64,000 nucleotides of DNA, from the NCBI GenBank assembly GCA_902524895.1, contig CABZFH010000002.1, forward strand, positions 74,505 to 138,504, given 5' to 3'. The position numbers and the translations under genes are program-made. The notes beneath the pieces are model-generated. The model worked only from the letters and a program-made list of their open reading frames with translations. It was not told the DNA's origin and made no database searches. How positions within the stretch are numbered: the first letter of the stretch is position 1; each line of letters opens with the position of its first letter. The stretch comes from an uncultured Alphaproteobacteria bacterium (lineage in GTDB: Bacteria > Pseudomonadota > Alphaproteobacteria > Methylaequorales > Methylaequoraceae). Positions 1-64,000 of the stretch are shown one piece after another.

Positions 1-746
1 TTTTCTTCATCATCACAAAAATTAGCTTCAACATTGTTTATAAATTTTGTCTTAAATTTATTAAAATTAACATTTTCTAACTCACTTTTCATAATATCAG
101 CGGCTGGTTGCATCAAACTAGAGTGAAAAGGTGCGCTCACGTTTAAATTTATAACTTTAGCACCTAAATCTCTTAATTTACCAGAAATATTTTTAAGCTT
201 TGATTTGTGACCAGAAAGTACAATTTGACCTGGACAGTTATCATTCGCAATATCACAAATCCCTGGGTCGGAATTCTTATTTATAAGTTCCTCAACTGTT
301 TGTATTTTAACACCTAAAACCGCAGTCATTTGAGTTTCTTCATTTTTCACAGCAGTTTGCATTGATTTACCTCTTATTTCTAATAATCTCGAAGCATCTT
401 CTAAGCTTAATACGTTTATCGAACACAATGCAGAGTACTCTCCAAGTGAATGACCAGAAACAATGGAAGCAATTTCATAAAAATTTTTCTTAAGTTCGTA
501 TTCTAAAACTCGAACTAGTGCTATACTAACAGCCATTAGTGCTGGCTGTGTATTGTATGTTTTTGTTAATTGCTCACTGTCTCCGTGAAAAATAATTTTT
601 GATAAATTCCTCTTTAAAATTTCATCTACTGACTGGAAAACTTCTTTTGCAGCTTTATGTTCTAAATATAGATCATATCCCATACCAACTTTTTGTGAAC
701 CTTGGCCAGGGAAAACAAACGCAATTTTTTTTTTTATTACATTCAT
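1..746 (-). CDS. fabD: Malonyl-CoA:ACP transacylase, truncated at the window edge
   Basis: Manual translation from ATG at 746: MNVIKKKIAFVFPGQGSQKVGMG...TQPALMAVS...SGHSLGEYSAL. Has the PGQGSQ and GHSLG motifs. Not in the ORF track because the stop lies outside the window. Confidence 0.95.
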   Translation of the reverse strand, partial: MNVIKKKIAFVFPGQGSQKVGMGYDLYLEHKAAKEVFQSVDEILKRNLSKIIFHGDSEQLTKTYNTQPALMAVSIALVRVLEYELKKNFYEIASIVSGHSLGEYSALCSINVLSLEDASRLLEIRGKSMQTAVKNEETQMTAVLGVKIQTVEELINKNSDPGICDIANDNCPGQIVLSGHKSKLKNISGKLRDLGAKVINLNVSAPFHSSLMQPAADIMKSELENVNFNKFKTKFINNVEANFCDDEE

Positions 747-883
747 AAAATTTATATTATTCATACAATAAAAGATTCTTTTTTTTTTGCAAGATTGATG
801 TTATAAAGACAAACACCTTGCTAATTATAATTAGCTAAATACAGATAACTTAATAATTGTATTTAACCGAAAGGAAATTAAAG

Positions 884-1219
884 ATGAATATTTACGAAAC
901 AGTCTTCGTTTTGAGTAATAATTTAACCAAAAAATCTGCTGAAGAGAAGATTTCTGAATACGAAGATATCATTAAAAAAGATGGTGGAAAAACACTTAAA
1001 AAAGAATATTGGGGAGTTAGAACCCTAGCATATAAAATCAAAAAAAATTTTAAAGGACATTATTTTCTTCTTAATTTAGAGACCTCATTTGATGCTATAT
1101 CAAAAATTGAGAATAAATTAAAAATTGACGAGGATAGCCTGAGATTCATGAATATTAGAATTAAAAAATTTGATAAGGAACCCTCGATGATGTATAAAAC
1201 CTTCAAAGAGGAAAATTAG
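884..1219 (+). CDS. rpsF: 30S ribosomal protein S6
   Basis: YETVFVL...EYWGVRTLAYKIKK...GHY...LRFM. ATG at 884 preferred over TTG at 857. Confidence 0.97.
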   Translation: MNIYETVFVLSNNLTKKSAEEKISEYEDIIKKDGGKTLKKEYWGVRTLAYKIKKNFKGHYFLLNLETSFDAISKIENKLKIDEDSLRFMNIRIKKFDKEPSMMYKTFKEEN

Positions 1220-1229
1220 GAGATAAATA

Positions 1230-1475
1230 ATGGCAATCAAAAATAAGCTTTTCGATAATAATAGATCAGTAATATCGAAAAAATGTCCACTTTCAGGGAA
1301 AAATGCACCAGAAATTGATTATAAAAATTTAGAACTCCTTAAAAGATATACGACTGAAAAAGGAAAAATATTACCAAGTAGAGTCACATCAGTTTCTACA
1401 AAAAAACAAAGACAATTATCTTTAGCAATTAAAAGGGCAAGATTCCTAGCTTTATTACCTTATGTTTCAAATTAA
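1230..1475 (+). CDS. rpsR: 30S ribosomal protein S18
   Basis: [25 protein letters not shown]...[19 protein letters not shown]; SD AGGAGA upstream. Confidence 0.98.
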
Positions 1476-2426
1476 ATGTTGTTATATGAAAAAGAAAAAA
1501 GATATCTCCCACTTTACTGCTCTCTTTTAATCTCGACTGTAACAATTATTTTTTTTAAACTTCCTTCACAATTTTTTTTTTTATTTAGTTTTCTACCTTG
1601 GCTATTGATAGGGCTTTCTACTTCTAATAAAAATACGATTATATCTTATTTAATTTCTCAAATTATAATCATAGCTTTTTTAAATTTTAATAATAATTCT
1701 GAAACTGTAAATGACATAATTATTTTAAATATAGTTTTAATTGGTTTCTTATCTTTTGTAATTACGACATCGTTAAAAACTCAAACAAATGGAAAGTATC
1801 TTAATATCGGAAATATTCTATCAATTTACTTAATTTTGATAACTTTTTTTCTTTTTATCTTTTTAATATTCTTTTATTTACAAATTGATTTTGACCCTAT
1901 TGTCCAAAAAATTCAGGATTTATTCTTAAAAGATATTCAAAAGCAAGATATTGGCTTATATAATAGTCTAATAAGTATTTTAGAATTTTCACTTAAAATA
2001 TTTCCAGCTATTAATTCTATAATTTTTTTTATTATAACGATTATAAATTTAAGTCTTTCAATCAAAATACTAAATAAATTGAATATTAAAGTAAATACTG
2101 AAGTTAATTACTCAATTTTTTTAGTACCAAAATATTGTTTTTACTTAATTTGTCCCCTTTTTTTTCTTGTTATATTTTCATCAGAAAATCAACAGATATT
2201 ATTTATTAATTTGTTAGTTACTTTTTCGACAATTTATGTGGTAAGTGGATACTTAATAATTTATAGAAAAATAAATAAATTAAATATTAATATTTTTATA
2301 AATTTTTTATTATTCTTTTTACTTTTTATTTTTTTCAGCTATCTTTTGTTAATATTTTTATTTTTGGTTGGTTTGATAGACCAGATCAAACTAATTCTTT
2401 ATAAAAATAAGTTTTCAGGAGAATAG
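1476..2426 (+). CDS. Polytopic membrane protein, probably DUF2232/YybS family
   Basis: Many hydrophobic segments; sits between rpsR and rplI, the usual position of this family. Confidence 0.65.
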   Translation: MLLYEKEKRYLPLYCSLLISTVTIIFFKLPSQFFFLFSFLPWLLIGLSTSNKNTIISYLISQIIIIAFLNFNNNSETVNDIIILNIVLIGFLSFVITTSLKTQTNGKYLNIGNILSIYLILITFFLFIFLIFFYLQIDFDPIVQKIQDLFLKDIQKQDIGLYNSLISILEFSLKIFPAINSIIFFIITIINLSLSIKILNKLNIKVNTEVNYSIFLVPKYCFYLICPLFFLVIFSSENQQILFINLLVTFSTIYVVSGYLIIYRKINKLNINIFINFLLFFLLFIFFSYLLLIFLFLVGLIDQIKLILYKNKFSGE

Positions 2427-2428
2427 AT

Positions 2429-3157
2429 ATGGAAATAATACTTTTAGAGAGTTTTGATAAGCTTGGAAAAATTGGTGATGTTGTAAAAGTTAAAGACGGG
2501 TTTGCAAGAAATTACCTACTTCCTCAAAAAAAAGCTCTAAGAGCAAATAAATCTAACAAAGAATACTACGAAAAAATTAAAAAAGACTTAGAAGAAAATA
2601 ATAAGAAATTAGTTGCAGACGCGAACTTATTATCTGAAAAGCTAAAAAAAGTAGATATGATTTTTTTAAGGCAAGCGAGTGAAACAGGTCAATTATACGG
2701 ATCTGTTTCTCCAAAAGATATTTCAAATTTTTTGCATGAAAAAAATATAAATGTTTTGCCTTCAAATATAAATCTGACAACGCCAATAAAAAATATAGGT
2801 ATTTTTGAAATTATAATCAAGTTACATGCCGATGTCATAGTTAACATAACAATTAATGTTGCAACATCTGAGGAAAGAGCACTAGAGCAAAAAAAAGGAA
2901 TGTTTGAAAAAGAAACGGCTTTAGAAAAAGTTAATTCTAAAGATCAATCTATTGAAGATTTAAAATCTCCTCAAAAGAATATTAATAAAGAATCGCAGAG
3001 GAATGAAGCCAAAATAGATGTTAAGTCTAATACCAAAATTACAGTTGATGATGAAAAGGAAATAGAAACAAAAAAAGATGTTAAATCTGATATAAGTGTA
3101 AAAAAAAAAGATGAGGAAGTAGTAAAAGCTAAAATTTTACCTGAAAAAACCAAATAA
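2429..3157 (+). CDS. rplI: 50S ribosomal protein L9 with a long charged C-terminal tail
   Basis: MEIILLE...LGKIGDVVKVKDGFARNYLLPQKKA...GQLYGSV; 242 aa. Confidence 0.97.
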   Translation: MEIILLESFDKLGKIGDVVKVKDGFARNYLLPQKKALRANKSNKEYYEKIKKDLEENNKKLVADANLLSEKLKKVDMIFLRQASETGQLYGSVSPKDISNFLHEKNINVLPSNINLTTPIKNIGIFEIIIKLHADVIVNITINVATSEERALEQKKGMFEKETALEKVNSKDQSIEDLKSPQKNINKESQRNEAKIDVKSNTKITVDDEKEIETKKDVKSDISVKKKDEEVVKAKILPEKTK

Positions 3158-3203
3158 GAAAAATGAAATTAGTTTCAATTTTTTAATTAATATTTATTAG
3201 GAA

Positions 3204-4163
3204 ATGGTTCTTTTAAAATTAGCCATAGGGATTTCACTGGTACTTTATGGAACTAGCCTTTTAATAAATACTGCAACAATTCTTGGGAAAAAGTTCAATA
3301 TCTCAGATTTCATTATTGGTATTGTTGTTATTGGCTTTGGAACTTCTCTTTGTGAACTAGTCGTCTCAATTGATGCAGTTTTGAAAAATGCAACAGAATT
3401 ATCTCTTGGGAACATTATAGGTTCAAACATAGCCAATATTTTTTTAGTTTTAGGTTTTTCAGGTTTAGTGCAAAAAATAGAAATACCTAAAATAAAAAAT
3501 TTTGATATTCTTTTTCATATTATTATAAGTTCTATATTTTTCCTTATCTTTTTATTTTTAAAAATTAATTTTTTAATTGGTATAATTTTTATTGGAACGT
3601 TTTTTTTATATATTTTTAAATCTTTTTATAAATCCGACACTAGTAATGATAATGAAGAAGTAAAATTAGTAAATAAATTATCAACTTTATCGTTTAACCA
3701 TCCTATTAAAATTGGTTTTCCAATTATATTCTTTTCAACAGTTCTAACAATTTATGGAGCTGATATGACAGTTATAAATGCAATTGAAATATCGAAGCAA
3801 CTTGGTATTTCAGAAGCAATAATTGGATTATCAATTGTTGCCGTCGGCACGTCACTTCCAGAAATTGCTGCAGGAATAGCTGCAGCTAAAAGAAAGAAAA
3901 TAGGATTAATTTTCGGAAATATTATTGGTTCAAACCTTTATAATATCTTACTAATTGTAGGAACATCTTCCCTGCTCAATCAATTTGATTATAACAATCA
4001 AAATTTGTTAATTGAAATTTGGTTGATGTTTATAAGTGTAGTTATATTTTCAATAGTCATAAAATATTTTAAAAAAATAGACAAGATGTTTTCAATCCTA
4101 TTATTAATTTTATATTTTATATTTATGTTAGTTCTTTATAGTAAAAATTTAACACCGTTATAA
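3204..4163 (+). CDS. Calcium/sodium antiporter (CaCA, YrbG-like)
   Basis: Two alpha repeats, GFGTSLCE...GNIIGSNIAN and AVGTSLPE...GNIIGSNLYN. Confidence 0.92.
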   Translation: MVLLKLAIGISLVLYGTSLLINTATILGKKFNISDFIIGIVVIGFGTSLCELVVSIDAVLKNATELSLGNIIGSNIANIFLVLGFSGLVQKIEIPKIKNFDILFHIIISSIFFLIFLFLKINFLIGIIFIGTFFLYIFKSFYKSDTSNDNEEVKLVNKLSTLSFNHPIKIGFPIIFFSTVLTIYGADMTVINAIEISKQLGISEAIIGLSIVAVGTSLPEIAAGIAAAKRKKIGLIFGNIIGSNLYNILLIVGTSSLLNQFDYNNQNLLIEIWLMFISVVIFSIVIKYFKKIDKMFSILLLILYFIFMLVLYSKNLTPL

Positions 4164-4174
4164 AGTTGTACCCA

Positions 4175-4183
4175 TTATCCACA
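4175..4183 (+). promoter_or_regulatory. Perfect DnaA box upstream of dnaB
   Basis: TTATCCACA in the 76-bp intergenic gap before dnaB. Confidence 0.55.
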
Positions 4184-4239
4184 TAATTAACATGTAAATT
4201 TATAATGCTAATTTTTTTTTTATGTTGTAATTTGTTAAC

Positions 4240-5724
4240 ATGAGTGATTCAGAAGATACCAGAAAAAAAGTAAATACTATTACTAATCTTCCAATCCAAA
4301 ACGAATTAAGACAAATTCCAACAAATCTAGAAGCTGAAAGGGCTTTGCTAGGTGCAATTCTTACTAACAATAGAGCATACGAACATATTGAAGAAATAGT
4401 CAATGCATCTGACTTTGCTGAACCTCTAAATAAAGAGATTTTTTCTCATACTAAATCACTCATTGACAAAGGTAAAATTGCTGATCTTAACACAATTAGA
4501 CTGTTCCTAGAGAATAATGAAAGATTTAAAGAATTAGGTGGAATTGAATATTTGCTCAAAATTACTGAAGATAGCGTAAGTATTATTAATGCTGCTCACT
4601 ATGGAAAGGTTATTAGCGATTTATCAAAGAGAAGAGAATTAATAATATTTGGAACTGATTTAGTTAATGATTCTTTTCTTCCCAAACCCGATAGAGATGC
4701 TTTGCAAATTATTGAAATGGCTGAACAACAACTTTATGATCTGACAACGGATGGCAAACTTGAAACTGGACCAAAAAACTTTGAAAATCTTATTAACGAA
4801 ACGATGGAATATATTGAAAAAGCTTACCAAAAAGATTCAAGCATAATTGGACTTAAAACCGGATTAAAAGATTTTGATAAGAAAATTAGTGGTCTTCATA
4901 ACTCTGATTTAATTATTCTTGCCGGAAGACCGTCTATGGGAAAAACAGCATTAGCGACAAATATTGCTTACAATATAACGAATACACACGAAAAACAAAA
5001 AATTGATAATCCTGCTTCAAAAGGAAAGGTCTTGTTTTTTTCACTAGAGATGTCATCCGAGCAATTAGTTACAAGATTGCTATCTGAATCTTCAAATATT
5101 TCTTCACAAAAAATAAGATCGGGTGAAATTTCTAAGGTTGAATTTAGTAAAATAGTAAAGTCAAGTGAAAAAATTTCAAATCTATCTATGTTTATTGATG
5201 ATTCTCCAGCTTTAACAATTTCATCAATTAGGACACGAGCTAGAAGAATAAAAAGAAAAGAAGGATTAGATTTAATAATTATAGATTATTTACAGTTAAT
5301 AGAAAGTCAAAATAAAAATGGTAATGATAATAGAGTGAAAGAAGTATCTGATATAACTAGAGGACTGAAAGCCCTAGCTAAGGAACTAAATATTCCAGTT
5401 ATTGCCTTGTCACAATTATCTAGAAAGGTTGAAGATAGAGAGGAAAAAAGACCACAATTAGCAGATCTAAGAGAATCAGGAGCAATTGAGCAAGACGCTG
5501 ATTTAGTAGTTTTTCTTTACAGAGAAGAATATTATCTTGAAAGATCTGAGCCAACTGAAGGTACCGAAAAGCATGCTATGTGGTTAAATAAGATGGATAA
5601 AATACATAATGTAGCCGAGGCAATAATTGCAAAAAATAGGCATGGTCCAGTATCTAAAGTTAAATTACACTTTAATCCATCATCTACAAAGTTTTCTGAT
5701 TTTATTGATAATAATAATTTCTAA
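4240..5724 (+). CDS. dnaB: Replicative DNA helicase
   Basis: AGRPSMGKT Walker A, FSLEM, IIDYLQL, LSQLSR, DLRESGAIEQDAD, KNRHGP. Confidence 0.98.
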   Translation: MSDSEDTRKKVNTITNLPIQNELRQIPTNLEAERALLGAILTNNRAYEHIEEIVNASDFAEPLNKEIFSHTKSLIDKGKIADLNTIRLFLENNERFKELGGIEYLLKITEDSVSIINAAHYGKVISDLSKRRELIIFGTDLVNDSFLPKPDRDALQIIEMAEQQLYDLTTDGKLETGPKNFENLINETMEYIEKAYQKDSSIIGLKTGLKDFDKKISGLHNSDLIILAGRPSMGKTALATNIAYNITNTHEKQKIDNPASKGKVLFFSLEMSSEQLVTRLLSESSNISSQKIRSGEISKVEFSKIVKSSEKISNLSMFIDDSPALTISSIRTRARRIKRKEGLDLIIIDYLQLIESQNKNGNDNRVKEVSDITRGLKALAKELNIPVIALSQLSRKVEDREEKRPQLADLRESGAIEQDADLVVFLYREEYYLERSEPTEGTEKHAMWLNKMDKIHNVAEAIIAKNRHGPVSKVKLHFNPSSTKFSDFIDNNNF

Positions 5725-5740
5725 AATAATATAGACTAAA

Positions 5741-6871
5741 ATGTTTAAGAACTCAGACAAAGAAAACGAATTGGGTAAAATAACCATTGATTTAAATTCA
5801 ATCGAGAAAAATTATAAATTAATTAAAAAAAAGATCGGAAAAGAATGTTCAATTGCGGCAGTTTTAAAAGCGAATGCATATGGTCTTGGAATAAAGGAAA
5901 TTTCTATAAAATTAAAAGAGTTAGGTTGTAAATTTTTCTTTGTTGCCACTTTAAAAGAAGGCATGGAACTTAGGAAAATTTTAAAAAATATAGAAATTTT
6001 TGTATTAAATGGTCCAATTTTTTTTGATGTGAAAATTTACAACTACTTTCTTGATTATAATCTAATACCAATTTTTAACTCTTTAAAAGAACTTAAATTA
6101 TGGATTAGACTAGAATCAAAAAATAAAAAAAAAATTAAAATTGGGTTACATTTTGATACTGGAATGAATAGGTTTGGGATACCTAATGTAGAAATTGATA
6201 AAGTAAAAAAATTATTTGAAAAGAAAACATTAAATTTATTTTGCATAATGAGTCACCTATCTAGTGCAGATGAAAAAAATAAAAAGATAAACCTTCTTCA
6301 AAAAAATCTTTTTAATAAGATTAACTCAGATTATAAAAATGTTCTATTGAGCATAGCTAATTCAAGTGCGATATTTAACCTGAAAGGTTTTAACTTCTCT
6401 TTTGTTAGATCTGGCGGAGCACTTTTTGGTATAAATCCCACTAAAAATAAAAATCCTATGAATAATGTAATTTCTTTGCATGCAAAAGTTTTACAGATAA
6501 AAAATCTTAAAACCGAAAGTAATAAAGTTGTTGGTTACAACTCAACGTATCAGGTAAATGGCGCTTTAAAAATCGCTGTTTTAGGAATTGGTTATGCAGA
6601 TGGTTATCCAAGAAATCTTAGTAATATTGGTTATGCTTCATTTAAAAATTCCAAATTACCAATTGTTGGTACAATCTCAATGGATTACATAACAGTAGAT
6701 TTATCAAGATTAAGAAAAAAAATTAAAGTCGGAGATTGGGTGGAACTAATTGGTAAAAATATAAGTATTCAGGATGTTGCGTTTTTATCTCAAACAATAG
6801 AATACGAAATTCTTAATAATCTTGGAAATAGGTTGCAAAAGTACTATATTGGGAAAAATGAATCTATATAA
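5741..6871 (+). CDS. alr: Alanine racemase
   Basis: AVLKANAYGLG (PLP lysine), DTGMNRFG, GYADGYPR, GTISMD. Confidence 0.96.
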   Translation: MFKNSDKENELGKITIDLNSIEKNYKLIKKKIGKECSIAAVLKANAYGLGIKEISIKLKELGCKFFFVATLKEGMELRKILKNIEIFVLNGPIFFDVKIYNYFLDYNLIPIFNSLKELKLWIRLESKNKKKIKIGLHFDTGMNRFGIPNVEIDKVKKLFEKKTLNLFCIMSHLSSADEKNKKINLLQKNLFNKINSDYKNVLLSIANSSAIFNLKGFNFSFVRSGGALFGINPTKNKNPMNNVISLHAKVLQIKNLKTESNKVVGYNSTYQVNGALKIAVLGIGYADGYPRNLSNIGYASFKNSKLPIVGTISMDYITVDLSRLRKKIKVGDWVELIGKNISIQDVAFLSQTIEYEILNNLGNRLQKYYIGKNESI

Positions 6872-7652
6872 AAATATTTTAATCTTTCTAGGATTAATTG
6901 GAAATTTTTTTTATTCTGTTATGGATTCTTTAGGTTATAAGCTATTTTTTTTTTTTAGCTGCATAAAAAGTTGCGTGACACCAAAATTTTATCCACAATT
7001 ATTACTAAACCAAATTTTTAAAATTGGTTTTAACTCATTACCTGTTGTTGGTCTTACTGCCTTATTTACAGGTATGGTTTTGGCACTGCAATCCTACACT
7101 GGTTTTTCAAGGTTTTCGGCAGAAAGCGCTATTCCAAATGTTGTAGTTTTATCAATTACAAGGGAACTATCTCCGGTTTTGGCTGGCCTTATGGTTGCAG
7201 GACGATCTGGTGCAGCTATTGCTGCTGAAATAGGTACAATGAAAGTCACTGAACAAATAGATGCTTTAAAAACATTATCAACTAACCCATATAACTATCT
7301 AATTGCGCCACGATTAATTGCAAGCGTACTTTCTCTTCCTTTTCTAGTTTTTATGGGGGACATTATTGGAGTTTTTGGTGGATATTCCATTTGCGTTCAC
7401 GTTTTAAACTTTAATCCAAATGTCTATTTGGTTAATACTTTTAACTTTTTACAATTCATGGACGTATTTTCAGGCTTAGTTAAAGCTTCTGTTTTTGGTC
7501 TTATAATTTCTTTTATGGGTTGTTATCATGGTTTTCATGCAAGTGGAGGAGCACAAGGTGTTGGGCTAGCAACAACTTATTCAGTAGTCTCTTCATCTAT
7601 ATTAATTTTATTTTTTAACTATTTAATTACCTCAATCTTTTTTTCATTATGA
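6858..7652 (+). CDS. mlaE: MlaE-family ABC transporter permease
   Basis: RELSPVLAGLMVAGRSGAAIAAEIGTMKVTEQIDAL; ATG at 6858 overlaps the alr stop. Confidence 0.93.
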   Translation: MNLYKNILIFLGLIGNFFYSVMDSLGYKLFFFFSCIKSCVTPKFYPQLLLNQIFKIGFNSLPVVGLTALFTGMVLALQSYTGFSRFSAESAIPNVVVLSITRELSPVLAGLMVAGRSGAAIAAEIGTMKVTEQIDALKTLSTNPYNYLIAPRLIASVLSLPFLVFMGDIIGVFGGYSICVHVLNFNPNVYLVNTFNFLQFMDVFSGLVKASVFGLIISFMGCYHGFHASGGAQGVGLATTYSVVSSSILILFFNYLITSIFFSL

Positions 7653-8365
7653 AACCAGTTGTAAAAATTTCAAATTTAAAAAAAAAATTTAGAAACAAAG
7701 AAATTCTAAACGATGTAAATTTAATGATTTATGAATCTCAGTCCTTGGCAATAATTGGAGAGTCGGGATCGGGCAAATCAGTTCTAACTAAATGTATTTC
7801 AGGACTATTAGATTTTGATTTTGGAAATATAAGATATAAAGATATATACAGTCTTAAAAATTCAAATGAAAAAGTAAAAAATCAACACATTTCTAAATTT
7901 GGAATACTTTTTCAGAATGCTGCATTATTTGATAGTATGAATATTTATCAAAATATTACGTTCGGAAATAAAAAAGCAAATATTTTGAAAATATTAGATG
8001 CGGTGGGTTTAAATAAAGATTGTTTAGATACTTATCCTGCAAACATATCAGCAGGTATGCAAAAAAGAGTAGGATTAGCTAGAGCAATAGTTACTGATCC
8101 AGAAATACTTATCTTAGACGAACCTACAACTGGACTGGATCCAATTATGTCGATCCAAATCAATAAACTCCTCAAGAAGTTGGTTGCGAAACAAAAACTT
8201 ACTACTATTACAATTACTCATGATATGAGTAGTGTATATGAGTATGCGGATAAGGTGGCTTTTATATGTGATGGTAATATAAATTGGTATGGAGATATTC
8301 AGGATTTGAAAAAAACAACAAATATAAAATTAAAAAATTTTATAAATGGAAAAATTGAAGATTAG
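7649..8365 (+). CDS. mlaF: MlaF-family ABC ATPase
   Basis: GESGSGKS, FQNAALFDSM, ISAGMQKRVGLARA, LDEPTTGLDP; coupled to mlaE. Confidence 0.9.
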   Translation: MKPVVKISNLKKKFRNKEILNDVNLMIYESQSLAIIGESGSGKSVLTKCISGLLDFDFGNIRYKDIYSLKNSNEKVKNQHISKFGILFQNAALFDSMNIYQNITFGNKKANILKILDAVGLNKDCLDTYPANISAGMQKRVGLARAIVTDPEILILDEPTTGLDPIMSIQINKLLKKLVAKQKLTTITITHDMSSVYEYADKVAFICDGNINWYGDIQDLKKTTNIKLKNFINGKIED

Positions 8366-8370
8366 GAAAT

Positions 8371-9027
8371 TTGAACTTGGAAAATAATTTAATATTTGAT
8401 GTCTCAATAATTTTTTTTATTATAGTCTCAGCATTATTTTCCTTTTCCAGAGGTTTTTCTCAAGAAGTCTTATCACTTTTTAGTTGGGTCTCCTCATTTT
8501 TTATTTCATTTTTTTGTTCTAAATTTTTGGTTAAATACGTCAACTATTTAATAAATAACTTTTTTATCTCAAAAGTTTCTTCTTACATTTTGGTTTTTAT
8601 TATAAGTCTGTTTATTTTATCGTATTTAACTAGTAAGTTCTCTTATAATGTTAAAAAAAGTTCAGTTGGAACTATAGATAGAAGCTTAGGTTTTTTATTT
8701 GGAATAGCTAGGGGATATATTTTGTTATGCTTGATATTATTTACAATTAGCAATTTCTATTTTGAAAAACTCCCTAAATGGTTAGATGAGTCAAAAATGA
8801 ATTATTTATTGATGTATGGGGCTGCTAAAATAGTATATCTTTTTGATAAAGATAATTATTCAGCAAAAGTTTTAGAGGATAAAATAAAAAGTAAATCTGA
8901 AAAACTTTTTGAAAAAAGTATAGATTCTCATTTAAGAAGAGAACAAAAATCAGATTTTAGAAATGATGGTTATAAAAAATCTGATAGAGAGAATCTAGAT
9001 TATCTGATAGAAAATTCTAATGATTAA
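8371..9027 (+). CDS. cvpA: CvpA (colicin V production) family membrane protein
   Basis: FSRGFSQEVLSL...DRSLGFLFGIARG; directly upstream of purF. Confidence 0.9.
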   Translation: MNLENNLIFDVSIIFFIIVSALFSFSRGFSQEVLSLFSWVSSFFISFFCSKFLVKYVNYLINNFFISKVSSYILVFIISLFILSYLTSKFSYNVKKSSVGTIDRSLGFLFGIARGYILLCLILFTISNFYFEKLPKWLDESKMNYLLMYGAAKIVYLFDKDNYSAKVLEDKIKSKSEKLFEKSIDSHLRREQKSDFRNDGYKKSDRENLDYLIENSND

Positions 9028-10486
9028 ATCTTTTTTAAATACAAAAAAACCCAGAGATGAGTGTGCCGTATTTGGGGTTTTCAATAATAAAGATGCTGCT
9101 GCATTGACCGCCCTGGGACTTCATGCATTACAACATAGAGGACAAGATTCAACAGGAATAGTTAGCTACTGCAAAAATCAATCTAATTTTTTTGGACATC
9201 GGGGTATCGGGCAGGTATCCGAGGTGTTTGGTGATTCAAATATTATTAAAAAATTAGAGGGTATGTCTTCAATAGGGCATAACAGGTATGGTACAACTGG
9301 GGAAACGGCTTTGAAAAATGTTCAACCATTGTTTTCAGAAATTTTAACTGGTGGAGTGGCGATAGCGCACAATGGTAATTTAACTAATACTAATGTTTTA
9401 AAAAAAGAACTAATTAATAATGGATCAATTTTTCAATCTACCTCAGATACAGAGGTTATTTTACATTTAATTTCTACTTCTAAAGGTGATCTTATTGAAA
9501 GATTAGTTTATGCTATACACAGTATTAATGGTGCCTATTCTCTAGTTATGTTAAGTAACGAATGTTTAATAGGATTAAGAGATCCACTTGGCATTCGTCC
9601 TTTGGTAATAGGAAAACTTAAAAATTCTTATATTCTCAGTTCTGAAAGTTGTGGTTTAGATATAATTGGTGCAGAATTAATTCGAGACGTTGAACCAGGA
9701 GAAATAGTAGTTATCAACAATAAAGGATTAAAATCAATCAAGCCATTTGCAAACGCTAAATTAAGACCTTGCTTGTTTGAATACATATATTTTTCTAGGC
9801 CTGACAGTATCCTTGAAGGAAAGAATGTGTACCAAGTAAGAAAAAATATTGGGAAAGAATTAGCTATCGAATCACAGGAAGACAAAATTAAATTTGACAA
9901 AGTAGTACCAATTCCTGATTCAGGAAATGCAGCCGCACTTGGGTTTGCAGAGCATATAAATAAACCTTTTGAGTTTGGCATCATTAGAAACCATTACACC
10001 GGCCGTACATTCATTGAGCCAACAAATACTATTAGACATTTGGGAGTAAAATTAAAACATAACCCAAATTTCGAATCCATTAGAGGATTAAAAATAGCTT
10101 TAATAGATGATTCAATTGTAAGAGGTACAACTTCTGTAAAAATTGTCGAGATGCTTCGAAACTGCGGAGTCAAAGAGATACACATGAGAATTGCTAGTCC
10201 GCCCGTTAAACACCCATGCTACTATGGCATTGATACACCCTCAGAAAAAGAATTGCTTGCATCAAAATATACCGTTGAAGAAATAGCAAAAATAATTGGT
10301 GTAGATTCCCTAAAATTTATTTCTCTTGATGGAGTCTATAGAGCTCTAGGATATAAAGATGGAAGAAACAATCAAAATCCAGAATTTACAGATCATTATT
10401 TTAGCGGTGATTATCCCGTCAAGCTAGTGGATAAAACAATTGGTATAAAACCATCACAATTATCTTTACTAATAGAAACTAAATAA
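9020..10486 (+). CDS. purF: Amidophosphoribosyltransferase
   Basis: ECAVFG (N-terminal nucleophile Cys), LQHRGQD, AHNGNLTN, DDSIVRGTT, YYGID. Confidence 0.98.
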   Translation: MIKSFLNTKKPRDECAVFGVFNNKDAAALTALGLHALQHRGQDSTGIVSYCKNQSNFFGHRGIGQVSEVFGDSNIIKKLEGMSSIGHNRYGTTGETALKNVQPLFSEILTGGVAIAHNGNLTNTNVLKKELINNGSIFQSTSDTEVILHLISTSKGDLIERLVYAIHSINGAYSLVMLSNECLIGLRDPLGIRPLVIGKLKNSYILSSESCGLDIIGAELIRDVEPGEIVVINNKGLKSIKPFANAKLRPCLFEYIYFSRPDSILEGKNVYQVRKNIGKELAIESQEDKIKFDKVVPIPDSGNAAALGFAEHINKPFEFGIIRNHYTGRTFIEPTNTIRHLGVKLKHNPNFESIRGLKIALIDDSIVRGTTSVKIVEMLRNCGVKEIHMRIASPPVKHPCYYGIDTPSEKELLASKYTVEEIAKIIGVDSLKFISLDGVYRALGYKDGRNNQNPEFTDHYFSGDYPVKLVDKTIGIKPSQLSLLIETK

Positions 10487-10487
10487 A

Positions 10488-11171
10488 TTGAATAAAAATC
10501 AAAATTTGACTGGTATAATTTTTGGAGCGACAGGTAATATTGGTGAGAAACTAACACTCAAACTGGCAAAAAAAAATTGTAATCTAATTATCCATGGGCG
10601 TACCAAAGAGAAATTGTTAATTTTAAACGATAAATTAAAAAAGATTAATCAAAATGTAACATTATTACAATGTGACTTATCAAAATTTAATGAAATACCA
10701 AAATTAGGTAGGGTAATTACTCAAAAATATGAAAAAATTGATTTTTTTGTGAGTTTAATAAGTGTGATAAAAAAATTGTGTCCATTAACAGATCTAGACT
10801 ACGAAGAATGGGATAAACTTATAAATTTAAATTTAAGTACTAACTGGAAAATTTTAAAAAGTATTGAACCACTTTTACTTAAGTCAAAAAAATCAAAAAT
10901 ATTTTTTTTGTCAAATGATCTTATTTCAAGGGGATATCCATATTTTCATGCATATTCTGTAGCGAAAGCGGGACTGCAAGCAATGACAAAAATTTATTCA
11001 AGAGAAAAAGAAAAATTTCAAGTGGAAATTAGAATGATAAATTTAAGTAGTATAAAAGTTGGTTTATTGGGAAAGTTTTTCTCAAATGTAACTTGTGAAG
11101 AAAAAAAAGATTTAGAAAAAAAGATCGATCTTATAGTTAATAATATTACTAACCAAAAACCTCTTTTGTAA
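10488..11171 (+). CDS. Short-chain dehydrogenase/reductase
   Basis: GATGNIG and AYSVAK (YxxxK); usual neighbour of purF in alphaproteobacteria. Confidence 0.85.
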   Translation: MNKNQNLTGIIFGATGNIGEKLTLKLAKKNCNLIIHGRTKEKLLILNDKLKKINQNVTLLQCDLSKFNEIPKLGRVITQKYEKIDFFVSLISVIKKLCPLTDLDYEEWDKLINLNLSTNWKILKSIEPLLLKSKKSKIFFLSNDLISRGYPYFHAYSVAKAGLQAMTKIYSREKEKFQVEIRMINLSSIKVGLLGKFFSNVTCEEKKDLEKKIDLIVNNITNQKPLL

Positions 11172-12423
11172 TTGTTTGATACCAACCTTTTGAATGTTCA
11201 ACTTCTATATTGCGTTGAAGTTTGTTATCATTAATATTACTCTCGGATGTTCCCAATGAAACTATCTTATCATCAAACTTATTTACTTTGTACCAAGATG
11301 AAATTGAAAATACATAATTAGGTGCTGCAAAACTATAACAGGTATTAAAAAAAACAGGATTTAAAATTTCCTTATCTAATATAATATTTTTAAGGTTTTC
11401 TGCACACACTTTGGCTTGGCTATTTGCTGAAAATGCAGATTTAGGCATATCTCCAGCATTAATACAATCACCGACAGCATGGACAGATTTGTGATTCCTT
11501 AATTCAAATGTTGAGGGGTTTACTTCTAACCAATCATTATCATTATCATTTAAAAATAGATTTTTTTTTTTTTGATTTGGAATGATATTAATAAATTCAC
11601 CTTTAAATTTTTGTCCTGTTTCTGTGATTAAGGATTTATTTTTATAATCTAGTTTTATGACCTTTCCTCCCTGACTTCGCGATATCCACTCAAAACTATC
11701 AGGATATAGTTCGTTCCATGCTTTAAAGAATAATTTTTTTTTTGTAAAAGAATCCTTACTATCTAGAATTATTATTTTAAAGCGCATACCTCTTTTTTTT
11801 AAATTATAAGCTATTAAGGATGCTCTTTCGTATGGTGCTGGTGGACATCTATAAGGGTAATCAGGTGCTGACAAAAGTATGGTTGAATTGTCTTCTAAGC
11901 TGTTAACTTTATCTAAAATTATTTTTGCATCAGCTCCATCCCAACCATGAGGTAAATTTTTATTGGTTTCAATATTATAACCTTCAATATCATCCCATTT
12001 AAAATCAATTCCTGGGGAAATAACTAACCAATCGTAGTTAAGAAATTCGTCATTAGAAAATTTTATAATTTTTTTTTCTGAGTCAATAAATTTAACTTCA
12101 TTATAAATTAACTTTACATCATTATATTTTAAATTATTCAAACTAAATTTATTATCTTTAAGTGACCTAAATCCTCCAACAACTGAATTTGAATAAGGAC
12201 AAGTGTAATAATATTTATTTTTTTCTACTAAAAAAATATCTAATTGGTTAGAAAACTTCTGCAAATAAGATAGACAACTTCCCCCTCCAAAACCACCACC
12301 AATTATCACTACTTTAGGTCTGTAATTAGCTCTAACTCCTTTTAAAAAGGGAAATGAAAGAAAACTTATGCCTAAAGTTTTAATGAATCTTCTTTTATTT
12401 AAATTTATTTTATTTTTTTTCAT
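11149..12423 (-). CDS. fccB: Flavocytochrome c sulfide dehydrogenase flavoprotein subunit (FccB/SoxF family)
   Basis: Tat motif KRRFIK, VVIIGGGFGG, YYTCPYSN, PYRCPPAPYERA, AVGD, MPKSAFSANSQAK, NTCYS. ATG at 12423. Confidence 0.88.
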   Translation of the reverse strand: MKKNKINLNKRRFIKTLGISFLSFPFLKGVRANYRPKVVIIGGGFGGGSCLSYLQKFSNQLDIFLVEKNKYYYTCPYSNSVVGGFRSLKDNKFSLNNLKYNDVKLIYNEVKFIDSEKKIIKFSNDEFLNYDWLVISPGIDFKWDDIEGYNIETNKNLPHGWDGADAKIILDKVNSLEDNSTILLSAPDYPYRCPPAPYERASLIAYNLKKRGMRFKIIILDSKDSFTKKKLFFKAWNELYPDSFEWISRSQGGKVIKLDYKNKSLITETGQKFKGEFINIIPNQKKKNLFLNDNDNDWLEVNPSTFELRNHKSVHAVGDCINAGDMPKSAFSANSQAKVCAENLKNIILDKEILNPVFFNTCYSFAAPNYVFSISSWYKVNKFDDKIVSLGTSESNINDNKLQRNIEVEHSKGWYQTITKEVFG

Positions 12424-12712
12424 AATAGTAATCTGCCAAAGCTCTAATATCGTCAAGATTAAGTACTTTTGTTATCCTGTGCATTATTGAATCATCGTTA
12501 ATTTTTTGAAAATCAATCATTTGTTTGATAAAAACTTCTCTCTCTTTTTCGAAAAATGAGGGAATTAGTTCGCTGTGATTATTTTCAAGATGACAACTAG
12601 CGCAATTATTCACAATCATTTTTATATTTATTTCATCTTTACTGTTCGATAGAACAGGTTTTTGAAAAAAAAGTAAACATAAAAATAAAGGTATAGTTAG
12701 TAAATTAATCAT
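12410..12712 (-). CDS. Monoheme c-type cytochrome, probable partner of FccB
   Basis: Signal peptide, CASCH, distal Met in SIMHRI; overlaps the fccB start. Confidence 0.85.
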   Translation of the reverse strand: MINLLTIPLFLCLLFFQKPVLSNSKDEINIKMIVNNCASCHLENNHSELIPSFFEKEREVFIKQMIDFQKINDDSIMHRITKVLNLDDIRALADYYYEKK

Positions 12713-14039
12713 ATGGATTATTAGATTTGATAAGTTTTAATGTGATAATTATACCCTCCAACTTAAATGTTTTTTTTAAATTATTAGTTAAAAATTTTTT
12801 ATAATTTTCTTTTATAGCTAAAGGATAATTTGTAAACAATAAAAATTTTGGCGGTCTAGTATTTACTTGAGTAATATATTTTAATTTTACTTCCTTACCA
12901 TGATTTAATGATGGTGGGTTAATTTTAGAGATTTTACTTAACCATTTGTTTAATTTATTCGTACTTATCCTTTTTTGCCAAATTGGCAAAAAGTTTATGA
13001 TGCCACCTATTAGTTGTTCTAAACCTTTTTTTTGTAAAGCTGAAATAAAAAAAATTGGACAATTTTTTATCTCAGGGAAAGAGTTGTAAATATTTTTTTT
13101 AATATAGTCTTTGGAAATATTTTCTATTTTATCTATTTTATTTATTACTATTATTAAGCATCTAGCTTCGTTTACTATTTGCCTTATGATTTGATAATTA
13201 AATTTTTCAAAATAGTTATTTATATCAATTAATAATATTATCACTTCAGATAACCTGATTTTTCTTTTTGTTTCATTGATTGATATTAAATTAATCGTTT
13301 CAGTTTTATTTTTTAAACGAGTCATACCAGCAGTATCAAAAAGTCTAAAATTTAGATTCTTCCAAACTAAATTTGCTTCAACGGGATCTCTTGTTACATG
13401 GGGAAGGTTACTTGTCACAGACAGTTTTTTTCCAACTAAAGAGTTTAAGAGTGTCGATTTTCCTGTATTAGTTTTTCCAACAATTGCAATAGAGTGATCT
13501 GGTAATTTTTTGTTGCTTTCAGGAATATTTTCAAACTTTTCAGGAATTTCTGAATCTATTTTTAATTTGAGATCTGTAATTCCAATTTTATGTTCGGCAG
13601 ATACAAATAGTGGTGCACCTAAGCCAATTTTTTTTATATCACTTTCGATTGAAGGAAATAATTTTCCCTCAGATTTATTTACAACAAGTAATTTTTTTGT
13701 TTTCAAACGTCTTAATAATTTGACAATTTCTAAATCCTCATAAGTAAATTGCTTATTGCCCTCCACAACAAAAAGAATTAAATTTGAATTATAAATTTCA
13801 GACATTGTGAGTTCTAAAATTTTTTGATTTAAATCAGAGTCTTTTAAAGAAGTTTTTTGAATTCCTGCAGAATCAATTAAGCTATAAGTTTTTCCTAAAA
13901 AATTAATTTTTATTCTCTTTAAATCTCTTGTTAAACCTGAATAATTTTTAACTAATGCAAGGTTTTTCTCTGAGATTGCATTAAACAAGCAAGATTTTCC
14001 AACATTTGGTTTTCCCAAAATTATCACTTTAAAACACAT
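12705..14039 (-). CDS. der: Ribosome biogenesis GTPase Der (EngA)
   Basis: Two G domains (GKPNVGKS/DSAG and GKTNTGKST/DTAG/NKID) and a KH-like C-terminus (KLKYITQV...PPKF). Confidence 0.95.
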   Translation of the reverse strand: MCFKVIILGKPNVGKSCLFNAISEKNLALVKNYSGLTRDLKRIKINFLGKTYSLIDSAGIQKTSLKDSDLNQKILELTMSEIYNSNLILFVVEGNKQFTYEDLEIVKLLRRLKTKKLLVVNKSEGKLFPSIESDIKKIGLGAPLFVSAEHKIGITDLKLKIDSEIPEKFENIPESNKKLPDHSIAIVGKTNTGKSTLLNSLVGKKLSVTSNLPHVTRDPVEANLVWKNLNFRLFDTAGMTRLKNKTETINLISINETKRKIRLSEVIILLIDINNYFEKFNYQIIRQIVNEARCLIIVINKIDKIENISKDYIKKNIYNSFPEIKNCPIFFISALQKKGLEQLIGGIINFLPIWQKRISTNKLNKWLSKISKINPPSLNHGKEVKLKYITQVNTRPPKFLLFTNYPLAIKENYKKFLTNNLKKTFKLEGIIITLKLIKSNNPYD

Positions 14040-14040
14040 T

Positions 14041-15330
14041 TCATTTGTATGATATTAGTTCACCATCTTCTGTTAGAAAATAAATAGAAGTACTAGAGTG
14101 AATTGGTGAAATTGTGATTGGTGCATTTTCATCAGATATACTGATAACTTTACCATCATAAGGAGATAATGATATTATTTTACCTTCTGAGCTAGCTAGT
14201 ATAAGTTTATAAGAAGAAAGAATTGGACCAACCCAACTCAAAACCTGTTTTTTAAAATTTTTTTTTAATTGAACAACCCATATTATCTCTCCTTTTTTTT
14301 TTTCTATGCAATATAATTTATTGTTCGTATCCACTAAAAAAATATAATCTCCTGAAATAACTATTGGATTAATTGTTGATAAATTTAATTCCCAACTTCT
14401 TTCCCCATCTATTAAGTTGAAAACAACAAATTTTCCTGAAAAACTTGAAACATACAACTTATCCTCAAAAATTACTGGAGGTGATTGTATATCAGTAATC
14501 AATCCGTCTCCAAATAAACCGGTATCTCCAAGATTTTCATACCATTGAATTGTACCATTATTTTCATTTAATGCATAAATTTCTCCAGTAGAGTATGTCA
14601 CATATACAATGCCATTTTTAATAGCTGGATTGACTCCACCAATTATTGAAACATTTTCAATATTACCACTATGATCCCAAATCTCATCTCCATTAGTTGC
14701 ATCAAAAACTATTAACTGATTATCATCAGTGGTAACAAATACTTTTTGTTTGTTAACAACTGGAGGTGCGGAAATCTGAGTAAGAATGTTTTCTTTCCAG
14801 ATTAAATTACCATCTAGATAATTCAACGCATAAATATTTCCAAGACCTGTTGTAATAAATAAAATATCATTATCTGCTGCCAATCCTCCCGTAAAATTAA
14901 TTTTTTCTTTTTTTTCCTCCGAAAGAAATTTGGTCCAAATCAAATCCCCTTTTTCTGAATTTCGAGCTTCAATTTTAGATTTGTTATCAATAGTGAATAT
15001 TTTGTTTTTATAAACAATAGGCTTAGCAATGTAAGGGCCTAGTTTGCTTTTACCTTTTCCAATTTTTTTTCTCCACTGCTTTTTGAGATTTTTTTTACTT
15101 AAGAAATGGAAATTATGATTAGCAACGTTTTGATTGCTTTGTGACCAATCTTTAATTAATTCTGGTTCTGGAAGAACTACTTTTGCAAGTGATTTAACTA
15201 ATCTTTTTTCTTCATTTTTGAAAACTTTTTCTCTTTTTCCACTAAGCTTTATTTCTTCTTCTTCAAAATAATCAAGAATTGAACATGAACTAAATGTCAT
15301 CAACGAAAACAATAATAATAGCTTTAACAA
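14041..15330 (-). CDS. bamB: PQQ-type beta-propeller lipoprotein, BamB-like
   Basis: Lipobox-like FSSC, repeated GxLIW blades, conserved yfgM-bamB-der order. Confidence 0.85.
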   Translation of the reverse strand: MLKLLLLFSLMTFSSCSILDYFEEEEIKLSGKREKVFKNEEKRLVKSLAKVVLPEPELIKDWSQSNQNVANHNFHFLSKKNLKKQWRKKIGKGKSKLGPYIAKPIVYKNKIFTIDNKSKIEARNSEKGDLIWTKFLSEEKKEKINFTGGLAADNDILFITTGLGNIYALNYLDGNLIWKENILTQISAPPVVNKQKVFVTTDDNQLIVFDATNGDEIWDHSGNIENVSIIGGVNPAIKNGIVYVTYSTGEIYALNENNGTIQWYENLGDTGLFGDGLITDIQSPPVIFEDKLYVSSFSGKFVVFNLIDGERSWELNLSTINPIVISGDYIFLVDTNNKLYCIEKKKGEIIWVVQLKKNFKKQVLSWVGPILSSYKLILASSEGKIISLSPYDGKVISISDENAPITISPIHSSTSIYFLTEDGELISYK

Positions 15331-15331
15331 G

Positions 15332-15976
15332 TTAGTTGCCTTCTAGAAAATCTACCATGTCTCGAGCTCTTGAAGCCAAAGTTGTAGGTGCATTTCCCAT
15401 TTCTATAATTGTGTTAAAAGTTTTTTTTGATTCAGCGAATTTCTTATCATTTAGTAAAATAAAACCTTTTAGTTCTAGTGCAGAATACTTCCAAGAACTG
15501 TTTTCTGTCAATCTTTCAATTTTATCTAACAAAATATCTGACGGTTTGTGGTCAATAGCGTTTAGTACAAATAGAATTGTTGACATGTCTTTGAAAGATT
15601 GGTCAAAAGCTGTTTTTTCTAAATCTTCATAAATCTCTAATCCTGCCATGATTTGTTTTTTTTGTATAAGAATTGAAGCTTTTTTCATTTTTGCAATAGT
15701 GACATATCCATCAGAAGCCTTATCAGTAATTCTCTCTAATGCAATTAATGCGGTGTCGAAATCCTCTTCTTTTATAAGTTCGACAGCAGCTGTAAAATCG
15801 TCTCCTAATTTTTGTTTTTTATCTTCAGTATAATTGTTCCAAAAGACAACGCCTGAGGTAAATAGTACTATTCCTATAGCTAAGCTTATAACATATGGCC
15901 CGATTTTCCTCCAAATTTTAGCGTACCTTTCTTCTTGCAATTCTTCATCAACTTCTCTAATAAATTCTTCACTCAT
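15332..15976 (-). CDS. YfgM-like TPR membrane protein
   Basis: EFIREVDEELQEERYAKIW, one TM, TPR-like helices; upstream of bamB. Confidence 0.82.
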   Translation of the reverse strand: MSEEFIREVDEELQEERYAKIWRKIGPYVISLAIGIVLFTSGVVFWNNYTEDKKQKLGDDFTAAVELIKEEDFDTALIALERITDKASDGYVTIAKMKKASILIQKKQIMAGLEIYEDLEKTAFDQSFKDMSTILFVLNAIDHKPSDILLDKIERLTENSSWKYSALELKGFILLNDKKFAESKKTFNTIIEMGNAPTTLASRARDMVDFLEGN

Positions 15977-16059
15977 TTTTCTCTAGCAATATAAAAAATT
16001 AATAATAAAATAATATTAGTTATATTTATATTATTTCATAAAAATTTCAAATTATTAAA

Positions 16060-16380
16060 ATGAGAATATTAAAACTAAAAACTAAGAAGAGGAAGCTTAT
16101 AAGATTTGATAAGCTTGAAATTAATAAAATTATGGAAATCTACAGTATAAAAATTTCTTCAGGTGAATGGAAAGATTATTCTATTTGTTTTAGAAGTAAT
16201 TATGCCCTTTTTTGTATCCATAAATCTGCTTTTACCGAACCGACATTCGAAATAATGAAAATTAAAAATAAAAATCCTATGTTCTCATTGTGGTCTAATT
16301 CAAAATTAATTAGAAAATCAGAGTCACTTTCTAAAATATTGATTTACTTTAAAAAGCCAAACCTTACTCTGATTAATTAG
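16060..16380 (+). CDS. DUF2794-family protein
   Basis: FDKLEINKIMEIYS...SGEWKDYSI...ALFCI...EPTFEIMK pattern. Confidence 0.7.
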   Translation: MRILKLKTKKRKLIRFDKLEINKIMEIYSIKISSGEWKDYSICFRSNYALFCIHKSAFTEPTFEIMKIKNKNPMFSLWSNSKLIRKSESLSKILIYFKKPNLTLIN

Positions 16381-16696
16381 TTTTTTTCATACCAGAAGTA
16401 TATTCTCTCTGCTTAGATTTATGTAATCTTTGAATTCCCATAACACCCATAAAAATAAAGTCTTCTTTACCAGAATCCCACTTTATCAACACGTTACCAT
16501 CAATAATTTCCCAAAATCCATGTTGGCCGTTTCCGTAATTTGATGTAGCAATTCCATTTTTTTTCAAAACTATATTAAACTCCGATTGCCATTGATCTAG
16601 AGCTAGCCATTCTCCAACCCATTTTTCGCTAACACTACTGTATGAATTTTCTGAAAATAAAATAGCAAAAAGGAAAAAAAAAAATTTAATTTTCAT
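16373..16696 (-). CDS. Hypothetical secreted protein
   Basis: Signal peptide, then a Trp/Gly-rich, probably beta-rich body. Confidence 0.6.
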   Translation of the reverse strand: MKIKFFFFLFAILFSENSYSSVSEKWVGEWLALDQWQSEFNIVLKKNGIATSNYGNGQHGFWEIIDGNVLIKWDSGKEDFIFMGVMGIQRLHKSKQREYTSGMKKTN

Positions 16697-16859
16697 TTTT
16701 TTCTTTCCTTCTTTTTAAATTTTTAATAATTTTTTTTTTTTGTTTACTTGAAAAATTTAACCAGTTTTCAATTTCATAAATAGTTCTGAAGCATGATGTA
16801 CAACTTTGTCGATTTGTATCAAGTTTACATATTCCTAAACATGGAGAATTAATATTCAT
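16686..16859 (-). CDS. DUF1289-family small Cys-rich protein, 57 aa, below the ORF-track cutoff
   Basis: Manual translation: MNINSPCLGICKLDTNRQSCTSCFRTIYEIENWLNFSSKQKKKIIKNLKRRKENEN*. Confidence 0.8.
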   Translation of the reverse strand: MNINSPCLGICKLDTNRQSCTSCFRTIYEIENWLNFSSKQKKKIIKNLKRRKEKNEN

Positions 16860-16955
16860 CTTATTTAACTAATATATTATATTTACTATTTAAATAAAAT
16901 TAATTAATTTAAAAGCAATATAAATAATTTTTTTAAATATCAAAATAAAATTATT

Positions 16956-17882
16956 ATGAAAAAAAAAATATATATTTTCACATTTTACAAGTTTATCACT
17001 ATTTCAGATAAGTCTACTTTACAAAGAAAAATATTAGACTTAATGAAAACTAATTCTATTTTTGGAACCATTCTAATTGCTAATGAAGGAATAAATGGAA
17101 CAGTTTCAAGTCATTTAGAAAATTTAAAAAAACTTAAAGTACTGATACTAAATAAAGTATCTATTGATATACGTTTTAAAAAATACTCTTGTTCAAATTA
17201 TCCTTTCATAAGGCAAAAAGTCAAAATTAAAAATGAAATTGTAAAAATGGGTGTAAATAATATAGATGTTCAAAAATTTACTGCCCAATTTCTTGAACCT
17301 AAGGAGTGGGAAAAGTTTTTGAAAAAAAAAGATACTGTTGTTGTAGACACACGAAACACATATGAATCAGAAATTGGAAATTTTAAAAACTCTATTTCTC
17401 CAAATACCTTATCCTTTAGTGAATTTCCAAAATGGATAGAAAAAAATAAAAAGAACTTTGAAAATAAAGTTGTTGCTATGTATTGCACGGGAGGTATTCG
17501 CTGTGAAAAAGCCTCATCTTACATGATAGAACAGGGTTTCAAAAATATTTATCAGCTTAAGGGGGGTATTCTAAACTATTTGAGAAAAACAGAAAAGAAA
17601 GATAGTTTATGGAATGGAGAGTGTTTTGTTTTTGATGATAGAGTGTCGGTAAATCATTCATTAAAAAAGGGAAAATTTATACAATGTTTTGCTTGTAAAT
17701 CTGCATTGACGAAAGAAGACACTCTTTCAAAATATTATAGAAAAGGAATTTCGTGTAAAAAATGTTTTAAAAAAACAACGCAGAAACAAAAAGAGGGTTT
17801 TAGGGAACGTGTAAGACAGATAAGCATAGCGAAAAAAAGAAGAATTTCACATTTAGGGAAAAAAAATATCAATTCTCAGTAA
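16956..17882 (+). CDS. trhO: Rhodanese-domain tRNA U34 hydroxylase (UPF0176)
   Basis: GTILIANEGINGT, DTRNTYESEIG, MYCTGGIRCEKA, QLKGGILNYL, GECFVFDDRV. Confidence 0.92.
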   Translation: MKKKIYIFTFYKFITISDKSTLQRKILDLMKTNSIFGTILIANEGINGTVSSHLENLKKLKVLILNKVSIDIRFKKYSCSNYPFIRQKVKIKNEIVKMGVNNIDVQKFTAQFLEPKEWEKFLKKKDTVVVDTRNTYESEIGNFKNSISPNTLSFSEFPKWIEKNKKNFENKVVAMYCTGGIRCEKASSYMIEQGFKNIYQLKGGILNYLRKTEKKDSLWNGECFVFDDRVSVNHSLKKGKFIQCFACKSALTKEDTLSKYYRKGISCKKCFKKTTQKQKEGFRERVRQISIAKKRRISHLGKKNINSQ

Positions 17883-18948
17883 CTTTTTGAATGGATAATT
17901 TTTTCATTTTTTCAATTAATGTAGTTCTGTTTATCTTTAAACATTCTGATGCTTTAGTCACAGATCCTTTGTTTTTTTCCAAAGCTGATTCTATTAATGT
18001 TATTTCAACCTCACTCAAGTATCTTCTTAAGTCGATCTTATCCATATACTCAAACCATTTTTTATAGTGACTAGGATGGGGTAATATGTGATCTGCAGTT
18101 TCTTGAGTATCATTTTTATTTAACTTTACTAAATCGGACGTTAAATTCCATAACTCTTCTTTTTCCTCCTCATCTTGAGGTAGGCTAATTCTTATTAAAT
18201 TATCTTTAATATTTTGTGAATCAATTAGTTTATTGGGAAATAAAATTGATGCTCTTTCTATCACATTCTTTAATTCTCTAACATTTCCTGGCCAAATATA
18301 TTCTTTTAATGCTCTAAGAGCAGAATTATCAAACTTGGGTATTTGAGCTCCATAGCTTTTCAATTCTTCAATCATATGTTCAACTAGAATAGGAATATCA
18401 TCATTTCTTTCTGCAAGAGTAGGTATCTCAATGGGAAAAACATTAATTCTATAAAACAAATCTGCTCTAAAACTTCCCTCCTCAATTTTTTGTTCTATAT
18501 TTTGATGGGTTGCGCAAACTAGACGTAAATCTAAGTTAATTTCTTTTTTTCCACCTACCCTTTGTATTTTTTTTGTTTCTATAGCTCTTAATAGTTTGGC
18601 TTGAAGAGTCATTGGCATATCGCCAATCTCGTCTAAAAATAATGTACCAAAATCAGAGAGTTCAAACCTCCCTTGTCTTTGAGAATCTGCACCAGTAAAA
18701 GCACCCTTTTCATGACCAAAAAGTTCGGATTCCAAAAGTTCAGACGGAATTGCAGCACAATTTACATTTACAAGTTGCCCTTTTCTTTTGGAACTGTAAT
18801 GGATTGCACGTGCTACAACGTCTTTTCCACAACCAGTTTCCCCTCTTAATAAAACTGTTGATGGTGACAAAGAAACCATTGAGACTAACTTTTTTAATTG
18901 TTTAGTTGCCTCACAATCTCCTTTTATAATATCTTCAATTTTATCCAT
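17869..18948 (-). CDS. fleQ: Sigma54 enhancer-binding protein, FleQ/FlrA-like, lacking an N-terminal sensory domain
   Basis: GETGCGKD, ESELFGHEKGAFTGA, LFLDEIGD, WPGNVREL; FleQ-type HTH (DLRRYLSEVE...INRTTLIEKMKK). ATG at 18948. Confidence 0.85.
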   Translation of the reverse strand: MDKIEDIIKGDCEATKQLKKLVSMVSLSPSTVLLRGETGCGKDVVARAIHYSSKRKGQLVNVNCAAIPSELLESELFGHEKGAFTGADSQRQGRFELSDFGTLFLDEIGDMPMTLQAKLLRAIETKKIQRVGGKKEINLDLRLVCATHQNIEQKIEEGSFRADLFYRINVFPIEIPTLAERNDDIPILVEHMIEELKSYGAQIPKFDNSALRALKEYIWPGNVRELKNVIERASILFPNKLIDSQNIKDNLIRISLPQDEEEKEELWNLTSDLVKLNKNDTQETADHILPHPSHYKKWFEYMDKIDLRRYLSEVEITLIESALEKNKGSVTKASECLKINRTTLIEKMKKLSIQKVTEN

Positions 18949-18984
18949 ACGTAGTGTCAAAAATTTGCTATATTCAGCTATTAA

Positions 18985-19006
18985 TATTGTCAGAATCCTG
19001 ACAATA
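18985..19006. promoter_or_regulatory. FleQ-type enhancer box (GTCA-N6-TGAC inside a perfect 9-bp inverted repeat)
   Basis: TATTGTCAG-AATC-CTGACAATA, about 80 bp upstream of the fleT sigma54 motif. Confidence 0.75.
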
Positions 19007-19033
19007 AGCAAATTTTAAAAAAAAATTTTACTC

Positions 19034-19046
19034 TAAGCTATTGTTT
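19034..19046 (-). promoter_or_regulatory. Possible IHF site
   Basis: AAACAA-TAGC-TTA, one mismatch to WATCAR-N4-TTR, between enhancer and promoter. Confidence 0.35.
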
Positions 19047-19086
19047 TTTAATATAAAAAAAAAAAAAATTTAAAAAAAAACTTATT

Positions 19087-19102
19087 TGGCCACGTTTTTG
19101 CT
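19087..19102 (+). promoter_or_regulatory. Sigma54 -24/-12 promoter of the fleT-fliEFGHIJ operon
   Basis: TGGCCACGTTTTTGCT (GG-N10-GC). Confidence 0.8.
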
Positions 19103-19136
19103 TTTGTATTTGTAACAACATTAACAGGGTCAAAGT

Positions 19137-20285
19137 ATGAAGGACATAATAATAATTGAAGAATCTTTCCAGAATGCAAAAAATTTAAATGATTTTTTAT
19201 GCAATAGAAAGATTAATAGTCAACTCCAAAAAATAAATGATTTAAAAAAAATCAACTTTCCAAAGTCTGTTTTAATAGGTTCTGAAGGATTAGAAACAAT
19301 GGTTGGTGGAAAAAATAATCTATTTAAACTTTCAAGATCTATAGGTAGTACTAAAATTATAATTCTGAAATCTAAATCTCGAGAGTATAAAATTGAATCG
19401 GAATTGGGTGGAGCCTATAGTAAATATTATTTCCCTAATTTTGATGAATCGATTTATGAATTGTTAATAAATAAAATCTCAGATCAAAAATTTTCATTCG
19501 CTGATCCTAAAACTCATCAATTAATTTATCTAGCAAAAAAAGTTGCTGAAACTGATGTAACTGTTTTTATTCATGGCCCTACAGGAACAGGTAAAGAAGT
19601 TGTATCAAGTTTTATTCATAAAGAATCTAAAAGAAATGAAAAACCCTTCGTTGCTGTAAATTGTGCGGCAATACCTGAGAATATGCTTGAAGCTATGCTT
19701 TTTGGACATGAAAAAGGAGCTTTTACTGGAGCCTCAACTGCTAATAAAGGTATTTTTCGTGCAGCAGATTCAGGAACTCTTCTACTTGATGAAATTTCTG
19801 AAATGCCTTTATCTCTGCAAGCTAAATTGTTGAGGGTTTTACAAGAAAAGAAAGTAACACCAATTGGTAGTCATAGGGATATTTCAGTTGACGTAAGAGT
19901 TATTGCAACAACAAATAGAGATATGGTTAATGAAGTTAAAGAAAAAAAATTTAGAGAAGATCTTTTTTACAGACTGAATGTATTCCCCATTGAGACAACC
20001 AACTTATTTGAAAGACCTGGTGATATAATTCCAATTAGTATTACACTTTTAAAAAGACATGTCGAAAATGGTCAGCAAATACCTTTTCTGACGAAAGAAA
20101 CTCAGGATCTAATAAGAAATTATACTTGGCCAGGAAATGTTAGAGAATTAGAAAATGTTCTTCAGAGAGCATTAGTCCTATCGAATAAAAAGGTTATAAA
20201 TAAAAATGATATTATGATAGACGATATGCTTTACAAAAGTAACACTGAATCAAATAAATTATATAAACAAGCAGCACAAGGATAA
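19137..20285 (+). CDS. fleT: Sigma54 activator without a C-terminal HTH, FleT-like
   Basis: HGPTGTGKE, GHEKGAFTGA, LLDEISE, WPGNVRELEN; ends soon after the AAA+ domain; first gene of the fliE operon. Confidence 0.75.
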   Translation: MKDIIIIEESFQNAKNLNDFLCNRKINSQLQKINDLKKINFPKSVLIGSEGLETMVGGKNNLFKLSRSIGSTKIIILKSKSREYKIESELGGAYSKYYFPNFDESIYELLINKISDQKFSFADPKTHQLIYLAKKVAETDVTVFIHGPTGTGKEVVSSFIHKESKRNEKPFVAVNCAAIPENMLEAMLFGHEKGAFTGASTANKGIFRAADSGTLLLDEISEMPLSLQAKLLRVLQEKKVTPIGSHRDISVDVRVIATTNRDMVNEVKEKKFREDLFYRLNVFPIETTNLFERPGDIIPISITLLKRHVENGQQIPFLTKETQDLIRNYTWPGNVRELENVLQRALVLSNKKVINKNDIMIDDMLYKSNTESNKLYKQAAQG

Positions 20286-20289
20286 AAAA

Positions 20290-20631
20290 ATGGTAAAACC
20301 AAGAATAACAAACCTAACACCAAAAATTGTAGATACACAAAACACAGTTAAAGATCTTCAACAAAAAATTCTTAAGCAGACAAAGGAAACACTTGGCAAC
20401 CAAAACGTTTCAGAGAGTTTTTTAAGAAATTTATCTGAGGCCATACAGAACGTTTCAGATACTCAAAAAAAAAGTGCAGAATTAACTAAAAATTTTGAAT
20501 TGGGTATTGAAAATGACTTAACAAAAGTAATGATACAAAAGCAACTATCAAGCTTAGGTTTTCAAATGACTCTGAATGTAAGAAATAAAGTATTAAGTGC
20601 ATATAAAGATATAATGAATATGCCTGTTTAA
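20290..20631 (+). CDS. fliE: Flagellar hook-basal body protein FliE
   Basis: C-terminal FQMTLNVRNKVLSAYKDIMNMPV. Confidence 0.95.
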   Translation: MVKPRITNLTPKIVDTQNTVKDLQQKILKQTKETLGNQNVSESFLRNLSEAIQNVSDTQKKSAELTKNFELGIENDLTKVMIQKQLSSLGFQMTLNVRNKVLSAYKDIMNMPV

Positions 20632-20651
20632 TTAATTAATGGAAATAAAAA

Positions 20652-22370
20652 ATGGCAGAACAAGTACAAACTACAGACATAAAATCAACAAATACAACAA
20701 CTGGCTCTGGAATGTTAGCTCGAGCTGGTAATGCAATTGAACAAGTCAGAAGATTCTCAAATGAACCAGCAATCCAAAGATCAATACCAGTAATGATTAC
20801 ACTTTTTGTAATTTTTATTGGTATCGTTTTCTTTTTAATGTTTAAAGAATCACCGAGAACAACTTTATTTTCCTCGCTACCAGAAAGTGAAAAGTCGAGA
20901 GTTGTAGAAGTTCTCAGAAATAATGGCATCGATGTTTCGATTGATCCCTCAACAGGAGAAGTTCTTGTTCCATCTCCAGAATATTATGAAGCAAAAATGA
21001 AACTTGCAGCCGAAGGTCTTCCTAGCTCAATTCCTCAGGGTTATGATTTGCTTGAAGAAATTCCAATGGGCACAAGCAGATCTGTTGAATTTATGAAAAT
21101 GAAACAAACACAAGAAATTGAATTATCTCGATCTATTAATCAGATATCAAATATTCTCGGGGCGAGAGTACATCTAGCTATTCCCGAAAAGTCCGTATTT
21201 GTCAGGGAAACGGCTCCTCCAACAGCTTCTGTTTTTGTAAAATTAGCAGAAGGGAGAGTTCTTTCAAAGGAACAAGTAAGATCAATAGTTCATATTGTTT
21301 CATCATCAATTCCATACATGTCGTCTGATAACGTTACCGTGGTAGATCAATACGGTGCTTTACTCTCAAAACCAGAGAATGATGTCGATTCAGCATTAAC
21401 TGAAAAACAACTGAATCATCGACTTAAAATAGAGTCTTTATACAGAGAGAGGATCCTATCGTTAGTGACGCCAATAGTAGGGCCTGGTAATATTACTGCG
21501 CAGGTTAATATTGAAATGGATTACACAAATACATCTACTACTGAAGAAATTGTTGATCCAGAAAGTATAGCTACTCGAAGTGAGCAAAACAGCACTGATG
21601 AATCCACTGATCGACCAGCCAGAGGTGTTCCGGGTGCTGTTGCAAACCAAGCTCCACTAGCAGCTGAACTAGGATTAGATTCTCCAGAACAAGGACAACC
21701 AGCAGAATTTAAGCAAAGATCAACAAGTAATGTTCGAAATTATGAGGTTAGCAAAAAGGTAAATACTACTATAAAAGCTATAGGAAATATTCAGAAAGTA
21801 AAAACTGCTGTCCTTGTAAAAAATAAAATTGTAGAAACACCTGAAGGATTAGTATCTCAACCCATAAGCGACGAAGACAAAGATAAAATTTCATCTTTAG
21901 TAAAAGAAGCAGTGGGATTTGATACTGATAGAGGTGATTCAATAGTAGTTACCAGTGGAGATTTTATTGACGAAATTGATGTTGTGACCACTAAATGGTA
22001 TGAGGAAGCTTGGTTTCAAAATATGGTCGGACAGTTATCAACAGTTTTAATACTTGCTATTATAACTTTTGGTGCACTTAAGCCTTTATTAAATAGAATT
22101 TTGGTTCCATCAGGAGGTCTTTCTGATGGTGTGGTTACAGATTCAGATTTAGAGAGTGATCAAGAAGAGGAGGTAGAAGTTCAAGAGGGTGAATCTTTAG
22201 AAGATATAAAGGCAAAATTAAAGCCTAAAAAGTCTTCAATTTCTCCTGAAATGCTAGATACCGCAAATACTTATGATGATAAAGTAGCAGTTGTTAGAAT
22301 GATTGTAGGAGACGAAGCTGGAAAAATTTCAAACGTTTTTAGACAATTACTTCAAAAAGATTCAGATTAA
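20652..22370 (+). CDS. fliF: Flagellar MS-ring protein FliF
   Basis: Two TMs, GYDLLE...GTS, EIELSRSI, ARVHLAIP, VPGAVANQ, RNYEV, GFDTDRGD. Confidence 0.97.
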   Translation: MAEQVQTTDIKSTNTTTGSGMLARAGNAIEQVRRFSNEPAIQRSIPVMITLFVIFIGIVFFLMFKESPRTTLFSSLPESEKSRVVEVLRNNGIDVSIDPSTGEVLVPSPEYYEAKMKLAAEGLPSSIPQGYDLLEEIPMGTSRSVEFMKMKQTQEIELSRSINQISNILGARVHLAIPEKSVFVRETAPPTASVFVKLAEGRVLSKEQVRSIVHIVSSSIPYMSSDNVTVVDQYGALLSKPENDVDSALTEKQLNHRLKIESLYRERILSLVTPIVGPGNITAQVNIEMDYTNTSTTEEIVDPESIATRSEQNSTDESTDRPARGVPGAVANQAPLAAELGLDSPEQGQPAEFKQRSTSNVRNYEVSKKVNTTIKAIGNIQKVKTAVLVKNKIVETPEGLVSQPISDEDKDKISSLVKEAVGFDTDRGDSIVVTSGDFIDEIDVVTTKWYEEAWFQNMVGQLSTVLILAIITFGALKPLLNRILVPSGGLSDGVVTDSDLESDQEEEVEVQEGESLEDIKAKLKPKKSSISPEMLDTANTYDDKVAVVRMIVGDEAGKISNVFRQLLQKDSD

Positions 22371-22390
22371 TGTAATATTAAGGAAAGAAT

Positions 22391-23431
22391 ATGGCAGAAC
22401 AAGTAGATCAAAATGAAGAAGAATTAACGGCTTACGAAAAGTTATCAAATACGCAAAAATGTGCAATTTTAATGATGCTTTTGGGTGAAGATGAAGCGGC
22501 AGAAATTTTAAAAAATTTAGGTCCTAAAGAAGTTCAACAATTAGGAAAAGAGATGTATACTGTCCAAGGATTAGATCAGGATACTGTTAACCAAGTTTTA
22601 GACGAATTTTTAGCTATTATCAAAACCCAAACAGACCTAGGAATGGGATCTTCGAATTATATCAGAAATGTTATGACAAAAGCACTGGGTGAGAATAAAG
22701 CTCAATCAGTTTTAGGAAGAATAACACCCACAGAAAGTGACAAACCAATTGAAATTTTGGATTGGATGGATGCTAGGTCTGTAGCAGAACTAATTTCAGA
22801 CGAACACCCTCAGATTATGTCTCTAATAATTTCTTACTTGGAAGCAGGAGTTGCTGCAGACGTTTTAGTTTTGCTGCCCGAAGAAATACAGGCTGACATA
22901 ATTCATAGAATAGCAACACTAGAAACTGTTCAACCTGACGCACTAGCAGAGCTAGAAAGGGTAATGCAGTTAAAATTTAAAACAAACACATCATTAAGGG
23001 CTTCATCCGTTGGAGGTGTGAAGGCTGCAGCTCAAATAATGAATTTCACTAAACAGAATATGGAACAAAGAATTGTGAAAAGTCTAGGTGAAAAAGATAG
23101 ACTTTTAGCTAAAGAAATTCAAGAGAGTATGTTTACATTTGATACTCTGATACTTATGGATGACCGAAGTATGCAAACATTATTAAGAAATGTTGATCAA
23201 GAAGTTTTAATTATTGCTTTAAAAGGAACAGAAGAAGACTTAAAAAAGAAGATTTTTTCATGTATGTCTCAAAGGGCTTCAGCTAATATACAGGACGAAA
23301 TGGAAGTCCTAGGTCCATTGAGACTAACAGAGGTTCAAGAGGCACAAAAAGCTATCATTAATACCGCTAGGACAATGTCTGACGAGGGATCAATCGTCTT
23401 AGCTGGAAGAGGTGGGGATGATTTTGTATGA
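22391..23431 (+). CDS. fliG: Flagellar motor switch protein FliG
   Basis: KCAILMMLLGED, EHPQ, GGVKAAA, MFTFD, GPLRLTEVQEAQ. Confidence 0.97.
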   Translation: MAEQVDQNEEELTAYEKLSNTQKCAILMMLLGEDEAAEILKNLGPKEVQQLGKEMYTVQGLDQDTVNQVLDEFLAIIKTQTDLGMGSSNYIRNVMTKALGENKAQSVLGRITPTESDKPIEILDWMDARSVAELISDEHPQIMSLIISYLEAGVAADVLVLLPEEIQADIIHRIATLETVQPDALAELERVMQLKFKTNTSLRASSVGGVKAAAQIMNFTKQNMEQRIVKSLGEKDRLLAKEIQESMFTFDTLILMDDRSMQTLLRNVDQEVLIIALKGTEEDLKKKIFSCMSQRASANIQDEMEVLGPLRLTEVQEAQKAIINTARTMSDEGSIVLAGRGGDDFV

Positions 23432-24642
23432 TACAACAACAAGAAAAAATCAAAGAAGATTCTGAGGCAAATGAATCTCCTCTTAACACTGAAGAAATTT
23501 TAAGTATTTTAAATAAAACAAAAGAATTAAATTTTCTAAAAGAAAATAAAATTTTTGAAAACTTTTCTTCAGAGTTTAGAAGCTTAAATTTAGAAGAAAT
23601 TGCAAAAAAAAATAATAGTGAATCAATCACAACTCAAAAAATTGAAAAAAATATTGATGAAAAAGTTCAAAAAGAACTTAATACATCGTTACAGGTAAAA
23701 AAGGAAAATAATTTAGAATCTGAGAAAATCATTATCGATGAAGAAGAACTAAAAAGACAAGAAAAAATTTATACACAAGAACAGCATGATAAACTAGTTA
23801 ATGATGCTAAAGAAAAAAGTTTTAAAGAAGGAATTCAACAAGGCTTTGAGCAAGGAGAAAAAAATATCAAAGATGAGTTACAAAAAGGAGAGGAAGCTCA
23901 GGCATTAGCACTTAAAAACACTATTGATAATTTGTTTTATGTGGCGCCGAAATTTTTAGAGAAATTAAATCTAACTATAAACGAATCTATCAGAGACATT
24001 TGCAATCAAATTTTAGGATATAAAATATCTGAAATGCCAAAACAATTTTTAGAAAAAATTAATAATTTAGTTTCATCAATAGAAAGTTCATCAAATAGAA
24101 TTGTAGTATTTTTAAATGTAGAAGACCAAAAAGTTCTCAACGAATTTTTGAAAAGTAATAAGACTCTTGCTGATGTCACTTTTAAAATTGATGAAACACT
24201 TCAAAGAGGAGATTTAATAATAAAATCAGGTGGTATTGAAATAAATGATATTTTATCAAAAAAGGTTGATTTAATATCTGACTCAAATATAGATAAAAAT
24301 CTTAAAGAGTTAGCAAATGAAAATTCTGCTAAAATAGAAAATGCTAAAATCAATAATGATGATCAGGATCTTGAAGTTAAAATTGAAGCTAAGAATGATA
24401 AAATTCAACAAAGAAAAGAAGATATCCAAAGTAAATTAAAAACTGAATTTATTGAAAATTCAAATATTCTTTCAGACCCCAAACATTCTGAAAAAACTAA
24501 TGAAGACAGTAATTTTAAGGAAAAACTTTCTGATAAAATTGATGAAATGGGCGAAAAGACACAAAAACAAGAATTAGAGGAAGAAAAGTCTCTGAACGAA
24601 ATTAATGCATCACAAAAAAATGATGATAAATTAACCAATTAA
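23428..24642 (+). CDS. fliH: FliH with long N- and C-terminal charged extensions
   Basis: GxxxG repeats (KEGIQQGFEQGE), DETLQRGDLII; lies between fliG and fliI. Confidence 0.82.
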   Translation: MIQQQEKIKEDSEANESPLNTEEILSILNKTKELNFLKENKIFENFSSEFRSLNLEEIAKKNNSESITTQKIEKNIDEKVQKELNTSLQVKKENNLESEKIIIDEEELKRQEKIYTQEQHDKLVNDAKEKSFKEGIQQGFEQGEKNIKDELQKGEEAQALALKNTIDNLFYVAPKFLEKLNLTINESIRDICNQILGYKISEMPKQFLEKINNLVSSIESSSNRIVVFLNVEDQKVLNEFLKSNKTLADVTFKIDETLQRGDLIIKSGGIEINDILSKKVDLISDSNIDKNLKELANENSAKIENAKINNDDQDLEVKIEAKNDKIQQRKEDIQSKLKTEFIENSNILSDPKHSEKTNEDSNFKEKLSDKIDEMGEKTQKQELEEEKSLNEINASQKNDDKLTN

Positions 24643-24646
24643 TAAA

Positions 24647-25966
24647 ATGTCTTTAATTATACAAAAAATACAACACAATATTCAGAATTACAAAACTAAT
24701 GATGACGTAATTTACAAAGGAAAAGTATCGAAATTTGACGGAAAAATTGTCGAATGTGATGGTTTTCCAGTTCCTATTGGTACGATCTGTAAGATTGAAA
24801 GTAACGATGACAAAACTGTTACTGGTGAGATTATTGGTTTTAGAGATAACAAAAACCTTTTGGCCGTTCATAATCAAAATGCAAACATTATAGCAGGAGC
24901 AATTGTTGAAGTTATTGATTCAGGCGTAAATATAGAAGTTGGAGAAAATTTATTAGGAAGAGTAATTGATGCCTTCGGAAACCAAATAGATGGGAAAGAT
25001 TTGATAGTTGGAAACTCAAAATGGCCTATTAATGGAAAAAATATTAATCCTATGAATAGAAAGCCTATAAATGAACCAATAGATGTAGGGATTAAAGCAA
25101 TAAATTCTTTATTAACAGTTGGAAGAGGACAAAGAATTGGTATTATTGCTGGTTCTGGAGTCGGTAAATCAGTACTTTTGGGAATGATGAGTAGATTTAC
25201 AAATGCTGACATAGTTGTTGTAGCTTTAATTGGTGAAAGAGGTAGAGAAGTAGGGAGTTTTGTTAATCAAATTTTTAATGATAGTGCCAAAAAAAAAACT
25301 TCAATAGTTGCTGTTCCAGCAGACATGTCTCCCCTACTAAGAATTAGAGGAGCACAAAGAGCTACCTCGATAGCAGAGTATTTTAGATCAAAAGGTAAGA
25401 ATGTACTTTTAATAATGGATTCTTTGACGAGAATTGCACACGCAAAAAGAGAGGTGGGTCTGGCTCTGGGAGAACAACCTACATCAAAAGGTTATCCACC
25501 TTCAGTTATCTCAATGCTACCAAATTTAATTGAAAGAACTGGGGCTGGCAGCAAAAATGAAGGTTCTGTTACCGCTTTTTATACTATACTAGCTGATTCA
25601 GATGATACTAACGATCCGGTTGTTGATACTGCGCGTGCTATTCTTGATGGACATATAGTATTATCAAGAGAACATGCGCAAATGGGAATTTTCCCAGCAA
25701 TTGATATCAATCAGTCATTAAGTAGAGTTATGAATTCAATTGTAGACAAGAAACATAAAGACAAGGCAAATTTCATTAAAAAGCTTTATTCATTATATAT
25801 GGAAAATAGAGAACTAATTCTGATGGGTGGATATACATCAGGTCAGAATGAGGATATTGACAAAGCGCTCAATAATTGGCCTAAGATTTGCAATTTAATA
25901 AAGCAAGCAGAGGACGAACGAACAAATTTCAATGACAGTCTTAACAGTATGAATAATATAAATTAA
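24647..25966 (+). CDS. fliI: Flagellar export ATPase FliI
   Basis: AGSGVGKS, LIGERGREV, MDSLTR, KGYPPSV, ILDGHIVLSR. Confidence 0.97.
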   Translation: MSLIIQKIQHNIQNYKTNDDVIYKGKVSKFDGKIVECDGFPVPIGTICKIESNDDKTVTGEIIGFRDNKNLLAVHNQNANIIAGAIVEVIDSGVNIEVGENLLGRVIDAFGNQIDGKDLIVGNSKWPINGKNINPMNRKPINEPIDVGIKAINSLLTVGRGQRIGIIAGSGVGKSVLLGMMSRFTNADIVVVALIGERGREVGSFVNQIFNDSAKKKTSIVAVPADMSPLLRIRGAQRATSIAEYFRSKGKNVLLIMDSLTRIAHAKREVGLALGEQPTSKGYPPSVISMLPNLIERTGAGSKNEGSVTAFYTILADSDDTNDPVVDTARAILDGHIVLSREHAQMGIFPAIDINQSLSRVMNSIVDKKHKDKANFIKKLYSLYMENRELILMGGYTSGQNEDIDKALNNWPKICNLIKQAEDERTNFNDSLNSMNNIN

Positions 25967-26374
25967 ATGAACAGCAAAAAATTTAATATTTTATTAAAAC
26001 TTAAAAAACTTAAAAAAAACAAATCCCTCAGTAGTCTCACTTTCTTAATTAAAGAAAAAAAAAAACTCTCAAAAATTAGTGAAACATTAGAAGAAATGCT
26101 AAAAATTTCAAATTATCCAAAAAACGAGATTTTGAGTACAGGTTTGTTGAAACAAATTTCAAATTATCAAGAAAAATTACAAAAAAAATTGGAAACTTCA
26201 AATAATAGAAAAAAATATCTTTCATCTGAAATTTCAACAAATCTTAAACATATTTCTGAATTAAATAAGCAGACAGAGATAATTAAAGAAAAAATTTTTG
26301 AGCTTGAAAAAGAGCAAGCTAATTTAAAAGAAAAAAATGCTGAAATAAATATTTTTAATAAATCATCGATTTAA
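25967..26374 (+). CDS. fliJ: Putative FliJ (coiled coil)
   Basis: 135-aa predicted coiled coil directly after fliI; assigned mainly by position. Confidence 0.65.
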   Translation: MNSKKFNILLKLKKLKKNKSLSSLTFLIKEKKKLSKISETLEEMLKISNYPKNEILSTGLLKQISNYQEKLQKKLETSNNRKKYLSSEISTNLKHISELNKQTEIIKEKIFELEKEQANLKEKNAEINIFNKSSI

Positions 26375-26386
26375 TATATACAAAAA

Positions 26387-26402
26387 TGGCATTGGATTTG
26401 CA
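26387..26402 (+). promoter_or_regulatory. Sigma54 promoter of fliKLMN
   Basis: TGGCATTGGATTTGCA (GG-N10-GC). Confidence 0.8.
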
Positions 26403-26414
26403 GATTTAAGCTAA

Positions 26415-27746
26415 ATGGTAACAGTTAATAAAAATAATATCTTAAATTCAGAGAATATTACTCTAAAAAAAAATAAAGTTTTCAGAGAAAACTTAGATGG
26501 TGTTTTTGCTGAATTATTTAGCCTGGTTAATATGAATGATATCGAGAATGGCGATATAACAAAAAAGAATTTATTAGATTCAAGTTTAAAAAATAAAGAG
26601 TTTATTGAATTTGAAAAAAATAATTTTTCAAGCTCTGAAAATTCTGAAGAAAATATTTTAGCAACAGCTAGATCGTTGGTATCAGTTTTTTATAAAGAAT
26701 TAAATCTTGATAATCCCAATGAAGGGTTAAAAGAAAATAAATATATTAATCCGGCAAAGGTTCGATTTGAAAACCAAAAAAATTCCAATGATCAAAAATT
26801 AGTTAATAAAGTTGAAACAAAGGAATCAGAACTAAAAGTTCCAAACTCTGAGTTAAAAAAAGATGAGAACCTTTTAGTAAATAAAAAAATTTCACTAACC
26901 CCATCTATTATAAAAAAAGTTTCTGAAAAAAATCAAAAAAATTTTCAGAGTATTAATAACAATTTCAATGAAAATGAAAATCAGTTAAAAAAGGCTTCTA
27001 CTCAACAAATCTTTAATGATGATGAAAAATTAATTGGTAATAGAGAAACATTAGCAAAAAAAGTTAAAAACAAAATATCAAAAAAAAAAATTAATAAAAA
27101 TAAAATTAATAGTGACAGCTACAAAATTGATGTAAAGTTTGAAAATAAAGAAATAAAATCTTCAAAAGATTTTACTATGAATTTCCAAAATACGTTTCAG
27201 CAATATAAAGATCAAAAAAACCAGATCAACCTGATTGAAAGATCAAACACTAATAAAAATCATAATTCCAAAACATTAGTTAATAATCTCGAGAATCAAA
27301 AAGATCTAGCTAATAAAGATGAAATTTTAGATTTGATGGAAAGTGCATGGGGTGAAAAGTTTGTTAAGATTGTTAAAAGTAAAATATCTCGAGGAGCCAA
27401 TAGAATTAATTTATCTTTAGAACCAAAAAATCTTGGAAAATTGAAGGTTGAGGTTGAAATAACAGGAAAAGAAACTGAGCTTAAAATTTTAAGTGATAAT
27501 AAACAAACAATAACAATTTTAAATGAAAATTCACAAAGATTAAATGAAATGTTTAAGGAGGATAATCTTAAATTGTCAAACTTTTCCACTATGTTTAATC
27601 AAAATAACGATAACTCAAAAAATCGAAATTCTGAAAAAAAGGCTGATAATTTCAATAAAAAAATTGAAGACAAAGTACAAATACATAAAAATAATAAAAT
27701 TATTAATACCAAAAAATCTAATCATAAAGTTGATAAAATTGCGTAA
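26415..27746 (+). CDS. fliK: Hook-length control protein FliK
   Basis: Low-complexity N-terminus; C-terminal domain with LSLEPKNLGKLKVEV; upstream of fliL. Confidence 0.85.
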   Translation: MVTVNKNNILNSENITLKKNKVFRENLDGVFAELFSLVNMNDIENGDITKKNLLDSSLKNKEFIEFEKNNFSSSENSEENILATARSLVSVFYKELNLDNPNEGLKENKYINPAKVRFENQKNSNDQKLVNKVETKESELKVPNSELKKDENLLVNKKISLTPSIIKKVSEKNQKNFQSINNNFNENENQLKKASTQQIFNDDEKLIGNRETLAKKVKNKISKKKINKNKINSDSYKIDVKFENKEIKSSKDFTMNFQNTFQQYKDQKNQINLIERSNTNKNHNSKTLVNNLENQKDLANKDEILDLMESAWGEKFVKIVKSKISRGANRINLSLEPKNLGKLKVEVEITGKETELKILSDNKQTITILNENSQRLNEMFKEDNLKLSNFSTMFNQNNDNSKNRNSEKKADNFNKKIEDKVQIHKNNKIINTKKSNHKVDKIA

Positions 27747-27773
27747 ATTTATAGAATAAACTAAGGAGATAAG

Positions 27774-28400
27774 ATGGCTGAAGAAAATAAAAATAATGAA
27801 GATAAAAAAGGAGGTATTGTTAAATATATCCTTTTTGGCTTTGGAGGTTTAGCTCTTCTTGGGGTTGGATTGGGAATTGGTATGTTTATGGGAGGAGATG
27901 ACACCGATCCATCTAGTGAAATATCTCAGATAATTGAAAAAAAAGATAATCCTGAAAAAGAAGAAGATGAAATTGAGAATGATTTAGCAGTTGAGGACTG
28001 TGCTGATGATGAAAAAGATGAGGAAGGAAATTGTCCAGTTGGTCCAAAGAAAATTCCTAAACTTGTTCCTGAGGAGGAGATTTTTGCAACTACATATTAT
28101 GAGTTTCCTGGAAACTTTACTACAAACCTTAAGGACTCAAAAAAATTTCTTCAAATTTCACTGGGCGTTTCAACCCAATATGATGAACAAGTAATGGTCA
28201 ATGTGGAAAGTCACCAACTAGCCTTGAGATCAGAAATTTTAGGAACTATGTCTGATTTTACTGCTGAAGCAATTTCATCTCGCGAAGGCAAAGCAGAATT
28301 AGCAGAATCTCTTAAAAATGGAATTAACAAAATTCTTGAAGATGTAGAAGGATTTGGTGGTGTTGAAAACGTACACTTTACTTCATTTGTATTACAATAA
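27774..28400 (+). CDS. fliL: Flagellar basal-body protein FliL
   Basis: One N-terminal TM, FTTNLKDSKKFLQI, LRSEIL, VHFTSFVLQ; SD AAGGAG. Confidence 0.92.
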   Translation: MAEENKNNEDKKGGIVKYILFGFGGLALLGVGLGIGMFMGGDDTDPSSEISQIIEKKDNPEKEEDEIENDLAVEDCADDEKDEEGNCPVGPKKIPKLVPEEEIFATTYYEFPGNFTTNLKDSKKFLQISLGVSTQYDEQVMVNVESHQLALRSEILGTMSDFTAEAISSREGKAELAESLKNGINKILEDVEGFGGVENVHFTSFVLQ

Positions 28401-28442
28401 ACTTTGAGCTAAAATAAAAAAAATGTAAGATAAAAGATTATT

Positions 28443-29417
28443 ATGAGCGAACCATCAAGAAAATTATCAACAGAAGAAGTATCTGCACTAATGGACGGTT
28501 TAAAAACTGGTGATCTTAGTAGCTCTACAATTAAGGATTCAAAAGACGTGGAAGTAAAAGTCTTCTCCTTTGGATCTGATGACCTTACTCTACTCGGAGA
28601 CTACTATGCTTTGAGGTTAATAAATGAGAGATTTGCAAGACAGGTTAGGACTGTTTTTTTACCATTACTTAGAGTACAGCCAAGAATTAGCTCATTTCCC
28701 CCAGAAGTAAAAACATTCGAAGAATATAGCTCTGGCTTGGATGCTTTTATGAGTTTAACCAATAATAGAATTGAGGAATTGAGAGGTTCATTATTAACTG
28801 TTTTGCCACCCTCTTTTGTAAGTTTATGTACTAGTAGTAGATATGGTGGAAAACTTGAAGTTGCAGAAACCTCTCGAACCGAATTTACTTCCACTGAAGA
28901 AAAAATAATTGAAGTAGTTAATGAAGGAATCTGTAGAGTTCTAGAGAACTCTTGGAAAGATCTTACTCCGATAACACTCAAGTTTCAAAGCCGAGAACAA
29001 AACCCGCAATTTGCTGCTTTTGTTGAATCTACCGATCTTGTTATTGTATGTTCTTTTGTAATGCAGTTACCAAAAATTGATTCAATGTCTTTTGATCTTG
29101 TTTATCCACTTCAAACTCTTAAGCCGGTTTCATCTTTATTAAGATCAAGAGTTCAGTCAGATGTCATAGAAACAAATCTGAATTGGAAAGATAGATTGCA
29201 GAATGCTGTTTTGGAAGTTCCATTAAAAGTGACCAGTAAATTAGCCGAACCCGTTATATCCATGTCTAAACTTCTAAAATGTAAAAAAGATGACGTTATT
29301 GACATAAATGTTGAGGATTCTGTAAATTTTTATGTTGAGAATCAACTTTATTTCTCAGCTGAAATGGGAGAATTAAAAGGAAATGCAGCAGTAAACTTAA
29401 AGAAAAGACTTGTTTAA
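28443..29417 (+). CDS. fliM: Flagellar motor switch protein FliM
   Basis: N-terminal LSTEEVSALM, INERFAR, RTEFTSTE, SpoA-like C-terminus. Confidence 0.9.
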   Translation: MSEPSRKLSTEEVSALMDGLKTGDLSSSTIKDSKDVEVKVFSFGSDDLTLLGDYYALRLINERFARQVRTVFLPLLRVQPRISSFPPEVKTFEEYSSGLDAFMSLTNNRIEELRGSLLTVLPPSFVSLCTSSRYGGKLEVAETSRTEFTSTEEKIIEVVNEGICRVLENSWKDLTPITLKFQSREQNPQFAAFVESTDLVIVCSFVMQLPKIDSMSFDLVYPLQTLKPVSSLLRSRVQSDVIETNLNWKDRLQNAVLEVPLKVTSKLAEPVISMSKLLKCKKDDVIDINVEDSVNFYVENQLYFSAEMGELKGNAAVNLKKRLV

Positions 29418-29431
29418 ACTAGGAGAGAAAA

Positions 29432-29797
29432 ATGAATGCCGAAACTGAAAAAAATGTAGAAGAAAAAAAAGCGAACGAAAATACAGAAGTTAAAAGTAAA
29501 GAAAATGAACCAAATCTAGAAAAAAGTAATTCAACAGGTGCAAACAATCTAAGGGTACTTGAAAATATTGATGTAAAGCTAACTGTTGAGGTTGGAAACA
29601 CAGAAATTAAAATTAGAGATTTGTTGAGGCTCAACGAAGGTTCTGTTGTAGAACTTGACAGATTAGCAGGTGAACCGCTAGATATTTTAGCAAATGGTAC
29701 GATGATAGCAAAAGGTGAAGTTGTTATGGTTGGAGAGAGATTTGGTATACGTTTAACAGAAGTTGTAGATCCCGAGGAAAGGGTTCAAAATCTTTAA
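29432..29797 (+). CDS. fliN: Flagellar motor switch protein FliN
   Basis: LTVEVG...LLRLNEGSVVELDRLAGEPLDILANG...GEVVMVGERFGIR. Confidence 0.97.
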   Translation: MNAETEKNVEEKKANENTEVKSKENEPNLEKSNSTGANNLRVLENIDVKLTVEVGNTEIKIRDLLRLNEGSVVELDRLAGEPLDILANGTMIAKGEVVMVGERFGIRLTEVVDPEERVQNL

Positions 29798-29801
29798 AAT
29801 A

Positions 29802-29815
29802 GTCAAATACTTGAC
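29802..29815. promoter_or_regulatory. FleQ-type enhancer box upstream of fliO
   Basis: GTCA-AATACT-TGAC, about 76 bp upstream of the fliO sigma54 motif. Confidence 0.7.
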
Positions 29816-29849
29816 ATTTCTGTTTTAAAAAAAAATATATATCTATTAA

Positions 29850-29862
29850 AATCAGTATCTTA
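29850..29862 (+). promoter_or_regulatory. IHF site between enhancer and fliO promoter
   Basis: AATCAG-TATC-TTA matches WATCAR-N4-TTR, preceded by an A-tract. Confidence 0.5.
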
Positions 29863-29890
29863 TAAAAATAAATAAAAAATTACTGAAGTA

Positions 29891-29906
29891 TGGCCATGTT
29901 CTTGCA
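29891..29906 (+). promoter_or_regulatory. Sigma54 promoter of fliOPQR-flhB
   Basis: TGGCCATGTTCTTGCA (GG-N10-GC); SD AAGGAG follows. Confidence 0.82.
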
Positions 29907-29938
29907 TCTTTTTAATTACTAAAAGGAGCAAAAAATAA

Positions 29939-30307
29939 ATGACATCTTACAACGGACCTACATTTGAACATTATCTAATTGTTTTAGGATTTTTGACAAT
30001 CCTCTTTATTGCTTTTTATTTTTTTAAAAAAAACAAACATATTATTTCTAATAAATTTAACAATCAAAAAAGAATGAAAGTTTCAGAGGTTACAGTTTTA
30101 GGGCACGGCGATAGAGCTCTTATTCTTAACTTAGATGACAAAGACTATTTATTTATTTCAGGAAAAAATTCTGGTGCTTTATTAACTGAAATAAAATCAC
30201 AAAAAAAACTTCAAACAGAAAATTTATCTGATCAAAAAGAGAATTTAAAAACCAACGAAATTAAAAGCCTCATTGAAAAAAGAATACGAGATGATCAAAA
30301 AGTTTAA
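29939..30307 (+). CDS. fliO: FliO
   Basis: One TM, then MKVSEVTVLGHGDRALIL; directly before fliP. Confidence 0.8.
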   Translation: MTSYNGPTFEHYLIVLGFLTILFIAFYFFKKNKHIISNKFNNQKRMKVSEVTVLGHGDRALILNLDDKDYLFISGKNSGALLTEIKSQKKLQTENLSDQKENLKTNEIKSLIEKRIRDDQKV

Positions 30308-31043
30308 ATTATTATTTATTTTAATATTCTTAATTTATCCTAACCTTGTTTCTGCCCAAGAAATATCAACTGGTTTTGATGCAATAACTGTATCTGAATC
30401 CGCAAATGGTGATAAAACATATTCACTCTCTTTGAAAATACTAGCTTTAATGACAGCTTTGACAATTTTACCTTCATTGGTATTGGGTATGACAGCATTC
30501 ACTAGAATCATTATAGTTATGTCGATTTTAAGACAAGCGCTTGGAACTCAACAAACACCTCCCAACCAAATTTTAGTTGCTATCTCTTTGTTTTTAACAT
30601 TTTTTGTTATGGCACCAACGTTTAACAAAATTATGGATGATGTTTCAGAACCTTATAAATCAGGTGAAATTTCTCTAAATGAGGCCGTATTGAATGGTAG
30701 CGGAGAACTAAAAAAGTTTATGATCAAAAATACGAGAAAGCAAGATTTAAATATGTTCTCATCGATGGCTAATATGGATCAGTTTGAAAGTACAGATGAT
30801 GTTCCTTTTTATATAGTTTTACCAGCATATATGACAAGTGAATTAAAAACAGCGTTCCAAATAGGTTTTCTTCTTTTTTTACCATTTTTAGTCATTGATA
30901 TGGTAATTGCCTCAATTTTGATGTCATTAGGTATGATGATGTTATCCCCAATGCTGATTGCATTACCCTTTAAATTATTACTATTTGTTCTTGTAGATGG
31001 TTGGACTATGACTGTTGGATCTTTAGTAGGAACTTTTAACTAG
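30291..31043 (+). CDS. fliP: Export gate protein FliP
   Basis: MTAFTRIIIVMSILRQALGTQQTPPNQ, SELKTAFQIGF, LPFKLLLFVLVDGW. Confidence 0.98.
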   Translation: MIKKFKLLFILIFLIYPNLVSAQEISTGFDAITVSESANGDKTYSLSLKILALMTALTILPSLVLGMTAFTRIIIVMSILRQALGTQQTPPNQILVAISLFLTFFVMAPTFNKIMDDVSEPYKSGEISLNEAVLNGSGELKKFMIKNTRKQDLNMFSSMANMDQFESTDDVPFYIVLPAYMTSELKTAFQIGFLLFLPFLVIDMVIASILMSLGMMMLSPMLIALPFKLLLFVLVDGWTMTVGSLVGTFN

Positions 31044-31051
31044 AGGTAGAA

Positions 31052-31318
31052 ATGGGTTTTGATGAAAATATAGAAATGGTAAGACTTGCATTTTATCAAG
31101 TATTAATGTCAAGTGGACCTTTTCTTGGAACTGCCTTGGCTATTGGTTTAATAATTGGAATTATTCAAGCAGCTACATCTATTCAGGAAATGACTTTGAG
31201 TTTTGTTCCAAAACTTGTGCTTGTCATCTTTGCTATGGGTTTTTTTGCAAGTTTTTTTATAGTTACACTCACAGATTATTTTGCATTTATTTTTGACACA
31301 ATTTCTGGGATAGACTAA
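31052..31318 (+). CDS. fliQ: Export gate protein FliQ
   Basis: IGIIQAATSIQEMTLSFVPK. Confidence 0.97.
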   Translation: MGFDENIEMVRLAFYQVLMSSGPFLGTALAIGLIIGIIQAATSIQEMTLSFVPKLVLVIFAMGFFASFFIVTLTDYFAFIFDTISGID

Positions 31319-32136
31319 TGCAAATTCCTTTGCCTTTTTATGCACCATTAGATGCTCTTCCAGGATTACAATTAAATGAATTAATTGAATACTTGTTCAT
31401 TTTCTTTCTAAGCTCTGTAAGATTATCTTCATTTCTTCTTTCAAGTCCTTTTTTAGGATCAAGAAATATACCATTATCTGTAAAGATTGTTTTTGCGATG
31501 GTATTAAGTTTTTTTAATTTTGGTTATGTCAGTGATTTAGAGATCAACAATAATTTACTGGATAATATTCTAACAATAGTTTTTGTTGAAATATTGATTG
31601 GCGTTGCATCAGGATTAACTTTAACAATCTGGTTTAGTGCTGCCTCAATGGCAGGAGAAAAAATAGCAGCATCTACTGGACTTGGGTTTTCGGCCCTAGT
31701 AGATCCTGAAACAGGAGGTCAAACTCCAGTTTTGAGTGTTGTTATGGACTTATTTCTTCTTACAATTTTTGTATCCCTTAATGGACATTTATTAGCTATT
31801 GATTTCATAATGAAAAGTAATGAAATACTAGAATTAGGATCAAGGTTACCAAGTATGGCCCTGATTGGTGCCGGCATTGAGGCTGCTGGTGCGATGTTTT
31901 ATGCAGCCGGACTAATAATGTTACCTGTAGTTGGTGCTTTAATGCTTTCAAATGTAGCTGTAGGGGTAATTACAAAATCTGCACCACAATTGAATTTGTT
32001 TTCTTTCGGGTTTCCAATTTCATTAATTTTAGCATTTTTAATTCTTTTTTTATCGGCCAGATCAATTGGAGGAACTTTTGCAGAATTAACCAATAATGCA
32101 CTTTCAACCTTAGAATCAATATTGGAGATTATATAA
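31318..32136 (+). CDS. fliR: Export gate protein FliR
   Basis: SPFLG, GLGFSALVDP, SAPQLNLFSFGFP. Confidence 0.96.
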   Translation: MQIPLPFYAPLDALPGLQLNELIEYLFIFFLSSVRLSSFLLSSPFLGSRNIPLSVKIVFAMVLSFFNFGYVSDLEINNNLLDNILTIVFVEILIGVASGLTLTIWFSAASMAGEKIAASTGLGFSALVDPETGGQTPVLSVVMDLFLLTIFVSLNGHLLAIDFIMKSNEILELGSRLPSMALIGAGIEAAGAMFYAAGLIMLPVVGALMLSNVAVGVITKSAPQLNLFSFGFPISLILAFLILFLSARSIGGTFAELTNNALSTLESILEII

Positions 32137-33291
32137 ATGGCAGAAGATAAAGATGAAAGTCAGGAAAAATCCCAAGCACCTAGTTCACGTAAATTAGAAA
32201 AGGCTGCTGAAGAAGGAAGGGTTGTTCAATCTAAAGAAATGTATGTTTTTACTATTCTTTTTGCAGGAGTATTCCTAATGTACTCGTTACCTTTGGTAGT
32301 AAATGACTTTTTGATGAGTTTAAAATCATTTTTACAATTTGGACCAGAATTGAGAAATGGGCACTCTCCTTTGAAATCAATTGAAACAGCAATTAAAATG
32401 GTTGTAAAAATAACCATCATATTTGGTCTGCCATTATGTGTGGTTTGCATTTTAACTCAATATGCTGTTGGTGGTGGTATAAGATTTTCCTTTAAACCAA
32501 TGGAACCTAAATTAAGCAAGATTAATCCAATAAGTGGTTTAAAAAAAATTTTTTCAATTAAAGGACTAATAGAGTTATTTAAAGCTTTAATTAAAGTTTT
32601 CTTCCTTGGAGGAATAACAATTTTTGTTTTTAGTGAATATCTTCCAGAAATAACGCACCTTTCTCATCCAAATCTTTTTTCTGCTTTAAAAAAGCTATTA
32701 TCTTTTTTTCCAATACTTCTAGCTGCTCTACTAGTGGGCTTAGCAGTTATTGGTGCGATAGATTTTGCTTGGCAAAAATATGATTTTATAAAACAACTAA
32801 GAATGTCTCATCAGGATATTAAAGATGAGTATAAAGAAACAGACGGTCAACCAGAAGTTAAACAAAAAATTAGAAAACTTCAAATGCAAGCAGCTAATAA
32901 AAATAATAGAGAAAATGCTTCAATTGAAAATATGGATAAGGCCACTGCTATCATAACCAATCCAACTCATTTTGCAGTTGCTTTACAATATGAGGTTGGA
33001 GAATCTGATGCTCCCAAAATCATAGCAAAAGGACGTGGAAAAATTGCTGAAAGAATCATAGATGAGGCAAAGCTAAGAAATATTGGAAAATTGGAAAGTC
33101 CAGACTTAGCAAGAGCACTGTATTACACAACAGAAATTGGAGAAGAAGTTATGAGTAAACTATATAATGCAGTAGCAATAGCCTTGGCTTATATTTATAA
33201 AATTAATAGTGGAGAATCAATTGAAAAACCATTAATTAATATACCTGAAGAACTAATATTTGATGAATTTGGAAATCAAAATGATAAATAG
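32137..33291 (+). CDS. flhB: Export switch protein FlhB
   Basis: RMSHQDIKDEYKETDGQPEVK, NPTH cleavage motif, PDLARALY. Confidence 0.98.
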   Translation: MAEDKDESQEKSQAPSSRKLEKAAEEGRVVQSKEMYVFTILFAGVFLMYSLPLVVNDFLMSLKSFLQFGPELRNGHSPLKSIETAIKMVVKITIIFGLPLCVVCILTQYAVGGGIRFSFKPMEPKLSKINPISGLKKIFSIKGLIELFKALIKVFFLGGITIFVFSEYLPEITHLSHPNLFSALKKLLSFFPILLAALLVGLAVIGAIDFAWQKYDFIKQLRMSHQDIKDEYKETDGQPEVKQKIRKLQMQAANKNNRENASIENMDKATAIITNPTHFAVALQYEVGESDAPKIIAKGRGKIAERIIDEAKLRNIGKLESPDLARALYYTTEIGEEVMSKLYNAVAIALAYIYKINSGESIEKPLINIPEELIFDEFGNQNDK

Positions 33292-33493
33292 AAATATAAG
33301 TCAATTAATTATAACTTTTGCATTTTTTTACAGCTTCATTGTTTGCCATCTTGAAGCATTGGAAAAATACCAAAGAGGAGATTTTGTTATGAGTTATATC
33401 TTGTGGATATGCGCTTTATTTTCTTTTTTAGGTGCTTTGAGATTTAGGATAGCAAAAATAATTAATAGTTTAATAAAAAAAAAAGATGAATAA
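33281..33493 (+). CDS. Small hypothetical two-TM protein
   Basis: ATG overlaps the flhB stop; two hydrophobic stretches; overlaps the next ORF. Confidence 0.55.
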   Translation: MINRNISQLIITFAFFYSFIVCHLEALEKYQRGDFVMSYILWICALFSFLGALRFRIAKIINSLIKKKDE

Positions 33494-33704
33494 ATTCTCA
33501 GAAGATTGTAAAATATGCAAACATTTGTATGTGACTTATAAACCAAATTTTCCTTGGGGTTGTCGTGCATTTGGATTTATTTCAAAAAATTACCCTTATT
33601 CTCTTGTTTATAAGACTTCTGGCATGAAATGTGCGTTATTTTCAATGAACATTAAAAATAATAATAATGAACGAAAAGATAAAAAAAAAGGGAGACTTGC
33701 ATGA
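33486..33704 (+). CDS. Small four-cysteine protein of unknown function
   Basis: CKICKH...FPWGCRAFGF...SGMKC pattern; translationally coupled on both sides. Confidence 0.7.
   Translation: MNKFSEDCKICKHLYVTYKPNFPWGCRAFGFISKNYPYSLVYKTSGMKCALFSMNIKNNNNERKDKKKGRLA
33620..33635 (+). promoter_or_regulatory. Candidate internal sigma54 promoter for the MotF-like, hypothetical and RRF-like genes
   Basis: TGGCATGAAATGTGCG (GG-N10-GC), 66 bp before ATG 33701. It lies inside coding sequence and could be coincidental. Confidence 0.45.
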
Positions 33705-34426
33705 ATAATGATTTGAATACAATGCAGGAAAGTATTAAAATAGCCTTGGATGCTGCAGATGCTGCAACTGACGTTACTTCAGAATATAAAAGAATGAAAA
33801 ATGAATATATTAAAGCGGAGCAAAAAGTGAAAGAAATTCATAAATATACGACTATTATCTTCTCGGCTTCTATTGGTACAGCAATTGTGGCTATTTTACT
33901 AACAGGAGTTTTATATTTCAAATCTTTATCAGAATTGGAGGAAATGACAAATACCAGCCGTGAAGCACTTGTAGTATTTGCGGAAAACGTTGAATCTGTA
34001 AATAGTGCAGTTGACAATATGAATAGAAGTCTTGAAAAACACTCAGATTTAGTTAACGCAAATGCAGAAATAAAGAACAAGCTCTCAGAACTTACCTCTG
34101 CTATTGCGCAGAATGATAAAAATCTAATGGTAAGTTTGTCGAAAGAGATATCAAATCTATCAAAGTCTGTTTCAACTTCAATCAAAGTAGAAGCAGGTAA
34201 GTTGAGTTCTAATATTCAAGAAGGTGACATATTGACATCTGCTAAAATTAGTAAAGCAATAGATAAATTGATTTCTGATAATAAGAAAAATTCAAATGTA
34301 AAAATGTTAAAAGAATTGTCAAATTCTACTTCAAGTTTAACAACAGCCTTAAAAGCCATTTCCTCTCAAAATAAATTGCTTGTTAAAGAAATAACTGAGC
34401 AAAAAGAAAGTATAACTTTTCCTTAG
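33701..34426 (+). CDS. Single-TM coiled-coil protein, probable MotF-like fla1 motor accessory
   Basis: 241 aa, one TM at about residues 51-73, downstream of flhB. Size, topology and position fit my recollection of R. sphaeroides MotF; not verified by search. Confidence 0.55.
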   Translation: MNNDLNTMQESIKIALDAADAATDVTSEYKRMKNEYIKAEQKVKEIHKYTTIIFSASIGTAIVAILLTGVLYFKSLSELEEMTNTSREALVVFAENVESVNSAVDNMNRSLEKHSDLVNANAEIKNKLSELTSAIAQNDKNLMVSLSKEISNLSKSVSTSIKVEAGKLSSNIQEGDILTSAKISKAIDKLISDNKKNSNVKMLKELSNSTSSLTTALKAISSQNKLLVKEITEQKESITFP

Positions 34427-34434
34427 ATATTTCG

Positions 34435-35241
34435 ATGAATAATGAGTCTATAGAAGTAACCGATCAAAAAAAGTTACAAGAAAATCAAGGTTTTCTTCTT
34501 AAAATTGAAAGTATTAGAAGGAAAACTCATTCTTTTTCTCTTATGCTAAAAGAAGACGATATCATCGTCGCACTTAACAATCAATTTTATGTGACTGGGG
34601 AGAATCAATTGATCGATGAGTTAATTGAACTTCGGAAAAATAATGATAAAGCAATACTGACTATTAAAAGAGATGAATATTTTTTTGATATAATTGTAAG
34701 AAATAGTCTTGGTTGTAAATTTTCAAGTTTATCTTTAGAAGAAACAAAAAATATTCAAACGCAATTTGCCACTAAGAAAGTTTTTGATATTGAAGAAATG
34801 AGAGAATTCAATATTTTTAGAGATTTGAAAAATAACTTTGAATGTATAGAAGATACCTTTTCAATAGTTGCAGGGTTATTTCCTCCAGCTTGGTTAGCAT
34901 ATGAACAAAAATGGTGGGTACTTAGTTTTTTCTCAATTTTCAGTTTGCTTTTACTGTCTATAAACCCATGGATTTTTGCAATTGGTTGGATAATAGTTTC
35001 AATTTATTGTTATAAAGCTCAAAAAAATCTGATCTTTGGATTTACATTGCTATCAGGCAAAGCTCTGTCAATGAAAATCGCTGCAACTAGCATTCACGAA
35101 GCTCATAAAATTATTAGATACTTTTATCCAAAGTCCAAATTTAAATATTCTAGATTAGATAGTCCTCAAATGGTTGAGGGAGAAGATAATTTTAGTAAAG
35201 ATAAAAAAAATATTTCTGAAACTGAAAATGCTTTGATATAA
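34435..35241 (+). CDS. Hypothetical membrane protein, possible PDZ-like N-terminus and DUF2628-like TM region
   Basis: LKEDDIIVALN...LTIKRD resembles PDZ; LFPPAWLAYEQKWW precedes TM helices. Confidence 0.5.
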   Translation: MNNESIEVTDQKKLQENQGFLLKIESIRRKTHSFSLMLKEDDIIVALNNQFYVTGENQLIDELIELRKNNDKAILTIKRDEYFFDIIVRNSLGCKFSSLSLEETKNIQTQFATKKVFDIEEMREFNIFRDLKNNFECIEDTFSIVAGLFPPAWLAYEQKWWVLSFFSIFSLLLLSINPWIFAIGWIIVSIYCYKAQKNLIFGFTLLSGKALSMKIAATSIHEAHKIIRYFYPKSKFKYSRLDSPQMVEGEDNFSKDKKNISETENALI

Positions 35242-35247
35242 TAAGTT

Positions 35248-35844
35248 ATGGCCGAACAATACTCTATTCAAGCTGAAACTCTAATGAAAGCTGCTGTTGA
35301 AGATTACTTAGAAATCATAAAAACAGTCCAGTCTTCCAATGCAAATATGGCTGTTATTAAATCTGTCAAGGTTACAATTAATGGAAAACCAAGAAGATTA
35401 GTAGATATTGGAGACCTAAGAACAGGAGAAAATGATAATAAACTTCAGGTCTTAGTTTTTAATACAGATCATATTGAATTGCTTGTTGATCAAATTAATG
35501 AAGCGGGTTTTGAGACTAATGTTGATGGTCAATTTGTTAATATTGATGTGCCTGATCCAACTTTTAAACAACTTATGGAGGTAGTTGACGATCTTCAAAG
35601 GAAAAAAAACTCCGCACTTGGAAGACTTACAAAAGCCAAATCAGAAGCCACAACCAGGGCTCGAACCGCTGTTGAAAATGAGTTTATTGAGCAAGCAGTA
35701 GCGAGTCAGGCCTCTAAAAAATGTGATGTTTTTTTTGGACAGTATTCTGACGAAATTAATTTACATACAACGACAAAAATTAAAGAAATACTCGGAGATG
35801 AATTTTACGCAAAGTTCGAAGAAGAACAAGCTATGTTTGATTAA
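35248..35844 (+). CDS. Divergent ribosome-recycling-factor (RRF) fold protein, not the housekeeping Frr
   Basis: Manual alignment to E. coli Frr holds along the whole length, but the IRTGRA, TEERR and RNVRR motifs are replaced. Confidence 0.75.
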   Translation: MAEQYSIQAETLMKAAVEDYLEIIKTVQSSNANMAVIKSVKVTINGKPRRLVDIGDLRTGENDNKLQVLVFNTDHIELLVDQINEAGFETNVDGQFVNIDVPDPTFKQLMEVVDDLQRKKNSALGRLTKAKSEATTRARTAVENEFIEQAVASQASKKCDVFFGQYSDEINLHTTTKIKEILGDEFYAKFEEEQAMFD

Positions 35845-35846
35845 GT

Positions 35847-36542
35847 TTATGCCTTAATACTTAAAGAATTTTTAACTTTTGCTGTATCTTTGTTTGTATT
35901 GTAAAAACTTCGTATTTGAGAAAAATTAAACATTTCTAATCTTCTCACTTTATCTGAATCTTCTTCAAAGTTTTTCTTTGGGTAGTTGAATTCCAATATA
36001 CGACCATTTTTCTTAAAAACTTTTGAATTTTGATGATTACTTTCAAAGCTTTTCGTTTCGGGAAAAATATTTCTTAACTCTTCTTTACTATTATTTTCTT
36101 GAACTTCTTGGGTAGACAATTTATTAGTTTGAGTGATTTTTTTTTTATCATTTAAATTTGCAACTTCTGTATTTTCTTTTTCTTTCCAAATTTTACTAAT
36201 TCCAGTAAACTCTAAAAATAATTCTGTCGGTGTACTGTCAAATAATTTATTAAAAATCCAGTTACCAACCCCAGCTATTGCACCTATTGGCCCTCCATAG
36301 AGAAAGCCTCCTAACCCGTTTTGAACCATATCTCTATCTGAATCCTTGTTTTCAGAATTAATGCTGGAATATATACCGCTAATTAATGGCAAATTTTGCA
36401 AAGGATTGATTGCCCCTTTAATCCATTTCAAAAAACTAAAGGTTGAGTCTTCATTATTTTCTTTTAAATTTTTTTTGCTTAATGAAATTTTTTCATTATC
36501 AAGTTTTTTAGAATGGTAAAATGGACTCTTTTCTATAAACAT
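35847..36542 (-). CDS. Conserved-looking alphaproteobacterial hypothetical protein
   Basis: INPLQNLPLISGIY...GGFLYGGPIGAIAG motif; starts 6 bp downstream of motB. Confidence 0.65.
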   Translation of the reverse strand: MFIEKSPFYHSKKLDNEKISLSKKNLKENNEDSTFSFLKWIKGAINPLQNLPLISGIYSSINSENKDSDRDMVQNGLGGFLYGGPIGAIAGVGNWIFNKLFDSTPTELFLEFTGISKIWKEKENTEVANLNDKKKITQTNKLSTQEVQENNSKEELRNIFPETKSFESNHQNSKVFKKNGRILEFNYPKKNFEEDSDKVRRLEMFNFSQIRSFYNTNKDTAKVKNSLSIKA

Positions 36543-36548
36543 TTTTCT

Positions 36549-37727
36549 TTAATAATTTATTTCAATTTCTATTCTTCTGTTTTTTTCTCTACCTTCTGAA
36601 GTGTCATTTGAACCTAATGGTTGCGTTTCACCATAGCTAATTGCCTTCATTCTTTTTGGTTGAAGTTTACCTGTAGATGATAATTCCTGAACAACAGATG
36701 AAGATCTAGCCGCTGCTAAATCCCAGTTATCTCTATATATTGATCCAAATATTAATGGTGTATCATCAGTATGACCTGACACTAAAATTTCACTTTTACC
36801 TTTTTTATTGAGGTCGGCAATTTTTGCCATAATTTTCTTAGCTTTAGATGTTAATTCGGCAGAGCCAGATTTAAACGCACCACCTGAACCCACTGTTATG
36901 ATTACTTTATCTTCATCTCTGTCAACATTAATCAAGCCTTCTCCAATTTCTTTTCTAAGAGCTATTTTAAATTTATCTTCTGCTATTTGAGCTTTTTTTT
37001 CTTCTTCTTTAGAAATGTCTGGAGATTCTCCAATATTGTTTCCATCTGAAGATTCAGATTCTAGCTTTCCTTTACTGGCTGCAGCTGTCGCTAATTGAGC
37101 AAGTTTCTGTTCTAAGCCACCAAACAAAACTTCTGATTCTGATTTTCCAGACGCAGACTTTACTGTTTCTATTGAGTTAAGAGTTTCTTGCAGTAAATTT
37201 GGTAAATCTTTTTCCTCAGCTTCAAGCGGAGTGAAATTTACAATTACTTTATCTGCTAATACCTCAACCTCAATATCACCCCTAGCAATAGCATCTTTTA
37301 TATTTTGTGCTAATTCTGTGGCATCCTCGTTTTGTCCATCATCTTTGGTATTATCTTGAGTTTTAGTTTTAAGCTCAACATTCTTTTGATCAGTTTCAGT
37401 GGTCTGCTGTTTTAAGTTTTCTTGCACGGCCGGCGTTGGATTAGGACTAAAACTTAACGATAATAATGTTGTCCCTTTAGGTTGTTCAACAACTGGAATT
37501 ATCCTTTGAATACCAAATGCATTTTTCATGCTTCCACTAATTTGCTTGAATTTAGGAACATTAAATTCTGCGAAAGAAAGAATTAAGACGAAAAATGCCA
37601 TCAACAATGTTGCCATATCTGCAAAAGTTGCCATCCACGCAGGGGCACCTTTTGGAGGACATTCTGGGCATTCGTGTTCCTCTTCATCTTTAGTTTCTTT
37701 TTTTTTTTCTTCTTTTTCCTCAGCCAT
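36549..37727 (-). CDS. motB: Flagellar stator B subunit (PomB/MotB-like)
   Basis: WMATFADMATLLMAFFVLILSF TM with the conserved Asp; OmpA-like domain GHTD...NWDLAAARS...NRRIEI. Confidence 0.95.
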   Translation of the reverse strand: MAEEKEEKKKETKDEEEHECPECPPKGAPAWMATFADMATLLMAFFVLILSFAEFNVPKFKQISGSMKNAFGIQRIIPVVEQPKGTTLLSLSFSPNPTPAVQENLKQQTTETDQKNVELKTKTQDNTKDDGQNEDATELAQNIKDAIARGDIEVEVLADKVIVNFTPLEAEEKDLPNLLQETLNSIETVKSASGKSESEVLFGGLEQKLAQLATAAASKGKLESESSDGNNIGESPDISKEEEKKAQIAEDKFKIALRKEIGEGLINVDRDEDKVIITVGSGGAFKSGSAELTSKAKKIMAKIADLNKKGKSEILVSGHTDDTPLIFGSIYRDNWDLAAARSSSVVQELSSTGKLQPKRMKAISYGETQPLGSNDTSEGREKNRRIEIEINY

Positions 37728-37750
37728 TTATCTTTTATCTTTCCTGTAAT

Positions 37751-38518
37751 TTATGCCGCAGCCTCTATTAGTTTTTGTTTTTCTTTTGGAGGAAGATTAG
37801 CAACAAGTTGATCTTGAATGTTTCTTCCACTTTCTCCTCGAGAAATTAACTGTAAGCCGGTAATTATCATTTCTCTATAAGTCACTTCATAAGTTGTGTA
37901 GCCTTTCATTTTCACAACAATTGGCATAAAAATAGTGTTTGCAATCATAGCTCCATATAGAGTGGTCAAAAGGGCAACGGCCATTGCAGGCCCAATAGCC
38001 TTTGGGTCAGCCATGTTACCTAACATTGCTACTAATCCAACTAAAGTTCCAATCATGCCCATTGCTGGCGCAATATCAACCCAAGCTTGAGCAACTCCAG
38101 TTGATTTTGCATGTCTACCTTGCATCGCTTTTAATTCTTTTTTTAATTGTATGGTTAATTTCTCTTCATCAGCACCATCTACAAGCATCTGCAAACCACT
38201 ATCAAAAAATGGATCTGGGGTTTCTTGACCTTCAAGAGCCATCATTCCATCTTTTCTGGCTATTCCAGCGAGCTCAACTATTCTGGTGATTAATTCGTCC
38301 ATTTTTTTAATAGGCGGTTTAAAGGCTTTAGCCATAGCCCCGAATGACCCTAAGAAAAGTGGTAATGGCGCAGTATACATTACAGCGAAAAATGTTCCAC
38401 CAAAAACAATTAAAATTGAAGGTATGTCAACGTACATACCTATTCCGCCTGCAGAAACCATTGCACCTGCGATCATACCTATAGTTCCTAAAAGTCCAAT
38501 GAGTGATGCTATATCCAT
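37751..38518 (-). CDS. motA: Flagellar stator A subunit, short PomA-like type
   Basis: ARKDGMMALE, APAMGMIGTLVGLV, IGPAMAVALLTTLYG; 255 aa. Confidence 0.96.
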   Translation of the reverse strand: MDIASLIGLLGTIGMIAGAMVSAGGIGMYVDIPSILIVFGGTFFAVMYTAPLPLFLGSFGAMAKAFKPPIKKMDELITRIVELAGIARKDGMMALEGQETPDPFFDSGLQMLVDGADEEKLTIQLKKELKAMQGRHAKSTGVAQAWVDIAPAMGMIGTLVGLVAMLGNMADPKAIGPAMAVALLTTLYGAMIANTIFMPIVVKMKGYTTYEVTYREMIITGLQLISRGESGRNIQDQLVANLPPKEKQKLIEAAA

Positions 38519-38569
38519 AATTTATTTTCCATTAATTATTTTTAATTTATATATATATTTATAATATCT

Positions 38570-38585
38570 TGGTATAAAAACTGCA
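38570..38585 (+). promoter_or_regulatory. Sigma54 promoter facing the DUF1566 gene
   Basis: TGGTATAAAAACTGCA (GG-N10-GC); shares its -12 GC with the motA promoter. Confidence 0.55.
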
Positions 38586-38597
38586 ACTTTGATACCA
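38582..38597 (-). promoter_or_regulatory. Sigma54 promoter of motAB
   Basis: Minus strand TGGTATCAAAGTTGCA (GG-N10-GC). Confidence 0.75.
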
Positions 38598-38655
38598 AAG
38601 TAGTAAAAATTTATTATTTAGTAATTCAAATATATTTATCGTATTATTAAATTCT

Positions 38656-39165
38656 ATGAAAAAAAAACAAAATCATATCATTAATAAAATTAAAATACTT
38701 TGTATTTTTTCTATTATTACAACACTCAATTTTTTGTTTAGTCATAATCTTAAAGCCAGAGATTACATTGATAAGGGACATATTGTTATTGATCTAAAAA
38801 ATAAAGTTGAATGGCTTAAATGTTCAGTAGGACAAGTTTGGGATACTGAAAAATGTACTGGTGATTCAATAAAAGTTTCCTTAAAAGAAGCTGAAGATTT
38901 GTTACCACAAGTAAATCAAGAACTTGGAGGTGAATGGAGACTACCTAATAAAAAAGAATTAGTAAGTATTATTTGTAAAATATGTTCCGGTGCGAAAATA
39001 AATGAAACTTATTTTCCTAACTCTCAAGCTGATATTTATTGGACATCACAAAGAAATTGGTGGTCTCCTCAATTTTTCTGGTCAGTTAATTTTATGACTG
39101 GTCATGCTTATGGTAGATTCGTTCCAGAAAAAAAATTATTCGTCAGATTTCTCAGAGACAGATGA
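38656..39165 (+). CDS. DUF1566 (Lcl C-terminal domain) exported protein
   Basis: DLKNKVEWLKCSVGQVW...WRLPNKKELVSII...FP...YWTS...WSVNF...G...VR. Confidence 0.85.
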   Translation: MKKKQNHIINKIKILCIFSIITTLNFLFSHNLKARDYIDKGHIVIDLKNKVEWLKCSVGQVWDTEKCTGDSIKVSLKEAEDLLPQVNQELGGEWRLPNKKELVSIICKICSGAKINETYFPNSQADIYWTSQRNWWSPQFFWSVNFMTGHAYGRFVPEKKLFVRFLRDR

Positions 39166-39381
39166 TTTTTGTTTTGTAAAATATTGAAAAATTTTTCCGA
39201 TAAAAACTAAAATTCCAACAGATAAAATTGCTATAGCTACATTCCATGAATTAATGTATGCTAAAAGATGGAGTTTATCTGTGAGCGTAAATGAAACAAT
39301 TATTAAAAATAAAACTGAAATCAAAAAAACTCTCAGAAAAAAACACAATCTACAGTTGTTTTCTTTATCTTTGTATGACAT
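39136..39381 (-). CDS. Small two-TM hypothetical protein
   Basis: Two hydrophobic helices; overlaps the end of the SPOR gene. Confidence 0.5.
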   Translation of the reverse strand: MSYKDKENNCRLCFFLRVFLISVLFLIIVSFTLTDKLHLLAYINSWNVAIAILSVGILVFIGKIFQYFTKQKSSVSEKSDE

Positions 39382-39907
39382 AGCAATCTATCTCTTTTGA
39401 TCTTGAAAATTTACACGTCTGATTAACATTTTCTTCGGAATCGGAATCAAACTTAAGAAAATAAATTTTTTTTTTTTCACTATATTGTATTTTTGATTCA
39501 AAAAAATCAAATTTTGGTTTAATAATCATATCAACTTTATTTTTTAATGTTTTAGCACCAATTTCTTTTGAAAAAGCTCCAAATTGGACAGAAAATTTCT
39601 TAGTAAAAATTTTATCATTTAGTTTTTTTTTTTGTGATAATTTACCATCAAAATTATTGTTTTCAGTACTAAGATTCTCTTTAATATCTCCTTCAACTTT
39701 TTTTTCAATACCAACTTCCTGTGACTTCTCTTCAAAAATAATACCTTTCTTGGAGTAAATATTAATTTTATCTTGATTTTTAGAATTTAAGTCTGGTTCT
39801 AAAGTTAAAGATGAATTTAAATCTTTTTTTTGTGTCAAATTATCAACTTGCAATAAAAAAAACCCTGTTAAAAAAAAAATTGCAAATATTGGTAATATCT
39901 TTAGCAT
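39365..39907 (-). CDS. SPOR-domain protein
   Basis: N-terminal anchor, linker, then FSVQFGAFS...AKTL...C..C-type SPOR domain. Confidence 0.75.
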   Translation of the reverse strand: MLKILPIFAIFFLTGFFLLQVDNLTQKKDLNSSLTLEPDLNSKNQDKINIYSKKGIIFEEKSQEVGIEKKVEGDIKENLSTENNNFDGKLSQKKKLNDKIFTKKFSVQFGAFSKEIGAKTLKNKVDMIIKPKFDFFESKIQYSEKKKIYFLKFDSDSEENVNQTCKFSRSKEIDCYVIQR

Positions 39908-40008
39908 TACTTAATAATAACATTAAAAAATATTTAAAAGTAGTTTTTTTCCTAGAAATCTGGCTTTTTTTATTTTCAATTTTTTAAAGATATAATTTAT
40001 AAAAGTTA

Positions 40009-40022
40009 GTCATTTTTTTGAC
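40009..40022. promoter_or_regulatory. FleQ-type box upstream of rpoN, overlapping a possible sigma70 -35
   Basis: GTCA-TTTTTT-TGAC; TTGACG at 40018-40023 then TAGTTT after 18 bp. Confidence 0.55.
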
Positions 40023-40099
40023 GTAACCTAAATGTCAAATTTAGTTTTTGCAATTTGTAAGAAAAAAGTGTGAAATTATAAAATAGAAAGGAATAAGTT

Positions 40100-41551
40100 A
40101 TGCAGATTTCACAAAATCTTAAACTAAAGCAAAGTCAATCGTTAGTTATGACACCTCAATTGCAACAAGCGATAAAATTACTACAATTGAATAATGTAGA
40201 ACTTTGTGAGTTAGTAGAAAAAGAATTAGAAGAAAATCCATTTTTAGAAAAAGATAACGAAACTGATCTTATCGAACAAAGAAATAACGAATATACTGAA
40301 AATGTTGATGAGGCATTTCAAAATGGTGAGTCACAATATGAAGATCCATCAAAAGGAGATTATGAGAACAGATGGGATCAAGATAACAATCTTTCTTCTA
40401 AATCCAATAACTTTGATACTATCGACCCAGGTTCAATTGCTGAACAAACTATCTCAGAGAAAGTTACTCTTAAATCCGTTTTGATGGAACAAGCAAATAT
40501 TGCATTCAAGACATCAAAAGAAAAAATAGTCTCTGAACTCTTGATAGATTACATTCAACCTTCAGGTTGGCTAACAACAGATTTAATTGAACTTCAGAAT
40601 ACTATAGGCTGTGATGAACAAACTTTAAATAATGTTTTATTTAAAATGCAAAATTTTGAACCAACGGGTGTATTTGCAAGGAACCTTACAGAGTGTTTAA
40701 GAATTCAATTGAAAAACAAAGATCTTTTGACAGATGGTATAAGTTTATTAATCGAAAACTTTGATTTATTAGCAAAAGGAGAAATTAAAAATCTCTGCAA
40801 AATTTGTAGTATGTCAGAGAATGAATTAACAAAAAGTATAAAAATAATAAAAACACTTAATCCTAAACCTGGTTCTTTATATTCAGAAGATAATGATCAA
40901 ATATTTCATCCTGACGTTATCGTTACCCAAAAAAACAATCAATGGGAGGTTGAGTTAAATAACGGAACGCTTCCAAAGATTATTGTTAATGAAAATTACA
41001 TAAAAGAATTAGAGAAATTAGGTGGAAATGATGCTGACAAAAAATTCATTTCTGAGTCAGTTAATTCTGCAAAGTGGTTAATGAAGGCAATTGAACAAAG
41101 AAATTTAACCACATTGAAAATTAGTTCGGAAATAGTTGAACAACAAAAATTATTTTTTGAAAAAGGTGTTTCTTACTTAAAACCCATGATTTTAAAAGAT
41201 GTAGCAAAGAAAATAAAAATGCACGAAAGTACTGTTAGTAGAGTTACAACTGGAAAATTAATGTTAACACCTAGGGGTATTTTTGAAATGAAGCATTTTT
41301 TTAGTGCCACCATCAATGGTACTATTGAAGGAGAAAGCCACTCAGCTGCTTCAGTGAGAGAAACTCTCAAAAATTTAATAAGTAATGAACCGCTTCATAA
41401 TCCCTTATCTGATGAGCTTTTAGTGTTAAAACTACAAAATGAAGGGATAAATCTAGCTAGAAGAACTGTTGCAAAATATAGAGAATTACTCAATATACCA
41501 TCATCATCCGAAAGAAGAAAAATGATGAAAATTCAAAGCATACATATTTAG
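40100..41551 (+). CDS. rpoN: RNA polymerase sigma-54 factor
   Basis: MTPQLQQAIKLLQL, ENPFLE, HESTVSRV, RpoN box ARRTVAKYRE. Confidence 0.98.
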   Translation: MQISQNLKLKQSQSLVMTPQLQQAIKLLQLNNVELCELVEKELEENPFLEKDNETDLIEQRNNEYTENVDEAFQNGESQYEDPSKGDYENRWDQDNNLSSKSNNFDTIDPGSIAEQTISEKVTLKSVLMEQANIAFKTSKEKIVSELLIDYIQPSGWLTTDLIELQNTIGCDEQTLNNVLFKMQNFEPTGVFARNLTECLRIQLKNKDLLTDGISLLIENFDLLAKGEIKNLCKICSMSENELTKSIKIIKTLNPKPGSLYSEDNDQIFHPDVIVTQKNNQWEVELNNGTLPKIIVNENYIKELEKLGGNDADKKFISESVNSAKWLMKAIEQRNLTTLKISSEIVEQQKLFFEKGVSYLKPMILKDVAKKIKMHESTVSRVTTGKLMLTPRGIFEMKHFFSATINGTIEGESHSAASVRETLKNLISNEPLHNPLSDELLVLKLQNEGINLARRTVAKYRELLNIPSSSERRKMMKIQSIHI

Positions 41552-41733
41552 TTTAAAACAGAATTTAGTATTTTTAGTTTATGGCACTCTGAATCTAAAA
41601 AATAAGACAATGGATGCCTTTCTTTTGATTTTTCTTTATCATTAGAGTCAAATTTTACGATCTCTACAATAGGAGAAAGAGTTGTCTTATAATTATCGAT
41701 GTTGTTAGTCAAAGATTTATTTTTTTCTAACAT
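41548..41733 (-). CDS. 61-aa orphan protein with its own sigma54 promoter
   Basis: SD GGAGG at 41740-41744 and a sigma54 motif at 41762-41777; stop overlaps the rpoN stop. Confidence 0.65.
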   Translation of the reverse strand: MLEKNKSLTNNIDNYKTTLSPIVEIVKFDSNDKEKSKERHPLSYFLDSECHKLKILNSVLN

Positions 41734-41761
41734 TTTATACCTCCATTATCTTATTAGATGG

Positions 41762-41777
41762 TGCATTTTACGTGCCA
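41762..41777 (-). promoter_or_regulatory. Sigma54 promoter of the 61-aa ORF
   Basis: Minus strand TGGCACGTAAAATGCA; near-consensus -24 element TGGCACG. Confidence 0.78.
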
Positions 41778-41780
41778 AGC

Positions 41781-42428
41781 TTAATTGAAATTTTTCTTCA
41801 AGTCTTGACTAAGTTGTTCTTTAAAGAACTGTATTTTCTCTTTGTTTTCTCGAAAAAATAATTTTTGGGACTGATTATAGGATTTAAGATTTATTTCACT
41901 TTTCTTTTTATTCTGTCGAACATATCTCCAATTTTTATGAACTTTAGTTAAATAATTTTTCATCCTTTTTGGATTTGATGAGTGATATTTAGCAATTGCT
42001 TTATTCCAACTATTATGTTTATTAAAAAGTTTCTTTAAATATAAAGCTGCCCATTCAATGTTTTTTTTTGGGTCTGAGATTTCCTCAATATTTTTAAAAT
42101 TTTTTTTATGGTATTTATAACTAATTTGCATGCAACCAATATCTATATTTTTTTGAGACTTAATTTTCTTTTCTAAAAGAACCAATAAATCTTTTTCATT
42201 TTTAAAAAAAAATGATTCGCCTGAAATATTTAGCGACCAAGGCCAGGCCACATACTTTCCACCAACTGTTCTTCCTGTCTCAGTTAAAGAAATAGCCTCT
42301 AAAAGTTTATTTGGAATTTTATGTTTTTTTTCAATATTATTAATTAATTTAGTGCAATCATAAATTGGTGAAGAATATAAAAAGCTTGTATTAAAAATTA
42401 ACAATAACAAAATAACTGTCTTAATCAT
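41781..42428 (-). CDS. Lytic transglycosylase (SLT domain), exported
   Basis: Signal peptide; AISLTETG (catalytic Glu), WPWSLN, IDIGCMQISYKYH, AIAKYHS. Confidence 0.88.
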   Translation of the reverse strand: MIKTVILLLLIFNTSFLYSSPIYDCTKLINNIEKKHKIPNKLLEAISLTETGRTVGGKYVAWPWSLNISGESFFFKNEKDLLVLLEKKIKSQKNIDIGCMQISYKYHKKNFKNIEEISDPKKNIEWAALYLKKLFNKHNSWNKAIAKYHSSNPKRMKNYLTKVHKNWRYVRQNKKKSEINLKSYNQSQKLFFRENKEKIQFFKEQLSQDLKKNFN

Positions 42429-42439
42429 CACACATTAAT

Positions 42440-42455
42440 TGCAATTCAAATGCCA
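42440..42455 (-). promoter_or_regulatory. Sigma54 promoter of the lytic transglycosylase gene
   Basis: Minus strand TGGCATTTGAATTGCA (GG-N10-GC). Confidence 0.78.
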
Positions 42456-42462
42456 GCTAAAT

Positions 42463-43773
42463 TTATTTTATGATTGAGCTACTTACTAGATTTCTTCCAA
42501 TAGAAATGAAATTGTAAGGATTTACAGATTTATTATTAACCTTTATTTCATAATGAAGATGTGCCCCTGCAACTCTTCCTGTAGCACCCATTTTTCCAAT
42601 GATATATCCTTCCTCAACATAATCACCTTTTTTGACCATCAGTTTATGCAAATGTCCGTATAAAGTAACCACACCATGTTTGTGTTTTAATTTTATAACG
42701 TTTCCAAAAGATCCATATCTTCCAGAAAATAAAACTACACCATTGGCTGATGCCCTGACTTCTTCTTGCCATGTTCCAGCCATATCTATGCCTTTGTGCA
42801 TTTGCTTTTTTTTTGTTTTAGGATGAATTCTCATACCAAAAGGGCTTGATACATAGTAATATTGCATCGGAGGTTTTAATGGAAGAAAAATCATTGCTTC
42901 TTTAAGTTTATCTAATAAGTTGAACCTGTAGGAAATCTCTTCAATTAACTCTGAATCTTTAGACTCGAATAAGTTAGAGTTTTCTAACAATTCAATGTTA
43001 GATAAATCTAAGTTGTCAGGTTTTAACTTTAGTGTTTTGAAGACATTAACTAGTTCCAAAATTTCTAGGTCAATCGTCTTGCTGAATTGAATCATCTTGG
43101 TTTTATTATTACGTGGGGCAGCAAATGGTAAAACAGGAAGATTATTATATGCATATATTTCTTCCAAACTATCATTTTTTTCTTTTATTTCTAATTTTAA
43201 AGCATTGGATTTTTTTAAAGTCTCTTCGATTGGAACCATATGAGGGTTAGCCAAACCTGAAAATTGATCAAAAATTAATTCGTCTGAAAGTTTCGATTCA
43301 TCAACAATTGAAAATTCAAAACTTTTAAAATATGATCCAACTTTTTTAAAACTATCTCTCAATCTATCGTTTAAACTATTTTTTTCTGTTTCAATGGATT
43401 CAATTTCAATAATTGAAATATTTTCATTAGTTTTTGACTCAATAACGCTTCCTGCTATGTCTTTTAAAGCCTCTACTTCAGATTCAGTGAATTGTTGTTT
43501 TTGAGTAAAATTTCCGTGTAATACTACTGCTGTATAAATATTAAGTGCACCAAAAAAGACAAATTGCATTACCTTAAAAGCTACTAAAAGTGATAATAAA
43601 AAAGCTGAAATATAGTGCTTTATATTAAAAACAATTTCTATAGGACCTCTTTTCGTAAAAAAAAGAAACCTTCTTTCTTTTAATAATTCTTGCCAATTTT
43701 TTTGTACGAATAAGTCACCGAATCTTTTACTTGATTTTAGTTTATTTTCTATATTGTCTTTTAAGGTAGTCAT
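42463..43773 (-). CDS. M23-family zinc metallopeptidase with an N-terminal TM
   Basis: SSPFGMRIHP, HKGID (HxxxD), YGHL and HLHYE (HxH). Confidence 0.92.
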   Translation of the reverse strand: MTTLKDNIENKLKSSKRFGDLFVQKNWQELLKERRFLFFTKRGPIEIVFNIKHYISAFLLSLLVAFKVMQFVFFGALNIYTAVVLHGNFTQKQQFTESEVEALKDIAGSVIESKTNENISIIEIESIETEKNSLNDRLRDSFKKVGSYFKSFEFSIVDESKLSDELIFDQFSGLANPHMVPIEETLKKSNALKLEIKEKNDSLEEIYAYNNLPVLPFAAPRNNKTKMIQFSKTIDLEILELVNVFKTLKLKPDNLDLSNIELLENSNLFESKDSELIEEISYRFNLLDKLKEAMIFLPLKPPMQYYYVSSPFGMRIHPKTKKKQMHKGIDMAGTWQEEVRASANGVVLFSGRYGSFGNVIKLKHKHGVVTLYGHLHKLMVKKGDYVEEGYIIGKMGATGRVAGAHLHYEIKVNNKSVNPYNFISIGRNLVSSSIIK

Positions 43774-44367
43774 TTATTTAAGATACAATACCACGACCAG
43801 CATAATATTTGTCATAAGTTGCATAAGCATTATAAGCAACATAAGTTTCCAAGAAATTGGATTATTTACATTTAAACTAAACTGTGGAAATGGCTGGTTC
43901 TTATTTTCTAAGTTAATATTCTTTTTATTTTCATCTACCAAATTATTAACGTGATAATCTTTGAATGTTTTACTATGGTCCTCCTTTTTTTTTGTATTAT
44001 ACTTTGATGAAAAATCTTGAGTAACATCTTCGAAAGGAGATGAAGTTGATAAAGGTTGTTTTTCAATAGTTTTTTTAAAGTTTTTTTCTTCTGAAACTTC
44101 AGTTGTATTTTTTAAATTTCTTTCTGCTGAAATTACCGTTGTATTTTTTAATCTTTCATTGCTACCTTCTACAAATAAATCATTTCGTTGTCTAGGTTGG
44201 TTACTTTCAGTTCCTAAATCTTTTTCATTATTAGTTTTTTTGATATTAGTTTTTTTTTCCGAACTTTTGATTACATTTTTATTTAAATTATCCTGATTAG
44301 GTTTATCAGTGATTTGAGTTCGCATTCTCTCAATTCGTTCTCTAATATCTACAACTTGCTCAGCCAT
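43774..44367 (-). CDS. Hypothetical low-complexity protein with a C-terminal TM anchor
   Basis: Charged, disordered-looking body; ends ISWKLMLLIMLMQLMTNIMLVVVLYLK; abuts the M23 gene. Confidence 0.7.
   Translation of the reverse strand: MAEQVVDIRERIERMRTQITDKPNQDNLNKNVIKSSEKKTNIKKTNNEKDLGTESNQPRQRNDLFVEGSNERLKNTTVISAERNLKNTTEVSEEKNFKKTIEKQPLSTSSPFEDVTQDFSSKYNTKKKEDHSKTFKDYHVNNLVDENKKNINLENKNQPFPQFSLNVNNPISWKLMLLIMLMQLMTNIMLVVVLYLK
44080..44151. repeat. Imperfect 36-bp tandem duplication in frame
   Basis: GTTGTATTTTTTAA at 44102 and 44138; encodes LKNTTVISAERN / LKNTTEVSEEKN. Confidence 0.6.
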
Positions 44368-44406
44368 TATAATCTTTCAAATATTATTCTTATTAGTTAT
44401 TAAATA

Positions 44407-44422
44407 TGCACATGTTACGCCA
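44407..44422 (-). promoter_or_regulatory. Sigma54 promoter of the hypothetical-M23 operon
   Basis: Minus strand TGGCGTAACATGTGCA (GG-N10-GC). Confidence 0.65.
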
Positions 44423-44510
44423 AAAATAAAAAAAACTAAAAAAAATTTTTTAACTTTTTTTTTTTGTCTATATGTGCTAGCAATTATAATTCAAATAATT
44501 AATTAATTCA

Positions 44511-44942
44511 ATGTTTTCAAGAGACTCCAATAGCAACAATAACGAAACTAGAAGTAGACCCATTAGCTCTGATGCTAGTGTTATTGGTACTGAAATGCAA
44601 ATTAATGGCAATATAAAATGTCAAGGAAGTCTCATTTTAAAAGGAACAGTTAAAGGGAATATTGAATGCGATGAAATAAGCGTAACTAATGAAGGCGTCT
44701 TAAAAGGATCAGTCAAAGCTCAAGATACAATTATTTCAGGAAAATTTGAGGGTAATATCTACTCCGATTCTATTTCAATAGAATCTACCGCAAAAATCAA
44801 AGGTGGTATACATTATAATAAATTTCAAGCTGAACCTGGTGCTAAGTTGGAGGTGGATTTAAATGTTGGATTAGAGAAAAACAATGCTAAGCCTGTCAAA
44901 AAGACAAATTTAGCTAAATCATTAAAATCATTGAAGGGATAG
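44511..44942 (+). CDS. Bactofilin (polymer-forming cytoskeletal protein) 1
   Basis: SVIGTEMQINGNIKCQGSLILKGTVKGNI...A.IKG.IHY...EPGA beta-helix repeats. Confidence 0.92.
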   Translation: MFSRDSNSNNNETRSRPISSDASVIGTEMQINGNIKCQGSLILKGTVKGNIECDEISVTNEGVLKGSVKAQDTIISGKFEGNIYSDSISIESTAKIKGGIHYNKFQAEPGAKLEVDLNVGLEKNNAKPVKKTNLAKSLKSLKG

Positions 44943-44946
44943 TATC

Positions 44947-45327
44947 GTGGCAGACAACCAATCAATAATAGGAACAGACGTAATATTTAAGGGAAAAATC
45001 ACTAACTCTAAAACCATTGAAATTAATGGTAGGGTTGAAGCTGATATTAAATCTGAAAAAATAACGTTAGGTAAAACCGCAAGTTTTGAAGGTGGTATCC
45101 AAGCTGATCTAGTAGTGATTTCTGGTAAATATCAAGGAAAACTTAAAGCTGATTCGGTGTGGCTAACAGATTCGTCCATTATAACCGGTGAAATAAATTA
45201 TAAATCCCTACAAATGGATCGCGGTGCAGCATTAAATTGTAGAGTCGTTCACAATTGGGATGAAAAAAAAATGCGGAATAAAAAAAATGATGAAGATCTA
45301 GAAGAAGACTTAAACGAAAATAATTAG
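44947..45327 (+). CDS. Bactofilin 2
   Basis: SIIGTDVIFKGKI...IEINGRVEADI...ITGEINYKSLQMDRGA. Confidence 0.9.
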   Translation: MADNQSIIGTDVIFKGKITNSKTIEINGRVEADIKSEKITLGKTASFEGGIQADLVVISGKYQGKLKADSVWLTDSSIITGEINYKSLQMDRGAALNCRVVHNWDEKKMRNKKNDEDLEEDLNENN

Positions 45328-45335
45328 AGGCAGAT

Positions 45336-45653
45336 ATGAGTGATCTAACATACATAAATAAAGATTTGAATATGGAGGGCACACTTCAAGCCAAAGAAAG
45401 TCAGGTTGTAATTGCAGGGAAATACAAAGGTACAATTGAAGCTAAAACTGTAATTCTTGAGTCCACAAGTATATTTGACGGAACCTTAAATGCAGAACAT
45501 TTAAAGATTGAAGGCCAGGCTTCTGGGGATATTACCGCTGAATTTCTTGAAATAACGGGTTCTGGGAACTTTGATGGTAAACTTAAGACTAATTCACTTT
45601 CCGTTGATATGGGTGCAAAAGTTTCTGGAAATGTAGGCAGAATTACAGGTTAA
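45336..45653 (+). CDS. Bactofilin 3, minimal with no tails
   Basis: TYINKDLNMEGTL...GKYKGTI...FDGKLKTNSLSVDMGAKVSG. Confidence 0.88.
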   Translation: MSDLTYINKDLNMEGTLQAKESQVVIAGKYKGTIEAKTVILESTSIFDGTLNAEHLKIEGQASGDITAEFLEITGSGNFDGKLKTNSLSVDMGAKVSGNVGRITG

Positions 45654-45909
45654 GATTTTTATTTTCCTGTGTTTCAATACATTTTTTAAAAAAATCAATA
45701 CTGCTATCTGTGCCTTCAATCTGTTGAAGTTTCATTGACGAGTATCTTCCTGCGGCTAAAACAACTGCCCACTCATCATTGTAATACCTAGAATATTTAT
45801 TTAATACTGATTCTATCTCATCTCTGATTGACGAATAAATCTTTGCTTTTTCATCTCTTCGTTGTTTAATACGATCCGGAAAATTTATCACGTTTACTTT
45901 AGATTTCAT
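45643..45909 (-). CDS. Hypothetical protein, 88 aa
   Basis: Natural-looking composition (VNVINFPDR..., EWAVVLAAGR); no competing ORF. Confidence 0.65.
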   Translation of the reverse strand: MKSKVNVINFPDRIKQRRDEKAKIYSSIRDEIESVLNKYSRYYNDEWAVVLAAGRYSSMKLQQIEGTDSSIDFFKKCIETQENKNLNL

Positions 45910-46001
45910 AATTAATTAAACGACTTTTTTAAAAAAAATTTAGTAAAAAACATTTATTTAATACAAAATAGTCGATATATAGTAATATGAACAGGTAAAC
46001 T

Positions 46002-46391
46002 ATGACTCAAGATAAACAATCTAAATCTTTAATACCAATAAAAAATAATGAAGTAGCTGTAGTAAAAGCAGGGAATAATAAAGATCCATTAAATATATCA
46101 GAAAAATTACAACACTTTAAAAATAGAGATGAGGTAAAAAAGTTTTTACCAGATATACTTGGAAGAGTTCTTGCGAGAATATGGATTGATTCAGAGTTTA
46201 GAGAAGAATTTTCTGTTGATCCACAAAAAACTTTAGAATTTAATGGAGTGTATTTACCTGAAGATATGTATATAGAATTCCAAAAGCCCAATTCAGATAG
46301 GCCGAAAATTGTTGTCTATCAACAGAGACCTAAGTCAAAGTTTAAGTTAAGAGTTCTTTACCTACAATTAGTTATGATGGCTGGACGGTGA
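46002..46391 (+). CDS. Protein with a nitrile-hydratase-alpha/NHLP-leader-like motif
   Basis: VLARIWIDSEFREEFSVDPQKTLEFNGVYLPE resembles the A.AW.D..F+..L..DP...L...G..LP motif. Confidence 0.6.
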   Translation: MTQDKQSKSLIPIKNNEVAVVKAGNNKDPLNISEKLQHFKNRDEVKKFLPDILGRVLARIWIDSEFREEFSVDPQKTLEFNGVYLPEDMYIEFQKPNSDRPKIVVYQQRPKSKFKLRVLYLQLVMMAGR

Positions 46392-47020
46392 TCTTTAAGA
46401 AAATTAAATTATTATTTTTTGTTTTTCCCTTTTTTCTATTAGCAGATGAATATCTCTCAGACGAAAAATATTATGATAAAGGTATAGAATTATATAAAAG
46501 TGCAAAATTTTCTGAGGCATTCATAATTTTTTATAACCTGTCAATTAAGGGAGATAGAAATTCTCAATTTAATTTGTCAAATATGTACTCCGGTGGAATT
46601 GGTACTACTCAAGATTTCAGTGAGGCACTTAAATGGAGTTGGTTATGCTCATTAGGTGGTGAAAAGAAATGTTTTGAAAACTTAGAGTCATTAAAATCTG
46701 AAGTTGACGAAAAAACCCTAGAAAAAATTTCAAAAAATGTTGAAAAACTTCTCGAAAAAGAACTTTATAAATCACAAGATATTCAATATGCATTAAAATT
46801 AGGTTTTTGGTTTGAAAAATTTTCTCCAAATATAGATTTTGAAAAATCATATATGTGGTACTCTGTAGCAGTTACTGGGGGACTTTACAAGGCGATGAAA
46901 GTAAGAGATAAAGTAAGAAAAAAAATTGAAAATGAAGCTGTTATAAAACTTCAAAAAGAAGCAAATAAAATTTATACCAATATCAAGTATTTTGTAAATA
47001 AAAATGGAGATCAAAAATGA
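46388..47020 (+). CDS. Sel1-like repeat exported protein
   Basis: SQFNLSNMYSGGIGTTQDFSEALKW; DFEKSYMWYSVA. Confidence 0.85.
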   Translation: MIFKKIKLLFFVFPFFLLADEYLSDEKYYDKGIELYKSAKFSEAFIIFYNLSIKGDRNSQFNLSNMYSGGIGTTQDFSEALKWSWLCSLGGEKKCFENLESLKSEVDEKTLEKISKNVEKLLEKELYKSQDIQYALKLGFWFEKFSPNIDFEKSYMWYSVAVTGGLYKAMKVRDKVRKKIENEAVIKLQKEANKIYTNIKYFVNKNGDQK

Positions 47021-47238
47021 AATACAAAGTTCACTGGATAATAGATGGATTAATTGATGTTGATGCGGAATCAAAGGAAGAAGCCGAGAAAAAAGTTCAA
47101 GAAGAGCTTGAAACATATGTGAAAAATTCAGAAAAACTGATGAATGTATTTATAGCTAAATCTATTCAAGGTTCGGCATATTTACCAGGTGCTGAGCAAA
47201 AGGATGAAAATAAAAATGAAGATAATAATAATTCTTAA
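47017..47238 (+). CDS. Small acidic hypothetical protein
   Basis: YKVHW...IDVDAESKEEAEKKV beta-beta-alpha pattern; SD GGAG; coupled to the upstream gene. Confidence 0.65.
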   Translation: MKYKVHWIIDGLIDVDAESKEEAEKKVQEELETYVKNSEKLMNVFIAKSIQGSAYLPGAEQKDENKNEDNNNS

Positions 47239-47527
47239 AATATTTTTAATATTCTTCACGCCCTATTCAATTTCAAGTAAAGAAGAAGAGACAACCAAAA
47301 AAAAATATATTTCTAAAGGAAGAACTTACGCACCCGAGGAAGGTACATTTGACCGAAGAAAAAGGATCGTTATTCAACCAATATGTAGACTAGTAAAACA
47401 AACTATTGTGCCAGGGGATGTTGTTTGTGAATATGTTTCTCAAAAAAAAGATCAAAAAAATAAACAGATCTATTTAGGAGCTCCTGGGGAGCGTTGTCAA
47501 AGAGAAATTACTTGTCCAGTCAAATAA
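47216..47527 (+). CDS. Small exported four-Cys protein
   Basis: Signal peptide from ATG 47216; C-terminal ICRL...VCEY...ERCQREITCP. Confidence 0.6.
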   Translation: MKIIIILKIFLIFFTPYSISSKEEETTKKKYISKGRTYAPEEGTFDRRKRIVIQPICRLVKQTIVPGDVVCEYVSQKKDQKNKQIYLGAPGERCQREITCPVK

Positions 47528-47546
47528 GGAGTTAGATATTAGTTAT

Positions 47547-48446
47547 TTGAAAATAAGACAAAGATGTTGGGAACTCCTAGAACCTGGTGAAGAAAATGAT
47601 AGTAATAGTAAAAAAGTAGATATTTTTTTATTAGGTTTAATTTCTTTAAATATTTTATCAGTGATATTGGAAACTGTTGATAGTTTATTTAATCAGTACA
47701 AAGTTACATTTCAATATTTTGAATTTTTTTCAGTTTTAGTCTTTACAATCGAGTACATGGCTAGGCTATGGTCTTGTGTTACAGAGAAATTTAATAATGA
47801 AACCAACCTTAAGAGAAGAATTAAATACTTTTTTAGCTTTTCTGCAATTATTGATTTAATTGCAATATTACCGAGTATTATCGCTTTGATATATCCAACC
47901 ATTGATTTAAGATTTATAAGAGCATTGAGAATAATAAGACTGCTTAAATTTTCTCGTTACTCAAGCTCAATTAATAACTTACTTTCAGTAATTTGGAATC
48001 AAAGAAGATCATTTGGTGCAGCATATTTCATTTTATTTATCGCTTTAATAATTTCATCTAGTGGTATGTATTTGGTTGAAAAAGATGTTCAACCAGAAAA
48101 ATTTGGGAGTATTCCTCACGCAATGTGGTGGGCAATTGTTACACTGACAAGTGTAGGATATGGTGATGTAACGCCAATAACATCAATGGGTAAGTTTTTT
48201 GGATCTGTGATTATTATTTTAGGTATTTTAACAGTGGCATTGCCATCAGGAATTTTAGCTGCAGCATTTACTGATTTTACAAGGAAAAGCCAAAAAAAAT
48301 ATGAAGATAAACTTAAAGGAATGTTATCAGATAATTTTATTGATGCAGATGAAAGAAAAGAACTTATAAAATTATCTGAAAAATTAAACCTTTCTGAAGA
48401 TGACATTATTTCAATAGAAAACGACAGTAAAATCAATAAAAGTTAA
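47547..48446 (+). CDS. Six-TM voltage-gated-type potassium channel
   Basis: S4 RFIRALRIIRLLK, pore WWAIVTLTSVGYGD. Confidence 0.92.
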   Translation: MKIRQRCWELLEPGEENDSNSKKVDIFLLGLISLNILSVILETVDSLFNQYKVTFQYFEFFSVLVFTIEYMARLWSCVTEKFNNETNLKRRIKYFFSFSAIIDLIAILPSIIALIYPTIDLRFIRALRIIRLLKFSRYSSSINNLLSVIWNQRRSFGAAYFILFIALIISSSGMYLVEKDVQPEKFGSIPHAMWWAIVTLTSVGYGDVTPITSMGKFFGSVIIILGILTVALPSGILAAAFTDFTRKSQKKYEDKLKGMLSDNFIDADERKELIKLSEKLNLSEDDIISIENDSKINKS

Positions 48447-51400
48447 CCCACTGCACCAATAAAGTGTGTTATTCCACTACTTACTCTACGAGCACATTCA
48501 TGAAGTGCTTCGAGTTGTCTAAAAATATTTTTTTCCTCCTTTTTATAATCAATATCTTTATCGCTAACATAATTTGAAATTTCACCATAGTCTGAGTAAT
48601 CACTCTTTTGCTGTCCAACTGGAAAAATTTTCCTTAATATTGAAACTGCGTTTGGAACATCAAACCTTATTAATTTTGCAATAACTTCATCTCGCGAAAC
48701 ACCAGCCTGATCACTAAATTGAGGAATTTGAACCGATAAAAGAAAAATTTCGTGAAATATAGCTACTCTTACCCCGTGCATAAGCAATAATTCATCCCTT
48801 ATTTCTTTTTCGATGACCCTCCCTCTTCCTACAGCAACTCTTCCTCTGGACTTTCTTCCAAGAACCCAATTTCTTATTCCCATATACTCTTGATGTAAAT
48901 TTCTATAAACTTTATTTAGTCTCCAGTGTATATCAAAAGATTCTAATAAATTGGCAACAGATTTCATATTTTCACTTCGAGTTTTATCTGCAGTTCGTGT
49001 GGCCCATGACAACCACATTCCAGGATCAAAACAATCAATGTATGCTTTAAGAACTTCTATATCACTAAAAGCAAATGCATATTTTACGCTGTCAATTATC
49101 CGTCTAAATCTATCTGAATATTTGTAGTACTCATTAAATATTTTTGGATCTTTATCAATAAATTTCCCAATACCTCCTAGTGAATTTGCGAGCATACCCA
49201 ATTGCTGCAAAATGCAATTTTGCGGTATTGCTCGAGTTTGGCTTGGATGGTAGACTAAGGTTTTTATTCCACTATCTGTTTGACGTTTTACAGCTCTTGA
49301 ACCAGTAGAGTGTATAAGATTGGTACCAAATATATTTAATAATGCAGCATAATTTGGATCATCCATTATTTTTGTATTAAATTGCTTAATAGTATTTACA
49401 AATTCAATACCAAAATCTTGTGATTCATAAAAAGGATCAAGGTCTGTGAATGTATCCCTATTAATACAAAATTCTGATACTCTTGTTAGAGCTGCAAAAG
49501 CTAAATCCTTATTTAGAAAATATTGATATCCGTCTCCACCTTGAAAACTTATTTCTTGAATATAATCAATTTTCCATTCGTTAAATTTCTTTTTTGTATA
49601 TGAACAATTAACATACTTTAATCTTTCCAATAATGAAACAGGGTGTCCTCCTCTTCCTATCGATTCCCCGTGAGTATCAAATATTAGTAATTTAATATGC
49701 GATAAATTATTTTCAGCGAGAACTTTAGCTATTTTTCTTTGAAGATTTTCTATAGATAAAACAGCTGCTGGTTGACCTAAATATCTTCCAGCATCTGAAA
49801 AACCTGTTTGAATACATATTTTACCCCTTGCTATAATATACTTTCTATAGTGATTATTTTTCACCAGTGTTTCAATTACTCTGTGCCCATTCGCAAGAGC
49901 TTTCTCAGTTTCAAAAAGAGGAGAAATATCAATCTTTTTGTCTAAGTTAAACAGTTTTGAATAATAAAGCGCAGTAAGAGCAGTCAAGGCATAATCGCAT
50001 TCTGCTATTAAAAATCTTATTGGTTGATTATGATCAATATACTTAAAAATCTGGGTTATCAACATAAAATATCTTTTAGCATTCATATTTTCATCCATTA
50101 AAGTTCCAAAGTTGATATCCACTGCTTTGACATTTTCAATTAGCTTTGAAACTGCATTGAGGTATGTACTTTTATTCGATGGATCATCTGGATTTCCAGA
50201 TAAATTTATTTCCTTAGAAATAGCATTATTCAGTTGATTAGCATTCAATCTCACTTGAGTTCTAGCTAGACTTAAACCCAAATTTTTAATCTCAGACTTT
50301 AAAATCTGTAATTCAACAATGAAGTTATCATTATTTTTTTTTGCTAACTTTGATGAATCTATAATTATATTATCAAGCTGCTTAATTAAATCATTAATAT
50401 CAGTTAAAAGATGCTTTTTATTGTTAAATATAAATTTAGATGCTTTTTTCACTTTCTCAGTATTGGTTTTAAATCCTGAAACATCAAAATAATCAAATAT
50501 TTTTTTATTAATACTTAAACTTTTTGAAAAAAGATTTTTTAAATTTTCAAGTTTATTTGAAGTTTCATTTTCTAATTTATAATCTTTTTGAATACTATTT
50601 ATTCTATTAACATAGTTTTCTAATTGGTTTAATTTTACCTGCAATCTTTTATTAAAAGTATCTACCCAAGAAATATCACCTCTACCATCAACGTCATATC
50701 CAACCCAAGTGTGAAGAGAAAATATTAACGGAGAGATCTTATAGTAGTCATTTGGGTAAATTGATTTAATCACTGACAATGCTTTAAAGTAAAAATCTCT
50801 AATCGCCTGTTGCAAATTTTTAAGTGCTTTTATTGACAAATTGTGCTCATAATCAAGAGTTATATTTTTGTCAGGTCTTTGCTCGGTTTTAAAAATTTTT
50901 TTAATTATTTTTTTTAGGTCTGAAACTTTTAGTTTTTTTCCATCCGTTTTTGTCATAGTTGCCATGTTTGCTAAATCTTCATACATTTCAGCAGACATAC
51001 CAAAAGTTGGATGCGCGGTTAAAACAATCCCAAAAAGATCTTTTTCAACAATTTTTTTAAACTCTTCAAATGGTAGTAATTTGTTATTTTTAGTTTTTGA
51101 GAGATTTTTAATAAGAACTTCGATTGATTTGTTATTTTTTTCCCTATTTAGTTCTCCTATGTATGTTTTAAGTCTATCTGCTCTTAGACCAACAGAACCA
51201 ACGGCAAGTCTCTGAATTAAAGCCTCAAGAGCAGAATAATTTAACTTTTTTTTTTCTATTCTTCTAGATATATCAAGTGCAAGCATTGTTATTGAGTTGC
51301 TAAAAGGATCTTTTTCTGCACCAGCTCTAATCTTATCTAGATCTTTTTGTAAAATCTTTCTTAACAGTTGTGTATCTATATCTTTATCAACAGGAAAGCT

Positions 51401-51475
51401 ACTCCAAGTAGCTGGAAGCAGGGGTTTTCTGTATAAATCCATTTCTGAATGAGCAAGTTTTCTAATATTAAGCAT
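48443..51475 (-). CDS. ppc: Phosphoenolpyruvate carboxylase, atypical form
   Basis: VLTAHPT, WVGYDVDGR, PLFETE, QTGFSDAG, IGRGG, RAIP. Confidence 0.85.
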   Translation of the reverse strand: MLNIRKLAHSEMDLYRKPLLPATWSSFPVDKDIDTQLLRKILQKDLDKIRAGAEKDPFSNSITMLALDISRRIEKKKLNYSALEALIQRLAVGSVGLRADRLKTYIGELNREKNNKSIEVLIKNLSKTKNNKLLPFEEFKKIVEKDLFGIVLTAHPTFGMSAEMYEDLANMATMTKTDGKKLKVSDLKKIIKKIFKTEQRPDKNITLDYEHNLSIKALKNLQQAIRDFYFKALSVIKSIYPNDYYKISPLIFSLHTWVGYDVDGRGDISWVDTFNKRLQVKLNQLENYVNRINSIQKDYKLENETSNKLENLKNLFSKSLSINKKIFDYFDVSGFKTNTEKVKKASKFIFNNKKHLLTDINDLIKQLDNIIIDSSKLAKKNNDNFIVELQILKSEIKNLGLSLARTQVRLNANQLNNAISKEINLSGNPDDPSNKSTYLNAVSKLIENVKAVDINFGTLMDENMNAKRYFMLITQIFKYIDHNQPIRFLIAECDYALTALTALYYSKLFNLDKKIDISPLFETEKALANGHRVIETLVKNNHYRKYIIARGKICIQTGFSDAGRYLGQPAAVLSIENLQRKIAKVLAENNLSHIKLLIFDTHGESIGRGGHPVSLLERLKYVNCSYTKKKFNEWKIDYIQEISFQGGDGYQYFLNKDLAFAALTRVSEFCINRDTFTDLDPFYESQDFGIEFVNTIKQFNTKIMDDPNYAALLNIFGTNLIHSTGSRAVKRQTDSGIKTLVYHPSQTRAIPQNCILQQLGMLANSLGGIGKFIDKDPKIFNEYYKYSDRFRRIIDSVKYAFAFSDIEVLKAYIDCFDPGMWLSWATRTADKTRSENMKSVANLLESFDIHWRLNKVYRNLHQEYMGIRNWVLGRKSRGRVAVGRGRVIEKEIRDELLLMHGVRVAIFHEIFLLSVQIPQFSDQAGVSRDEVIAKLIRFDVPNAVSILRKIFPVGQQKSDYSDYGEISNYVSDKDIDYKKEEKNIFRQLEALHECARRVSSGITHFIGAVG

Positions 51476-51599
51476 AATTATTTATAATTTTAATTGAAAA
51501 AAATATTATACTTCAATTTTTAATTTTGGTATAAATTTTTGGTATTATTTTCAGTTTAATTATATTTATAATTAAATAAACAAAAAAATGTTTAATTAA

Positions 51600-52367
51600 A
51601 TGGCTCTTTTAGAAGAAAAAGTAATCAGTGTACACCATTGGACAAACAGGACCTTTAGCTTTAAGACTACAAGAAATCAAACTTTCAGATTTAAAAATGG
51701 TGAATTTGCAATGATAGGTTTAAAAATAGACAATAAACCTTTATTAAGAGCTTATTCAGTAGCAAGTGCTAATCATGAGAACTTTTTAGAATTCCTTTCC
51801 ATAAAAGTACCAAATGGTCCTTTGACTAGCAAACTTCAGTATATTAAAGAGAATGATACAATTATTGTAAATTCAAAATCTACAGGCACACTTGTATGCG
51901 ACTATTTACTTCCCGGAAAAAATCTATATCTTTTTTCGACTGGTACCGGCTTGGCCCCTTTCATGAGCATAATTCGAGACCCAGAAACTTATGAAAAATT
52001 TGAAAAGATAGTTTTAACTCATACTGTCAGAATTCCAGAAGAACTAGCATACAGAACATTGTTAGAAAATTTGAATAATGATGAAATTTATAAAGAAATT
52101 ACTAACAATAATTTTATATATTTTAACTCAGTTACCAGAGCAGAATGGCCAAGAAAAGGAAGAATTACAGAATGGATAAAAAATGACAAGTTATGGGAAG
52201 AAGTAGGTCTAGAGAAATTTGATCCAATAAATGATAGAGTCATGATTTGTGGTTCAGAAGAAATGACTGCCGAGATTAAAAATATTTTCATAGAAAAAGG
52301 CTGTGAGGAAGGATCTACAAAAGCACAAGGTAATTTTGTAATTGAAAAGGCATTTGCAGAAAAGTAA
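51600..52367 (+). CDS. fpr: Ferredoxin-NADP+ reductase
   Basis: RAYSVAS, GPLTSKL, STGTGLAPF, MICGS, FVIEKAF. Confidence 0.95.
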   Translation: MALLEEKVISVHHWTNRTFSFKTTRNQTFRFKNGEFAMIGLKIDNKPLLRAYSVASANHENFLEFLSIKVPNGPLTSKLQYIKENDTIIVNSKSTGTLVCDYLLPGKNLYLFSTGTGLAPFMSIIRDPETYEKFEKIVLTHTVRIPEELAYRTLLENLNNDEIYKEITNNNFIYFNSVTRAEWPRKGRITEWIKNDKLWEEVGLEKFDPINDRVMICGSEEMTAEIKNIFIEKGCEEGSTKAQGNFVIEKAFAEK

Positions 52368-53013
52368 TAACATTAAATTAGTATATTTTGACTTTCCATT
52401 TTGGCGAGTTGACATATGTCGTCTAACTCTTGAATTGGCAAAAATAAAATATAAAAATGTTGTCTTATCTAAAAAATATTTTTTAAAAAATAAAAAAACC
52501 AAAGAGTTTCCTTTTGGTCAATTACCAATTCTTATTGTAAATAATAAGACTATAGCTCAAACTTCAGCTATGATTAGATATTGTGGAAGATTGGCCAATT
52601 TGTATCCAAATGATCCAATGGAATGCGCCTTAGTTGATCAGATAATTGATTTTGCAAATGATATAACGTATTTGATTTCTCCGTCAATTAGAGAAAAAGA
52701 TGAAGTGAAAAAAAAAGCTAAAAGAAAAAAACTCAATGATAACATCCTACCTAGATGGATCAGTTATTTAGAAAGATTTTTTATTATTAATAATGTTAAT
52801 AATTACTTTGTTACAGAAAAATTCACAGTTTCTGATTTAGTTGTTTGGAGAATTTTACTTTGGTTAACCTCAGGAAAACTTGAAAATATAGATTTAAAGC
52901 TCAAAGATAAATTTCCGAAACTTGATGAATATTTTAACTTTATGTCAAATAATTCTAGTGTGACCAATCTAAATGAATATTCAAAAATAATGAAAAATCA
53001 AATTAATCTTTAG
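52342..53013 (+). CDS. Glutathione S-transferase, sigma-class-like; start uncertain
   Basis: LVYFD...R...RL, PFGQLPIL, IAQTSAMIRY, ALVDQIID. Confidence 0.88.
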   Translation: MKRHLQKSNNIKLVYFDFPFWRVDICRLTLELAKIKYKNVVLSKKYFLKNKKTKEFPFGQLPILIVNNKTIAQTSAMIRYCGRLANLYPNDPMECALVDQIIDFANDITYLISPSIREKDEVKKKAKRKKLNDNILPRWISYLERFFIINNVNNYFVTEKFTVSDLVVWRILLWLTSGKLENIDLKLKDKFPKLDEYFNFMSNNSSVTNLNEYSKIMKNQINL

Positions 53014-54289
53014 AAATTTGATTTACTAGAGGGAATTTTCTTTTCATCCAAAACAAAATTAATAGTGCTGGAATACCAAAAACTGTTGAAATTAAAAAGA
53101 AATAAGTCCATCCAACTAAACCAACTAAATAACCGGAAGGTGAAGATAAAATTGTTCTAGCAACACCCATAATTGAACTGAGAAGTGCATATTGAGTAGC
53201 AGTATATTTTTTATTACATAAAACTGAAAGATATGCTACAAAACCCGCCGAACCCAGACCACCTGAAAAGTTCTCGCCAGCAACTGTCAAAATAAGGTAA
53301 ATGAATTCTGGTCCAATAATAGATAAAAAAACAAAAAGTAAATTTGAAATTATTTGTAACATAGAACCAACGATCAATATATTTAAAATCCCATAGGATT
53401 TTATTAAGTAGCCACCAACGAATACTCCAACTAGAGTGGCAACAACACCAAAAAGTTTACTTGCATTAGCAATCTCAATATTTGAAAAGCCAATTTTAAC
53501 GTAAAAAGGATTTGCCATTACCCCCGCAACCACATCGCCTAACTTGAAGAAAAGAATAAATAGTAAAATAATAATTAAATATAATTTTTGTGATCTTAAA
53601 AAAAATTCTTTAATTGGTTTTATAAAAATCAAATAAAACCTATTTTTATCTTTATTACTTTTGTGAAGTTTGTAATTTAATTCTTCTGGAGCAAAGAAAT
53701 TTAAGAACATAAAAATAAAAATTAAGATACCTAAGAATAGAAAAACAGTCTTCCATTCTACAATTTCTCTAAAGTATAGGGCGCCAGCTCCTGAAATAAT
53801 ACCCCCTATCCTATAGCCTGCTTGTGTCATTGCCGCTCCGGCACCTTGCTCAGATTCTTTTAGGATTTCAATTCTGTAAGCATCAATAATAATGTCTTGA
53901 GTTGCAGAAAAAAAAGCAATAACCATTGCCAACAAAGCACAAAAAAATAAATTCTCGTTTGGGTCATTCATTCCTAACAATATAATGGAACAACCCAAAA
54001 GGAATTGAGTCAACACTAACCAAGTTCTTCTATTTCCTAAAAATTTTCCAAAGATTGGAATTGTGAAACTATCAATTAATGGGGCCCAAATAAACTTTAG
54101 ACTCCATGGTAGTTGCGTTAAACTAAAAAGACCTATAGTAGCAATATCAATATTCTCTCTTGTTAACCATATCATTAAAGTTGAAAGAATTAGATACAAA
54201 GGTATACCACTGACGATCCCCATTAAAAATATAAATACTAGTTTCTTTGAGAAATAAAGACTCTTTATTTCGTAAATTTTTTTAAACAT
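53003..54289 (-). CDS. ampG: AmpG muropeptide MFS permease
   Basis: SGIPLYL, LPWSLKFIWAPLID, SATQDIIIDAYRIE, TATQYALLSS. Confidence 0.92.
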   Translation of the reverse strand: MFKKIYEIKSLYFSKKLVFIFLMGIVSGIPLYLILSTLMIWLTRENIDIATIGLFSLTQLPWSLKFIWAPLIDSFTIPIFGKFLGNRRTWLVLTQFLLGCSIILLGMNDPNENLFFCALLAMVIAFFSATQDIIIDAYRIEILKESEQGAGAAMTQAGYRIGGIISGAGALYFREIVEWKTVFLFLGILIFIFMFLNFFAPEELNYKLHKSNKDKNRFYLIFIKPIKEFFLRSQKLYLIIILLFILFFKLGDVVAGVMANPFYVKIGFSNIEIANASKLFGVVATLVGVFVGGYLIKSYGILNILIVGSMLQIISNLLFVFLSIIGPEFIYLILTVAGENFSGGLGSAGFVAYLSVLCNKKYTATQYALLSSIMGVARTILSSPSGYLVGLVGWTYFFLISTVFGIPALLILFWMKRKFPLVNQISKD

Positions 54290-54351
54290 TTTTTATTGAA
54301 ATTTTCTTTTCATTTTTTATAATTATATATAAATTATTGAAATCGTGCGTT

Positions 54352-54726
54352 ATGAATATTTTTTATTTGATATTAATATTTTTTTTAAGTAACAATGTTA
54401 TTGCTGATACCATACCTGATCTTATTGGTGAGTGGTATGGAAAAAACAACACATATTCTGAACTCAAAGGTTTAAAAACGTGGGAAAAAACAATAAATAT
54501 AACACAACAAAACGATAGAAGGTTCAAAGGTAATTTTACTTACTCAGATGGGACGAAAAATTTTTACGGAATTATTCATCCCGACAATATTACTATCACA
54601 TGGGTTGCATCTAATAGCCGAGGTTATAATCTTGGAAAGATTCTTGAAAAAAATAAAATTAGTGCATGTTATGTTGAATCTGGAATTGATGCAACTGTAG
54701 GTTGTTCAGAACTGACTAGAAAATGA
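54352..54726 (+). CDS. Hypothetical exported protein
   Basis: Signal peptide, PDLIGEWYG, beta-rich body, LEKNKISACY. Confidence 0.65.
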   Translation: MNIFYLILIFFLSNNVIADTIPDLIGEWYGKNNTYSELKGLKTWEKTINITQQNDRRFKGNFTYSDGTKNFYGIIHPDNITITWVASNSRGYNLGKILEKNKISACYVESGIDATVGCSELTRK

Positions 54727-55461
54727 TTAAGCCCTTTTTAGGATTTCTTTAAGAGACAAGTTTTTTGATTTTTTCGCTTCTTTTGCTTTTCCCAACCACT
54801 CTATTTTGTTTGATTTTAAAAACAACAGCTGGTCGAAATATTTTAGTGCAGATTTAACATCTGAGGTTATAGCAAAAATTGATACATCTGAATTATTAGA
54901 TAATTCTTTAATGATTTTAAAAATCTTGTTGGTTTTTACAGGATCTAAACCAGCTGTTGGCTCGTCTAGAATTAGATAATTCGGTGCGTCACTAAAAGCT
55001 CTGCTAATTGCAACTCTTTTTTTCATACCTCCTGATAATTCTGAAGGATACATGTGACTTACTGATGAATCTAAACCTACTTTTTCTAGTAATTTGTTTG
55101 ATTGATATATTAATTCTTTTTTTGAAATTCCTAAATTTAACTTTTTAAACATTATATTTTGCCACACAGTTAAACTATCGAATAGAGCATCTTTCTGAAA
55201 CACAACACCAAACTTGTTCAAATGAGGAAAAACTTTTGTACAATTAAATTTATCAATTTTACAACCGTTAATTTTTATTTCACCTTTATATATTGGAACA
55301 AGTCCAATTAAACTTTTTAAAATCGTTGTTTTACCAGACGATCCTTCTCCTATAACGCATACTGAACTGGAGGAATTAAAAGAAAAATTTAATTTATTTA
55401 AAATTATTTTTTGCCCAAACTTTACAGTAAGATTTCTAAATATAACGGTATTTTTTTTCAT
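54727..55461 (-). CDS. Second MlaF-like ABC ATPase, stand-alone
   Basis: GEGSSGKT, FQKDALFDSLTV, LSGGMKKRVAISRA, LDEPTAGLDP. Confidence 0.85.
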   Translation of the reverse strand: MKKNTVIFRNLTVKFGQKIILNKLNFSFNSSSSVCVIGEGSSGKTTILKSLIGLVPIYKGEIKINGCKIDKFNCTKVFPHLNKFGVVFQKDALFDSLTVWQNIMFKKLNLGISKKELIYQSNKLLEKVGLDSSVSHMYPSELSGGMKKRVAISRAFSDAPNYLILDEPTAGLDPVKTNKIFKIIKELSNNSDVSIFAITSDVKSALKYFDQLLFLKSNKIEWLGKAKEAKKSKNLSLKEILKRA

Positions 55462-55497
55462 TATTAAGATAAATAATGTATAATCTTAAATAACATA

Positions 55498-56232
55498 ATG
55501 CTAGAAAAAATAATTAAACCAAATCAACTTTTTAATGACGTTTCTGTTATCCTTGCTGGAGCAGGACCGGGTAATGTTAATTATTTAACAATAAATGTTT
55601 TCTATGCAATTCAGGAAGCAGATGTCATTATATACGATGGTTTGGTTGGTAAAAAAATTATTGAATGGGCTAAAAAAGATTGTAATTTAATTTTAGCAAG
55701 TAAGTCATTACAAAACAAAGCTTGTACCCAAGAGCAAATTATTAATTGGATGATAAAATTTTCTAAAGAGAAAAAAAAGGTTTTAAGACTTAAGGGAGGA
55801 GATCCCTCAATTTTTGGAAGAGGTGCAGAAGAAATTGAAGCACTTCAAATGAATAAAATTCCTTTTAAAATTTTTTCAGGAATTACTGCATCTCAAGGTG
55901 CAATAAATATCTTAAAAAATAATTTTGAAAATTTCAAAGGTAACTTTTGTTTTATTACTGGTCATAAAGCAATAAATTCCTCAACTCCTGAGATGAACTT
56001 TTCTTCGTTGTCAAGATTTAATGGTAAAATTATTATTTATATGGGACTTTCGCAACTGAGCTATATAGCAAAAAATCTTATAAAATTTGGCAAACAGAAG
56101 GAAGAAATGGTTCAAATAGTAAAAGATATTTCTTTAAGCACCCAAAAAACTTTAACAACTAATCTAGATCAATGTGTGAAATCTCGAAATAACTTTAATC
56201 TTAAACCTCCCGTAATAATAATTATTAATTGA
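55498..56232 (+). CDS. cobA: Uroporphyrinogen-III C-methyltransferase
   Basis: GAGPG, IIYDGLV, VLRLKGGDPSIFGRGAEE, FITGH, IYMG. Confidence 0.92.
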   Translation: MLEKIIKPNQLFNDVSVILAGAGPGNVNYLTINVFYAIQEADVIIYDGLVGKKIIEWAKKDCNLILASKSLQNKACTQEQIINWMIKFSKEKKKVLRLKGGDPSIFGRGAEEIEALQMNKIPFKIFSGITASQGAINILKNNFENFKGNFCFITGHKAINSSTPEMNFSSLSRFNGKIIIYMGLSQLSYIAKNLIKFGKQKEEMVQIVKDISLSTQKTLTTNLDQCVKSRNNFNLKPPVIIIIN

Positions 56233-56254
56233 ATAATTGTCTAATTACATTATA

Positions 56255-56420
56255 CTCATTATTATATTGGTGCTCTTTAAAAAGAGTTAAAAGGGAAACT
56301 AGTGAAAATCTAGTACAGCCCCCGCTACTGTGTTTTGGAGACTTACATAAAACGTCACTGAAGAAATTTGGGAAGACATGTAATGTTTTTGATAATGAGT
56401 CAGGAAACCTGCCAATTGAA
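56255..56420 (+). ncRNA. Cobalamin (B12) riboswitch aptamer
   Basis: GGTGC...AAAGGGAA.CTAGTGAAAATCTAG.ACAGCCCCCGCTACTGT...CACTG...GGGAAG...GAGTCAGGAAACCTGCC, directly upstream of cobW. Confidence 0.95.
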
Positions 56421-56460
56421 CGTCATTCAATCAGACTACGGGAAGGTCTTCTGATGTGGA

Positions 56461-56518
56461 TACTCCATAGTAATGACGAGTTAATTTGGAGTTTTTTTAA
56501 CTCCTAAACTTGGAGTTA
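56461..56518 (+). promoter_or_regulatory. Riboswitch expression platform, SD-sequestering alternative hairpins
   Basis: TAACTCC (56498-56504) can pair with the SD GGAGTTA (56512-56518) or with GGAGTT (56488-56493); ACTCCA (56462-56467) can pair with TGGAGT (56487-56492). Confidence 0.65.
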
Positions 56519-56522
56519 TAAT

Positions 56523-57563
56523 ATGGAAAATATAACAAAAATTCCTGTCACCATCGTTACTGGATTTTTGGGTACAGGTAAAACAACATTAATCAAAAAC
56601 ATTATACAGAACAATTCAGAAAAAAAAATTGCTATTATTGTAAATGAATTTGGTGATATTGGAGTAGATGGAGAAATACTAAAATCTTGTTCGATACCTA
56701 ATTGTCCAGCAGAAAATATAATAGAATTATCTAATGGTTGCATATGTTGTACAGTAGCAGATGATTTTATTCCAACTGTTAGCGCTTTAGTTGATATGAA
56801 CCCTCAGCCTTGTCATATAATTATAGAAACATCAGGGTTAGCACTTCCAAAACCATTACTTAAAGCCTTCAATTGGCCAGAGATTTCATCTAAAATTACA
56901 GTTGACAGTGTTCTCACATTGTCTGATGCGGAGGCTGTGAGTTCAATGAGATTTGCACCGTCACCTGAAGCTATAGAGTTACAAAGATTAGAAGATAATA
57001 GCCTTGATCATGAAACACCTTTGTCTGAAGTATTTGAGGATCAAGTGAATTGTGCTGATATAATACTTTTAACAAAATCTGACCTTGTTGACGAAATAGA
57101 ATTGAAAAAGGCCAAAGATTATATACTTAAAATTTCTCATAGAAATGTGCCTATTATACCAAATACAAATGGGGATATCGATTCTTCACTTATCTTAGAT
57201 TTAGAAATGCAATCTGAAAAGGATATGTCCTCAAGAAAATCTCATCATGACAGATTACATAATGAACATAATCACAATGATTTCAAAAATTTTGTTCTTG
57301 TTTTAGATCAAATAGATGATTTAGAAGTCTTCACTAATAAGTTAAAGAAATTACTTGATAAAAATCAAATTTTACGAACTAAGGGATATCTAGCGGTTAA
57401 AAACAAGCCTATGAGACTTTTAGTACAAGCGGTCGGTTCTAGGTTGAGAACACAGTATGACAAAATGTGGGAAAGAAACGACACTAGAGAAAGTAAGTTG
57501 GTTTTCATAATGGAAAAAAACTCATTAAATAATCAGGAAATTAAAAATTTATTTAAAAATTAA
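56523..57563 (+). CDS. cobW: Cobalamin biosynthesis GTPase CobW
   Basis: TGFLGTGKTT, NEFGDIG, GCICCTVADDF, IETSGLA, His-rich linker. Confidence 0.95.
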   Translation: MENITKIPVTIVTGFLGTGKTTLIKNIIQNNSEKKIAIIVNEFGDIGVDGEILKSCSIPNCPAENIIELSNGCICCTVADDFIPTVSALVDMNPQPCHIIIETSGLALPKPLLKAFNWPEISSKITVDSVLTLSDAEAVSSMRFAPSPEAIELQRLEDNSLDHETPLSEVFEDQVNCADIILLTKSDLVDEIELKKAKDYILKISHRNVPIIPNTNGDIDSSLILDLEMQSEKDMSSRKSHHDRLHNEHNHNDFKNFVLVLDQIDDLEVFTNKLKKLLDKNQILRTKGYLAVKNKPMRLLVQAVGSRLRTQYDKMWERNDTRESKLVFIMEKNSLNNQEIKNLFKN

Positions 57564-57565
57564 TA

Positions 57566-60500
57566 ATGCATATAGTTTATCGTGAAAAAAGAAACATAGA
57601 AGAATCTGCAATACCAACTGACCTTAATCAGTCTCCGGCAGACATAATTGTTCTCTCATTTTCTGACAGTGATCTTACGGCTTTCTCTGATGGATGGGAG
57701 AGAGCAAACAAGTATTCTAAGGGAAAATTTCCTAACTTACGGCTAGCCAATCTTCAAGATTTAAAACATCCTTTATCCGTGGATACATATATTGAAAAAA
57801 CCCTTTCAAGAGCAAAAGCAGTTATAATAAGAGTAATTGGAGGGGTGCCTTATTGGGAGTATGGTTTAAATCAGGTAAAAAAAATTTCAAAAGAAAAAAA
57901 TATTGCTCTTGCTGTTTTACCTGCTGACGGAAGGGAAGATAAAAAACTCGCAAGTTATTCTAATATTCCAGAGTCAACATTAAAAATATTAAATGATTTT
58001 TGTAATACTGGAGGTTCAATTGCAACCCATGCTGCATTGGCTCAAATTTCACTTACTGCGGGAATTTATTCTTCAAAAGTTGTTGGAGAAAAGTTTATGC
58101 CTATTTTTGGTTACTGGTCTCCTAAAAAAGGAATTTATTCAAAAATTGATCCTAAGGATTTTAAAGGAAATTCATTTGTGTTAATAACATTTTATAGATC
58201 GTTTATTACTGCATCTGACCTAAATCCAATTAAAGTATTAATTAATACTCTTGAAAAAAATAATTTACCCGTTGTTGCTATATTTATTCCTTCTTTAAAA
58301 GAACCCAAAAGCTCTAAATGGATACAAAAGGAAATTAAAAATATCAGACCTCTTGCAATCATAAACGCAACTTCTTTCTCAAGTAAAATTAAAGATGGTT
58401 CATCTCCACTTGATTTTGAAGATGTTCCTGTTTTTCAAGTCTCACTTTCAACTAATAAGAGGAAATCATGGATTAAAGAAAATAGAGGGCTGTCTCCGAC
58501 AGATATGATTATGCATGTAGCACTTCCTGAAATAGATGGAAGACTTTTTGCAGGGGTAGCCTCATTTAAAGAAAAATTAAAAAAAAATAATAAATTAGAA
58601 TTCTTCCCTATCAAACATATCGCTAATAAAGAAAGAATTGAAGCAATCGTAAAAAAAGTTAATGGTTGGATAAAATTAAAAAAAATTAGTAATTCCAAAA
58701 AGAAAATAGCCTTCATTGTTTCTACATATCCAGGAAAACCATGGTTAATAGGTCATGCGGTAGGGTTAGACGTATTTAAATCAGTTGAATCTATAATGCA
58801 AGATATTGGTATTTTAGATAAAAAAGAAAAAATAAATTTTATAAAAGAAATTGAATCAAATAAAATATACATTCCAATTGACGATTACAAAAACTTTTTA
58901 TCTACCATAAACAAAAAATTAGTTAAAAGTATTAATAAGGTTTGGGGTTCGCCAGAAAAAGACAAAGATTTTATTGATGGTAAGTTCCTGCTAAAAGCAT
59001 TTTATTATAAAAATTGTTTAATAGCTCTCCAGCCTGAGCGCGGGGATATAATAGATAGAGAACATCAATATCATGACCTAGATTCAGTTCCAAAACATAG
59101 TTATGTAGCATTCTATTTTTGGATTAAACATAAATTTAAAACTGATGTCATTATTCATGTTGGCGCTCATGGCACTTTAGAATGGCTACCTGGAAAAACT
59201 GTTGGTTTATCAAAGACTTGTTGGCCAGAGATATTGACTGACAATACTCCAGTAATTTACCCCTTTATTATAAATGATCCTGGTGAGTCGTCTCAAGCAA
59301 AACGAAGAATAAATGCCCTAACAATTGGTCATATTCCACCAAGATTGAAAAGAGCCGGAAAGATTAAAAAACTTTCATATTTGGAGACTCTTTTAGATGA
59401 ATTTTCAAATGCTGATGGATTAGACCCTGATAGGAGAGAAAGGTTAAAAATAAAAATTAGAGAAGAATCCAAAAAATTAGGTTTAGATAATGACCTTAGT
59501 ATTAGAGAAAAAGATAATAATGACCTTACATTAACAAAAATTGATAAATTTGTTTGTGACATCAAAGATAGTCAATTCGGGAGTGGGTTACATATCTTTG
59601 GAAGAATTTCGGATAAAAAATATTCATTTGATATAAAAAAATCGATAAAAAAAGAGAAAGAAAATATTATTAAAAGTATTAGTGGATGCAGAATTGAACC
59701 CGGACCATCTGGTTCACCATTTAAGGGAAGATTAGATGTTCTACCCTCCGGTAGAAATTTATATTCTAACGATCCTTCGTCTATACCATCTAAAGCAGCA
59801 TATGAACAAGGTTCTAAATTAGCCTCAGAATTTCTCAAGCGACATCTTCAAGATAAAGGTGATCATGCAAGAACATTGTTAATTGATCTTTGGGGATCAG
59901 CAACAATGCGAACCGCTGGAGAAGAATTTTCAATGGCATTATGTCTAATGGGGGTATCACCTACATGGGTTGATAATTCAGATAAAGTTTCTGGAATTGA
60001 GGTAATAACAATACCTGAATTAAATAGGCCTAGAGTTGATGTAACACTTCGTATATCTGGACTATTCAGGGATATTTTTCCCTCTTTGACTCAACTTTAT
60101 GATCAAGTGATAAATGTTTTATCTGAAAGATATGAATATCCGGAAGACAACCCTTTTGTGAATAACACAGATATAGCTCGTATTTATGGACCAAAGTCAG
60201 GTAATTATGGTCTAAGAATGAGTTCAAATATTAAAGAGTATACAGAAGATAACCGTGAAAATTATGGAGAAGATTGGATAGAGTCTAGTGCATGGTCAAT
60301 TGTTGGAAATAAAAGTACATACAATAGAAAAGGAATTGAAAATAGAATAAAAGAAATCGAATCTTACGTTCATGTTCAAGATTTAAAGGAAACTGATATA
60401 TTACTATCATCAGACTATGCTAAACATCAAGGGGGGTTTATTGCAGCTAAAAATAAAATTGGCGGAAATTTAGATGCTTACAATATGGATAATACAGAGA

Positions 60501-60865
60501 ATAATAAATCAAGAATTAGATCTTTAAAAGAAGAATTAGCTCGAGTAATTTACGCACGAGCAAGTAATACTAGATGGATTAAAAGTATGTTTAAGCATAG
60601 GCACAGAGGGGCATCTGAAATAGCCAATACATTCGAAAATATTTGTATGTATGCACATTTAACTGATAATATATCGGACCAACTTTTAGATTTATTCTTT
60701 GAGGCTACTTTTGGTGACCAAGAAGTATTATCTTTTATAAAGCAAAATAATTTAGAAGCATATGAGTCTATGAAATCAAATTTTAAAAAAATACATGAAT
60801 CTGGCATTTGGGTATCTAAAAGAAACTCAGTAATTGAAAAGTTGTACGGCTCAAGTGAAAACTAA
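57566..60865 (+). CDS. cobN: Cobaltochelatase large subunit
   Basis: LSFSDSDL, HVGAHGTLEWLPGK, DPGESSQAKRR, LPSGRNLY, DLWGSATMRT, RISGLFRD. Confidence 0.95.
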   Translation: MHIVYREKRNIEESAIPTDLNQSPADIIVLSFSDSDLTAFSDGWERANKYSKGKFPNLRLANLQDLKHPLSVDTYIEKTLSRAKAVIIRVIGGVPYWEYGLNQVKKISKEKNIALAVLPADGREDKKLASYSNIPESTLKILNDFCNTGGSIATHAALAQISLTAGIYSSKVVGEKFMPIFGYWSPKKGIYSKIDPKDFKGNSFVLITFYRSFITASDLNPIKVLINTLEKNNLPVVAIFIPSLKEPKSSKWIQKEIKNIRPLAIINATSFSSKIKDGSSPLDFEDVPVFQVSLSTNKRKSWIKENRGLSPTDMIMHVALPEIDGRLFAGVASFKEKLKKNNKLEFFPIKHIANKERIEAIVKKVNGWIKLKKISNSKKKIAFIVSTYPGKPWLIGHAVGLDVFKSVESIMQDIGILDKKEKINFIKEIESNKIYIPIDDYKNFLSTINKKLVKSINKVWGSPEKDKDFIDGKFLLKAFYYKNCLIALQPERGDIIDREHQYHDLDSVPKHSYVAFYFWIKHKFKTDVIIHVGAHGTLEWLPGKTVGLSKTCWPEILTDNTPVIYPFIINDPGESSQAKRRINALTIGHIPPRLKRAGKIKKLSYLETLLDEFSNADGLDPDRRERLKIKIREESKKLGLDNDLSIREKDNNDLTLTKIDKFVCDIKDSQFGSGLHIFGRISDKKYSFDIKKSIKKEKENIIKSISGCRIEPGPSGSPFKGRLDVLPSGRNLYSNDPSSIPSKAAYEQGSKLASEFLKRHLQDKGDHARTLLIDLWGSATMRTAGEEFSMALCLMGVSPTWVDNSDKVSGIEVITIPELNRPRVDVTLRISGLFRDIFPSLTQLYDQVINVLSERYEYPEDNPFVNNTDIARIYGPKSGNYGLRMSSNIKEYTEDNRENYGEDWIESSAWSIVGNKSTYNRKGIENRIKEIESYVHVQDLKETDILLSSDYAKHQGGFIAAKNKIGGNLDAYNMDNTENNKSRIRSLKEELARVIYARASNTRWIKSMFKHRHRGASEIANTFENICMYAHLTDNISDQLLDLFFEATFGDQEVLSFIKQNNLEAYESMKSNFKKIHESGIWVSKRNSVIEKLYGSSEN

Positions 60866-61982
60866 ACTTATAAAAGGGTTTTGTCCATCTCTAAACGAAC
60901 CAATAAAAGCTGAGGATGGTTTACTATTTAGACTGAGACCTTATATGGATTATCTTCATTGTGATAAGTTAGTCAGTCTTTGTAATTTGTCAATGAAGTA
61001 TGGCAATGGTATAATAGAATTAACTAACAGAGGCTCCATTCAAATAAGAGGTATTAAAAAAGATAATCATAAGGTTTTTTTAAGTAAAATATTTAAAAAT
61101 AAAATCGTTAAAAAAGAAACTTTTAGTAACAATACTAATATAATCATCAATCCACTTTGGGAATTCGGAGATCAGAATTTTGAAGTTTATGAAAAACTTG
61201 TAAAATTACAGAAGAAACTCCCAAACTTACCGGATAAATTTGGTTTTATTATTGATCTTGGAAATAAATTATCTTTAAAAAATATAAGTGCAGATATAAG
61301 AGTCGAAAGTGCACCCAATAAAAAAATTTTAATCAGGGCTGATGGGGCAACAAAGGGAAAAATAGTAGAAAAAAAAAATATTGGAAGTTTTATACTAAAA
61401 CTAACTAACTGGTTTATTGATAACAGGGATAAAAATATTAATAGAATGTCAGAACTTCTATTTAAAAAAAAAATTCCTCACAAATGGACAATAGATAAGC
61501 CAATATATTCATATAATAAATTCTTCCCAAAAAATACAAAAATTGGACAAATCCTTGGTATAAAACTTGGAAGGGTTGATGCTAATATTCTTAAAAAATT
61601 AATTCTCAAGTCTAGGTCACCTTTAATAAGATTTACACCCTTTAAAATGATTCTTATGGAAGGAGTAATTAATATTAAAGATAAAAACTTCATCTATAAA
61701 ATTGATGAACCTCTTCTGAATATCAGTGCATGCTCGGGTAAAAGTTTTTGCTCATCTGCAAGTATTGATTCTCACATGTTAGCTAAGAGTATTAAAAATC
61801 CACTTAAAAAAAAAATTCACGTTGCTGCTTGTAAAAAAAATTGTGGTATCAACAAAAACACTCAAATTATCTTGTCGGGTGATAATGGTTTTGTAAACAT
61901 TTATGATAATTTAAAAAAAGAAATGATCTTAAAAAAATTATCGCCTGACAAAATTTTAAAAAAAAATTTCAGAGATATATAA
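60855..61982 (+). CDS. cobG: CobG-like precorrin-3B synthase
   Basis: GFCP...EDGLLFRLRP, ELTNRGSIQIRG, ACSG...C and HVAACKKNC Fe-S ligands; lies between cobN and cobH. Confidence 0.8.
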   Translation: MKTKLIKGFCPSLNEPIKAEDGLLFRLRPYMDYLHCDKLVSLCNLSMKYGNGIIELTNRGSIQIRGIKKDNHKVFLSKIFKNKIVKKETFSNNTNIIINPLWEFGDQNFEVYEKLVKLQKKLPNLPDKFGFIIDLGNKLSLKNISADIRVESAPNKKILIRADGATKGKIVEKKNIGSFILKLTNWFIDNRDKNINRMSELLFKKKIPHKWTIDKPIYSYNKFFPKNTKIGQILGIKLGRVDANILKKLILKSRSPLIRFTPFKMILMEGVINIKDKNFIYKIDEPLLNISACSGKSFCSSASIDSHMLAKSIKNPLKKKIHVAACKKNCGINKNTQIILSGDNGFVNIYDNLKKEMILKKLSPDKILKKNFRDI

Positions 61983-61986
61983 AATT

Positions 61987-62616
61987 ATGAATTATAAGTA
62001 TGAAAAAAAAGGAAGTGAAATTTATAAAAAATCTTTTTCAATAATTAGATCTGAAACTAATCTTGATTCATTTTCAAAAGAAGAAGAAAAAATTGTTGTG
62101 AGAATGATTCATTCTTCTGGATTAACATCTATAAATAATAAAGTAAAGTTTTCAAAAAGTTTTGCTAAAGTGGCAAAAGAAGCCGTAATCAACGGAGGAA
62201 ATATAATCTGTGATACAAACATGGTTAAATACGGTATAACGCAAAATAGATTACCATCAAAAAATAAAATTATATGTACTCTCAATAATCAAAGGGTACC
62301 TGACATTTCTAAAAGAATTCAAAATACCCGAACTGCTGCTGCTGTAGAATTATGGGAGCCATATCTTAAAGGTTCATTAGTCGCTATAGGTAATGCACCA
62401 ACATGCTTATTTTATTTTCTTGAAATGCTAGAGAGAAAAAAACTTCCTCTACCAAGCGCCATTATTGCATTTCCTGTTGGTTTTGTAGGAGCATTAGAAA
62501 GTAAAGAGATATTATTCAATAAACAGCCATGTGAATGCTGTATTATTGATGGAAGGTTAGGTGGAAGTGCCATGACTGTGGCTGCTATTAATGCTATAGC
62601 TTCAGATAAAGAATGA
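61987..62616 (+). CDS. cobH: Precorrin-8X methylmutase
   Basis: IYKKSFSII, RMIHS, AIGNAPT, PVGFVGALESK, GRLGGSAMTVAAIN. Confidence 0.96.
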   Translation: MNYKYEKKGSEIYKKSFSIIRSETNLDSFSKEEEKIVVRMIHSSGLTSINNKVKFSKSFAKVAKEAVINGGNIICDTNMVKYGITQNRLPSKNKIICTLNNQRVPDISKRIQNTRTAAAVELWEPYLKGSLVAIGNAPTCLFYFLEMLERKKLPLPSAIIAFPVGFVGALESKEILFNKQPCECCIIDGRLGGSAMTVAAINAIASDKE

Positions 62617-63341
62617 AAAAAGGAAAAATATATGGAGTTGGTTTAGGTCCTGGAGATTCAGAACTCATAACTGTTAAAGCTGAAAAAATAATTCGAAAAT
62701 CGGAATATTTCTTTTTTTTTAAAAAAAAAGGAAATAAAGGTAGAGCTTTTGAAATTGTAGAGAATATTATTAGAAAAGACGCAATAAAGGTTTCATTAGA
62801 GTATCCTGTAACCACTGAAGTACATTTTTCTAGCAAAGAATATAAAGTATTGCTTAATGAGTTTTACGGAAAATGTGTTAAAAAGATACAAATTATATTA
62901 AATAAAAATATAGATATTTGTATTCTTTGTGAGGGCGACCCACTGTTTTATGGTTCATTTATTCATTTGTATGAAAAATTAAGAAATAATTTTGAAATTG
63001 ATATAGTTCCAGGAATAACAGGAATGTCAGGTGCTTGGACAGCTACAAAAATTCCAATGATTTGGGGAAAGCAAATTTTAACAGTACTGATGGGTACACT
63101 AGATGAAGAAACATTAAGAAAACATATCAAAATTACTGACGGTTTAGTTATTATGAAAATAGGAAAGAACTTTAAAAAAATTTGTAAAATACTAAAAGAT
63201 GAAGGAGCTTTCAATAATGCGTATTTGATCTCCAATGCAACAACTTCACTAGAAAAAGTTACAAAATTAAACGAAAATGTTCATAGTTCAGTGCCATATT
63301 TTTCAATCATTTTAATTAATAAATTCATGGAAAAAATGTGA
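62613..63341 (+). CDS. cobI: Precorrin-2 C20-methyltransferase
   Basis: YGVGLGPGDSELIT, EGDPLFYGS, VPGITG, IMKIG, PYFS. Confidence 0.94.
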   Translation: MKKGKIYGVGLGPGDSELITVKAEKIIRKSEYFFFFKKKGNKGRAFEIVENIIRKDAIKVSLEYPVTTEVHFSSKEYKVLLNEFYGKCVKKIQIILNKNIDICILCEGDPLFYGSFIHLYEKLRNNFEIDIVPGITGMSGAWTATKIPMIWGKQILTVLMGTLDEETLRKHIKITDGLVIMKIGKNFKKICKILKDEGAFNNAYLISNATTSLEKVTKLNENVHSSVPYFSIILINKFMEKM

Positions 63342-64000
63342 AAGGTTCAATAACCATTGTTGGTCTGGGACCAGGGTCAGAAAAATTAATATCTTCCGAA
63401 GTTCAAGATGCTATATCAAATGCTTCAGATATTGTTGGTTACAAAAATTACGTTAACCGAATTGCACCAAGAACAGAGCAAAATATTCATTCAAGTGATA
63501 ATAAGTTTGAGATTTCAAGAGCAGAACTAGCGGTAAAACTTGCACTTGATGGTAAAAGAGTAGTTGTTGTTTCTTCAGGAGATCCAGGTATTTTTGCTAT
63601 GTCATCAGCATTTTTTGAATATATAGATAAAACAGAAGAAAACGTTGACGATATAGAAATTAATGTGTTGCCTGGTATTAGTTCATTATTAGCTGCATCA
63701 TCAAGAATAGGTGCTCCTCTGGGTCATGACTTTTGCGTGATAAATCTCAGTGATAACCTTAAACCCTGGAAAATATTGGAAAAAAGGATAATACTAGCTA
63801 TTCAATCTGATTTTGTAGTAGTTTTCTTTAATCCTCGTTCAAAAGCAAGACCGGATACGTTAAAAAATGCTTTCAAAATTTTTAAAAAGTATAGCCATTG
63901 TGACAGGCTTGTTTTTTTTGCTAGATCTGTTTATAGAAAAAATGAAGATCTAAAAATCGTAAAGTTAAGTGAAGCTTCTCATGAAATGGCAGATATGAAT
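63338..64000 (+). CDS. cobJ: Precorrin-3B C17-methyltransferase, truncated at the window edge
   Basis: Manual translation from GTG 63338: MKGSITIVGLGPG...VVSSGDPGIFAM...APLGHDFCVINLSDNLKPW...FFNPRS. Confidence 0.93.
   Translation, partial: MKGSITIVGLGPGSEKLISSEVQDAISNASDIVGYKNYVNRIAPRTEQNIHSSDNKFEISRAELAVKLALDGKRVVVVSSGDPGIFAMSSAFFEYIDKTEENVDDIEINVLPGISSLLAASSRIGAPLGHDFCVINLSDNLKPWKILEKRIILAIQSDFVVVFFNPRSKARPDTLKNAFKIFKKYSHCDRLVFFARSVYRKNEDLKIVKLSEASHEMADMN

Follow-up and report, generated by a model that had tools for sequence, protein, structure and literature searches.

The window analysed in this study is a stretch of 64,000 nucleotides from a genome of TMED127 ("Methylaequorales"/"Methylaequoraceae"), a marine alphaproteobacterial family. 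It contains a flagellar gene cluster, the features of which are listed below; promoters and FleQ boxes were assigned by motif matching and should be read as putative.

17869–19011, minus strand: fleQ-like master sigma-54 activator (EBP1), AAA+ and Fis-type HTH
18989–19002: FleQ-box-like palindrome GTCAGAATCCTGAC, about 85 nt 5' of the fleT sigma-54 promoter
19087–19101, plus strand: sigma-54 -24/-12 promoter-like site TGGCCACGTTTTTGC, 36 nt ahead of fleT
19137–20285, plus strand: fleT-like activator (EBP2), first gene of the fliE-J operon
20290–26374, plus strand: fliE, fliF, fliG, fliH, fliI and fliJ (MS ring, rotor, export ATPase complex)
25967–26374, plus strand: fliJ, assigned by position and size, with no family match
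26387–26401, plus strand: sigma-54 promoter-like site TGGCATTGGATTTGC, ahead of fliK
26415–29797, plus strand: fliK, fliL, fliM and fliN
29802–29815: FleQ-box-like palindrome GTCAAATACTTGAC, about 76 nt 5' of the fliO promoter
29891–29905, plus strand: sigma-54 promoter-like site TGGCCATGTTCTTGC, ahead of fliO
29939–33291, plus strand: fliO, fliP, fliQ, fliR and flhB (export gate; NCBIfam)
33260–33704, plus strand: two small overlapping genes 3' of flhB, conserved in TMED127 genera
33701–34426, plus strand: MotF-like single-pass membrane protein, 241 aa
34435–35844, plus strand: 268-aa membrane protein and 198-aa ribosome-recycling-factor (RRF) paralog, which close the operon
35847–38518, minus strand: pomA-like and motB/pomB-like stator genes (family models) and a 231-aa gene
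36549–37727, minus strand: MotB-family gene
37751–38518, minus strand: PomA-like gene
38583–38597, minus strand: sigma-54 promoter-like site TGGTATCAAAGTTGC, ahead of pomA
40009–40022: FleQ-box-like palindrome GTCATTTTTTTGAC, 78 nt 5' of the rpoN start codon
40100–41551, plus strand: rpoN (sigma-54)
41781–42455, minus strand: SltF-like lytic transglycosylase, 216 aa (SLT domain, 34.4 bits)
42441–42455, minus strand: sigma-54 promoter-like site TGGCATTTGAATTGC, belonging to the SltF-like gene
42463–44367, minus strand: M23 peptidase (Pgp3/ShyC-like) and 197-aa protein, conserved neighbours of uncertain membership in the flagellar system

The original prediction had named fleQ divergent from fleT-fliEFGHIJ, followed by fliKLMN, fliOPQR-flhB, a MotF-like gene, stators and rpoN, and all of these lie where it had placed them. 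From fliE through flhB (20290–33291), fliE, fliF, fliG, fliP, fliQ and fliR pass the NCBIfam cut-offs, a FliH domain is detected, the top score of FliI is to FliI_clade1 (569.7 bits), FliK has a Flg_hook domain (53.6 bits), FliL, fliM_switch and fliN are matched, and flhB scores 337 bits. The small genes that follow encode proteins of 77 aa with two hydrophobic stretches and 72 aa with four cysteines, and they also follow flhB in Rhodobacterales-type clusters. The RRF paralog (RRF domain, 42.7 bits) and the 268-aa gene keep their synteny, and the latter is present in Rhodobacterales-type clusters too. The rpoN gene (NCBIfam PRK05932.1-3, 512 bits, above the cut-off) is the sole copy in the assembly, with a single tblastn match in the genome.

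The two activator genes form a divergent pair. The fleQ-like protein has a Sigma54_activat domain (Pfam, 226.9 bits), an AAA lid and an HTH_8 domain (39.9 bits, residues 332–372), and its NCBIfam matches reach the end of the NtrC/NorR profiles; the domain search found no receiver, FleQ N-domain or other N-terminal regulatory domain. Its relatives align only from residues 17–25 onwards, and translation probably begins at M22 (18948). The fleT-like protein consists of a 122-aa N-domain, a Sigma54_activat domain (234.8 bits) and a lid, with no HTH or other DNA-binding domain in the Pfam search, and its residues 1–361 are 51% identical to the product of the gene directly 5' of fliE in a Rhodobacterales genome (G416). 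GTCA-N6-TGAC occurs three times in the window (0.33 expected; 0 of 100 shuffles reach three) and only seven times genome-wide, four of the seven at sites like that upstream of the fleT promoter. Loose sigma-54 matches number 37 in the window, against 22 expected, and flagellar clusters account for 11 of the genome's 16 well-placed motifs. The TGGCATTGGATTTGC 15-mer recurs ahead of a 517-aa flagellin gene on contig C13, and sigma-28-like motifs are concentrated ahead of the flagellin, fliD, fliS and flgM genes.

The MotF-like protein has a hydrophobic stretch at residues 50–73 and a long C-terminal part; the MotF protein described previously is 24 kDa, with a transmembrane segment at residues 54–74 (PMC7277832), and in R. 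sphaeroides RSP_0067 comes after flhB (RSP_0066) (PMC9779115). The sequence of the MotF-like protein is 71–80% identical across TMED127 genera, and its homologues are confined to Fla1-like clusters of Rhodobacterales-type genomes and L061, with none in the Sphingomonadaceae searched. The MotB-family protein (PRK08944, 271 bits, above the cut-off) has MotB_plug and OmpA domains. The PomA-like protein (PRK08990, the PomA model, 266 bits) has Vibrio PomA as its best solved relative (211 bits, versus 143 for MotA) and keeps T158, T185, T186, G154, M155 and P151. This PomAB-type stator is probably Na+-driven, as suggested by the three conserved threonines, the role of which at the Na+ site has been described (PMC10374538).

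Rod, hook, flagellin, flhA and che genes had been stated to lie outside the window, which is correct. The flhAFG-fliA, flgP/T, flgA/M and flgBCDEFG genes are located 40–58 kb upstream, and contig C13 carries fliD, fliS and flagellin genes (four flagellins in total, the 517-aa protein and three small ones). The flgHIJKL genes fall in an assembly gap and are present in TMED127 relatives; these relatives, together with fragments found on contigs C13 and C26, suggest that this genome encodes FlgH, FlgI, FlgJ and FlgK. The description of the system as self-contained applies to its regulators, its export apparatus, the switch and the stator, but not to the rest. Across the family, FlgE (1260–1550 aa) and FlgK (about 1700–1800 aa) are giant, and FlgJ in the relatives consists of a 102-aa rod-binding domain only. 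The flgM-flgA-flgT-flgP genes are divergent from flhA-F-G-fliA, as in Rhodobacterales Fla1-like clusters; none of the loci inspected from Sphingomonadales, Vibrio and Pseudomonas has this arrangement. The assembly, which is 84.5% complete, yielded no CtrA-type regulator.

Of the 41 family genomes searched, 36 encode FlhA (72–99% identity) and 31 encode FlgI, the latter including nine of the nine high-quality ones. The FlhA of SAG AG-901-J22, classified as o__TMED127;f__TMED127 (Table S3, PMC12542740), falls inside the family clade of the FlhA tree, which supports placing the host in TMED127. Every gene between 17869 and 44367 is colinear in three further TMED127 genera (30–95% protein identity), which rules out a chance set of open reading frames. 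The family-wide presence of FlhA and this colinearity indicate an old acquisition, as had been proposed, and the predicted adaptation to low GC is borne out by values of 0.24–0.34 for the stretch against 0.28–0.29 for large contigs. Members of TMED127 are abundant, genome-streamlined ocean methylotrophs. It is unlikely that these genes are kept without a swimming organelle, as a decaying relic or an export/adhesion device like those of some reduced symbionts. The absence of chemotaxis genes, the strong streamlining of the lineage and the lack of any mention of flagella or motility in the two papers describing it would fit such a state, but each class of component is represented by intact genes, among them those for the stators, four flagellins, the cap, chaperones and the proteins of hook and junction; stop codons were observed in none of the family's FlhA, FliI and FlgE genes, with the exception of one split FlhA; FliG (89–95%), PomA (87–90%) and FliM (79–90%) are very highly conserved between genera; and about 65 kb of flagellar DNA, roughly 4% of a 1.5–1.7 Mb genome, has been retained in some 14 genera.

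Ancestry was assessed with trees of two single proteins, FlhA (67 sequences) and FliI (43 sequences; careful IQ-TREE run), in both of which the TMED127 sequences were flagged for deviant amino-acid composition. TMED127 groups with Rhodobacterales Fla1-like sequences (support 100 for FlhA, 100/98 for FliI), this group is sister to Sphingomonadales (100 and 100/99), and the whole is nested within gamma/beta-type sequences, whereas typical alphaproteobacterial sequences (n = 11) form a separate, distant clade. The Sphingomonadaceae and Rhodobacteraceae genomes are labelled as belonging to the same class as that of the window. The nesting supports transfer from gammaproteobacteria, as originally proposed, but the closest relatives are found in other alphaproteobacteria, which makes the gamma origin indirect and ancient. 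It is very improbable that TMED127 acquired the cluster directly from a gammaproteobacterium, independently of the Rhodobacterales Fla1 lineage: its PomAB-type stators are nearer to those of Vibrio than to the H+ MotAB of R. sphaeroides (PMC7277832), but FlhA and FliI fall in a single, fully supported alphaproteobacterial Fla1-like clade; FleT, the MotF-like gene, the orf72 and orf268 genes and the flgP/flgT-flhA arrangement are shared with Rhodobacterales-type clusters and absent from the inspected loci of Vibrio and Pseudomonas; the orders fleT-fliE...flhB and flhB-orf72-orf241-orf268 (the latter with rpoN adjacent in two of five genomes) also recur in Rhodobacterales Fla1-like clusters; and none of the 80 best FlhA loci is a gammaproteobacterial cluster with fleT and a MotF-like gene that is sister to TMED127 alone. 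Least probable, and already largely refuted, is a native, vertically inherited flagellum with a gamma likeness produced by AT-rich composition or fast evolution, for which the alphaproteobacterial host, its alphaproteobacterial nearest relatives and the deviant composition might speak, since the tree partners (Rhodobacterales and Sphingomonadales) are GC-rich (0.56–0.66), so that the grouping is not attributable to shared composition, a clade of TMED127 with typical alphas is rejected by the AU test (p = 1.5e-9), as is one of all alphas (p = 0.012), FlhA/FliI identity is 36–41% to typical alphas versus 44–52% to gamma and Fla1-like proteins, the system has the gamma-type traits FlgT, FlgP, FlhF/FlhG, FliA/FlgM and control by sigma-54, and CtrA was not found in the assembly; in both trees the proteins branch apart from native alphaproteobacterial orthologs.

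The Fla1 type, known from Rhodobacter (Cereibacter) sphaeroides, is a polar flagellum that depends on sigma-54 and traces back to gamma/beta-proteobacteria, with FleQ/FleT, RpoN2, FliA/FlgM, FlgT, FlgP, MotF, SltF and a giant FlgK. The TMED127 system belongs to this kind, with lineage-specific departures. The trees contained no R. sphaeroides sequences, and the link runs through Rhodobacterales Fla1-like genomes, published gene order and protein properties (Fla1 descriptions, PMC7277832; gene numbering, PMC9779115). The match extends to the two activators, with a FleT lacking a DNA-binding domain at the head of fliEFGHIJ, the order fleT-fliE...R-flhB followed by the MotF-like gene, rpoN in the locus, FlgT and FlgP adjoining flhA, an oversized FlgK, and a single-domain FlgJ with an SLT enzyme (PMC7277832). 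R. sphaeroides differs in having several che operons controlling Fla1, H+ MotAB encoded elsewhere rather than PomAB-like genes with Na+-site threonines in the cluster, an FlgE of 423 aa and four rpoN genes; in TMED127, no second (Fla2) system or CtrA was detected, the operon includes the RRF paralog, and GC is about 30%.

The Vibrio polar flagellum employs FlrA, FlrBC, sigma-54, sigma-28, PomAB, MotXY and FlgT/P/O. It shares with TMED127 a sigma-54 then sigma-28 hierarchy, a flhA-flhF-flhG-fliA operon, the PomA likeness (V. alginolyticus), FlgT with an LPP20/FlgP-type lipoprotein, and one sigma-54-type flagellin alongside sigma-28-type flagellins. However, TMED127 has FleT in place of the FlrBC/FleSR pair, no recognisable MotY and no che genes, and the alphaproteobacterial Fla1-like clade does not include Vibrio FlhA or the Vibrio-like FliI. 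A Sel1-repeat protein of MotX size is encoded nearby in TMED127, as a candidate only. Sphingomonadales flagella, too, resemble the gamma/beta type and not the native alpha type, but the loci examined have no flgP/flgT by flhA and no flhF/flhG match. Native alphaproteobacterial flagella (Caulobacter or Fla2 type) are under CtrA/FlbD control; they share the core apparatus, and FlbD is likewise a sigma-54 activator, but their accessory set differs.

Overall, the window very likely encodes one half, comprising regulation, export, switch and stator, of a complete Fla1-type system that is fixed in the family, was acquired horizontally before its genera diverged and has adapted in GC; the genome itself supplies the remaining flagellar genes apart from flgHIJKL, which are present in relatives. 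Judging from homology and motifs, the sensor-less FleQ would bind GTCA-N6-TGAC boxes and, with sigma-54, fire the fleT-fliEFGHIJ operon. FleQ and FleT may then fire the remaining sigma-54 promoters, those of fliK-N, fliO-flhB with the MotF-like gene, pomAB, sltF, flhA-F-G-fliA, flgP-T-A-M, flgF and the 517-aa flagellin. FliA (sigma-28), restrained by FlgM, would express the three small flagellins, fliD and fliS, and the PomAB-type stator would turn the rotor, aided by FliL, the MotF-like protein and an FlgT/FlgP ring.

The complete lack of chemotaxis genes had not been foreseen. CheW and MCP domains were found in 0 of the 41 family genomes searched, none of 10 family genomes encodes a stand-alone receiver protein, and no CheW/CheA, MCP or CheY was detected in any family genome searched. 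FliM has retained an N-terminus resembling those that bind CheY, a feature left unexplained if the motor is entirely unsteered. The genes suggest that TMED127 is motile; the absence of a chemotaxis pathway implies that its swimming would be undirected. The family possesses a full swimming-motor gene set, but without the genes for steering by chemical signals.

The flagellar genes originally predicted at 17869-44422 of the window were all recovered in a listing of open reading frames combined with family searches, and the gene list stands as first drawn up. In window coordinates, the locus comprises:

17869-19011, minus strand: FleQ-like sigma-54 activator (EBP), 380 aa, with Sigma54_activat, AAA lid and C-terminal HTH_8, and no domain before the AAA+ core
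19137-20285, divergent from the fleQ-like gene: FleT-like EBP, 382 aa, with a 122-aa N-terminal region, AAA+ core and lid
3' of the fleT-like gene, in order: fliE, fliF, fliG, fliH, fliI, (fliJ), fliK, fliL, fliM, fliN, fliO, fliP, fliQ, fliR, flhB
after flhB: two small overlapping ORFs, a 241-aa single-pass membrane protein, a 268-aa membrane protein and a 198-aa ribosome-recycling-factor (RRF) paralog
minus-strand group: a 231-aa gene without known function, a MotB-family gene and a PomA-like gene
40100-41551, within the flagellar locus: rpoN
beyond rpoN: an SLT-domain (lytic transglycosylase) protein, an M23 peptidase and a 197-aa protein of no known family

Alignments of relatives to the FleQ-like activator begin only at residue 17-25, so its real start is probably M22, at 18948. 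Family searches found neither an HTH in the FleT-like activator nor any family match for its 122-aa N-terminal region, and a sensory domain is present in neither activator. The gene fliJ was assigned by position and size; family searches gave no match. The genome encodes four EBPs, the other two being NtrC/NtrX-like, together with a single rpoN and a single stator set.

This organization is best compared with Fla1, the sigma-54-dependent flagellum of Rhodobacter (Cereibacter) sphaeroides. In Fla1, FleQ switches on fleT-fliEFGHIJ, and FleQ and FleT together switch on the following class; the locus includes rpoN2, late genes are controlled by FliA and FlgM, FlgT and FlgP are present, and FlgJ lacks a muramidase domain and has SltF as its partner (PMC7277832). 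The window likewise pairs a DNA-binding FleQ with a FleT that has no DNA-binding domain, fleT heads fleT-fliEFGHIJ, a sigma-54 gene lies inside the locus, and sigma-54 motifs (sequence matches) are found ahead of the TMED127 flagellar operons. In a member of the Rhodobacterales (G416), a FleT homologue with 51% identity from residue 1 is encoded directly upstream of fliE and is followed by the same gene order to flhB. The fla1-like gene order and two-activator design put forward in the original prediction are thus matched both by this genome and by the published features of Fla1. The likeness extends to the FliA/FlgM late class, fliA and flgM both being present in the genome, and to FlgT_N (33.9 bits, cut-off 28.8) and LPP20 (33.7 bits, cut-off 25.9) domains encoded next to flhA. 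A single-domain FlgJ (102 aa, Rod-binding domain only, known here from the relative G013, as flgJ is absent from the window's own assembly) goes together with a separate SLT-domain protein whose gene has a sigma-54 motif and lies near rpoN. FlgK is oversized in both systems, the family genomes having frames of 1697-1803 aa versus 1363 residues in R. sphaeroides (PMC7277832). The flgM-flgA-flgT-flgP group, divergent from flhA-flhF-flhG-fliA, is common to TMED127, an AT-rich alphaproteobacterial locus (L061) and Rhodobacterales-type loci, and was found in none of the Sphingomonadales, Vibrio and Pseudomonas loci examined.

The genes following flhB provide a further point of comparison. In the 241-aa protein, residues 50-73 form a hydrophobic stretch; its gene belongs to the post-flhB group, and its homologues are confined to Fla1-like clusters. 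A 72-aa ORF (orf72), the 241-aa protein and a 268-aa ORF (orf268) also stand downstream of flhB in four Rhodobacterales-type genomes; in two of the five examined, rpoN adjoins them. The R. sphaeroides gene RSP_0067 is taken here to be motF. RSP_0067 follows flhB, RSP_0066 (PMC9779115), and MotF is a 24 kDa single-pass protein with its transmembrane segment at residues 54-74 (PMC7277832). Judged by these published properties, by position and by distribution, the 241-aa protein is a likely MotF candidate. A tblastn search of the G416 fli region with this gene was empty, and a more sensitive search of that genome gave a weak match elsewhere on the flagellar contig (E 5.8e-5). The two tiny overlapping genes at 33260-33704 (77 aa, with hydrophobic stretches, and 72 aa, with four cysteines) are kept across TMED127; they also recur after flhB in Rhodobacterales-type Fla1-like clusters, and are therefore probably unrecognised components of Fla1-type systems. 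The RRF paralog at 35248-35844 (RRF domain, 42.7 bits) closes the fliO-flhB operon and is 62-77% identical in three other genera, with no homologue in the short Rhodobacterales-type loci examined.

Several neighbouring genes have a less obvious relation to the flagellum. A weak SPOR-domain protein, a Pgp3/ShyC-type M23 peptidase, the 197-aa protein and a bactofilin (39365-39907 and 42463-45653) surround rpoN and the SLT gene. Synteny of the SPOR/M23/197-aa neighbourhood with three genera holds up to 44367, and these genes may represent a cell-shape module retained beside the flagellar genes. A 61-aa ORF at 41548-41733 (minus strand), convergent with the end of rpoN, is called on a TARA contig too; a good sigma-54 motif, TGGCACGTAAAATGC, precedes it at 41763-41777. 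At 48443-51475 (minus strand), a 1010-aa protein has a partial, weak PEP carboxylase match (77.6 bits, profile positions 97-623 of 919), and may be a divergent PEP carboxylase of a methylotroph's serine cycle.

The genome assembly (1.43 Mb in 27 contigs, GC 28-31%, 84.5% complete) contains further flagellar genes outside the window, the first group having been found by a rod-domain search:

same contig, 40-58 kb upstream of the window, second flagellar cluster: flgF; fliA-flhG-flhF-flhA (minus strand); divergent from these, an LPP20/FlgP-type lipoprotein, FlgT, flgA, flgM and a DUF2802 protein; flgB, flgC, flgD, flgE; another rod gene
contig C13: four flagellin-type genes (517, 265, 264 and 259 aa), fliD, three fliS paralogs and a truncated flgL at the contig end

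TPR and glycosyltransferase genes are interspersed among the flagellin and FliS genes of the filament locus (C13:6489-20186). FlgI was not found in this assembly, but the missing flg genes reflect an assembly gap caused by a very long, repeat-bearing gene, and gene loss is rejected, because FlgI is present in relatives (31 of 41 family genomes, all nine high-quality ones and the same-genus genome), the contig of the same-genus genome breaks inside flgK, and a 3-kb contig of the window's genome (C26) is itself a piece of flgK. In G013, a relative with 98% completeness, the order is rod gene-flgH-flgI-flgJ-flgK-flgL-flagellin. Of the genes that the original prediction proposed to seek elsewhere, flhA, fliA, the rod and hook genes and the flagellins were located in this genome or its relatives; che genes and ctrA were not.

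FlhA is 72-99% identical within the family, 36-41% identical to typical members of the same class, 44-46% identical to the closest genomes outside the class, and 47-51% identical to two groups of the same class, which the named loci identify as Sphingomonadales and a subset of Rhodobacterales. In a tree of 67 FlhA sequences (LG+C20), the family and the AT-rich alphaproteobacterium L061 fall within the Rhodobacterales sequences (support 100), with Sphingomonadales as the sister of this group (100); together the two branch inside the FlhA of beta- and gammaproteobacteria (97, 99), and the 11 typical alphaproteobacterial sequences form a separate, distant clade. A tree of FliI, which is encoded in the window (43 sequences), has the same topology, with supports of 100/98, 100/99 and 100/99. 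In both trees, Fla1 is represented by Rhodobacterales genomes in place of R. sphaeroides itself. As had been proposed, the TMED127 proteins branch with Fla1-like orthologues and not with native alphaproteobacterial ones.

The alternative of a native flagellum under CtrA/FlbD control was rejected: the AU test on FliI excludes TMED127 and typical alphaproteobacteria as one clade (p = 1.5e-9) and all alphaproteobacteria as one clade (p = 0.012), and no regulator at the level of CtrA was found, three OmpR-type regulators scoring 130-176 bits against a cut-off of 350 in an assembly that is 84.5% complete. The composition of TMED127 is deviant and might be suspected of drawing its sequences to unrelated ones, but its tree partners are GC-rich (0.56-0.66), so compositional attraction does not account for the grouping. 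Contamination or mis-binning was dismissed, the contig having housekeeping genes (dnaB, purF, der, bamB, gatCAB, ruvX) and the GC content of the genome, and a single-cell genome having the same cluster.

The acquisition is older than the radiation of the family, because three other genera preserve the full gene order of the window cluster, ORFs of no known function included, FlhA and FlgI occur family-wide, and the GC content of the cluster equals that of the genome; the proposal of an old acquisition adapted to low GC agrees with this. Three further AT-rich loci (L061, L062 and L064; GC 0.31-0.37), from genomes of uncultured marine alphaproteobacteria (G465, G466 and G468), contain this Fla1-like cluster together with its MotF-like gene, and Fla1-type flagella therefore seem to be commoner in marine alphaproteobacteria than the Rhodobacteraceae literature implies.

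Motifs of the form TGG-N9-TTGC are found in the window 10-65 nt before fleT, fliK, fliO, pomA and the SLT gene. Genome-wide, 16 such sigma-54 motifs were counted in intergenic positions no more than 200 nt upstream of a same-strand ORF, and 11 of these lie in flagellar clusters, including those before flgF, the flgP operon, the flhA operon and the 517-aa flagellin gene, the last of which has a motif identical to that of fliK. A FleQ-box-like palindrome, GTCA-N6-TGAC, occurs three times in the window (0.33 expected). Two of these boxes precede the fleT and fliO promoters by about 76-85 nt, and the third is 78 nt ahead of the start codon of rpoN; the seven copies in the genome include a fourth in the flhA-flgP interval. 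Sigma-28-like motifs (TAAA-N14-17-GTCG(A/T)T) precede the three short flagellin genes (259-265 aa), fliD, the fliS genes and flgM. This is a looser, AT-adapted motif derived by eye, with 31 genomic copies versus about 48 in shuffles, and hence no genome-wide enrichment; six of the 31 are on the 20-kb contig C13. The gamma-type sigma-28 consensus ([TC]AAAG-N14-17-[GC]CCGA[TA]A) gave one irrelevant match genome-wide and was discarded. The predicted sigma-54, FleQ-box-like and sigma-28-like motifs would fit the four-tier Fla1 hierarchy.

TMED127 differs from Fla1 in its predicted energy source. The A subunit of the stator is nearest to PomA of Vibrio alginolyticus (211 bits, versus 143 for MotA proteins), and in an alignment to that protein it keeps P151, G154, M155, T158, T185, T186, R88, K89 and E96. 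Three threonines are kept in all Na+-driven stators, two of them being alanine in H+-driven ones (PMC10374538). The stator is predicted to be Na+-coupled, because the three Na+-site threonines, T158, T185 and T186, are kept as in the Vibrio polar flagellum, whereas the R. sphaeroides stator is an H+-driven MotAB. The likeness to Vibrio does not extend to regulation, as the FlrA and FlrBC pair of that system contrasts with a TMED127 cluster that has no kinase or receiver EBP. A search for the MotX/MotY T-ring of Vibrio gave no MotY and no further OmpA-like or MotB-like match at E <= 1e-5. A 210-aa Sel1-repeat protein encoded at 46388-47020, 2 kb past the cluster, agrees with Vibrio MotX in size and in class of repeat, and its PDB matches are generic Sel1 proteins only.

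A second difference concerns the input to the motor. Rotation of Fla1 is under the control of CheY, CheA and CheW, whereas TMED127 is without chemotaxis proteins: the CheW domain (found in CheW and CheA) and the MCP signalling domain were each found in none of 41 family genomes, nine high-quality ones included, in searches in which control genomes gave matches. Ten family genomes encode four or five receiver-domain proteins each (three OmpR-type and two NtrC-type, with four in one genome) and no stand-alone CheY receiver. FliM (28443-29417) retains the N-terminal peptide LS(T/S)EEV(S/N)ALM(D/E)GL in four genera, a peptide that resembles the CheY-P-binding peptide of enteric FliM. The apparatus is still classified as Fla1-type because chemotaxis is an input to the motor and not part of the apparatus.

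The third difference lies in the hook. FlgE has 1547 aa in the window's genome (contig C2:29048-33691; L010:14048-18691 in locus coordinates), and wherever the gene is intact in the family, its open frame is 1262-1551 aa long. In Rhodobacterales, Sphingomonadaceae and two gammaproteobacterial genomes searched, FlgE has 425-445 aa, and in a third out-of-class genome it has 799 aa. Coordinates for the giant hook and junction proteins in the relative G013 are:

C5:223375-227277
C4 (L164:4558-9933)

The central parts of FlgE and FlgK share repeat units of the form HGFxTGD...YYV...FKLA, and a single-sequence structure prediction for residues 730-1040 of the FlgE insert gave a pLDDT of 34 and no usable fold. 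There are, thus, three family-wide departures from Fla1: no chemotaxis input, an Na+-type stator inside the cluster, and a giant FlgE besides the giant FlgK.

Textbook examples of non-motile cells include the streamlined ocean oligotrophs SAR11, OM43 and Prochlorococcus. The full text of the papers defining the present lineage makes no mention of flagella, motility or chemotaxis, although reports elsewhere are possible. TMED127 ("Methylaequorales") is described as an abundant free-living group of warm surface oceans that can make up several percent of surface metagenome reads; its members are obligate XoxF methylotrophs, and their genomes measure about 1.5 Mb (PMC12542740). The single-cell genome AG-901-J22, listed as o__TMED127;f__TMED127;g__MED-G10 in Table S3 of the same study (PMC12542740), is the one named close relative retrieved with FlhA, and its FlhA belongs to the clade formed by the window's family. 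Genomes that group in the tree with Sphingomonas, Sphingopyxis and Paracoccaceae records share the class of the window's genome, which makes the host an alphaproteobacterium of TMED127. The observation of a flagellar system in this lineage is real, and the evidence supports the interpretation originally given to it: the system is of the Fla1 kind, in a new and ecologically important host.

We infer that TMED127 cells swim. A broader reading, which we put forward tentatively and regard as rather doubtful, is that TMED127, among the most transcriptionally active methylotrophs of oligotrophic surface waters, swims by means of a flagellum that is wired constitutively, driven by Na+ and free of both sensors and chemotaxis input, with hook and hook-filament junction proteins three to four times the usual size; undirected motility with a bulky or stiff hook region would then be adaptive, for example by raising encounters with methanol-releasing phytoplankton, and the FliM peptide would serve a new partner. 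If about 4% of the genome is kept for a flagellum in all genera, motility must pay, even without a chemotaxis system, and undirected motility bears on the finding of methanol sources and on models of encounter between bacteria and phytoplankton. The known range of Fla1-type flagella, including FleQ/FleT, the MotF-like protein and the small post-flhB genes, is extended past the Rhodobacteraceae, and the family offers natural variants for the R. sphaeroides model: its stator is of the Na+ type, its hook is giant and its motor receives no input from CheY.

Follow-up and report, generated by a model that had tools for sequence, protein, structure and literature searches.

The GTCA-N6-TGAC boxes of this genome are best read as operator and enhancer sites of its resident FleQ that mark the early tier of a two-step sigma-54 cascade, a reading to which we give a probability of about 0.72 on comparative sequence evidence. 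The whole stretch of DNA analysed (64,000 nt, hereafter the window) holds exactly three copies of the box, against 0.33 expected, and 0 of 100 dinucleotide shuffles of the window reached three. All three are intergenic, as a preliminary description of this DNA had reported, given that fleQ starts at the ATG at 18948, the start set by alignments with relatives. The same description had proposed a genome-wide scan, in which the motif was not frequent (7 copies in the 1.43-Mb genome, about 10 expected from composition), while four of the seven copies are intergenic (0.32 expected, P ~5e-4 by shuffling; intergenic DNA is 5.7% of the genome). Single-mismatch variants show no intergenic enrichment (9/236 in the genome). 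All four intergenic boxes lie at flagellar or sigma-54 genes: between the divergent fleQ and fleT, between fliN and fliO, upstream of rpoN, and in the flhA leader (C2:22363-22376, outside the window). The flhA-leader box was beyond the reach of the preliminary description, which was made from the window only. In five near-complete relatives no further conserved box was found, other boxes falling in coding sequence or at unrelated genes; the assembly (G000) is 84.5% complete, so that an additional site could be missing from it.

The box sites are under purifying selection relative to their flanks in a comparison set of some 20 related genomes that represent at least 14 genera. The fleQ/fleT box is exact and in the same place, with both arms invariant, at 20 of 20 loci; the rpoN box is exact, with invariant arms and a fixed distance to rpoN, in 18 of 18 genomes, and the arms of the flhA box are invariant in 18 of 18 relatives. 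At the fourth locus, fliO, one arm base varies, and 21 of 21 genomes fit G[TC]CA-N6-TG[AG]C in the same place (10 exact, 9 with GCCA, 2 with TGGC). Spacers and flanks drift while the arms stay, with a mean column identity of 54-63% in the surrounding alignments (63% around box 1), and the spacers are A/T-rich in nearly all of the 78 aligned sites. The boxes of the window and the elements around them are:

17869..18948, minus strand: fleQ, sigma-54 activator with an AAA+ domain and a Fis-type HTH
18989..19002: box 1, GTCAGAATCCTGAC, predicted FleQ enhancer for PfleT
19034..19046, minus strand: IHF-like site, AAACAATAGCTTA, one mismatch to WATCAANNNNTTR
19087..19102, plus strand: sigma-54 promoter PfleT, TGGCCACGTTTTTGCT
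19137..20285, plus strand: fleT, FlrC/FleR-like AAA+ activator without HTH
29802..29815: box 2, GTCAAATACTTGAC, predicted FleQ enhancer for PfliO, 5 nt after the fliN stop
29850..29862, plus strand: IHF-like site, AATCAGTATCTTA; the family consensus AATCAATAACTTA equals WATCAANNNNTTR
29891..29906, plus strand: sigma-54 promoter PfliO, TGGCCATGTTCTTGCA, for fliOPQR-flhB
40009..40022: box 3, GTCATTTTTTTGAC, 77 nt upstream of the rpoN start codon
40034..40051, plus strand: invariant block GTCAAATT-N4-TTTTGC, containing a third GTCA half-site, in 18 of 18 genomes
40100..41551, plus strand: rpoN, the only sigma-54 gene found in the assembly

At fleT and fliO a box, an IHF-like site and a sigma-54 promoter follow one another. 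Both promoters are conserved (PfleT as TTGGyAAnnTTyTTGCTT, invariant in 20 genomes; PfliO as yGGCAAgnTTCTTGCAT in 21 genomes), and they begin 85 nt (19087) and 76 nt (29891) after the box ends, which agrees with the spacing first described. Counted from the box start, the distance is 98 nt at PfleT (107-111 nt in relatives) and 89 nt at PfliO (mostly 76-78 nt in relatives), so that the boxes of these two promoters stand 76-111 nt upstream. The box of the flhA leader follows PflhA by 72-104 nt; relative to a divergent sigma-54 promoter, which serves an operon running from LPP20 to flgA-flgM, it is 110-155 nt upstream. Between box 1 and PfleT a TAAG..TTG island is conserved (alignment A1), and several relatives match the IHF consensus exactly; at fliO TCA....CTTA is invariant (alignment A2) and the family consensus is an exact WATCAANNNNTTR, G000 having one mismatch at both promoters. 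The sites at 19034..19046 and 29850..29862 may be IHF sites; the genome has three HU/IHF-family genes, which score below the himA cut-off.

Box 1 precedes the fleQ start codon by 40 nt (overall the distance is 16-40 nt) and lies within a perfect 9-bp inverted repeat (TATTGTCAG-AATC-CTGACAATA) that the preliminary description had seen. It also contains the GAATC (18993-18997) that had been put forward as a site of CcrM methylation. This proposal was rejected, since GANTC occurs in 3 of 20 genomes only (G000, G002 and G015), the other 17 having GAAAA, GAAAC or GAAAT at this position, and no match to the CcrM-type methyltransferase PF01555 was found in the 84.5% complete G000, where a Caulobacter control was detected; 12 of 14 relatives lack PF01555 as well.

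The genome has its own FleQ/FlrA orthologue to go with the boxes, and this protein has a Fis-type HTH. By Pfam the fleQ product contains Sigma54_activat, AAA_lid_14 and HTH_8 but no N-terminal REC/FleQ domain, so that its control may differ from that of the Pseudomonas protein. Among solved structures P. aeruginosa FleQ matches it best (8p53, E 3.4e-85), with an alignment that runs through the HTH. Throughout the family the recognition helix reads LKINRTTLIEKMKK, the gammaproteobacterial FleQ/FlrA having (R/Q)RTTLVEKMRK; the first Arg of the RR pair, modelled in PaFleQ as contacting the G.C ends, is Asn here. Gammaproteobacterial FleQs with Gln at this position likewise carry boxes. The fleT gene adjoins fleQ and, by ORF order and Pfam, encodes an HTH-less EBP at the head of fleT-fliEFGHIJ, as expected of a FleQ/FleT pair; its product has AAA+ domains only, preceded by about 120 residues without a Pfam match, and is closest among solved structures to V. 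cholerae FlrC (4qhs, E 1.7e-79).

The box is also present at 19 of 35 gammaproteobacterial fleQ/flrA loci, where about 2 boxes are expected in total, and at 1 of 44 other EBP loci. In 7-8 of the gammaproteobacterial loci it follows the fleQ stop by 14-70 nt (in one by 314 nt) and precedes the sigma-54 promoter of the next regulator, in six it lies 88-179 nt upstream of fleQ, and in Vibrio and Photobacterium the same box stands before the flrB promoter. For P. aeruginosa the published FleQ consensus is GTCaNTAAAtTGAC, cited from Baraquet & Harwood (2016), and for P. putida it is GTCAaAAAAtTGAC (PMC6120874, PMC10723142); in one of these sources FleQ is described as acting from upstream or downstream sites, and the consensus alone as a poor predictor of FleQ occupancy in Pseudomonas ChIP-seq (PMC6120874). 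Taken together, the arm conservation, the recognition helix of the orthologue, the gammaproteobacterial boxes and the UAS/IHF-like/sigma-54 layout support the earlier suggestion that these are functional FleQ-type sites, conserved family-wide.

Box 3 differs in its setting, as its right arm forms a -35-like TTGACG (40018-40023) and in most genomes a TAAAAT/TAAAGT/TATAAT-like hexamer follows yTGACn by 17 nt; it may therefore overlap a putative sigma-70 promoter of rpoN. A tblastn search with RpoN gave a single match in the 84.5% complete assembly. Repression of fleQ and rpoN by FleQ, which the preliminary description had raised, is plausible from position, because box 1 is so close to the fleQ start and an arm of box 3 is -35-like. 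P. putida PbcsD is repressed through a FleQ box that overlaps a sigma-70 promoter (PMC6424431); for fleQ, however, the parallel is weaker, since PfleQ of that species shows no autoregulation (bioRxiv 10.1101/2021.08.29.457346).

Other explanations of the boxes account for less of this evidence. That the three matches arose by chance in AT-rich intergenic DNA would fit a motif that is not over-represented genome-wide and whose single-mismatch variants are not enriched between genes; the intergenic enrichment of the exact copies speaks against it, and arms that keep their position at all four loci across the comparison set refute it, so that its probability is negligible. Binding by another transcription factor, with a site that merely resembles the Pseudomonas consensus, is improbable. 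A 14-bp palindrome with 4-bp arms does carry little information, and two further EBPs with an HTH, one NtrC-like and one NtrX-like (contig C4), occur in the family, but each of the four conserved sites belongs to a flagellar or sigma-54 gene, two of the sites have canonical EBP geometry with an IHF-like site and one the downstream position typical of FleQ, FleQ is the only HTH-bearing EBP within the flagellar island, and the box accompanies fleQ/flrA orthologues in many Gammaproteobacteria while being nearly absent from other EBP loci. Slightly less credible still is the view that the boxes are mainly sigma-70 elements, with outward-facing TTGAC -35 hexamers, or small leader RNA hairpins. Each arm contains TGAC, at rpoN yTGACn precedes a TAnnnT hexamer by 17 nt, and at flhA and fleQ a distance of 13-40 nt to the start codon places the box within the 5' leader or close to it. 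However, a -35 element does not account for a second arm that is itself invariant and keeps a spacing of exactly 6 nt at four loci, a stem of 4-5 bp is too weak for an RNA element and its arms never covary, being simply invariant, and the boxes of fleT and fliO have the geometry of enhancers, each preceding its sigma-54 promoter by about 100 nt and separated from it by an IHF-like site. At rpoN and fleQ an operator that overlaps a promoter, and so has a dual role, is likely.

The tier assignment also draws on sigma-54 promoters that lack the box:

26387..26402, plus strand: PfliK, TGGCATTGGATTTGCA, conserved in 11 genomes
33620..33635, plus strand: promoter before a 241-aa gene, TGGCATGAAATGTGCG, conserved in 11 genomes
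38570..38597: overlapping divergent promoters of motA (minus strand) and an Lcl_C-domain gene (plus strand), TGGTATAAAAACTGCAACTTTGATACCA
42440..42455, minus strand: promoter before an SLT-domain gene (Pfam), TGGCATTTGAATTGCA, from a motif scan

No box with at most one mismatch was found near the fliK, motA or SLT promoters, which bears out the preliminary description. Within -300..+150, PfliK has none in any of 11 genomes, the motA promoter none in 10-11 genomes, and the promoter of the 241-aa gene none in 11 genomes save one single-mismatch coding match in one of them. The minus-strand motA promoter, conserved in 10 of 10 relatives, shares a 137-nt intergenic region with that of the Lcl_C-domain gene. 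Overall, at least five other conserved sigma-54 promoters, including those of fliK and motA, are box-less in all the genomes examined, and 10-11 genomes share this division of the promoters into two sets. Operons with a box code for export gate, MS ring and regulators; those without one code for hook-length control, the C-ring, rod and hook, the stator and one flagellin (517 aa). The conserved split and the matching earlier and later functions support a two-tier hierarchy. The proposal that fleT and fliO are early and box-less promoters late thus fits in its outline, but the early set was drawn too small: as predicted here, flhA-flhF-fleN-fliA belongs to it too, and so, probably, does the divergent LPP20-flgA-flgM operon.

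In the mechanism that we propose for this family of streamlined marine Alphaproteobacteria, the resident FleQ, a REC-less orthologue of gammaproteobacterial FleQ/FlrA, would bind four sites as an HTH dimer. From box 1, about 100-110 nt upstream of the fleT-fliEFGHIJ promoter, FleQ would contact E-sigma54 through a loop of the DNA, in which the IHF-like bend site lies, and so turn on the MS-ring and export genes as well as FleT, the second activator; the same layout would drive fliOPQR-flhB, the flhA leader would have the 'atypically downstream' FleQ arrangement known from Pseudomonas, and at rpoN the box would overlap the -35-like element of the putative sigma-70 promoter. These four boxes would define a FleQ-tethered early class, and the box-less promoters (fliK-fliLMN, flgB, motAB, one flagellin, SLT and others) a later class dependent on the HTH-less FleT, either with FleQ or alone. 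FleT acting alone, that is, activating E-sigma54 from solution without a FleQ tether, is a possibility that we regard as doubtful and that would replace the 'FleQ plus FleT' step of the preliminary description. It would suit a FleT without HTH (Pfam), the three promoters with no box in the range searched, and the overlapping motA/Lcl_C promoters, whose short shared region leaves no room for an upstream site. In R. sphaeroides, however, the only FleQ/FleT system studied, PfleT is activated by FleQ alone and the rest by FleQ/FleT, FleT needing FleQ and the hetero-oligomer binding UASs (PMC7277832, PMC10084136), and a different or degenerate FleQ/FleT motif may lie inside neighbouring coding sequence.

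Set beside known systems, the boxes resemble those of Pseudomonas FleQ in being 14-bp pseudopalindromes with GTCA/TGAC arms and an A/T-rich spacer, and in position, upstream of the sigma-54 promoter at Pseudomonas fleSR and at fleT here and downstream of it at both flhA genes; the rpoN box may be compared with Pseudomonas sites that overlap a sigma-70 promoter and can repress (PbcsD, pel). The two FleQs share the AAA+ domain, the Fis-type HTH and a near-identical recognition helix, and a FleN-like gene follows flhF in both. Unlike in Pseudomonas, the resident FleQ has no N-terminal REC-like domain and has Asn for the first Arg of the RR pair, the conserved sites are only four, one of them at rpoN and none with a sign of a biofilm regulon, and the host is an AT-rich uncultured marine alphaproteobacterium. 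R. sphaeroides (Cereibacter) Fla1 is likewise an alphaproteobacterial system with a gamma-type flagellar set, in which fleT, without HTH, comes first in fleT-fliEFGHIJ, rpoN is associated with flagellar genes, and flhA and the flgA-containing operon have divergent sigma-54 promoters. Pena-Sanchez and colleagues reportedly placed UASs downstream of both of these promoters in 2009. In contrast to R. sphaeroides, FleQ-type boxes stand here at no fewer than three to four operons and not at fleT alone, the box-less promoters have no recognisable FleQ site where Rhodobacter class III has mapped FleQ/FleT UASs, and FleT has an extra N-terminal region of about 120 aa, Rhodobacter FleT being described without an NTD (PMC10084136).

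The FlrA-FlrBC-FliA cascade of V. cholerae is similar in that FleQ/FlrA-dependent class II comprises MS ring, export apparatus and regulators, and that hook, rod and one flagellin come under a second EBP acting at sigma-54 promoters, which in this genome would be FleT, itself closest to FlrC; here, however, no FlrB/FleS kinase gene lies between fleQ and fleT, and FleT has no DNA-binding domain whereas FlrC binds DNA. FlgR of Helicobacter and Campylobacter, which lacks a DNA-binding domain and activates E-sigma54 independently of enhancers, is likewise an HTH-less AAA+ activator of middle flagellar genes, but it is a phosphorylated response regulator acting alone, whereas FleT has a DNA-binding partner in FleQ.

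The box system of this family is a further instance of the already-known FleQ-type sigma-54 cascade. We tentatively suggest that DNA tethering sets the tier, with four FleQ boxes early, the later promoters, including the palindromic bidirectional motA promoter, enhancer-less and fired from solution by FleT, and FleQ feedback on the sole rpoN. If this is true, the FleQ operator at rpoN would couple the supply of sigma-54, which NtrC/NtrX also use, to the flagellar programme.

The palindrome GTCA-N6-TGAC, here called the box, occurs exactly three times in the 64-kb window by pattern search, at 18989 (box 1, between fleQ and fleT), 29802 (box 2, between fliN and fliO) and 40009 (box 3, before rpoN), where 0.33 occurrences are expected and none of 100 dinucleotide-preserving shuffles contained three or more. 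Box 1 contains GAATC and is enclosed by a perfect 9-bp inverted repeat, and sigma-54 -24/-12 motifs start 85 nt past the end of box 1 (TGGCCACGTTTTTGCT at 19087) and 76 nt past the end of box 2 (TGGCCATGTTCTTGCA at 29891); on all these points a renewed search agreed with the preliminary description. The genome-wide scan that it had proposed gave seven boxes against about 10 expected from base composition (assembly of 1.43 Mb, 29% G+C, 27 contigs, 84.5% complete), so the motif is not common, yet four of the seven are intergenic, at flagellar or rpoN loci, where shuffling of intergenic DNA gives an expectation of 0.32 (P ~ 5e-4; crude ORF call, coding fraction 94%). These four are the window boxes and one further site, on the same contig (C2, where the window spans 74505-138504) but outside the window:

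C2:22363-22376: fourth intergenic box, GTCAAAAAAATGAC, between flhA and the divergent LPP20-lipoprotein/flgA/flgM operon

The three coding boxes (in flgE, a sugar-modification gene and mtnP) were set aside as promoter sites, having no promoter link. Single-mismatch variants showed no intergenic enrichment in this genome and were absent from all other flagellar promoters.

Conservation was followed in 24 genomes of the same family, the Methylaequoraceae, from at least 14 genera, whose FleQ proteins are 70-79% identical to that of the genome under study. The exact box is present in the fleQ-fleT spacer of 20/20 loci having that DNA, where GTCA and TGAC are invariant at a mean column identity of 63%; upstream of rpoN in 18/18 genomes, at a constant 77-79 nt before the start codon; and in the flhA leader of 18/18 relatives, where it follows a conserved flhA sigma-54 promoter by 72-104 nt and precedes the start codon by 13-26 nt. 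The fliN-fliO spacer carries G[TC]CA-N6-TG[AG]C in all 21 genomes, ten of them with the exact form. Shuffles and conservation together rule out a chance origin, and, judged from sequence, the boxes are real, conserved cis-regulatory sites. Their spacer bases vary between genomes and their arms never covary, which fits a palindrome recognised by protein better than it fits an RNA stem. Between box and promoter, fleT and fliO have another conserved island, whose family consensus (AATCAATAACTTA) equals the IHF consensus (WATCAANNNNTTR), so that box, IHF-like island and -24/-12 motif have the predicted layout of a classical enhancer and bend. A full list of the exact boxes of five near-complete relatives, with inspection of those that have A/T spacers, gave no fifth conserved site; the remaining boxes there lie within coding sequence or at unrelated genes. 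The idea that CcrM could methylate box 1 found no support: GANTC occurs in the box 1 copies of only 3/20 genomes, and a PF01555 methyltransferase was detected in the Caulobacter control, but neither in the 84.5% complete assembly nor in 12 of 14 relatives.

Two regulators of the sigma-54 activator class (EBP) flank box 1:

fleQ, minus strand: AAA+ and Fis-type HTH domains, no REC domain
fleT, divergent from fleQ: AAA+ domain only, no HTH

From fleT the window runs through fliEFGHIJ, fliK, fliLMN, box 2 and fliOPQR-flhB to three unknown genes, motAB (minus strand), then one gene with an Lcl_C domain, one SPOR-like gene, box 3 and rpoN. A second sigma-54 gene was not found in the assembly (84.5% complete). 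The best solved relative of FleQ is P. aeruginosa FleQ (8p53, E 3.4e-85), with an alignment reaching through the HTH, and that of FleT is V. cholerae FlrC (E 1.7e-79). The nearest FleQ homologues outside the family are gammaproteobacterial FlrA/FleQ proteins (43-46% identity); the sole named family member among the homologues is the single-cell genome AG-911-L17, 'uncultured Alphaproteobacteria'. By its gene content and these FlrA/FleQ-type homologues, this streamlined marine alphaproteobacterium is predicted to have a gamma-type flagellar system of the same kind as R. sphaeroides Fla1.

FleQ is probably the protein that binds the boxes (probability about 0.8). In Pseudomonas the HTH dimer binds a consensus of GTCaNTAAAtTGAC (P. 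aeruginosa) or GTCAaAAAAtTGAC (P. putida) (PMC6120874, PMC10723142), and sites there are hard to define, as ChIP-seq peaks and consensus agree poorly (PMC6120874). The FleQ recognition helix LKINRTTLIEKMKK is invariant in the family and near-identical to the (R/Q)RTTLVEKMRK of gammaproteobacterial FleQ/FlrA. An independent comparison covered 35 gammaproteobacterial fleQ/flrA loci and 44 other EBP loci: the box is present in 19 of the former, with about two boxes expected in total, and in only one of the latter. Seven fleQ/flrA loci have it 14-70 nt past the fleQ stop and an eighth 314 nt past it, and in all eight the sigma-54 promoter of the next-tier regulator follows 50-103 nt further on; this arrangement is found in Vibrio, Photobacterium, Methylococcaceae and Porticoccaceae. 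In six loci the box precedes fleQ by 88-179 nt, suggesting that autoregulation of FleQ is widespread. Since fleQ and fleT are divergent in the family, its single box would fill both gammaproteobacterial positions at once, before the next regulator and before fleQ. The few conserved family sites and the same box at gammaproteobacterial fleQ/flrA loci lend support to the view that GTCA-N6-TGAC was ancestrally the operator for FleQ/FlrA proteins.

In ten relatives whose clusters were mapped, synteny is complete and the set of predicted sigma-54 promoters is constant; these promoters fall into two classes. Box-bearing are those of fleT, fliO and flhA and the divergent LPP20/flgA-operon promoter, 110-155 nt from the flhA box; the products of their operons are the export gate (FliOPQR, FlhB, FlhA), MS ring, FliG and ATPase (FliFGHIJ), together with four regulators, FleT, FlhF, FleN and FliA. 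Box-less are those of fliK, a 241-aa gene and motA, the divergent promoter that overlaps the motA one, and that of a small gene convergent with rpoN, joined in the genome under study by those of the SLT gene, flgB, a rod gene and a 517-aa flagellin; here the products include FliK, FliLMN, rod and hook, stator and one flagellin. As the preliminary description had noted for fliK, motA and the SLT gene, no box lies near these promoters: with up to one mismatch allowed, none was found from -300 to +150 of the fliK, 241-aa-gene and motA promoters in 10-11 genomes, apart from one coding match in one genome, and degenerate boxes elsewhere in either flagellar cluster of the genome under study are scattered coding matches. 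The same division separates class II from class III in Vibrio and Pseudomonas, and it agrees with the rule in R. sphaeroides that FleQ alone activates fleT (PMC7277832, PMC10084136). The boxes are thus best read as putative FleQ operators that mark out the early class in a sigma-54 flagellar cascade running from FleQ to FleT; comparative evidence supports the two tiers proposed earlier and extends the early one to flhA. The late tier may depend on FleQ plus FleT, as proposed; a live alternative is that FleT acts alone, independently of enhancers and without FleQ, since it lacks an HTH and FleQ sites are missing from the late promoters. Apart from the boxes, the fleT and fliO promoters (19087-19102, 29891-29906) share GGyAAGnTTyTTGC and the box-less promoters (e.g., 26387-26402) GGCAyyAnATTTGCA, so the predicted -24/-12 spacer composition is class-specific.

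Feedback by FleQ on fleQ and rpoN, also proposed earlier, is plausible from position. Across the family, 16-40 nt separate box 1 from the start codon of fleQ, so the box must be part of the putative fleQ promoter or follow closely after it; for this promoter, inspection by eye gave weak sigma-70 candidates only (e.g., TTGATT, whose spacer would contain the box). The right arm of box 3 forms yTGACn, followed 17 nt on by TAAAAT, TAAAGT or TATAAT in most genomes. In P. putida, a FleQ box that overlaps a sigma-70 promoter represses PbcsD (PMC6424431); against the analogy, PfleQ of that species shows no autoregulation (bioRxiv 10.1101/2021.08.29.457346). Adjoining box 3, 18/18 genomes carry the block GTCAAATT-N4-TTTTGC without change; as a sigma-54 promoter it was rejected, its spacing being 4 nt too long and GG lacking. 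The rpoN leader (40033-40081) also contains TGT(C/G)AAATTAnAAT twice, about 32 nt apart, and these repeats and the block are possibly tandem promoters or extra half-sites.

Other features of the flagellar clusters deserve mention. At 38570-38597 two divergent sigma-54 promoters, leftward to motA and rightward to the Lcl_C-domain gene, overlap as the palindrome TGGTATAAAAAC-TGCA-ACTTTGATACCA; because the -12 TGCA is common to both, binding of E-sigma54 in one orientation would preclude the other. Of ten relatives, all keep the minus-strand promoter and six the plus-strand one. Twenty identical bases, TGGCATTGGATTTGCAGATT, are found in the promoters of fliK (26387-26406) and the 517-aa flagellin (C13:16815-16830, on another contig), by which one of several flagellins is predicted to be sigma-54-dependent, like Vibrio flaA. 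The hook protein FlgE (C2:29048-33691, outside the window) has 1547 aa, several times the usual length. Small ORFs of 77 and 72 aa after flhB (33260-33704) are kept in all ten relatives, and a conserved sigma-54 promoter at 33620 falls inside the second. Convergent with rpoN, a 61-aa ORF (41548-41777) has its own conserved sigma-54 promoter, TGGCACGTAAAATGCA; relatives have ORFs of 66-76 aa in its place, and no family match was obtained. A sigma-54-like motif in the 3' end of fliI (TGGCCTAAGATTTGCA, 25877-25892), 74 nt before fliJ and kept in all relatives, may act as an internal promoter or may be no more than conserved coding sequence. A degenerate ribosome-recycling-factor paralogue (35248-35844; frr model, E 8e-6, far below cut-off) is the last gene of a sigma-54-driven three-gene unit in the cluster.

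Two points stand out: the predicted operator at the sole rpoN gene, which raises the question whether the master regulator controls the only sigma-54 gene, and the possibly enhancer-less late tier, which asks whether an HTH-less second activator can work without enhancers. With four conserved sites in genomes of 1.1-2 Mb, the family is a very clean natural example of putative FleQ sites and gives a testable map of flagellar regulation in a marine alphaproteobacterial group that is abundant but uncultured.

Follow-up and report, generated by a model that had tools for sequence, protein, structure and literature searches.

Nine, and probably ten, predicted sigma-54 promoters appear to organise a flagellar gene cluster and to drive a few neighbouring cell-wall or uncharacterized genes in an uncultured Alphaproteobacteria bacterium, a reading that is well supported at the sequence level. 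The cluster lies in a window of 64,000 nt (GCA_902524895.1, contig CABZFH010000002.1, positions 74,505 to 138,504, forward strand) of an 84%-complete genome of 1.4 Mb and 29% GC, which belongs to the marine family Methylaequoraceae (Methylaequorales). It is quite likely that the nine motifs function as sigma-54 (RpoN) promoters and that a FleQ/FleT-type flagellar hierarchy with two tiers is built from them, a candidate site at 25877 and about ten further sigma-54 sites in other parts of the genome. The arrangement is, with good support, a fairly ordinary variant of that known hierarchy.

Identification and conservation of sigma-54 motifs

All nine motifs claimed in a previous sequence-only reading were found as TGG-N9-TGC, on the plus strand at 19087, 26387, 29891, 33620 and 38570 and on the minus strand at 38583-38597, 41763-41777, 42441-42455 and 44408-44422 (the minus-strand coordinates had been given 1 lower because the A of TGCA was counted in). 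In every site GG and GC are exactly 10 nt apart within a TGGCAC-N5-TTGCW-like context, and 51 related sites gave the consensus TGG(C/T)A-N7-TGC(A/T); the fleT and fliO sites have C at the position where 43 of these 51 have A. Eight sites are, as proposed, intergenic and correctly oriented, with a start codon 12-86 nt downstream, and the ninth, at 33620, falls within o72, a conserved ORF of 72 aa, 81 nt ahead of the next gene.

That such motifs would be improbable by chance had been stated without computation, and the calculation bears it out. The intergenic DNA between 17 and 46 kb (1,052 nt) contains 8 matches where 0.03 would be expected (Poisson p 3e-17); shuffled sequence had 0.02 matches on average and never more than 2. 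The whole window has 32 matches versus 11.3 +/- 3.3 in dinucleotide shuffles. A weight-matrix scan of the whole genome, which had been suggested as a check, used a matrix built from relatives' sites only; 12 of the 37 matches with a score of at least 15 were intergenic, correctly oriented and no more than 150 nt from a gene start, compared with 0.87 expected (p 3e-11).

Conservation was examined in syntenic genomes from the same family, 11 at most, whose RpoN proteins are 62-72% identical. Synteny is perfect from fleQ to the bactofilin genes, a region that contains SLT, o241-o268, DUF1566, o61 and o197-M23. The GG-N10-GC element was present at the same position, with varying spacer sequence, upstream of fleT (6/6), fliK (8/8), fliO (9/9), o241 (9/9), motA, o61, SLT and o197-M23 (11/11 each). 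The DUF1566 site was conserved in 8 of 11 relatives, the -24 GG being lost in genera g2 and g13. No motif was detected at control gene starts (ten controls; about 95 starts). The prediction of a common regulon is thus strongly supported by a cross-genus conserved -24/-12 element at each listed gene or operon, DUF1566 excepted.

Predicted promoters of the core flagellar operons

The predicted promoter of fleT-fliEFGHI-o135 (TGGCCACGTTTTTGCT, 19087..19102, plus strand) opens the cluster, o135 being assigned as fliJ by position only. A candidate tenth site (TGGCCTAAGATTTGCA, 25877..25892, plus strand), absent from the sequence-only list, is contained in the 3' end of fliI, and the fliJ-like o135 begins 90 nt downstream. 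It is conserved in 8/8 relatives, and its Cys codon stays TGC, a codon used for 23% of Cys genome-wide. The fliK-fliL-fliM-fliN promoter (26387..26402, plus strand) has its ATG just 14 nt past the -12 C, and the one assigned to fliOPQR-flhB-o77-o72 (29891..29906, plus strand) appears in six of its nine relatives as CGG. On the minus strand, a site at 38582..38597 faces motA-motB-o231 (35847-38518). Elsewhere in the genome, sigma-54 motifs precede flagellin, a rod gene and sugar-modification genes; flagellin carries the motif despite the presence of fliA.

The site inside o72 (33620..33635, plus strand) is read as codons S-G-x-x-C-A. Its Gly codon is GGC in 10/10 sequences, though GGC makes up 9% of Gly codons, and the site persists in two distant families. 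Since this site and that at 25877 both overlap conserved codons, their conservation is partly coding-driven. Downstream lie o241, o268 and a gene for an RRF-like 198-aa protein (33701..35844, plus strand), and the order flhB-o77-o72-o241-o268-motB also occurs in two distant families. The o241 product, with a single TM segment and a coiled coil, is MotF-like by topology only: it has 241 aa and a hydrophobic stretch at about 49-73 (located by eye), and thereby fits MotF of R. sphaeroides, a protein of about 24 kDa with a TM near residues 54-74 and a large periplasmic C-terminus. Outside its own family, a sample of about 290 alphaproteobacterial genomes yielded relatives of o241 in just 4, each of them 2.0-2.5 Mb in size, which makes homology to MotF of Rhodobacteraceae doubtful. 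The relatives found are all annotated as hypothetical, and matches in Pfam and NCBIfam were weak and meaningless. Both o241 and o197 are mostly disordered or coiled coil.

RpoN, its activators and FleQ-like boxes

The cluster itself contains rpoN (40100..41551, plus strand), and no second sigma-54 gene was detected genome-wide. Three proteins in the genome carry the GAFTGA motif of enhancer-binding proteins: FleQ, FleT and an NtrC-like protein. The fleQ gene (17869..19011, minus strand; its true start is likely Met22 at 18948) encodes an AAA+ sigma-54 interaction domain with GAFTGA and a C-terminal HTH_8 (Pfam), and fleT (19137..20285, plus strand) encodes an enhancer-binding protein with GAFTGA and without an HTH.

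A palindrome, GTCA-N6-TGAC, that matches the FleQ consensus of P. aeruginosa (PMC6120874) was found at 18989..19002; the fleT promoter follows about 90 nt further on, and 6/6 relatives carry the exact box there with differing spacer sequence. Further copies lie at 29802..29815, upstream of the fliO promoter and followed by an IHF-like site (AATCAGTATCTTA, 29850-29862), and at 40009..40022, about 80 nt upstream of rpoN (11/11 relatives), where no sigma-54 motif was found nearby. Genome-wide, four of seven copies are at flagellar intergenic sites, and 22 of the 23 boxes in relatives occupy the same three places. We infer that these putative FleQ boxes mark an early class (fleT, fliO and flhA) as well as rpoN.

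No FleQ-like box was detected at late-class promoters, including those of fliK, motA, flagellin, o197-M23, DUF1566 and o61, and the box-less promoters yielded no shared enhancer word (the search covered 7-mers with 70% or more conservation across orthologous regions that recurred in three or more promoter groups). Because no common upstream element was found for the late class, its activator is assigned by elimination. NtrC-type palindromes were not found near the promoters, in a scan without power that did not recover one even at glnB; the two clear nitrogen-type promoters (glnB-glnA and amtB) have a distinct signature, TTTCCTGCATA. Dependence on FleQ and FleT is the more probable reading, with NtrC as a less likely candidate.

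In the proposed scheme, the HTH-bearing FleQ would bind GTCA-N6-TGAC at flhA and at a distance of 80-100 nt ahead of the promoters of fleT and fliO (in fliO with an IHF-like bend site between box and promoter), and would switch on fleT plus the export and MS/C-ring operons. The box-less late promoters would then be activated by FleT, a protein lacking a DNA-binding domain, either by itself or together with FleQ. This class would comprise fliK-fliLMN, o241-o268-RRF-like, motAB-o231, DUF1566, o61, SLT and o197-M23, and, elsewhere in the genome, flagellin, the rod gene and the sugar-modification genes. Its peripheral targets probably serve motility-associated envelope functions, with an SltF-like lytic transglycosylase made from a leaderless mRNA, an LmdC-like M23 endopeptidase, a periplasmic DUF1566 protein and a microprotein.

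Predicted peripheral targets of the regulon

The SLT gene (41781-42431, minus strand; likely ATG at 42428) is preceded by a predicted promoter at 42440..42455. In 12/12 genomes its ATG lies 12-13 nt after the -12 C, at the predicted +1/+2, which leaves no room for a Shine-Dalgarno sequence and would therefore imply a leaderless mRNA. The protein has an SLT domain (E 1.8e-8) and a hydrophobic N-terminus, and it resembles the flagellar enzyme SltF in its predicted Sec signal, SLT domain, flagellar context and sigma-54 promoter. The 84%-complete genome yielded neither a FlgJ rod-binding domain nor a flagellar glucosaminidase domain, and its sole glucosaminidase is in a non-flagellar context.

The predicted promoter of o61 (41548-41733, minus strand) is at 41762..41777 and is accompanied by an RBS. 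The product, a conserved protein of 56-61 aa, belongs to no known family; searches of Pfam and PDB sequences, including a search with a profile of 11 sequences, gave no match above chance. Farther along, a predicted promoter at 44407..44422 (minus strand) precedes o197 (43774-44367) and an M23 gene (42463-43773). The M23 domain (residues 324-419, E 2e-30) contains HKGID and HLH, corresponding to the HxxxD and HxH motifs, and an N-terminal hydrophobic stretch is present. With its bitopic look, C-terminal M23 domain and adjoining bactofilins, this gene appears to encode an LmdC-like endopeptidase. Three bactofilin genes (44511..45653, plus strand) diverge from o197-M23; no sigma-54 motif was found at them here, yet 5 of 11 relatives have one. 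From o197 to rpoN no terminator was predicted.

The sequence-only reading had taken these motifs as an extension of the flagellar regulon to non-flagellar genes. The predicted co-regulation is borne out at the sequence level, but the label non-flagellar is only partly apt: it fits poorly for SLT, which is SltF-like, and for o241-o268, part of the conserved flhB-to-motB module. Only DUF1566, the 61-aa protein and o197 with the LmdC-like M23 gene are without a known flagellar role.

The putative DUF1566 promoter (38570..38585, plus strand) faces a DUF1566/Lcl_C gene (38656-39165), and its central TGCA is common to it and the motA promoter. For the dyad at 38570-38597, we regard it as rather unlikely that its plus-strand half is only the symmetric partner of the motA promoter, i.e. 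a protein-binding palindrome or a relic. Such an origin would suit the disappearance of the -24 GG in 3 of 11 relatives that still have the DUF1566 gene and a -12 context of CTGCA instead of TTGCA; moreover, the two sites could not be occupied simultaneously because one GC is common to both. Against it, GG is exactly 10 nt from the common GC, TGGTAT is retained in six genera while the spacer varies, and the orientation and the 57-72 nt to the DUF1566 start suit a promoter. A single literature search, which is no proof of novelty, yielded no report of bidirectional or shared-element sigma-54 promoters, and no link between DUF1566 and flagella was found in the literature.

Alternative explanations

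It is quite possible that no regulon extension exists and that SLT, o241-o268, DUF1566, o61 and o197-M23 all encode dedicated accessories of the flagellum or its motor (for example a rod-penetration hydrolase, stator helpers or a periplasmic scaffold), so that the regulon is an ordinary one with unannotated members. SltF, which carries a Sec signal and an SLT domain and whose gene belongs to a sigma-54 operon, has an established flagellar role, and the failure to find FlgJ-type domains in the 84%-complete genome would call for an SLT; the preserved module order in distant families and the perfectly syntenic placement of all listed genes between fleQ and the bactofilins point the same way. However, an M23 protein of LmdC architecture paired with bactofilins forms, in R. 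rubrum and H. neptunium, a cell-shape rather than a flagellar module; no flagellar literature exists for DUF1566, and o61 has no known family. Phyletic co-occurrence of M23 and flagella offers no contrast here: FliP occurs in all family genomes of 90% completeness or more, all of them being flagellated.

It is improbable that the o197-M23, DUF1566 and o61 promoters respond to the NtrC-like activator or to none, being nitrogen-responsive or poised but silent and not co-expressed with flagella. A third GAFTGA activator does exist, these promoters lack a FleQ-like box and a common enhancer word, and many sigma-54 sites in E. coli are reportedly non-productive or of unclear output. But the distinct nitrogen signature is missing at all three, and the sites are intergenic and oriented, at a conserved, fixed distance to the start codons. 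The absence of a box is a property of the late flagellar class, because fliK, motA and flagellin are equally box-less but certainly flagellar. That the motifs are chance matches or by-products of base composition is hardly credible: apart from the short core of six fixed bases nothing speaks for it, and a chance origin of the whole set is refuted by both p values, the cross-genus conservation and the lack of any match at control starts.

A stronger version of the FleQ/FleT scheme outlined above is more doubtful than not. In that version, late promoters of the lineage, which is abundant in the sea, would be enhancer-free and fired from solution by FleT; the same class would have captured the bactofilin-linked LmdC-type endopeptidase and the SLT gene with its leaderless transcript, so that flagellar assembly times cell-wall and shape remodelling, and the dyad promoter with its one -12 TGCA would choose between motAB and DUF1566.

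Comparison with known systems

The predictions amount to an almost complete wiring diagram, at the sequence level, of how motility is controlled in a marine family with small genomes that is known only from single-cell and metagenome assemblies, and suggest that the FleQ/FleT scheme and a Pseudomonas-type FleQ box extend well past model organisms. They nominate o61, o72, o241, o268, DUF1566 and o197 as motility-linked candidates, and the fixed leaderless spacing of SLT and the shared-GC dyad are small, self-contained systems in which to study how sigma-54 start sites are selected and how promoters compete.

The closest features are those of the Fla1 system of R. (Cereibacter) sphaeroides (PMC7277832): fleQ divergent from a sigma-54-driven fleT-fliEFGHIJ operon, FleT without a DNA-binding domain, rpoN (there RpoN2) in the flagellar locus, sigma-54 control of motAB (class III there) and of an SLT-type muramidase (SltF), and a FlgP-like LPP20 lipoprotein. 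Unlike R. sphaeroides, which has four rpoN genes, the present genome (29% GC, 1.4 Mb) has one, with motAB inside the cluster; SLT has its own promoter and a leaderless start, whereas the SltF gene is in the flgG operon; and flagellin, too, has a sigma-54 motif despite fliA. With the polar cascade of Pseudomonas and Vibrio (FleQ/FlrA, then FleSR/FlrBC, then FliA; FleQ box GTCaNTAAAtTGAC), the cluster shares GTCA-N6-TGAC at the fleT/fliE, fliO and flhA promoters, where binding is predicted from the sequence, as well as the order flhA-flhF-flhG-fliA and a flhA box downstream of the promoter. In contrast to that cascade, the FleS/FleR pair is absent with FleT in its place, and FleQ has no N-terminal FleQ/REC domain.

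Sigma-54 is said to be a 'controller of the bacterial exterior', and the RpoN regulons of Campylobacter and Helicobacter include non-flagellar genes co-expressed with flagella. Envelope and peptidoglycan genes likewise seem to ride on the flagellar sigma-54 regulon here, but the cargo differs, consisting of the bactofilin-adjacent LmdC-like M23 enzyme, the DUF1566 protein and the 61-aa protein. The M23 gene recalls BacA-LmdC, a bactofilin/M23 morphogenesis module (PMC10945521), in its apparently bitopic product, C-terminal M23 domain and adjacent bactofilin genes. Unlike in that module, the gene for a tail-anchored protein of 197 aa and a conserved sigma-54 promoter come before the M23 gene, which is divergent from the three bactofilin genes instead of sharing one operon with them.

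Genome setting and sigma-54 machinery

The window (C2:74505-138504) lies within a 1.43-Mb assembly that is 84% complete and has 28.9% GC. Its closest named relative is the single-cell genome 'uncultured Alphaproteobacteria AG-337-B08' (RpoN identity 97%). One local protein has homologues that NCBI lists as 'Rickettsiales bacterium TMED...'. Based on longest-ORF calls and Pfam domain assignment, the 17-46 kb stretch contains, in order, fleQ (-), fleT-fliE-fliF-fliG-fliH-fliI-o135 (+), fliK-fliL-fliM-fliN (+), fliO-fliP-fliQ-fliR-flhB-o77-o72 (+), o241-o268 with an RRF-like gene (+), o231-motB-motA (-), a DUF1566/Lcl_C gene (+), o81-o180 (-), rpoN (+), o61, SLT, M23 and o197 (all -) and three bactofilin genes (bac1-bac3, +). 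Unnamed ORFs are designated by their length in amino acids; SLT and M23 denote genes for an SltF-like lytic transglycosylase and an LmdC-like endopeptidase.

The rpoN gene (sigma-54) is present as a single copy in the genome and is located in the flagellar cluster. Of the four proteins in the genome with a sigma-54 interaction domain, GAFTGA is present in three, namely the enhancer-binding proteins FleQ and FleT and one NtrC-like protein, encoded on contig 4; the fourth, NtrX-like, lacks it. FleQ has an HTH and no receiver domain, and FleT has no HTH. We also observed fliA, in the order flhA-flhF-flhG-fliA.

Sigma-54 motifs and their conservation

The sequence-only reading had listed nine sigma-54 motifs (GG-N10-GC in the TGG-N9-TGC context) at 19087(+), 26387(+), 29891(+), 33620(+), 38570(+), 38582(-), 41762(-), 42440(-) and 44407(-). 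All nine were confirmed, with its minus-strand coordinates being 1 lower because the A of TGCA had been counted in. As it had described, eight are intergenic and face a start codon, 12-86 nt away; the ninth (33620) is within the conserved 72-aa ORF o72, 81 nt ahead of o241. The whole window has 32 matches versus 11.3 +/- 3.3 in shuffles. The real over-representation signal comes from the intergenic DNA of the 17-46 kb stretch (1,052 nt, 20% GC) rather than from this whole-window count: 8 matches compared with 0.03 expected (Poisson p 3e-17). The weight-matrix scan that had been proposed was run genome-wide, using a matrix trained solely on sites from other genomes and a cut-off of at least 15. 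Among its 37 hits, 12 lay between genes in the right orientation and no more than 150 nt from a gene start, versus 0.87 expected (p 3e-11).

The family comprises 42 species genomes of 0.8-2.0 Mb; nine of them reach 90% completeness or more, and each of these nine has FliP. The region was footprinted in 11 family genomes from eight other genera (RpoN 62-72% identical). Gene order, small ORFs included, was identical in these relatives, and GG-N10-GC was kept at orthologous positions with different spacer letters. The motif was detected in 6/6 relatives for fleT, 8/8 for fliK, 9/9 for fliO (six as CGG), 9/9 for o241, 8/11 for DUF1566, and 11/11 each for motA, o61, SLT and o197-M23. A control scan upstream of ten other genes of the same loci (fliE, fliL, fliN, motB, o231, o268, RRF-like, M23, bac2 and bac3; ~95 regions) found zero motifs. 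These empty controls, set against the conserved targets, argue most strongly for functional motifs, and the proposed sigma-54 regulation is well supported by both statistics and cross-genus conservation.

The motA and DUF1566 sites have the GC at 38583-38584 in common (TGGTATAAAAACTGCAACTTTGATACCA) and therefore would accommodate only one holoenzyme at a time. The motA half of this dyad is invariant, and the GG of the DUF1566 half is lost in two genera.

Embedded sites and small ORFs

The 33620 motif overlaps the o72 codons Ser-Gly-x-x-Cys-Ala. For the motif glycine, 10/10 genomes use GGC, although this codon accounts for 9% of glycines in this genome, and the remaining conserved o72 glycines use GGT, GGA and GGC freely. 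The arrangement flhB-(o77)-o72-o241-o268-motB is kept in two distant alphaproteobacterial families (43-47% GC; o241 35-37% identical), which also retain TGGCA(T/C)G-N-AATGTGCA inside o72. A further site, 25877(+), unlisted in the sequence-only reading, lies at the fliI 3' end, 90 nt ahead of the fliJ-like o135. It is kept in 8/8 relatives with its cysteine codon always TGC (23% usage), and is a probable tenth sigma-54 site.

The two small ORFs directly after flhB (33260-33704) are both family-conserved, and o72 is additionally present in distant families. The o77 product is hydrophobic; o72, which hosts the embedded promoter, has CxxC...GC...C motifs.

FleQ-like boxes and two proposed promoter classes

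A GTCA-N6-TGAC palindrome is located 80-100 nt upstream of the fleT and fliO promoters, with an IHF-like site, AATCAGTATCTTA, between box and promoter at fliO. The box is identical to GTCaNTAAAtTGAC, the proposed P. aeruginosa FleQ consensus as quoted in PMC6120874, a match in sequence to a consensus that comes from Pseudomonas. Only seven exact boxes occur in the genome, four of them at fleQ/fleT, fliN/fliO, flhA/flgP and a short distance ahead of rpoN. Among the 23 exact boxes in ~300 kb of DNA from relatives, 22 recur at the three of these positions that lie in the window, their spacers varying. The box is absent at the fliK, o241, motA, DUF1566, o61, SLT and o197 promoters, and no other upstream word common to these promoters was found.

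It is likely that an early class (fleT, fliO) is FleQ-bound and that a late class would depend on FleT, acting by itself or together with FleQ; by elimination and context, we take FleT/FleQ, and not NtrC, to be the late-class activators. The R. sphaeroides Fla1 system shows a parallel split: fleT-fliEFGHIJ is switched on by FleQ, and later genes, motAB among them, are activated by FleQ/FleT (PMC7277832). The biology here fits the FleQ/FleT sigma-54 flagellar hierarchy already described, with a few neat local features.

The region upstream of rpoN (40009-40100) is strongly conserved in 11/11 relatives, in the order GTCA-N6-TGAC box, TGTCAAATTAAAGTTTTGCA and TTGTGAAAT. The region has no sigma-54 motif. 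This arrangement suggests feedback or feed-forward control of rpoN by FleQ, through a promoter that is not of the sigma-54 type.

Elsewhere in the genome, flagellar or likely flagellar sigma-54 targets include flagellin, a flgF-like rod gene, flhA, an FlgP-like lipoprotein, a DegT aminotransferase, a methyltransferase and two TPR transferases. The flagellin and fliK promoters have the 18-nt stretch TGGCATTGGATTTGCAGA in common. Nitrogen-type targets (glnB-glnA, amtB) have a distinct common signature, TTTCCTGCATA. The flagellin motif (C13:16813-16832, outside the window) is the top-scoring sigma-54 motif of the genome, despite the presence of the FliA (sigma-28) gene.

Peripheral targets

The suggested extension of the regulon to non-flagellar genes may hold at most for M23/o197, DUF1566 and o61, and probably not for SLT, which is SltF-like, or o241, which belongs to the flhB-motB block. 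SLT resembles SltF, the R. sphaeroides flagellar muramidase, in its hydrophobic N-terminus and SLT domain; a FlgJ rod-binding domain or flagellar glucosaminidase domain was not found in the 84%-complete genome. Its ATG lies 12-13 nt past the -12 C in 12/12 genomes, i.e. at the predicted +1/+2, with no Shine-Dalgarno sequence (42426-42455). The sigma-54 transcript of SLT would then be leaderless, and the spacing lends indirect support to the predicted start site. The fliK gene is nearly the same in this genome, with its ATG 14 nt past the -12 C. The o241 protein is MotF-like in topology only, and its relatives in four other families are always within the flhB-motB block where inspected. The last gene of its operon (35248-35844) encodes a 198-aa weak ribosome recycling factor paralogue (Pfam RRF 42.7 bits; TIGR frr 25.6 bits versus a cut-off of 149), with 59-77% identity within the family; the corresponding block of two distant families lacks it.

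No literature linking DUF1566 to flagella was found. o61 is a real conserved protein (56-61 aa, with an RBS) for which no known family was found. The gene, which together with its promoter occupies 41548-41777, is transcribed towards rpoN, the stops of the two genes overlapping by 4 nt and no terminator being predicted; the overlap is not conserved, the genes being 30-170 nt apart in relatives.

The M23 protein is apparently bitopic, with both an HxxxD and an HxH motif, and its gene adjoins the bactofilin genes, the same arrangement as described for the cell-shape endopeptidase LmdC (PMC10945521). A sigma-54 motif is absent upstream of the bactofilin operon in this genome, and bac1 has its own in 5/11 relatives from three genera (L048, L049, L054, L056, L057), judging by which the regulon edge appears to be evolving. 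Within the o197-bac1 spacer, a conserved block, TTATAATGCTTA(T/A)CACAAAAA (44430-44470 and relatives), was observed, with the o197 promoter ~45 nt downstream of it.
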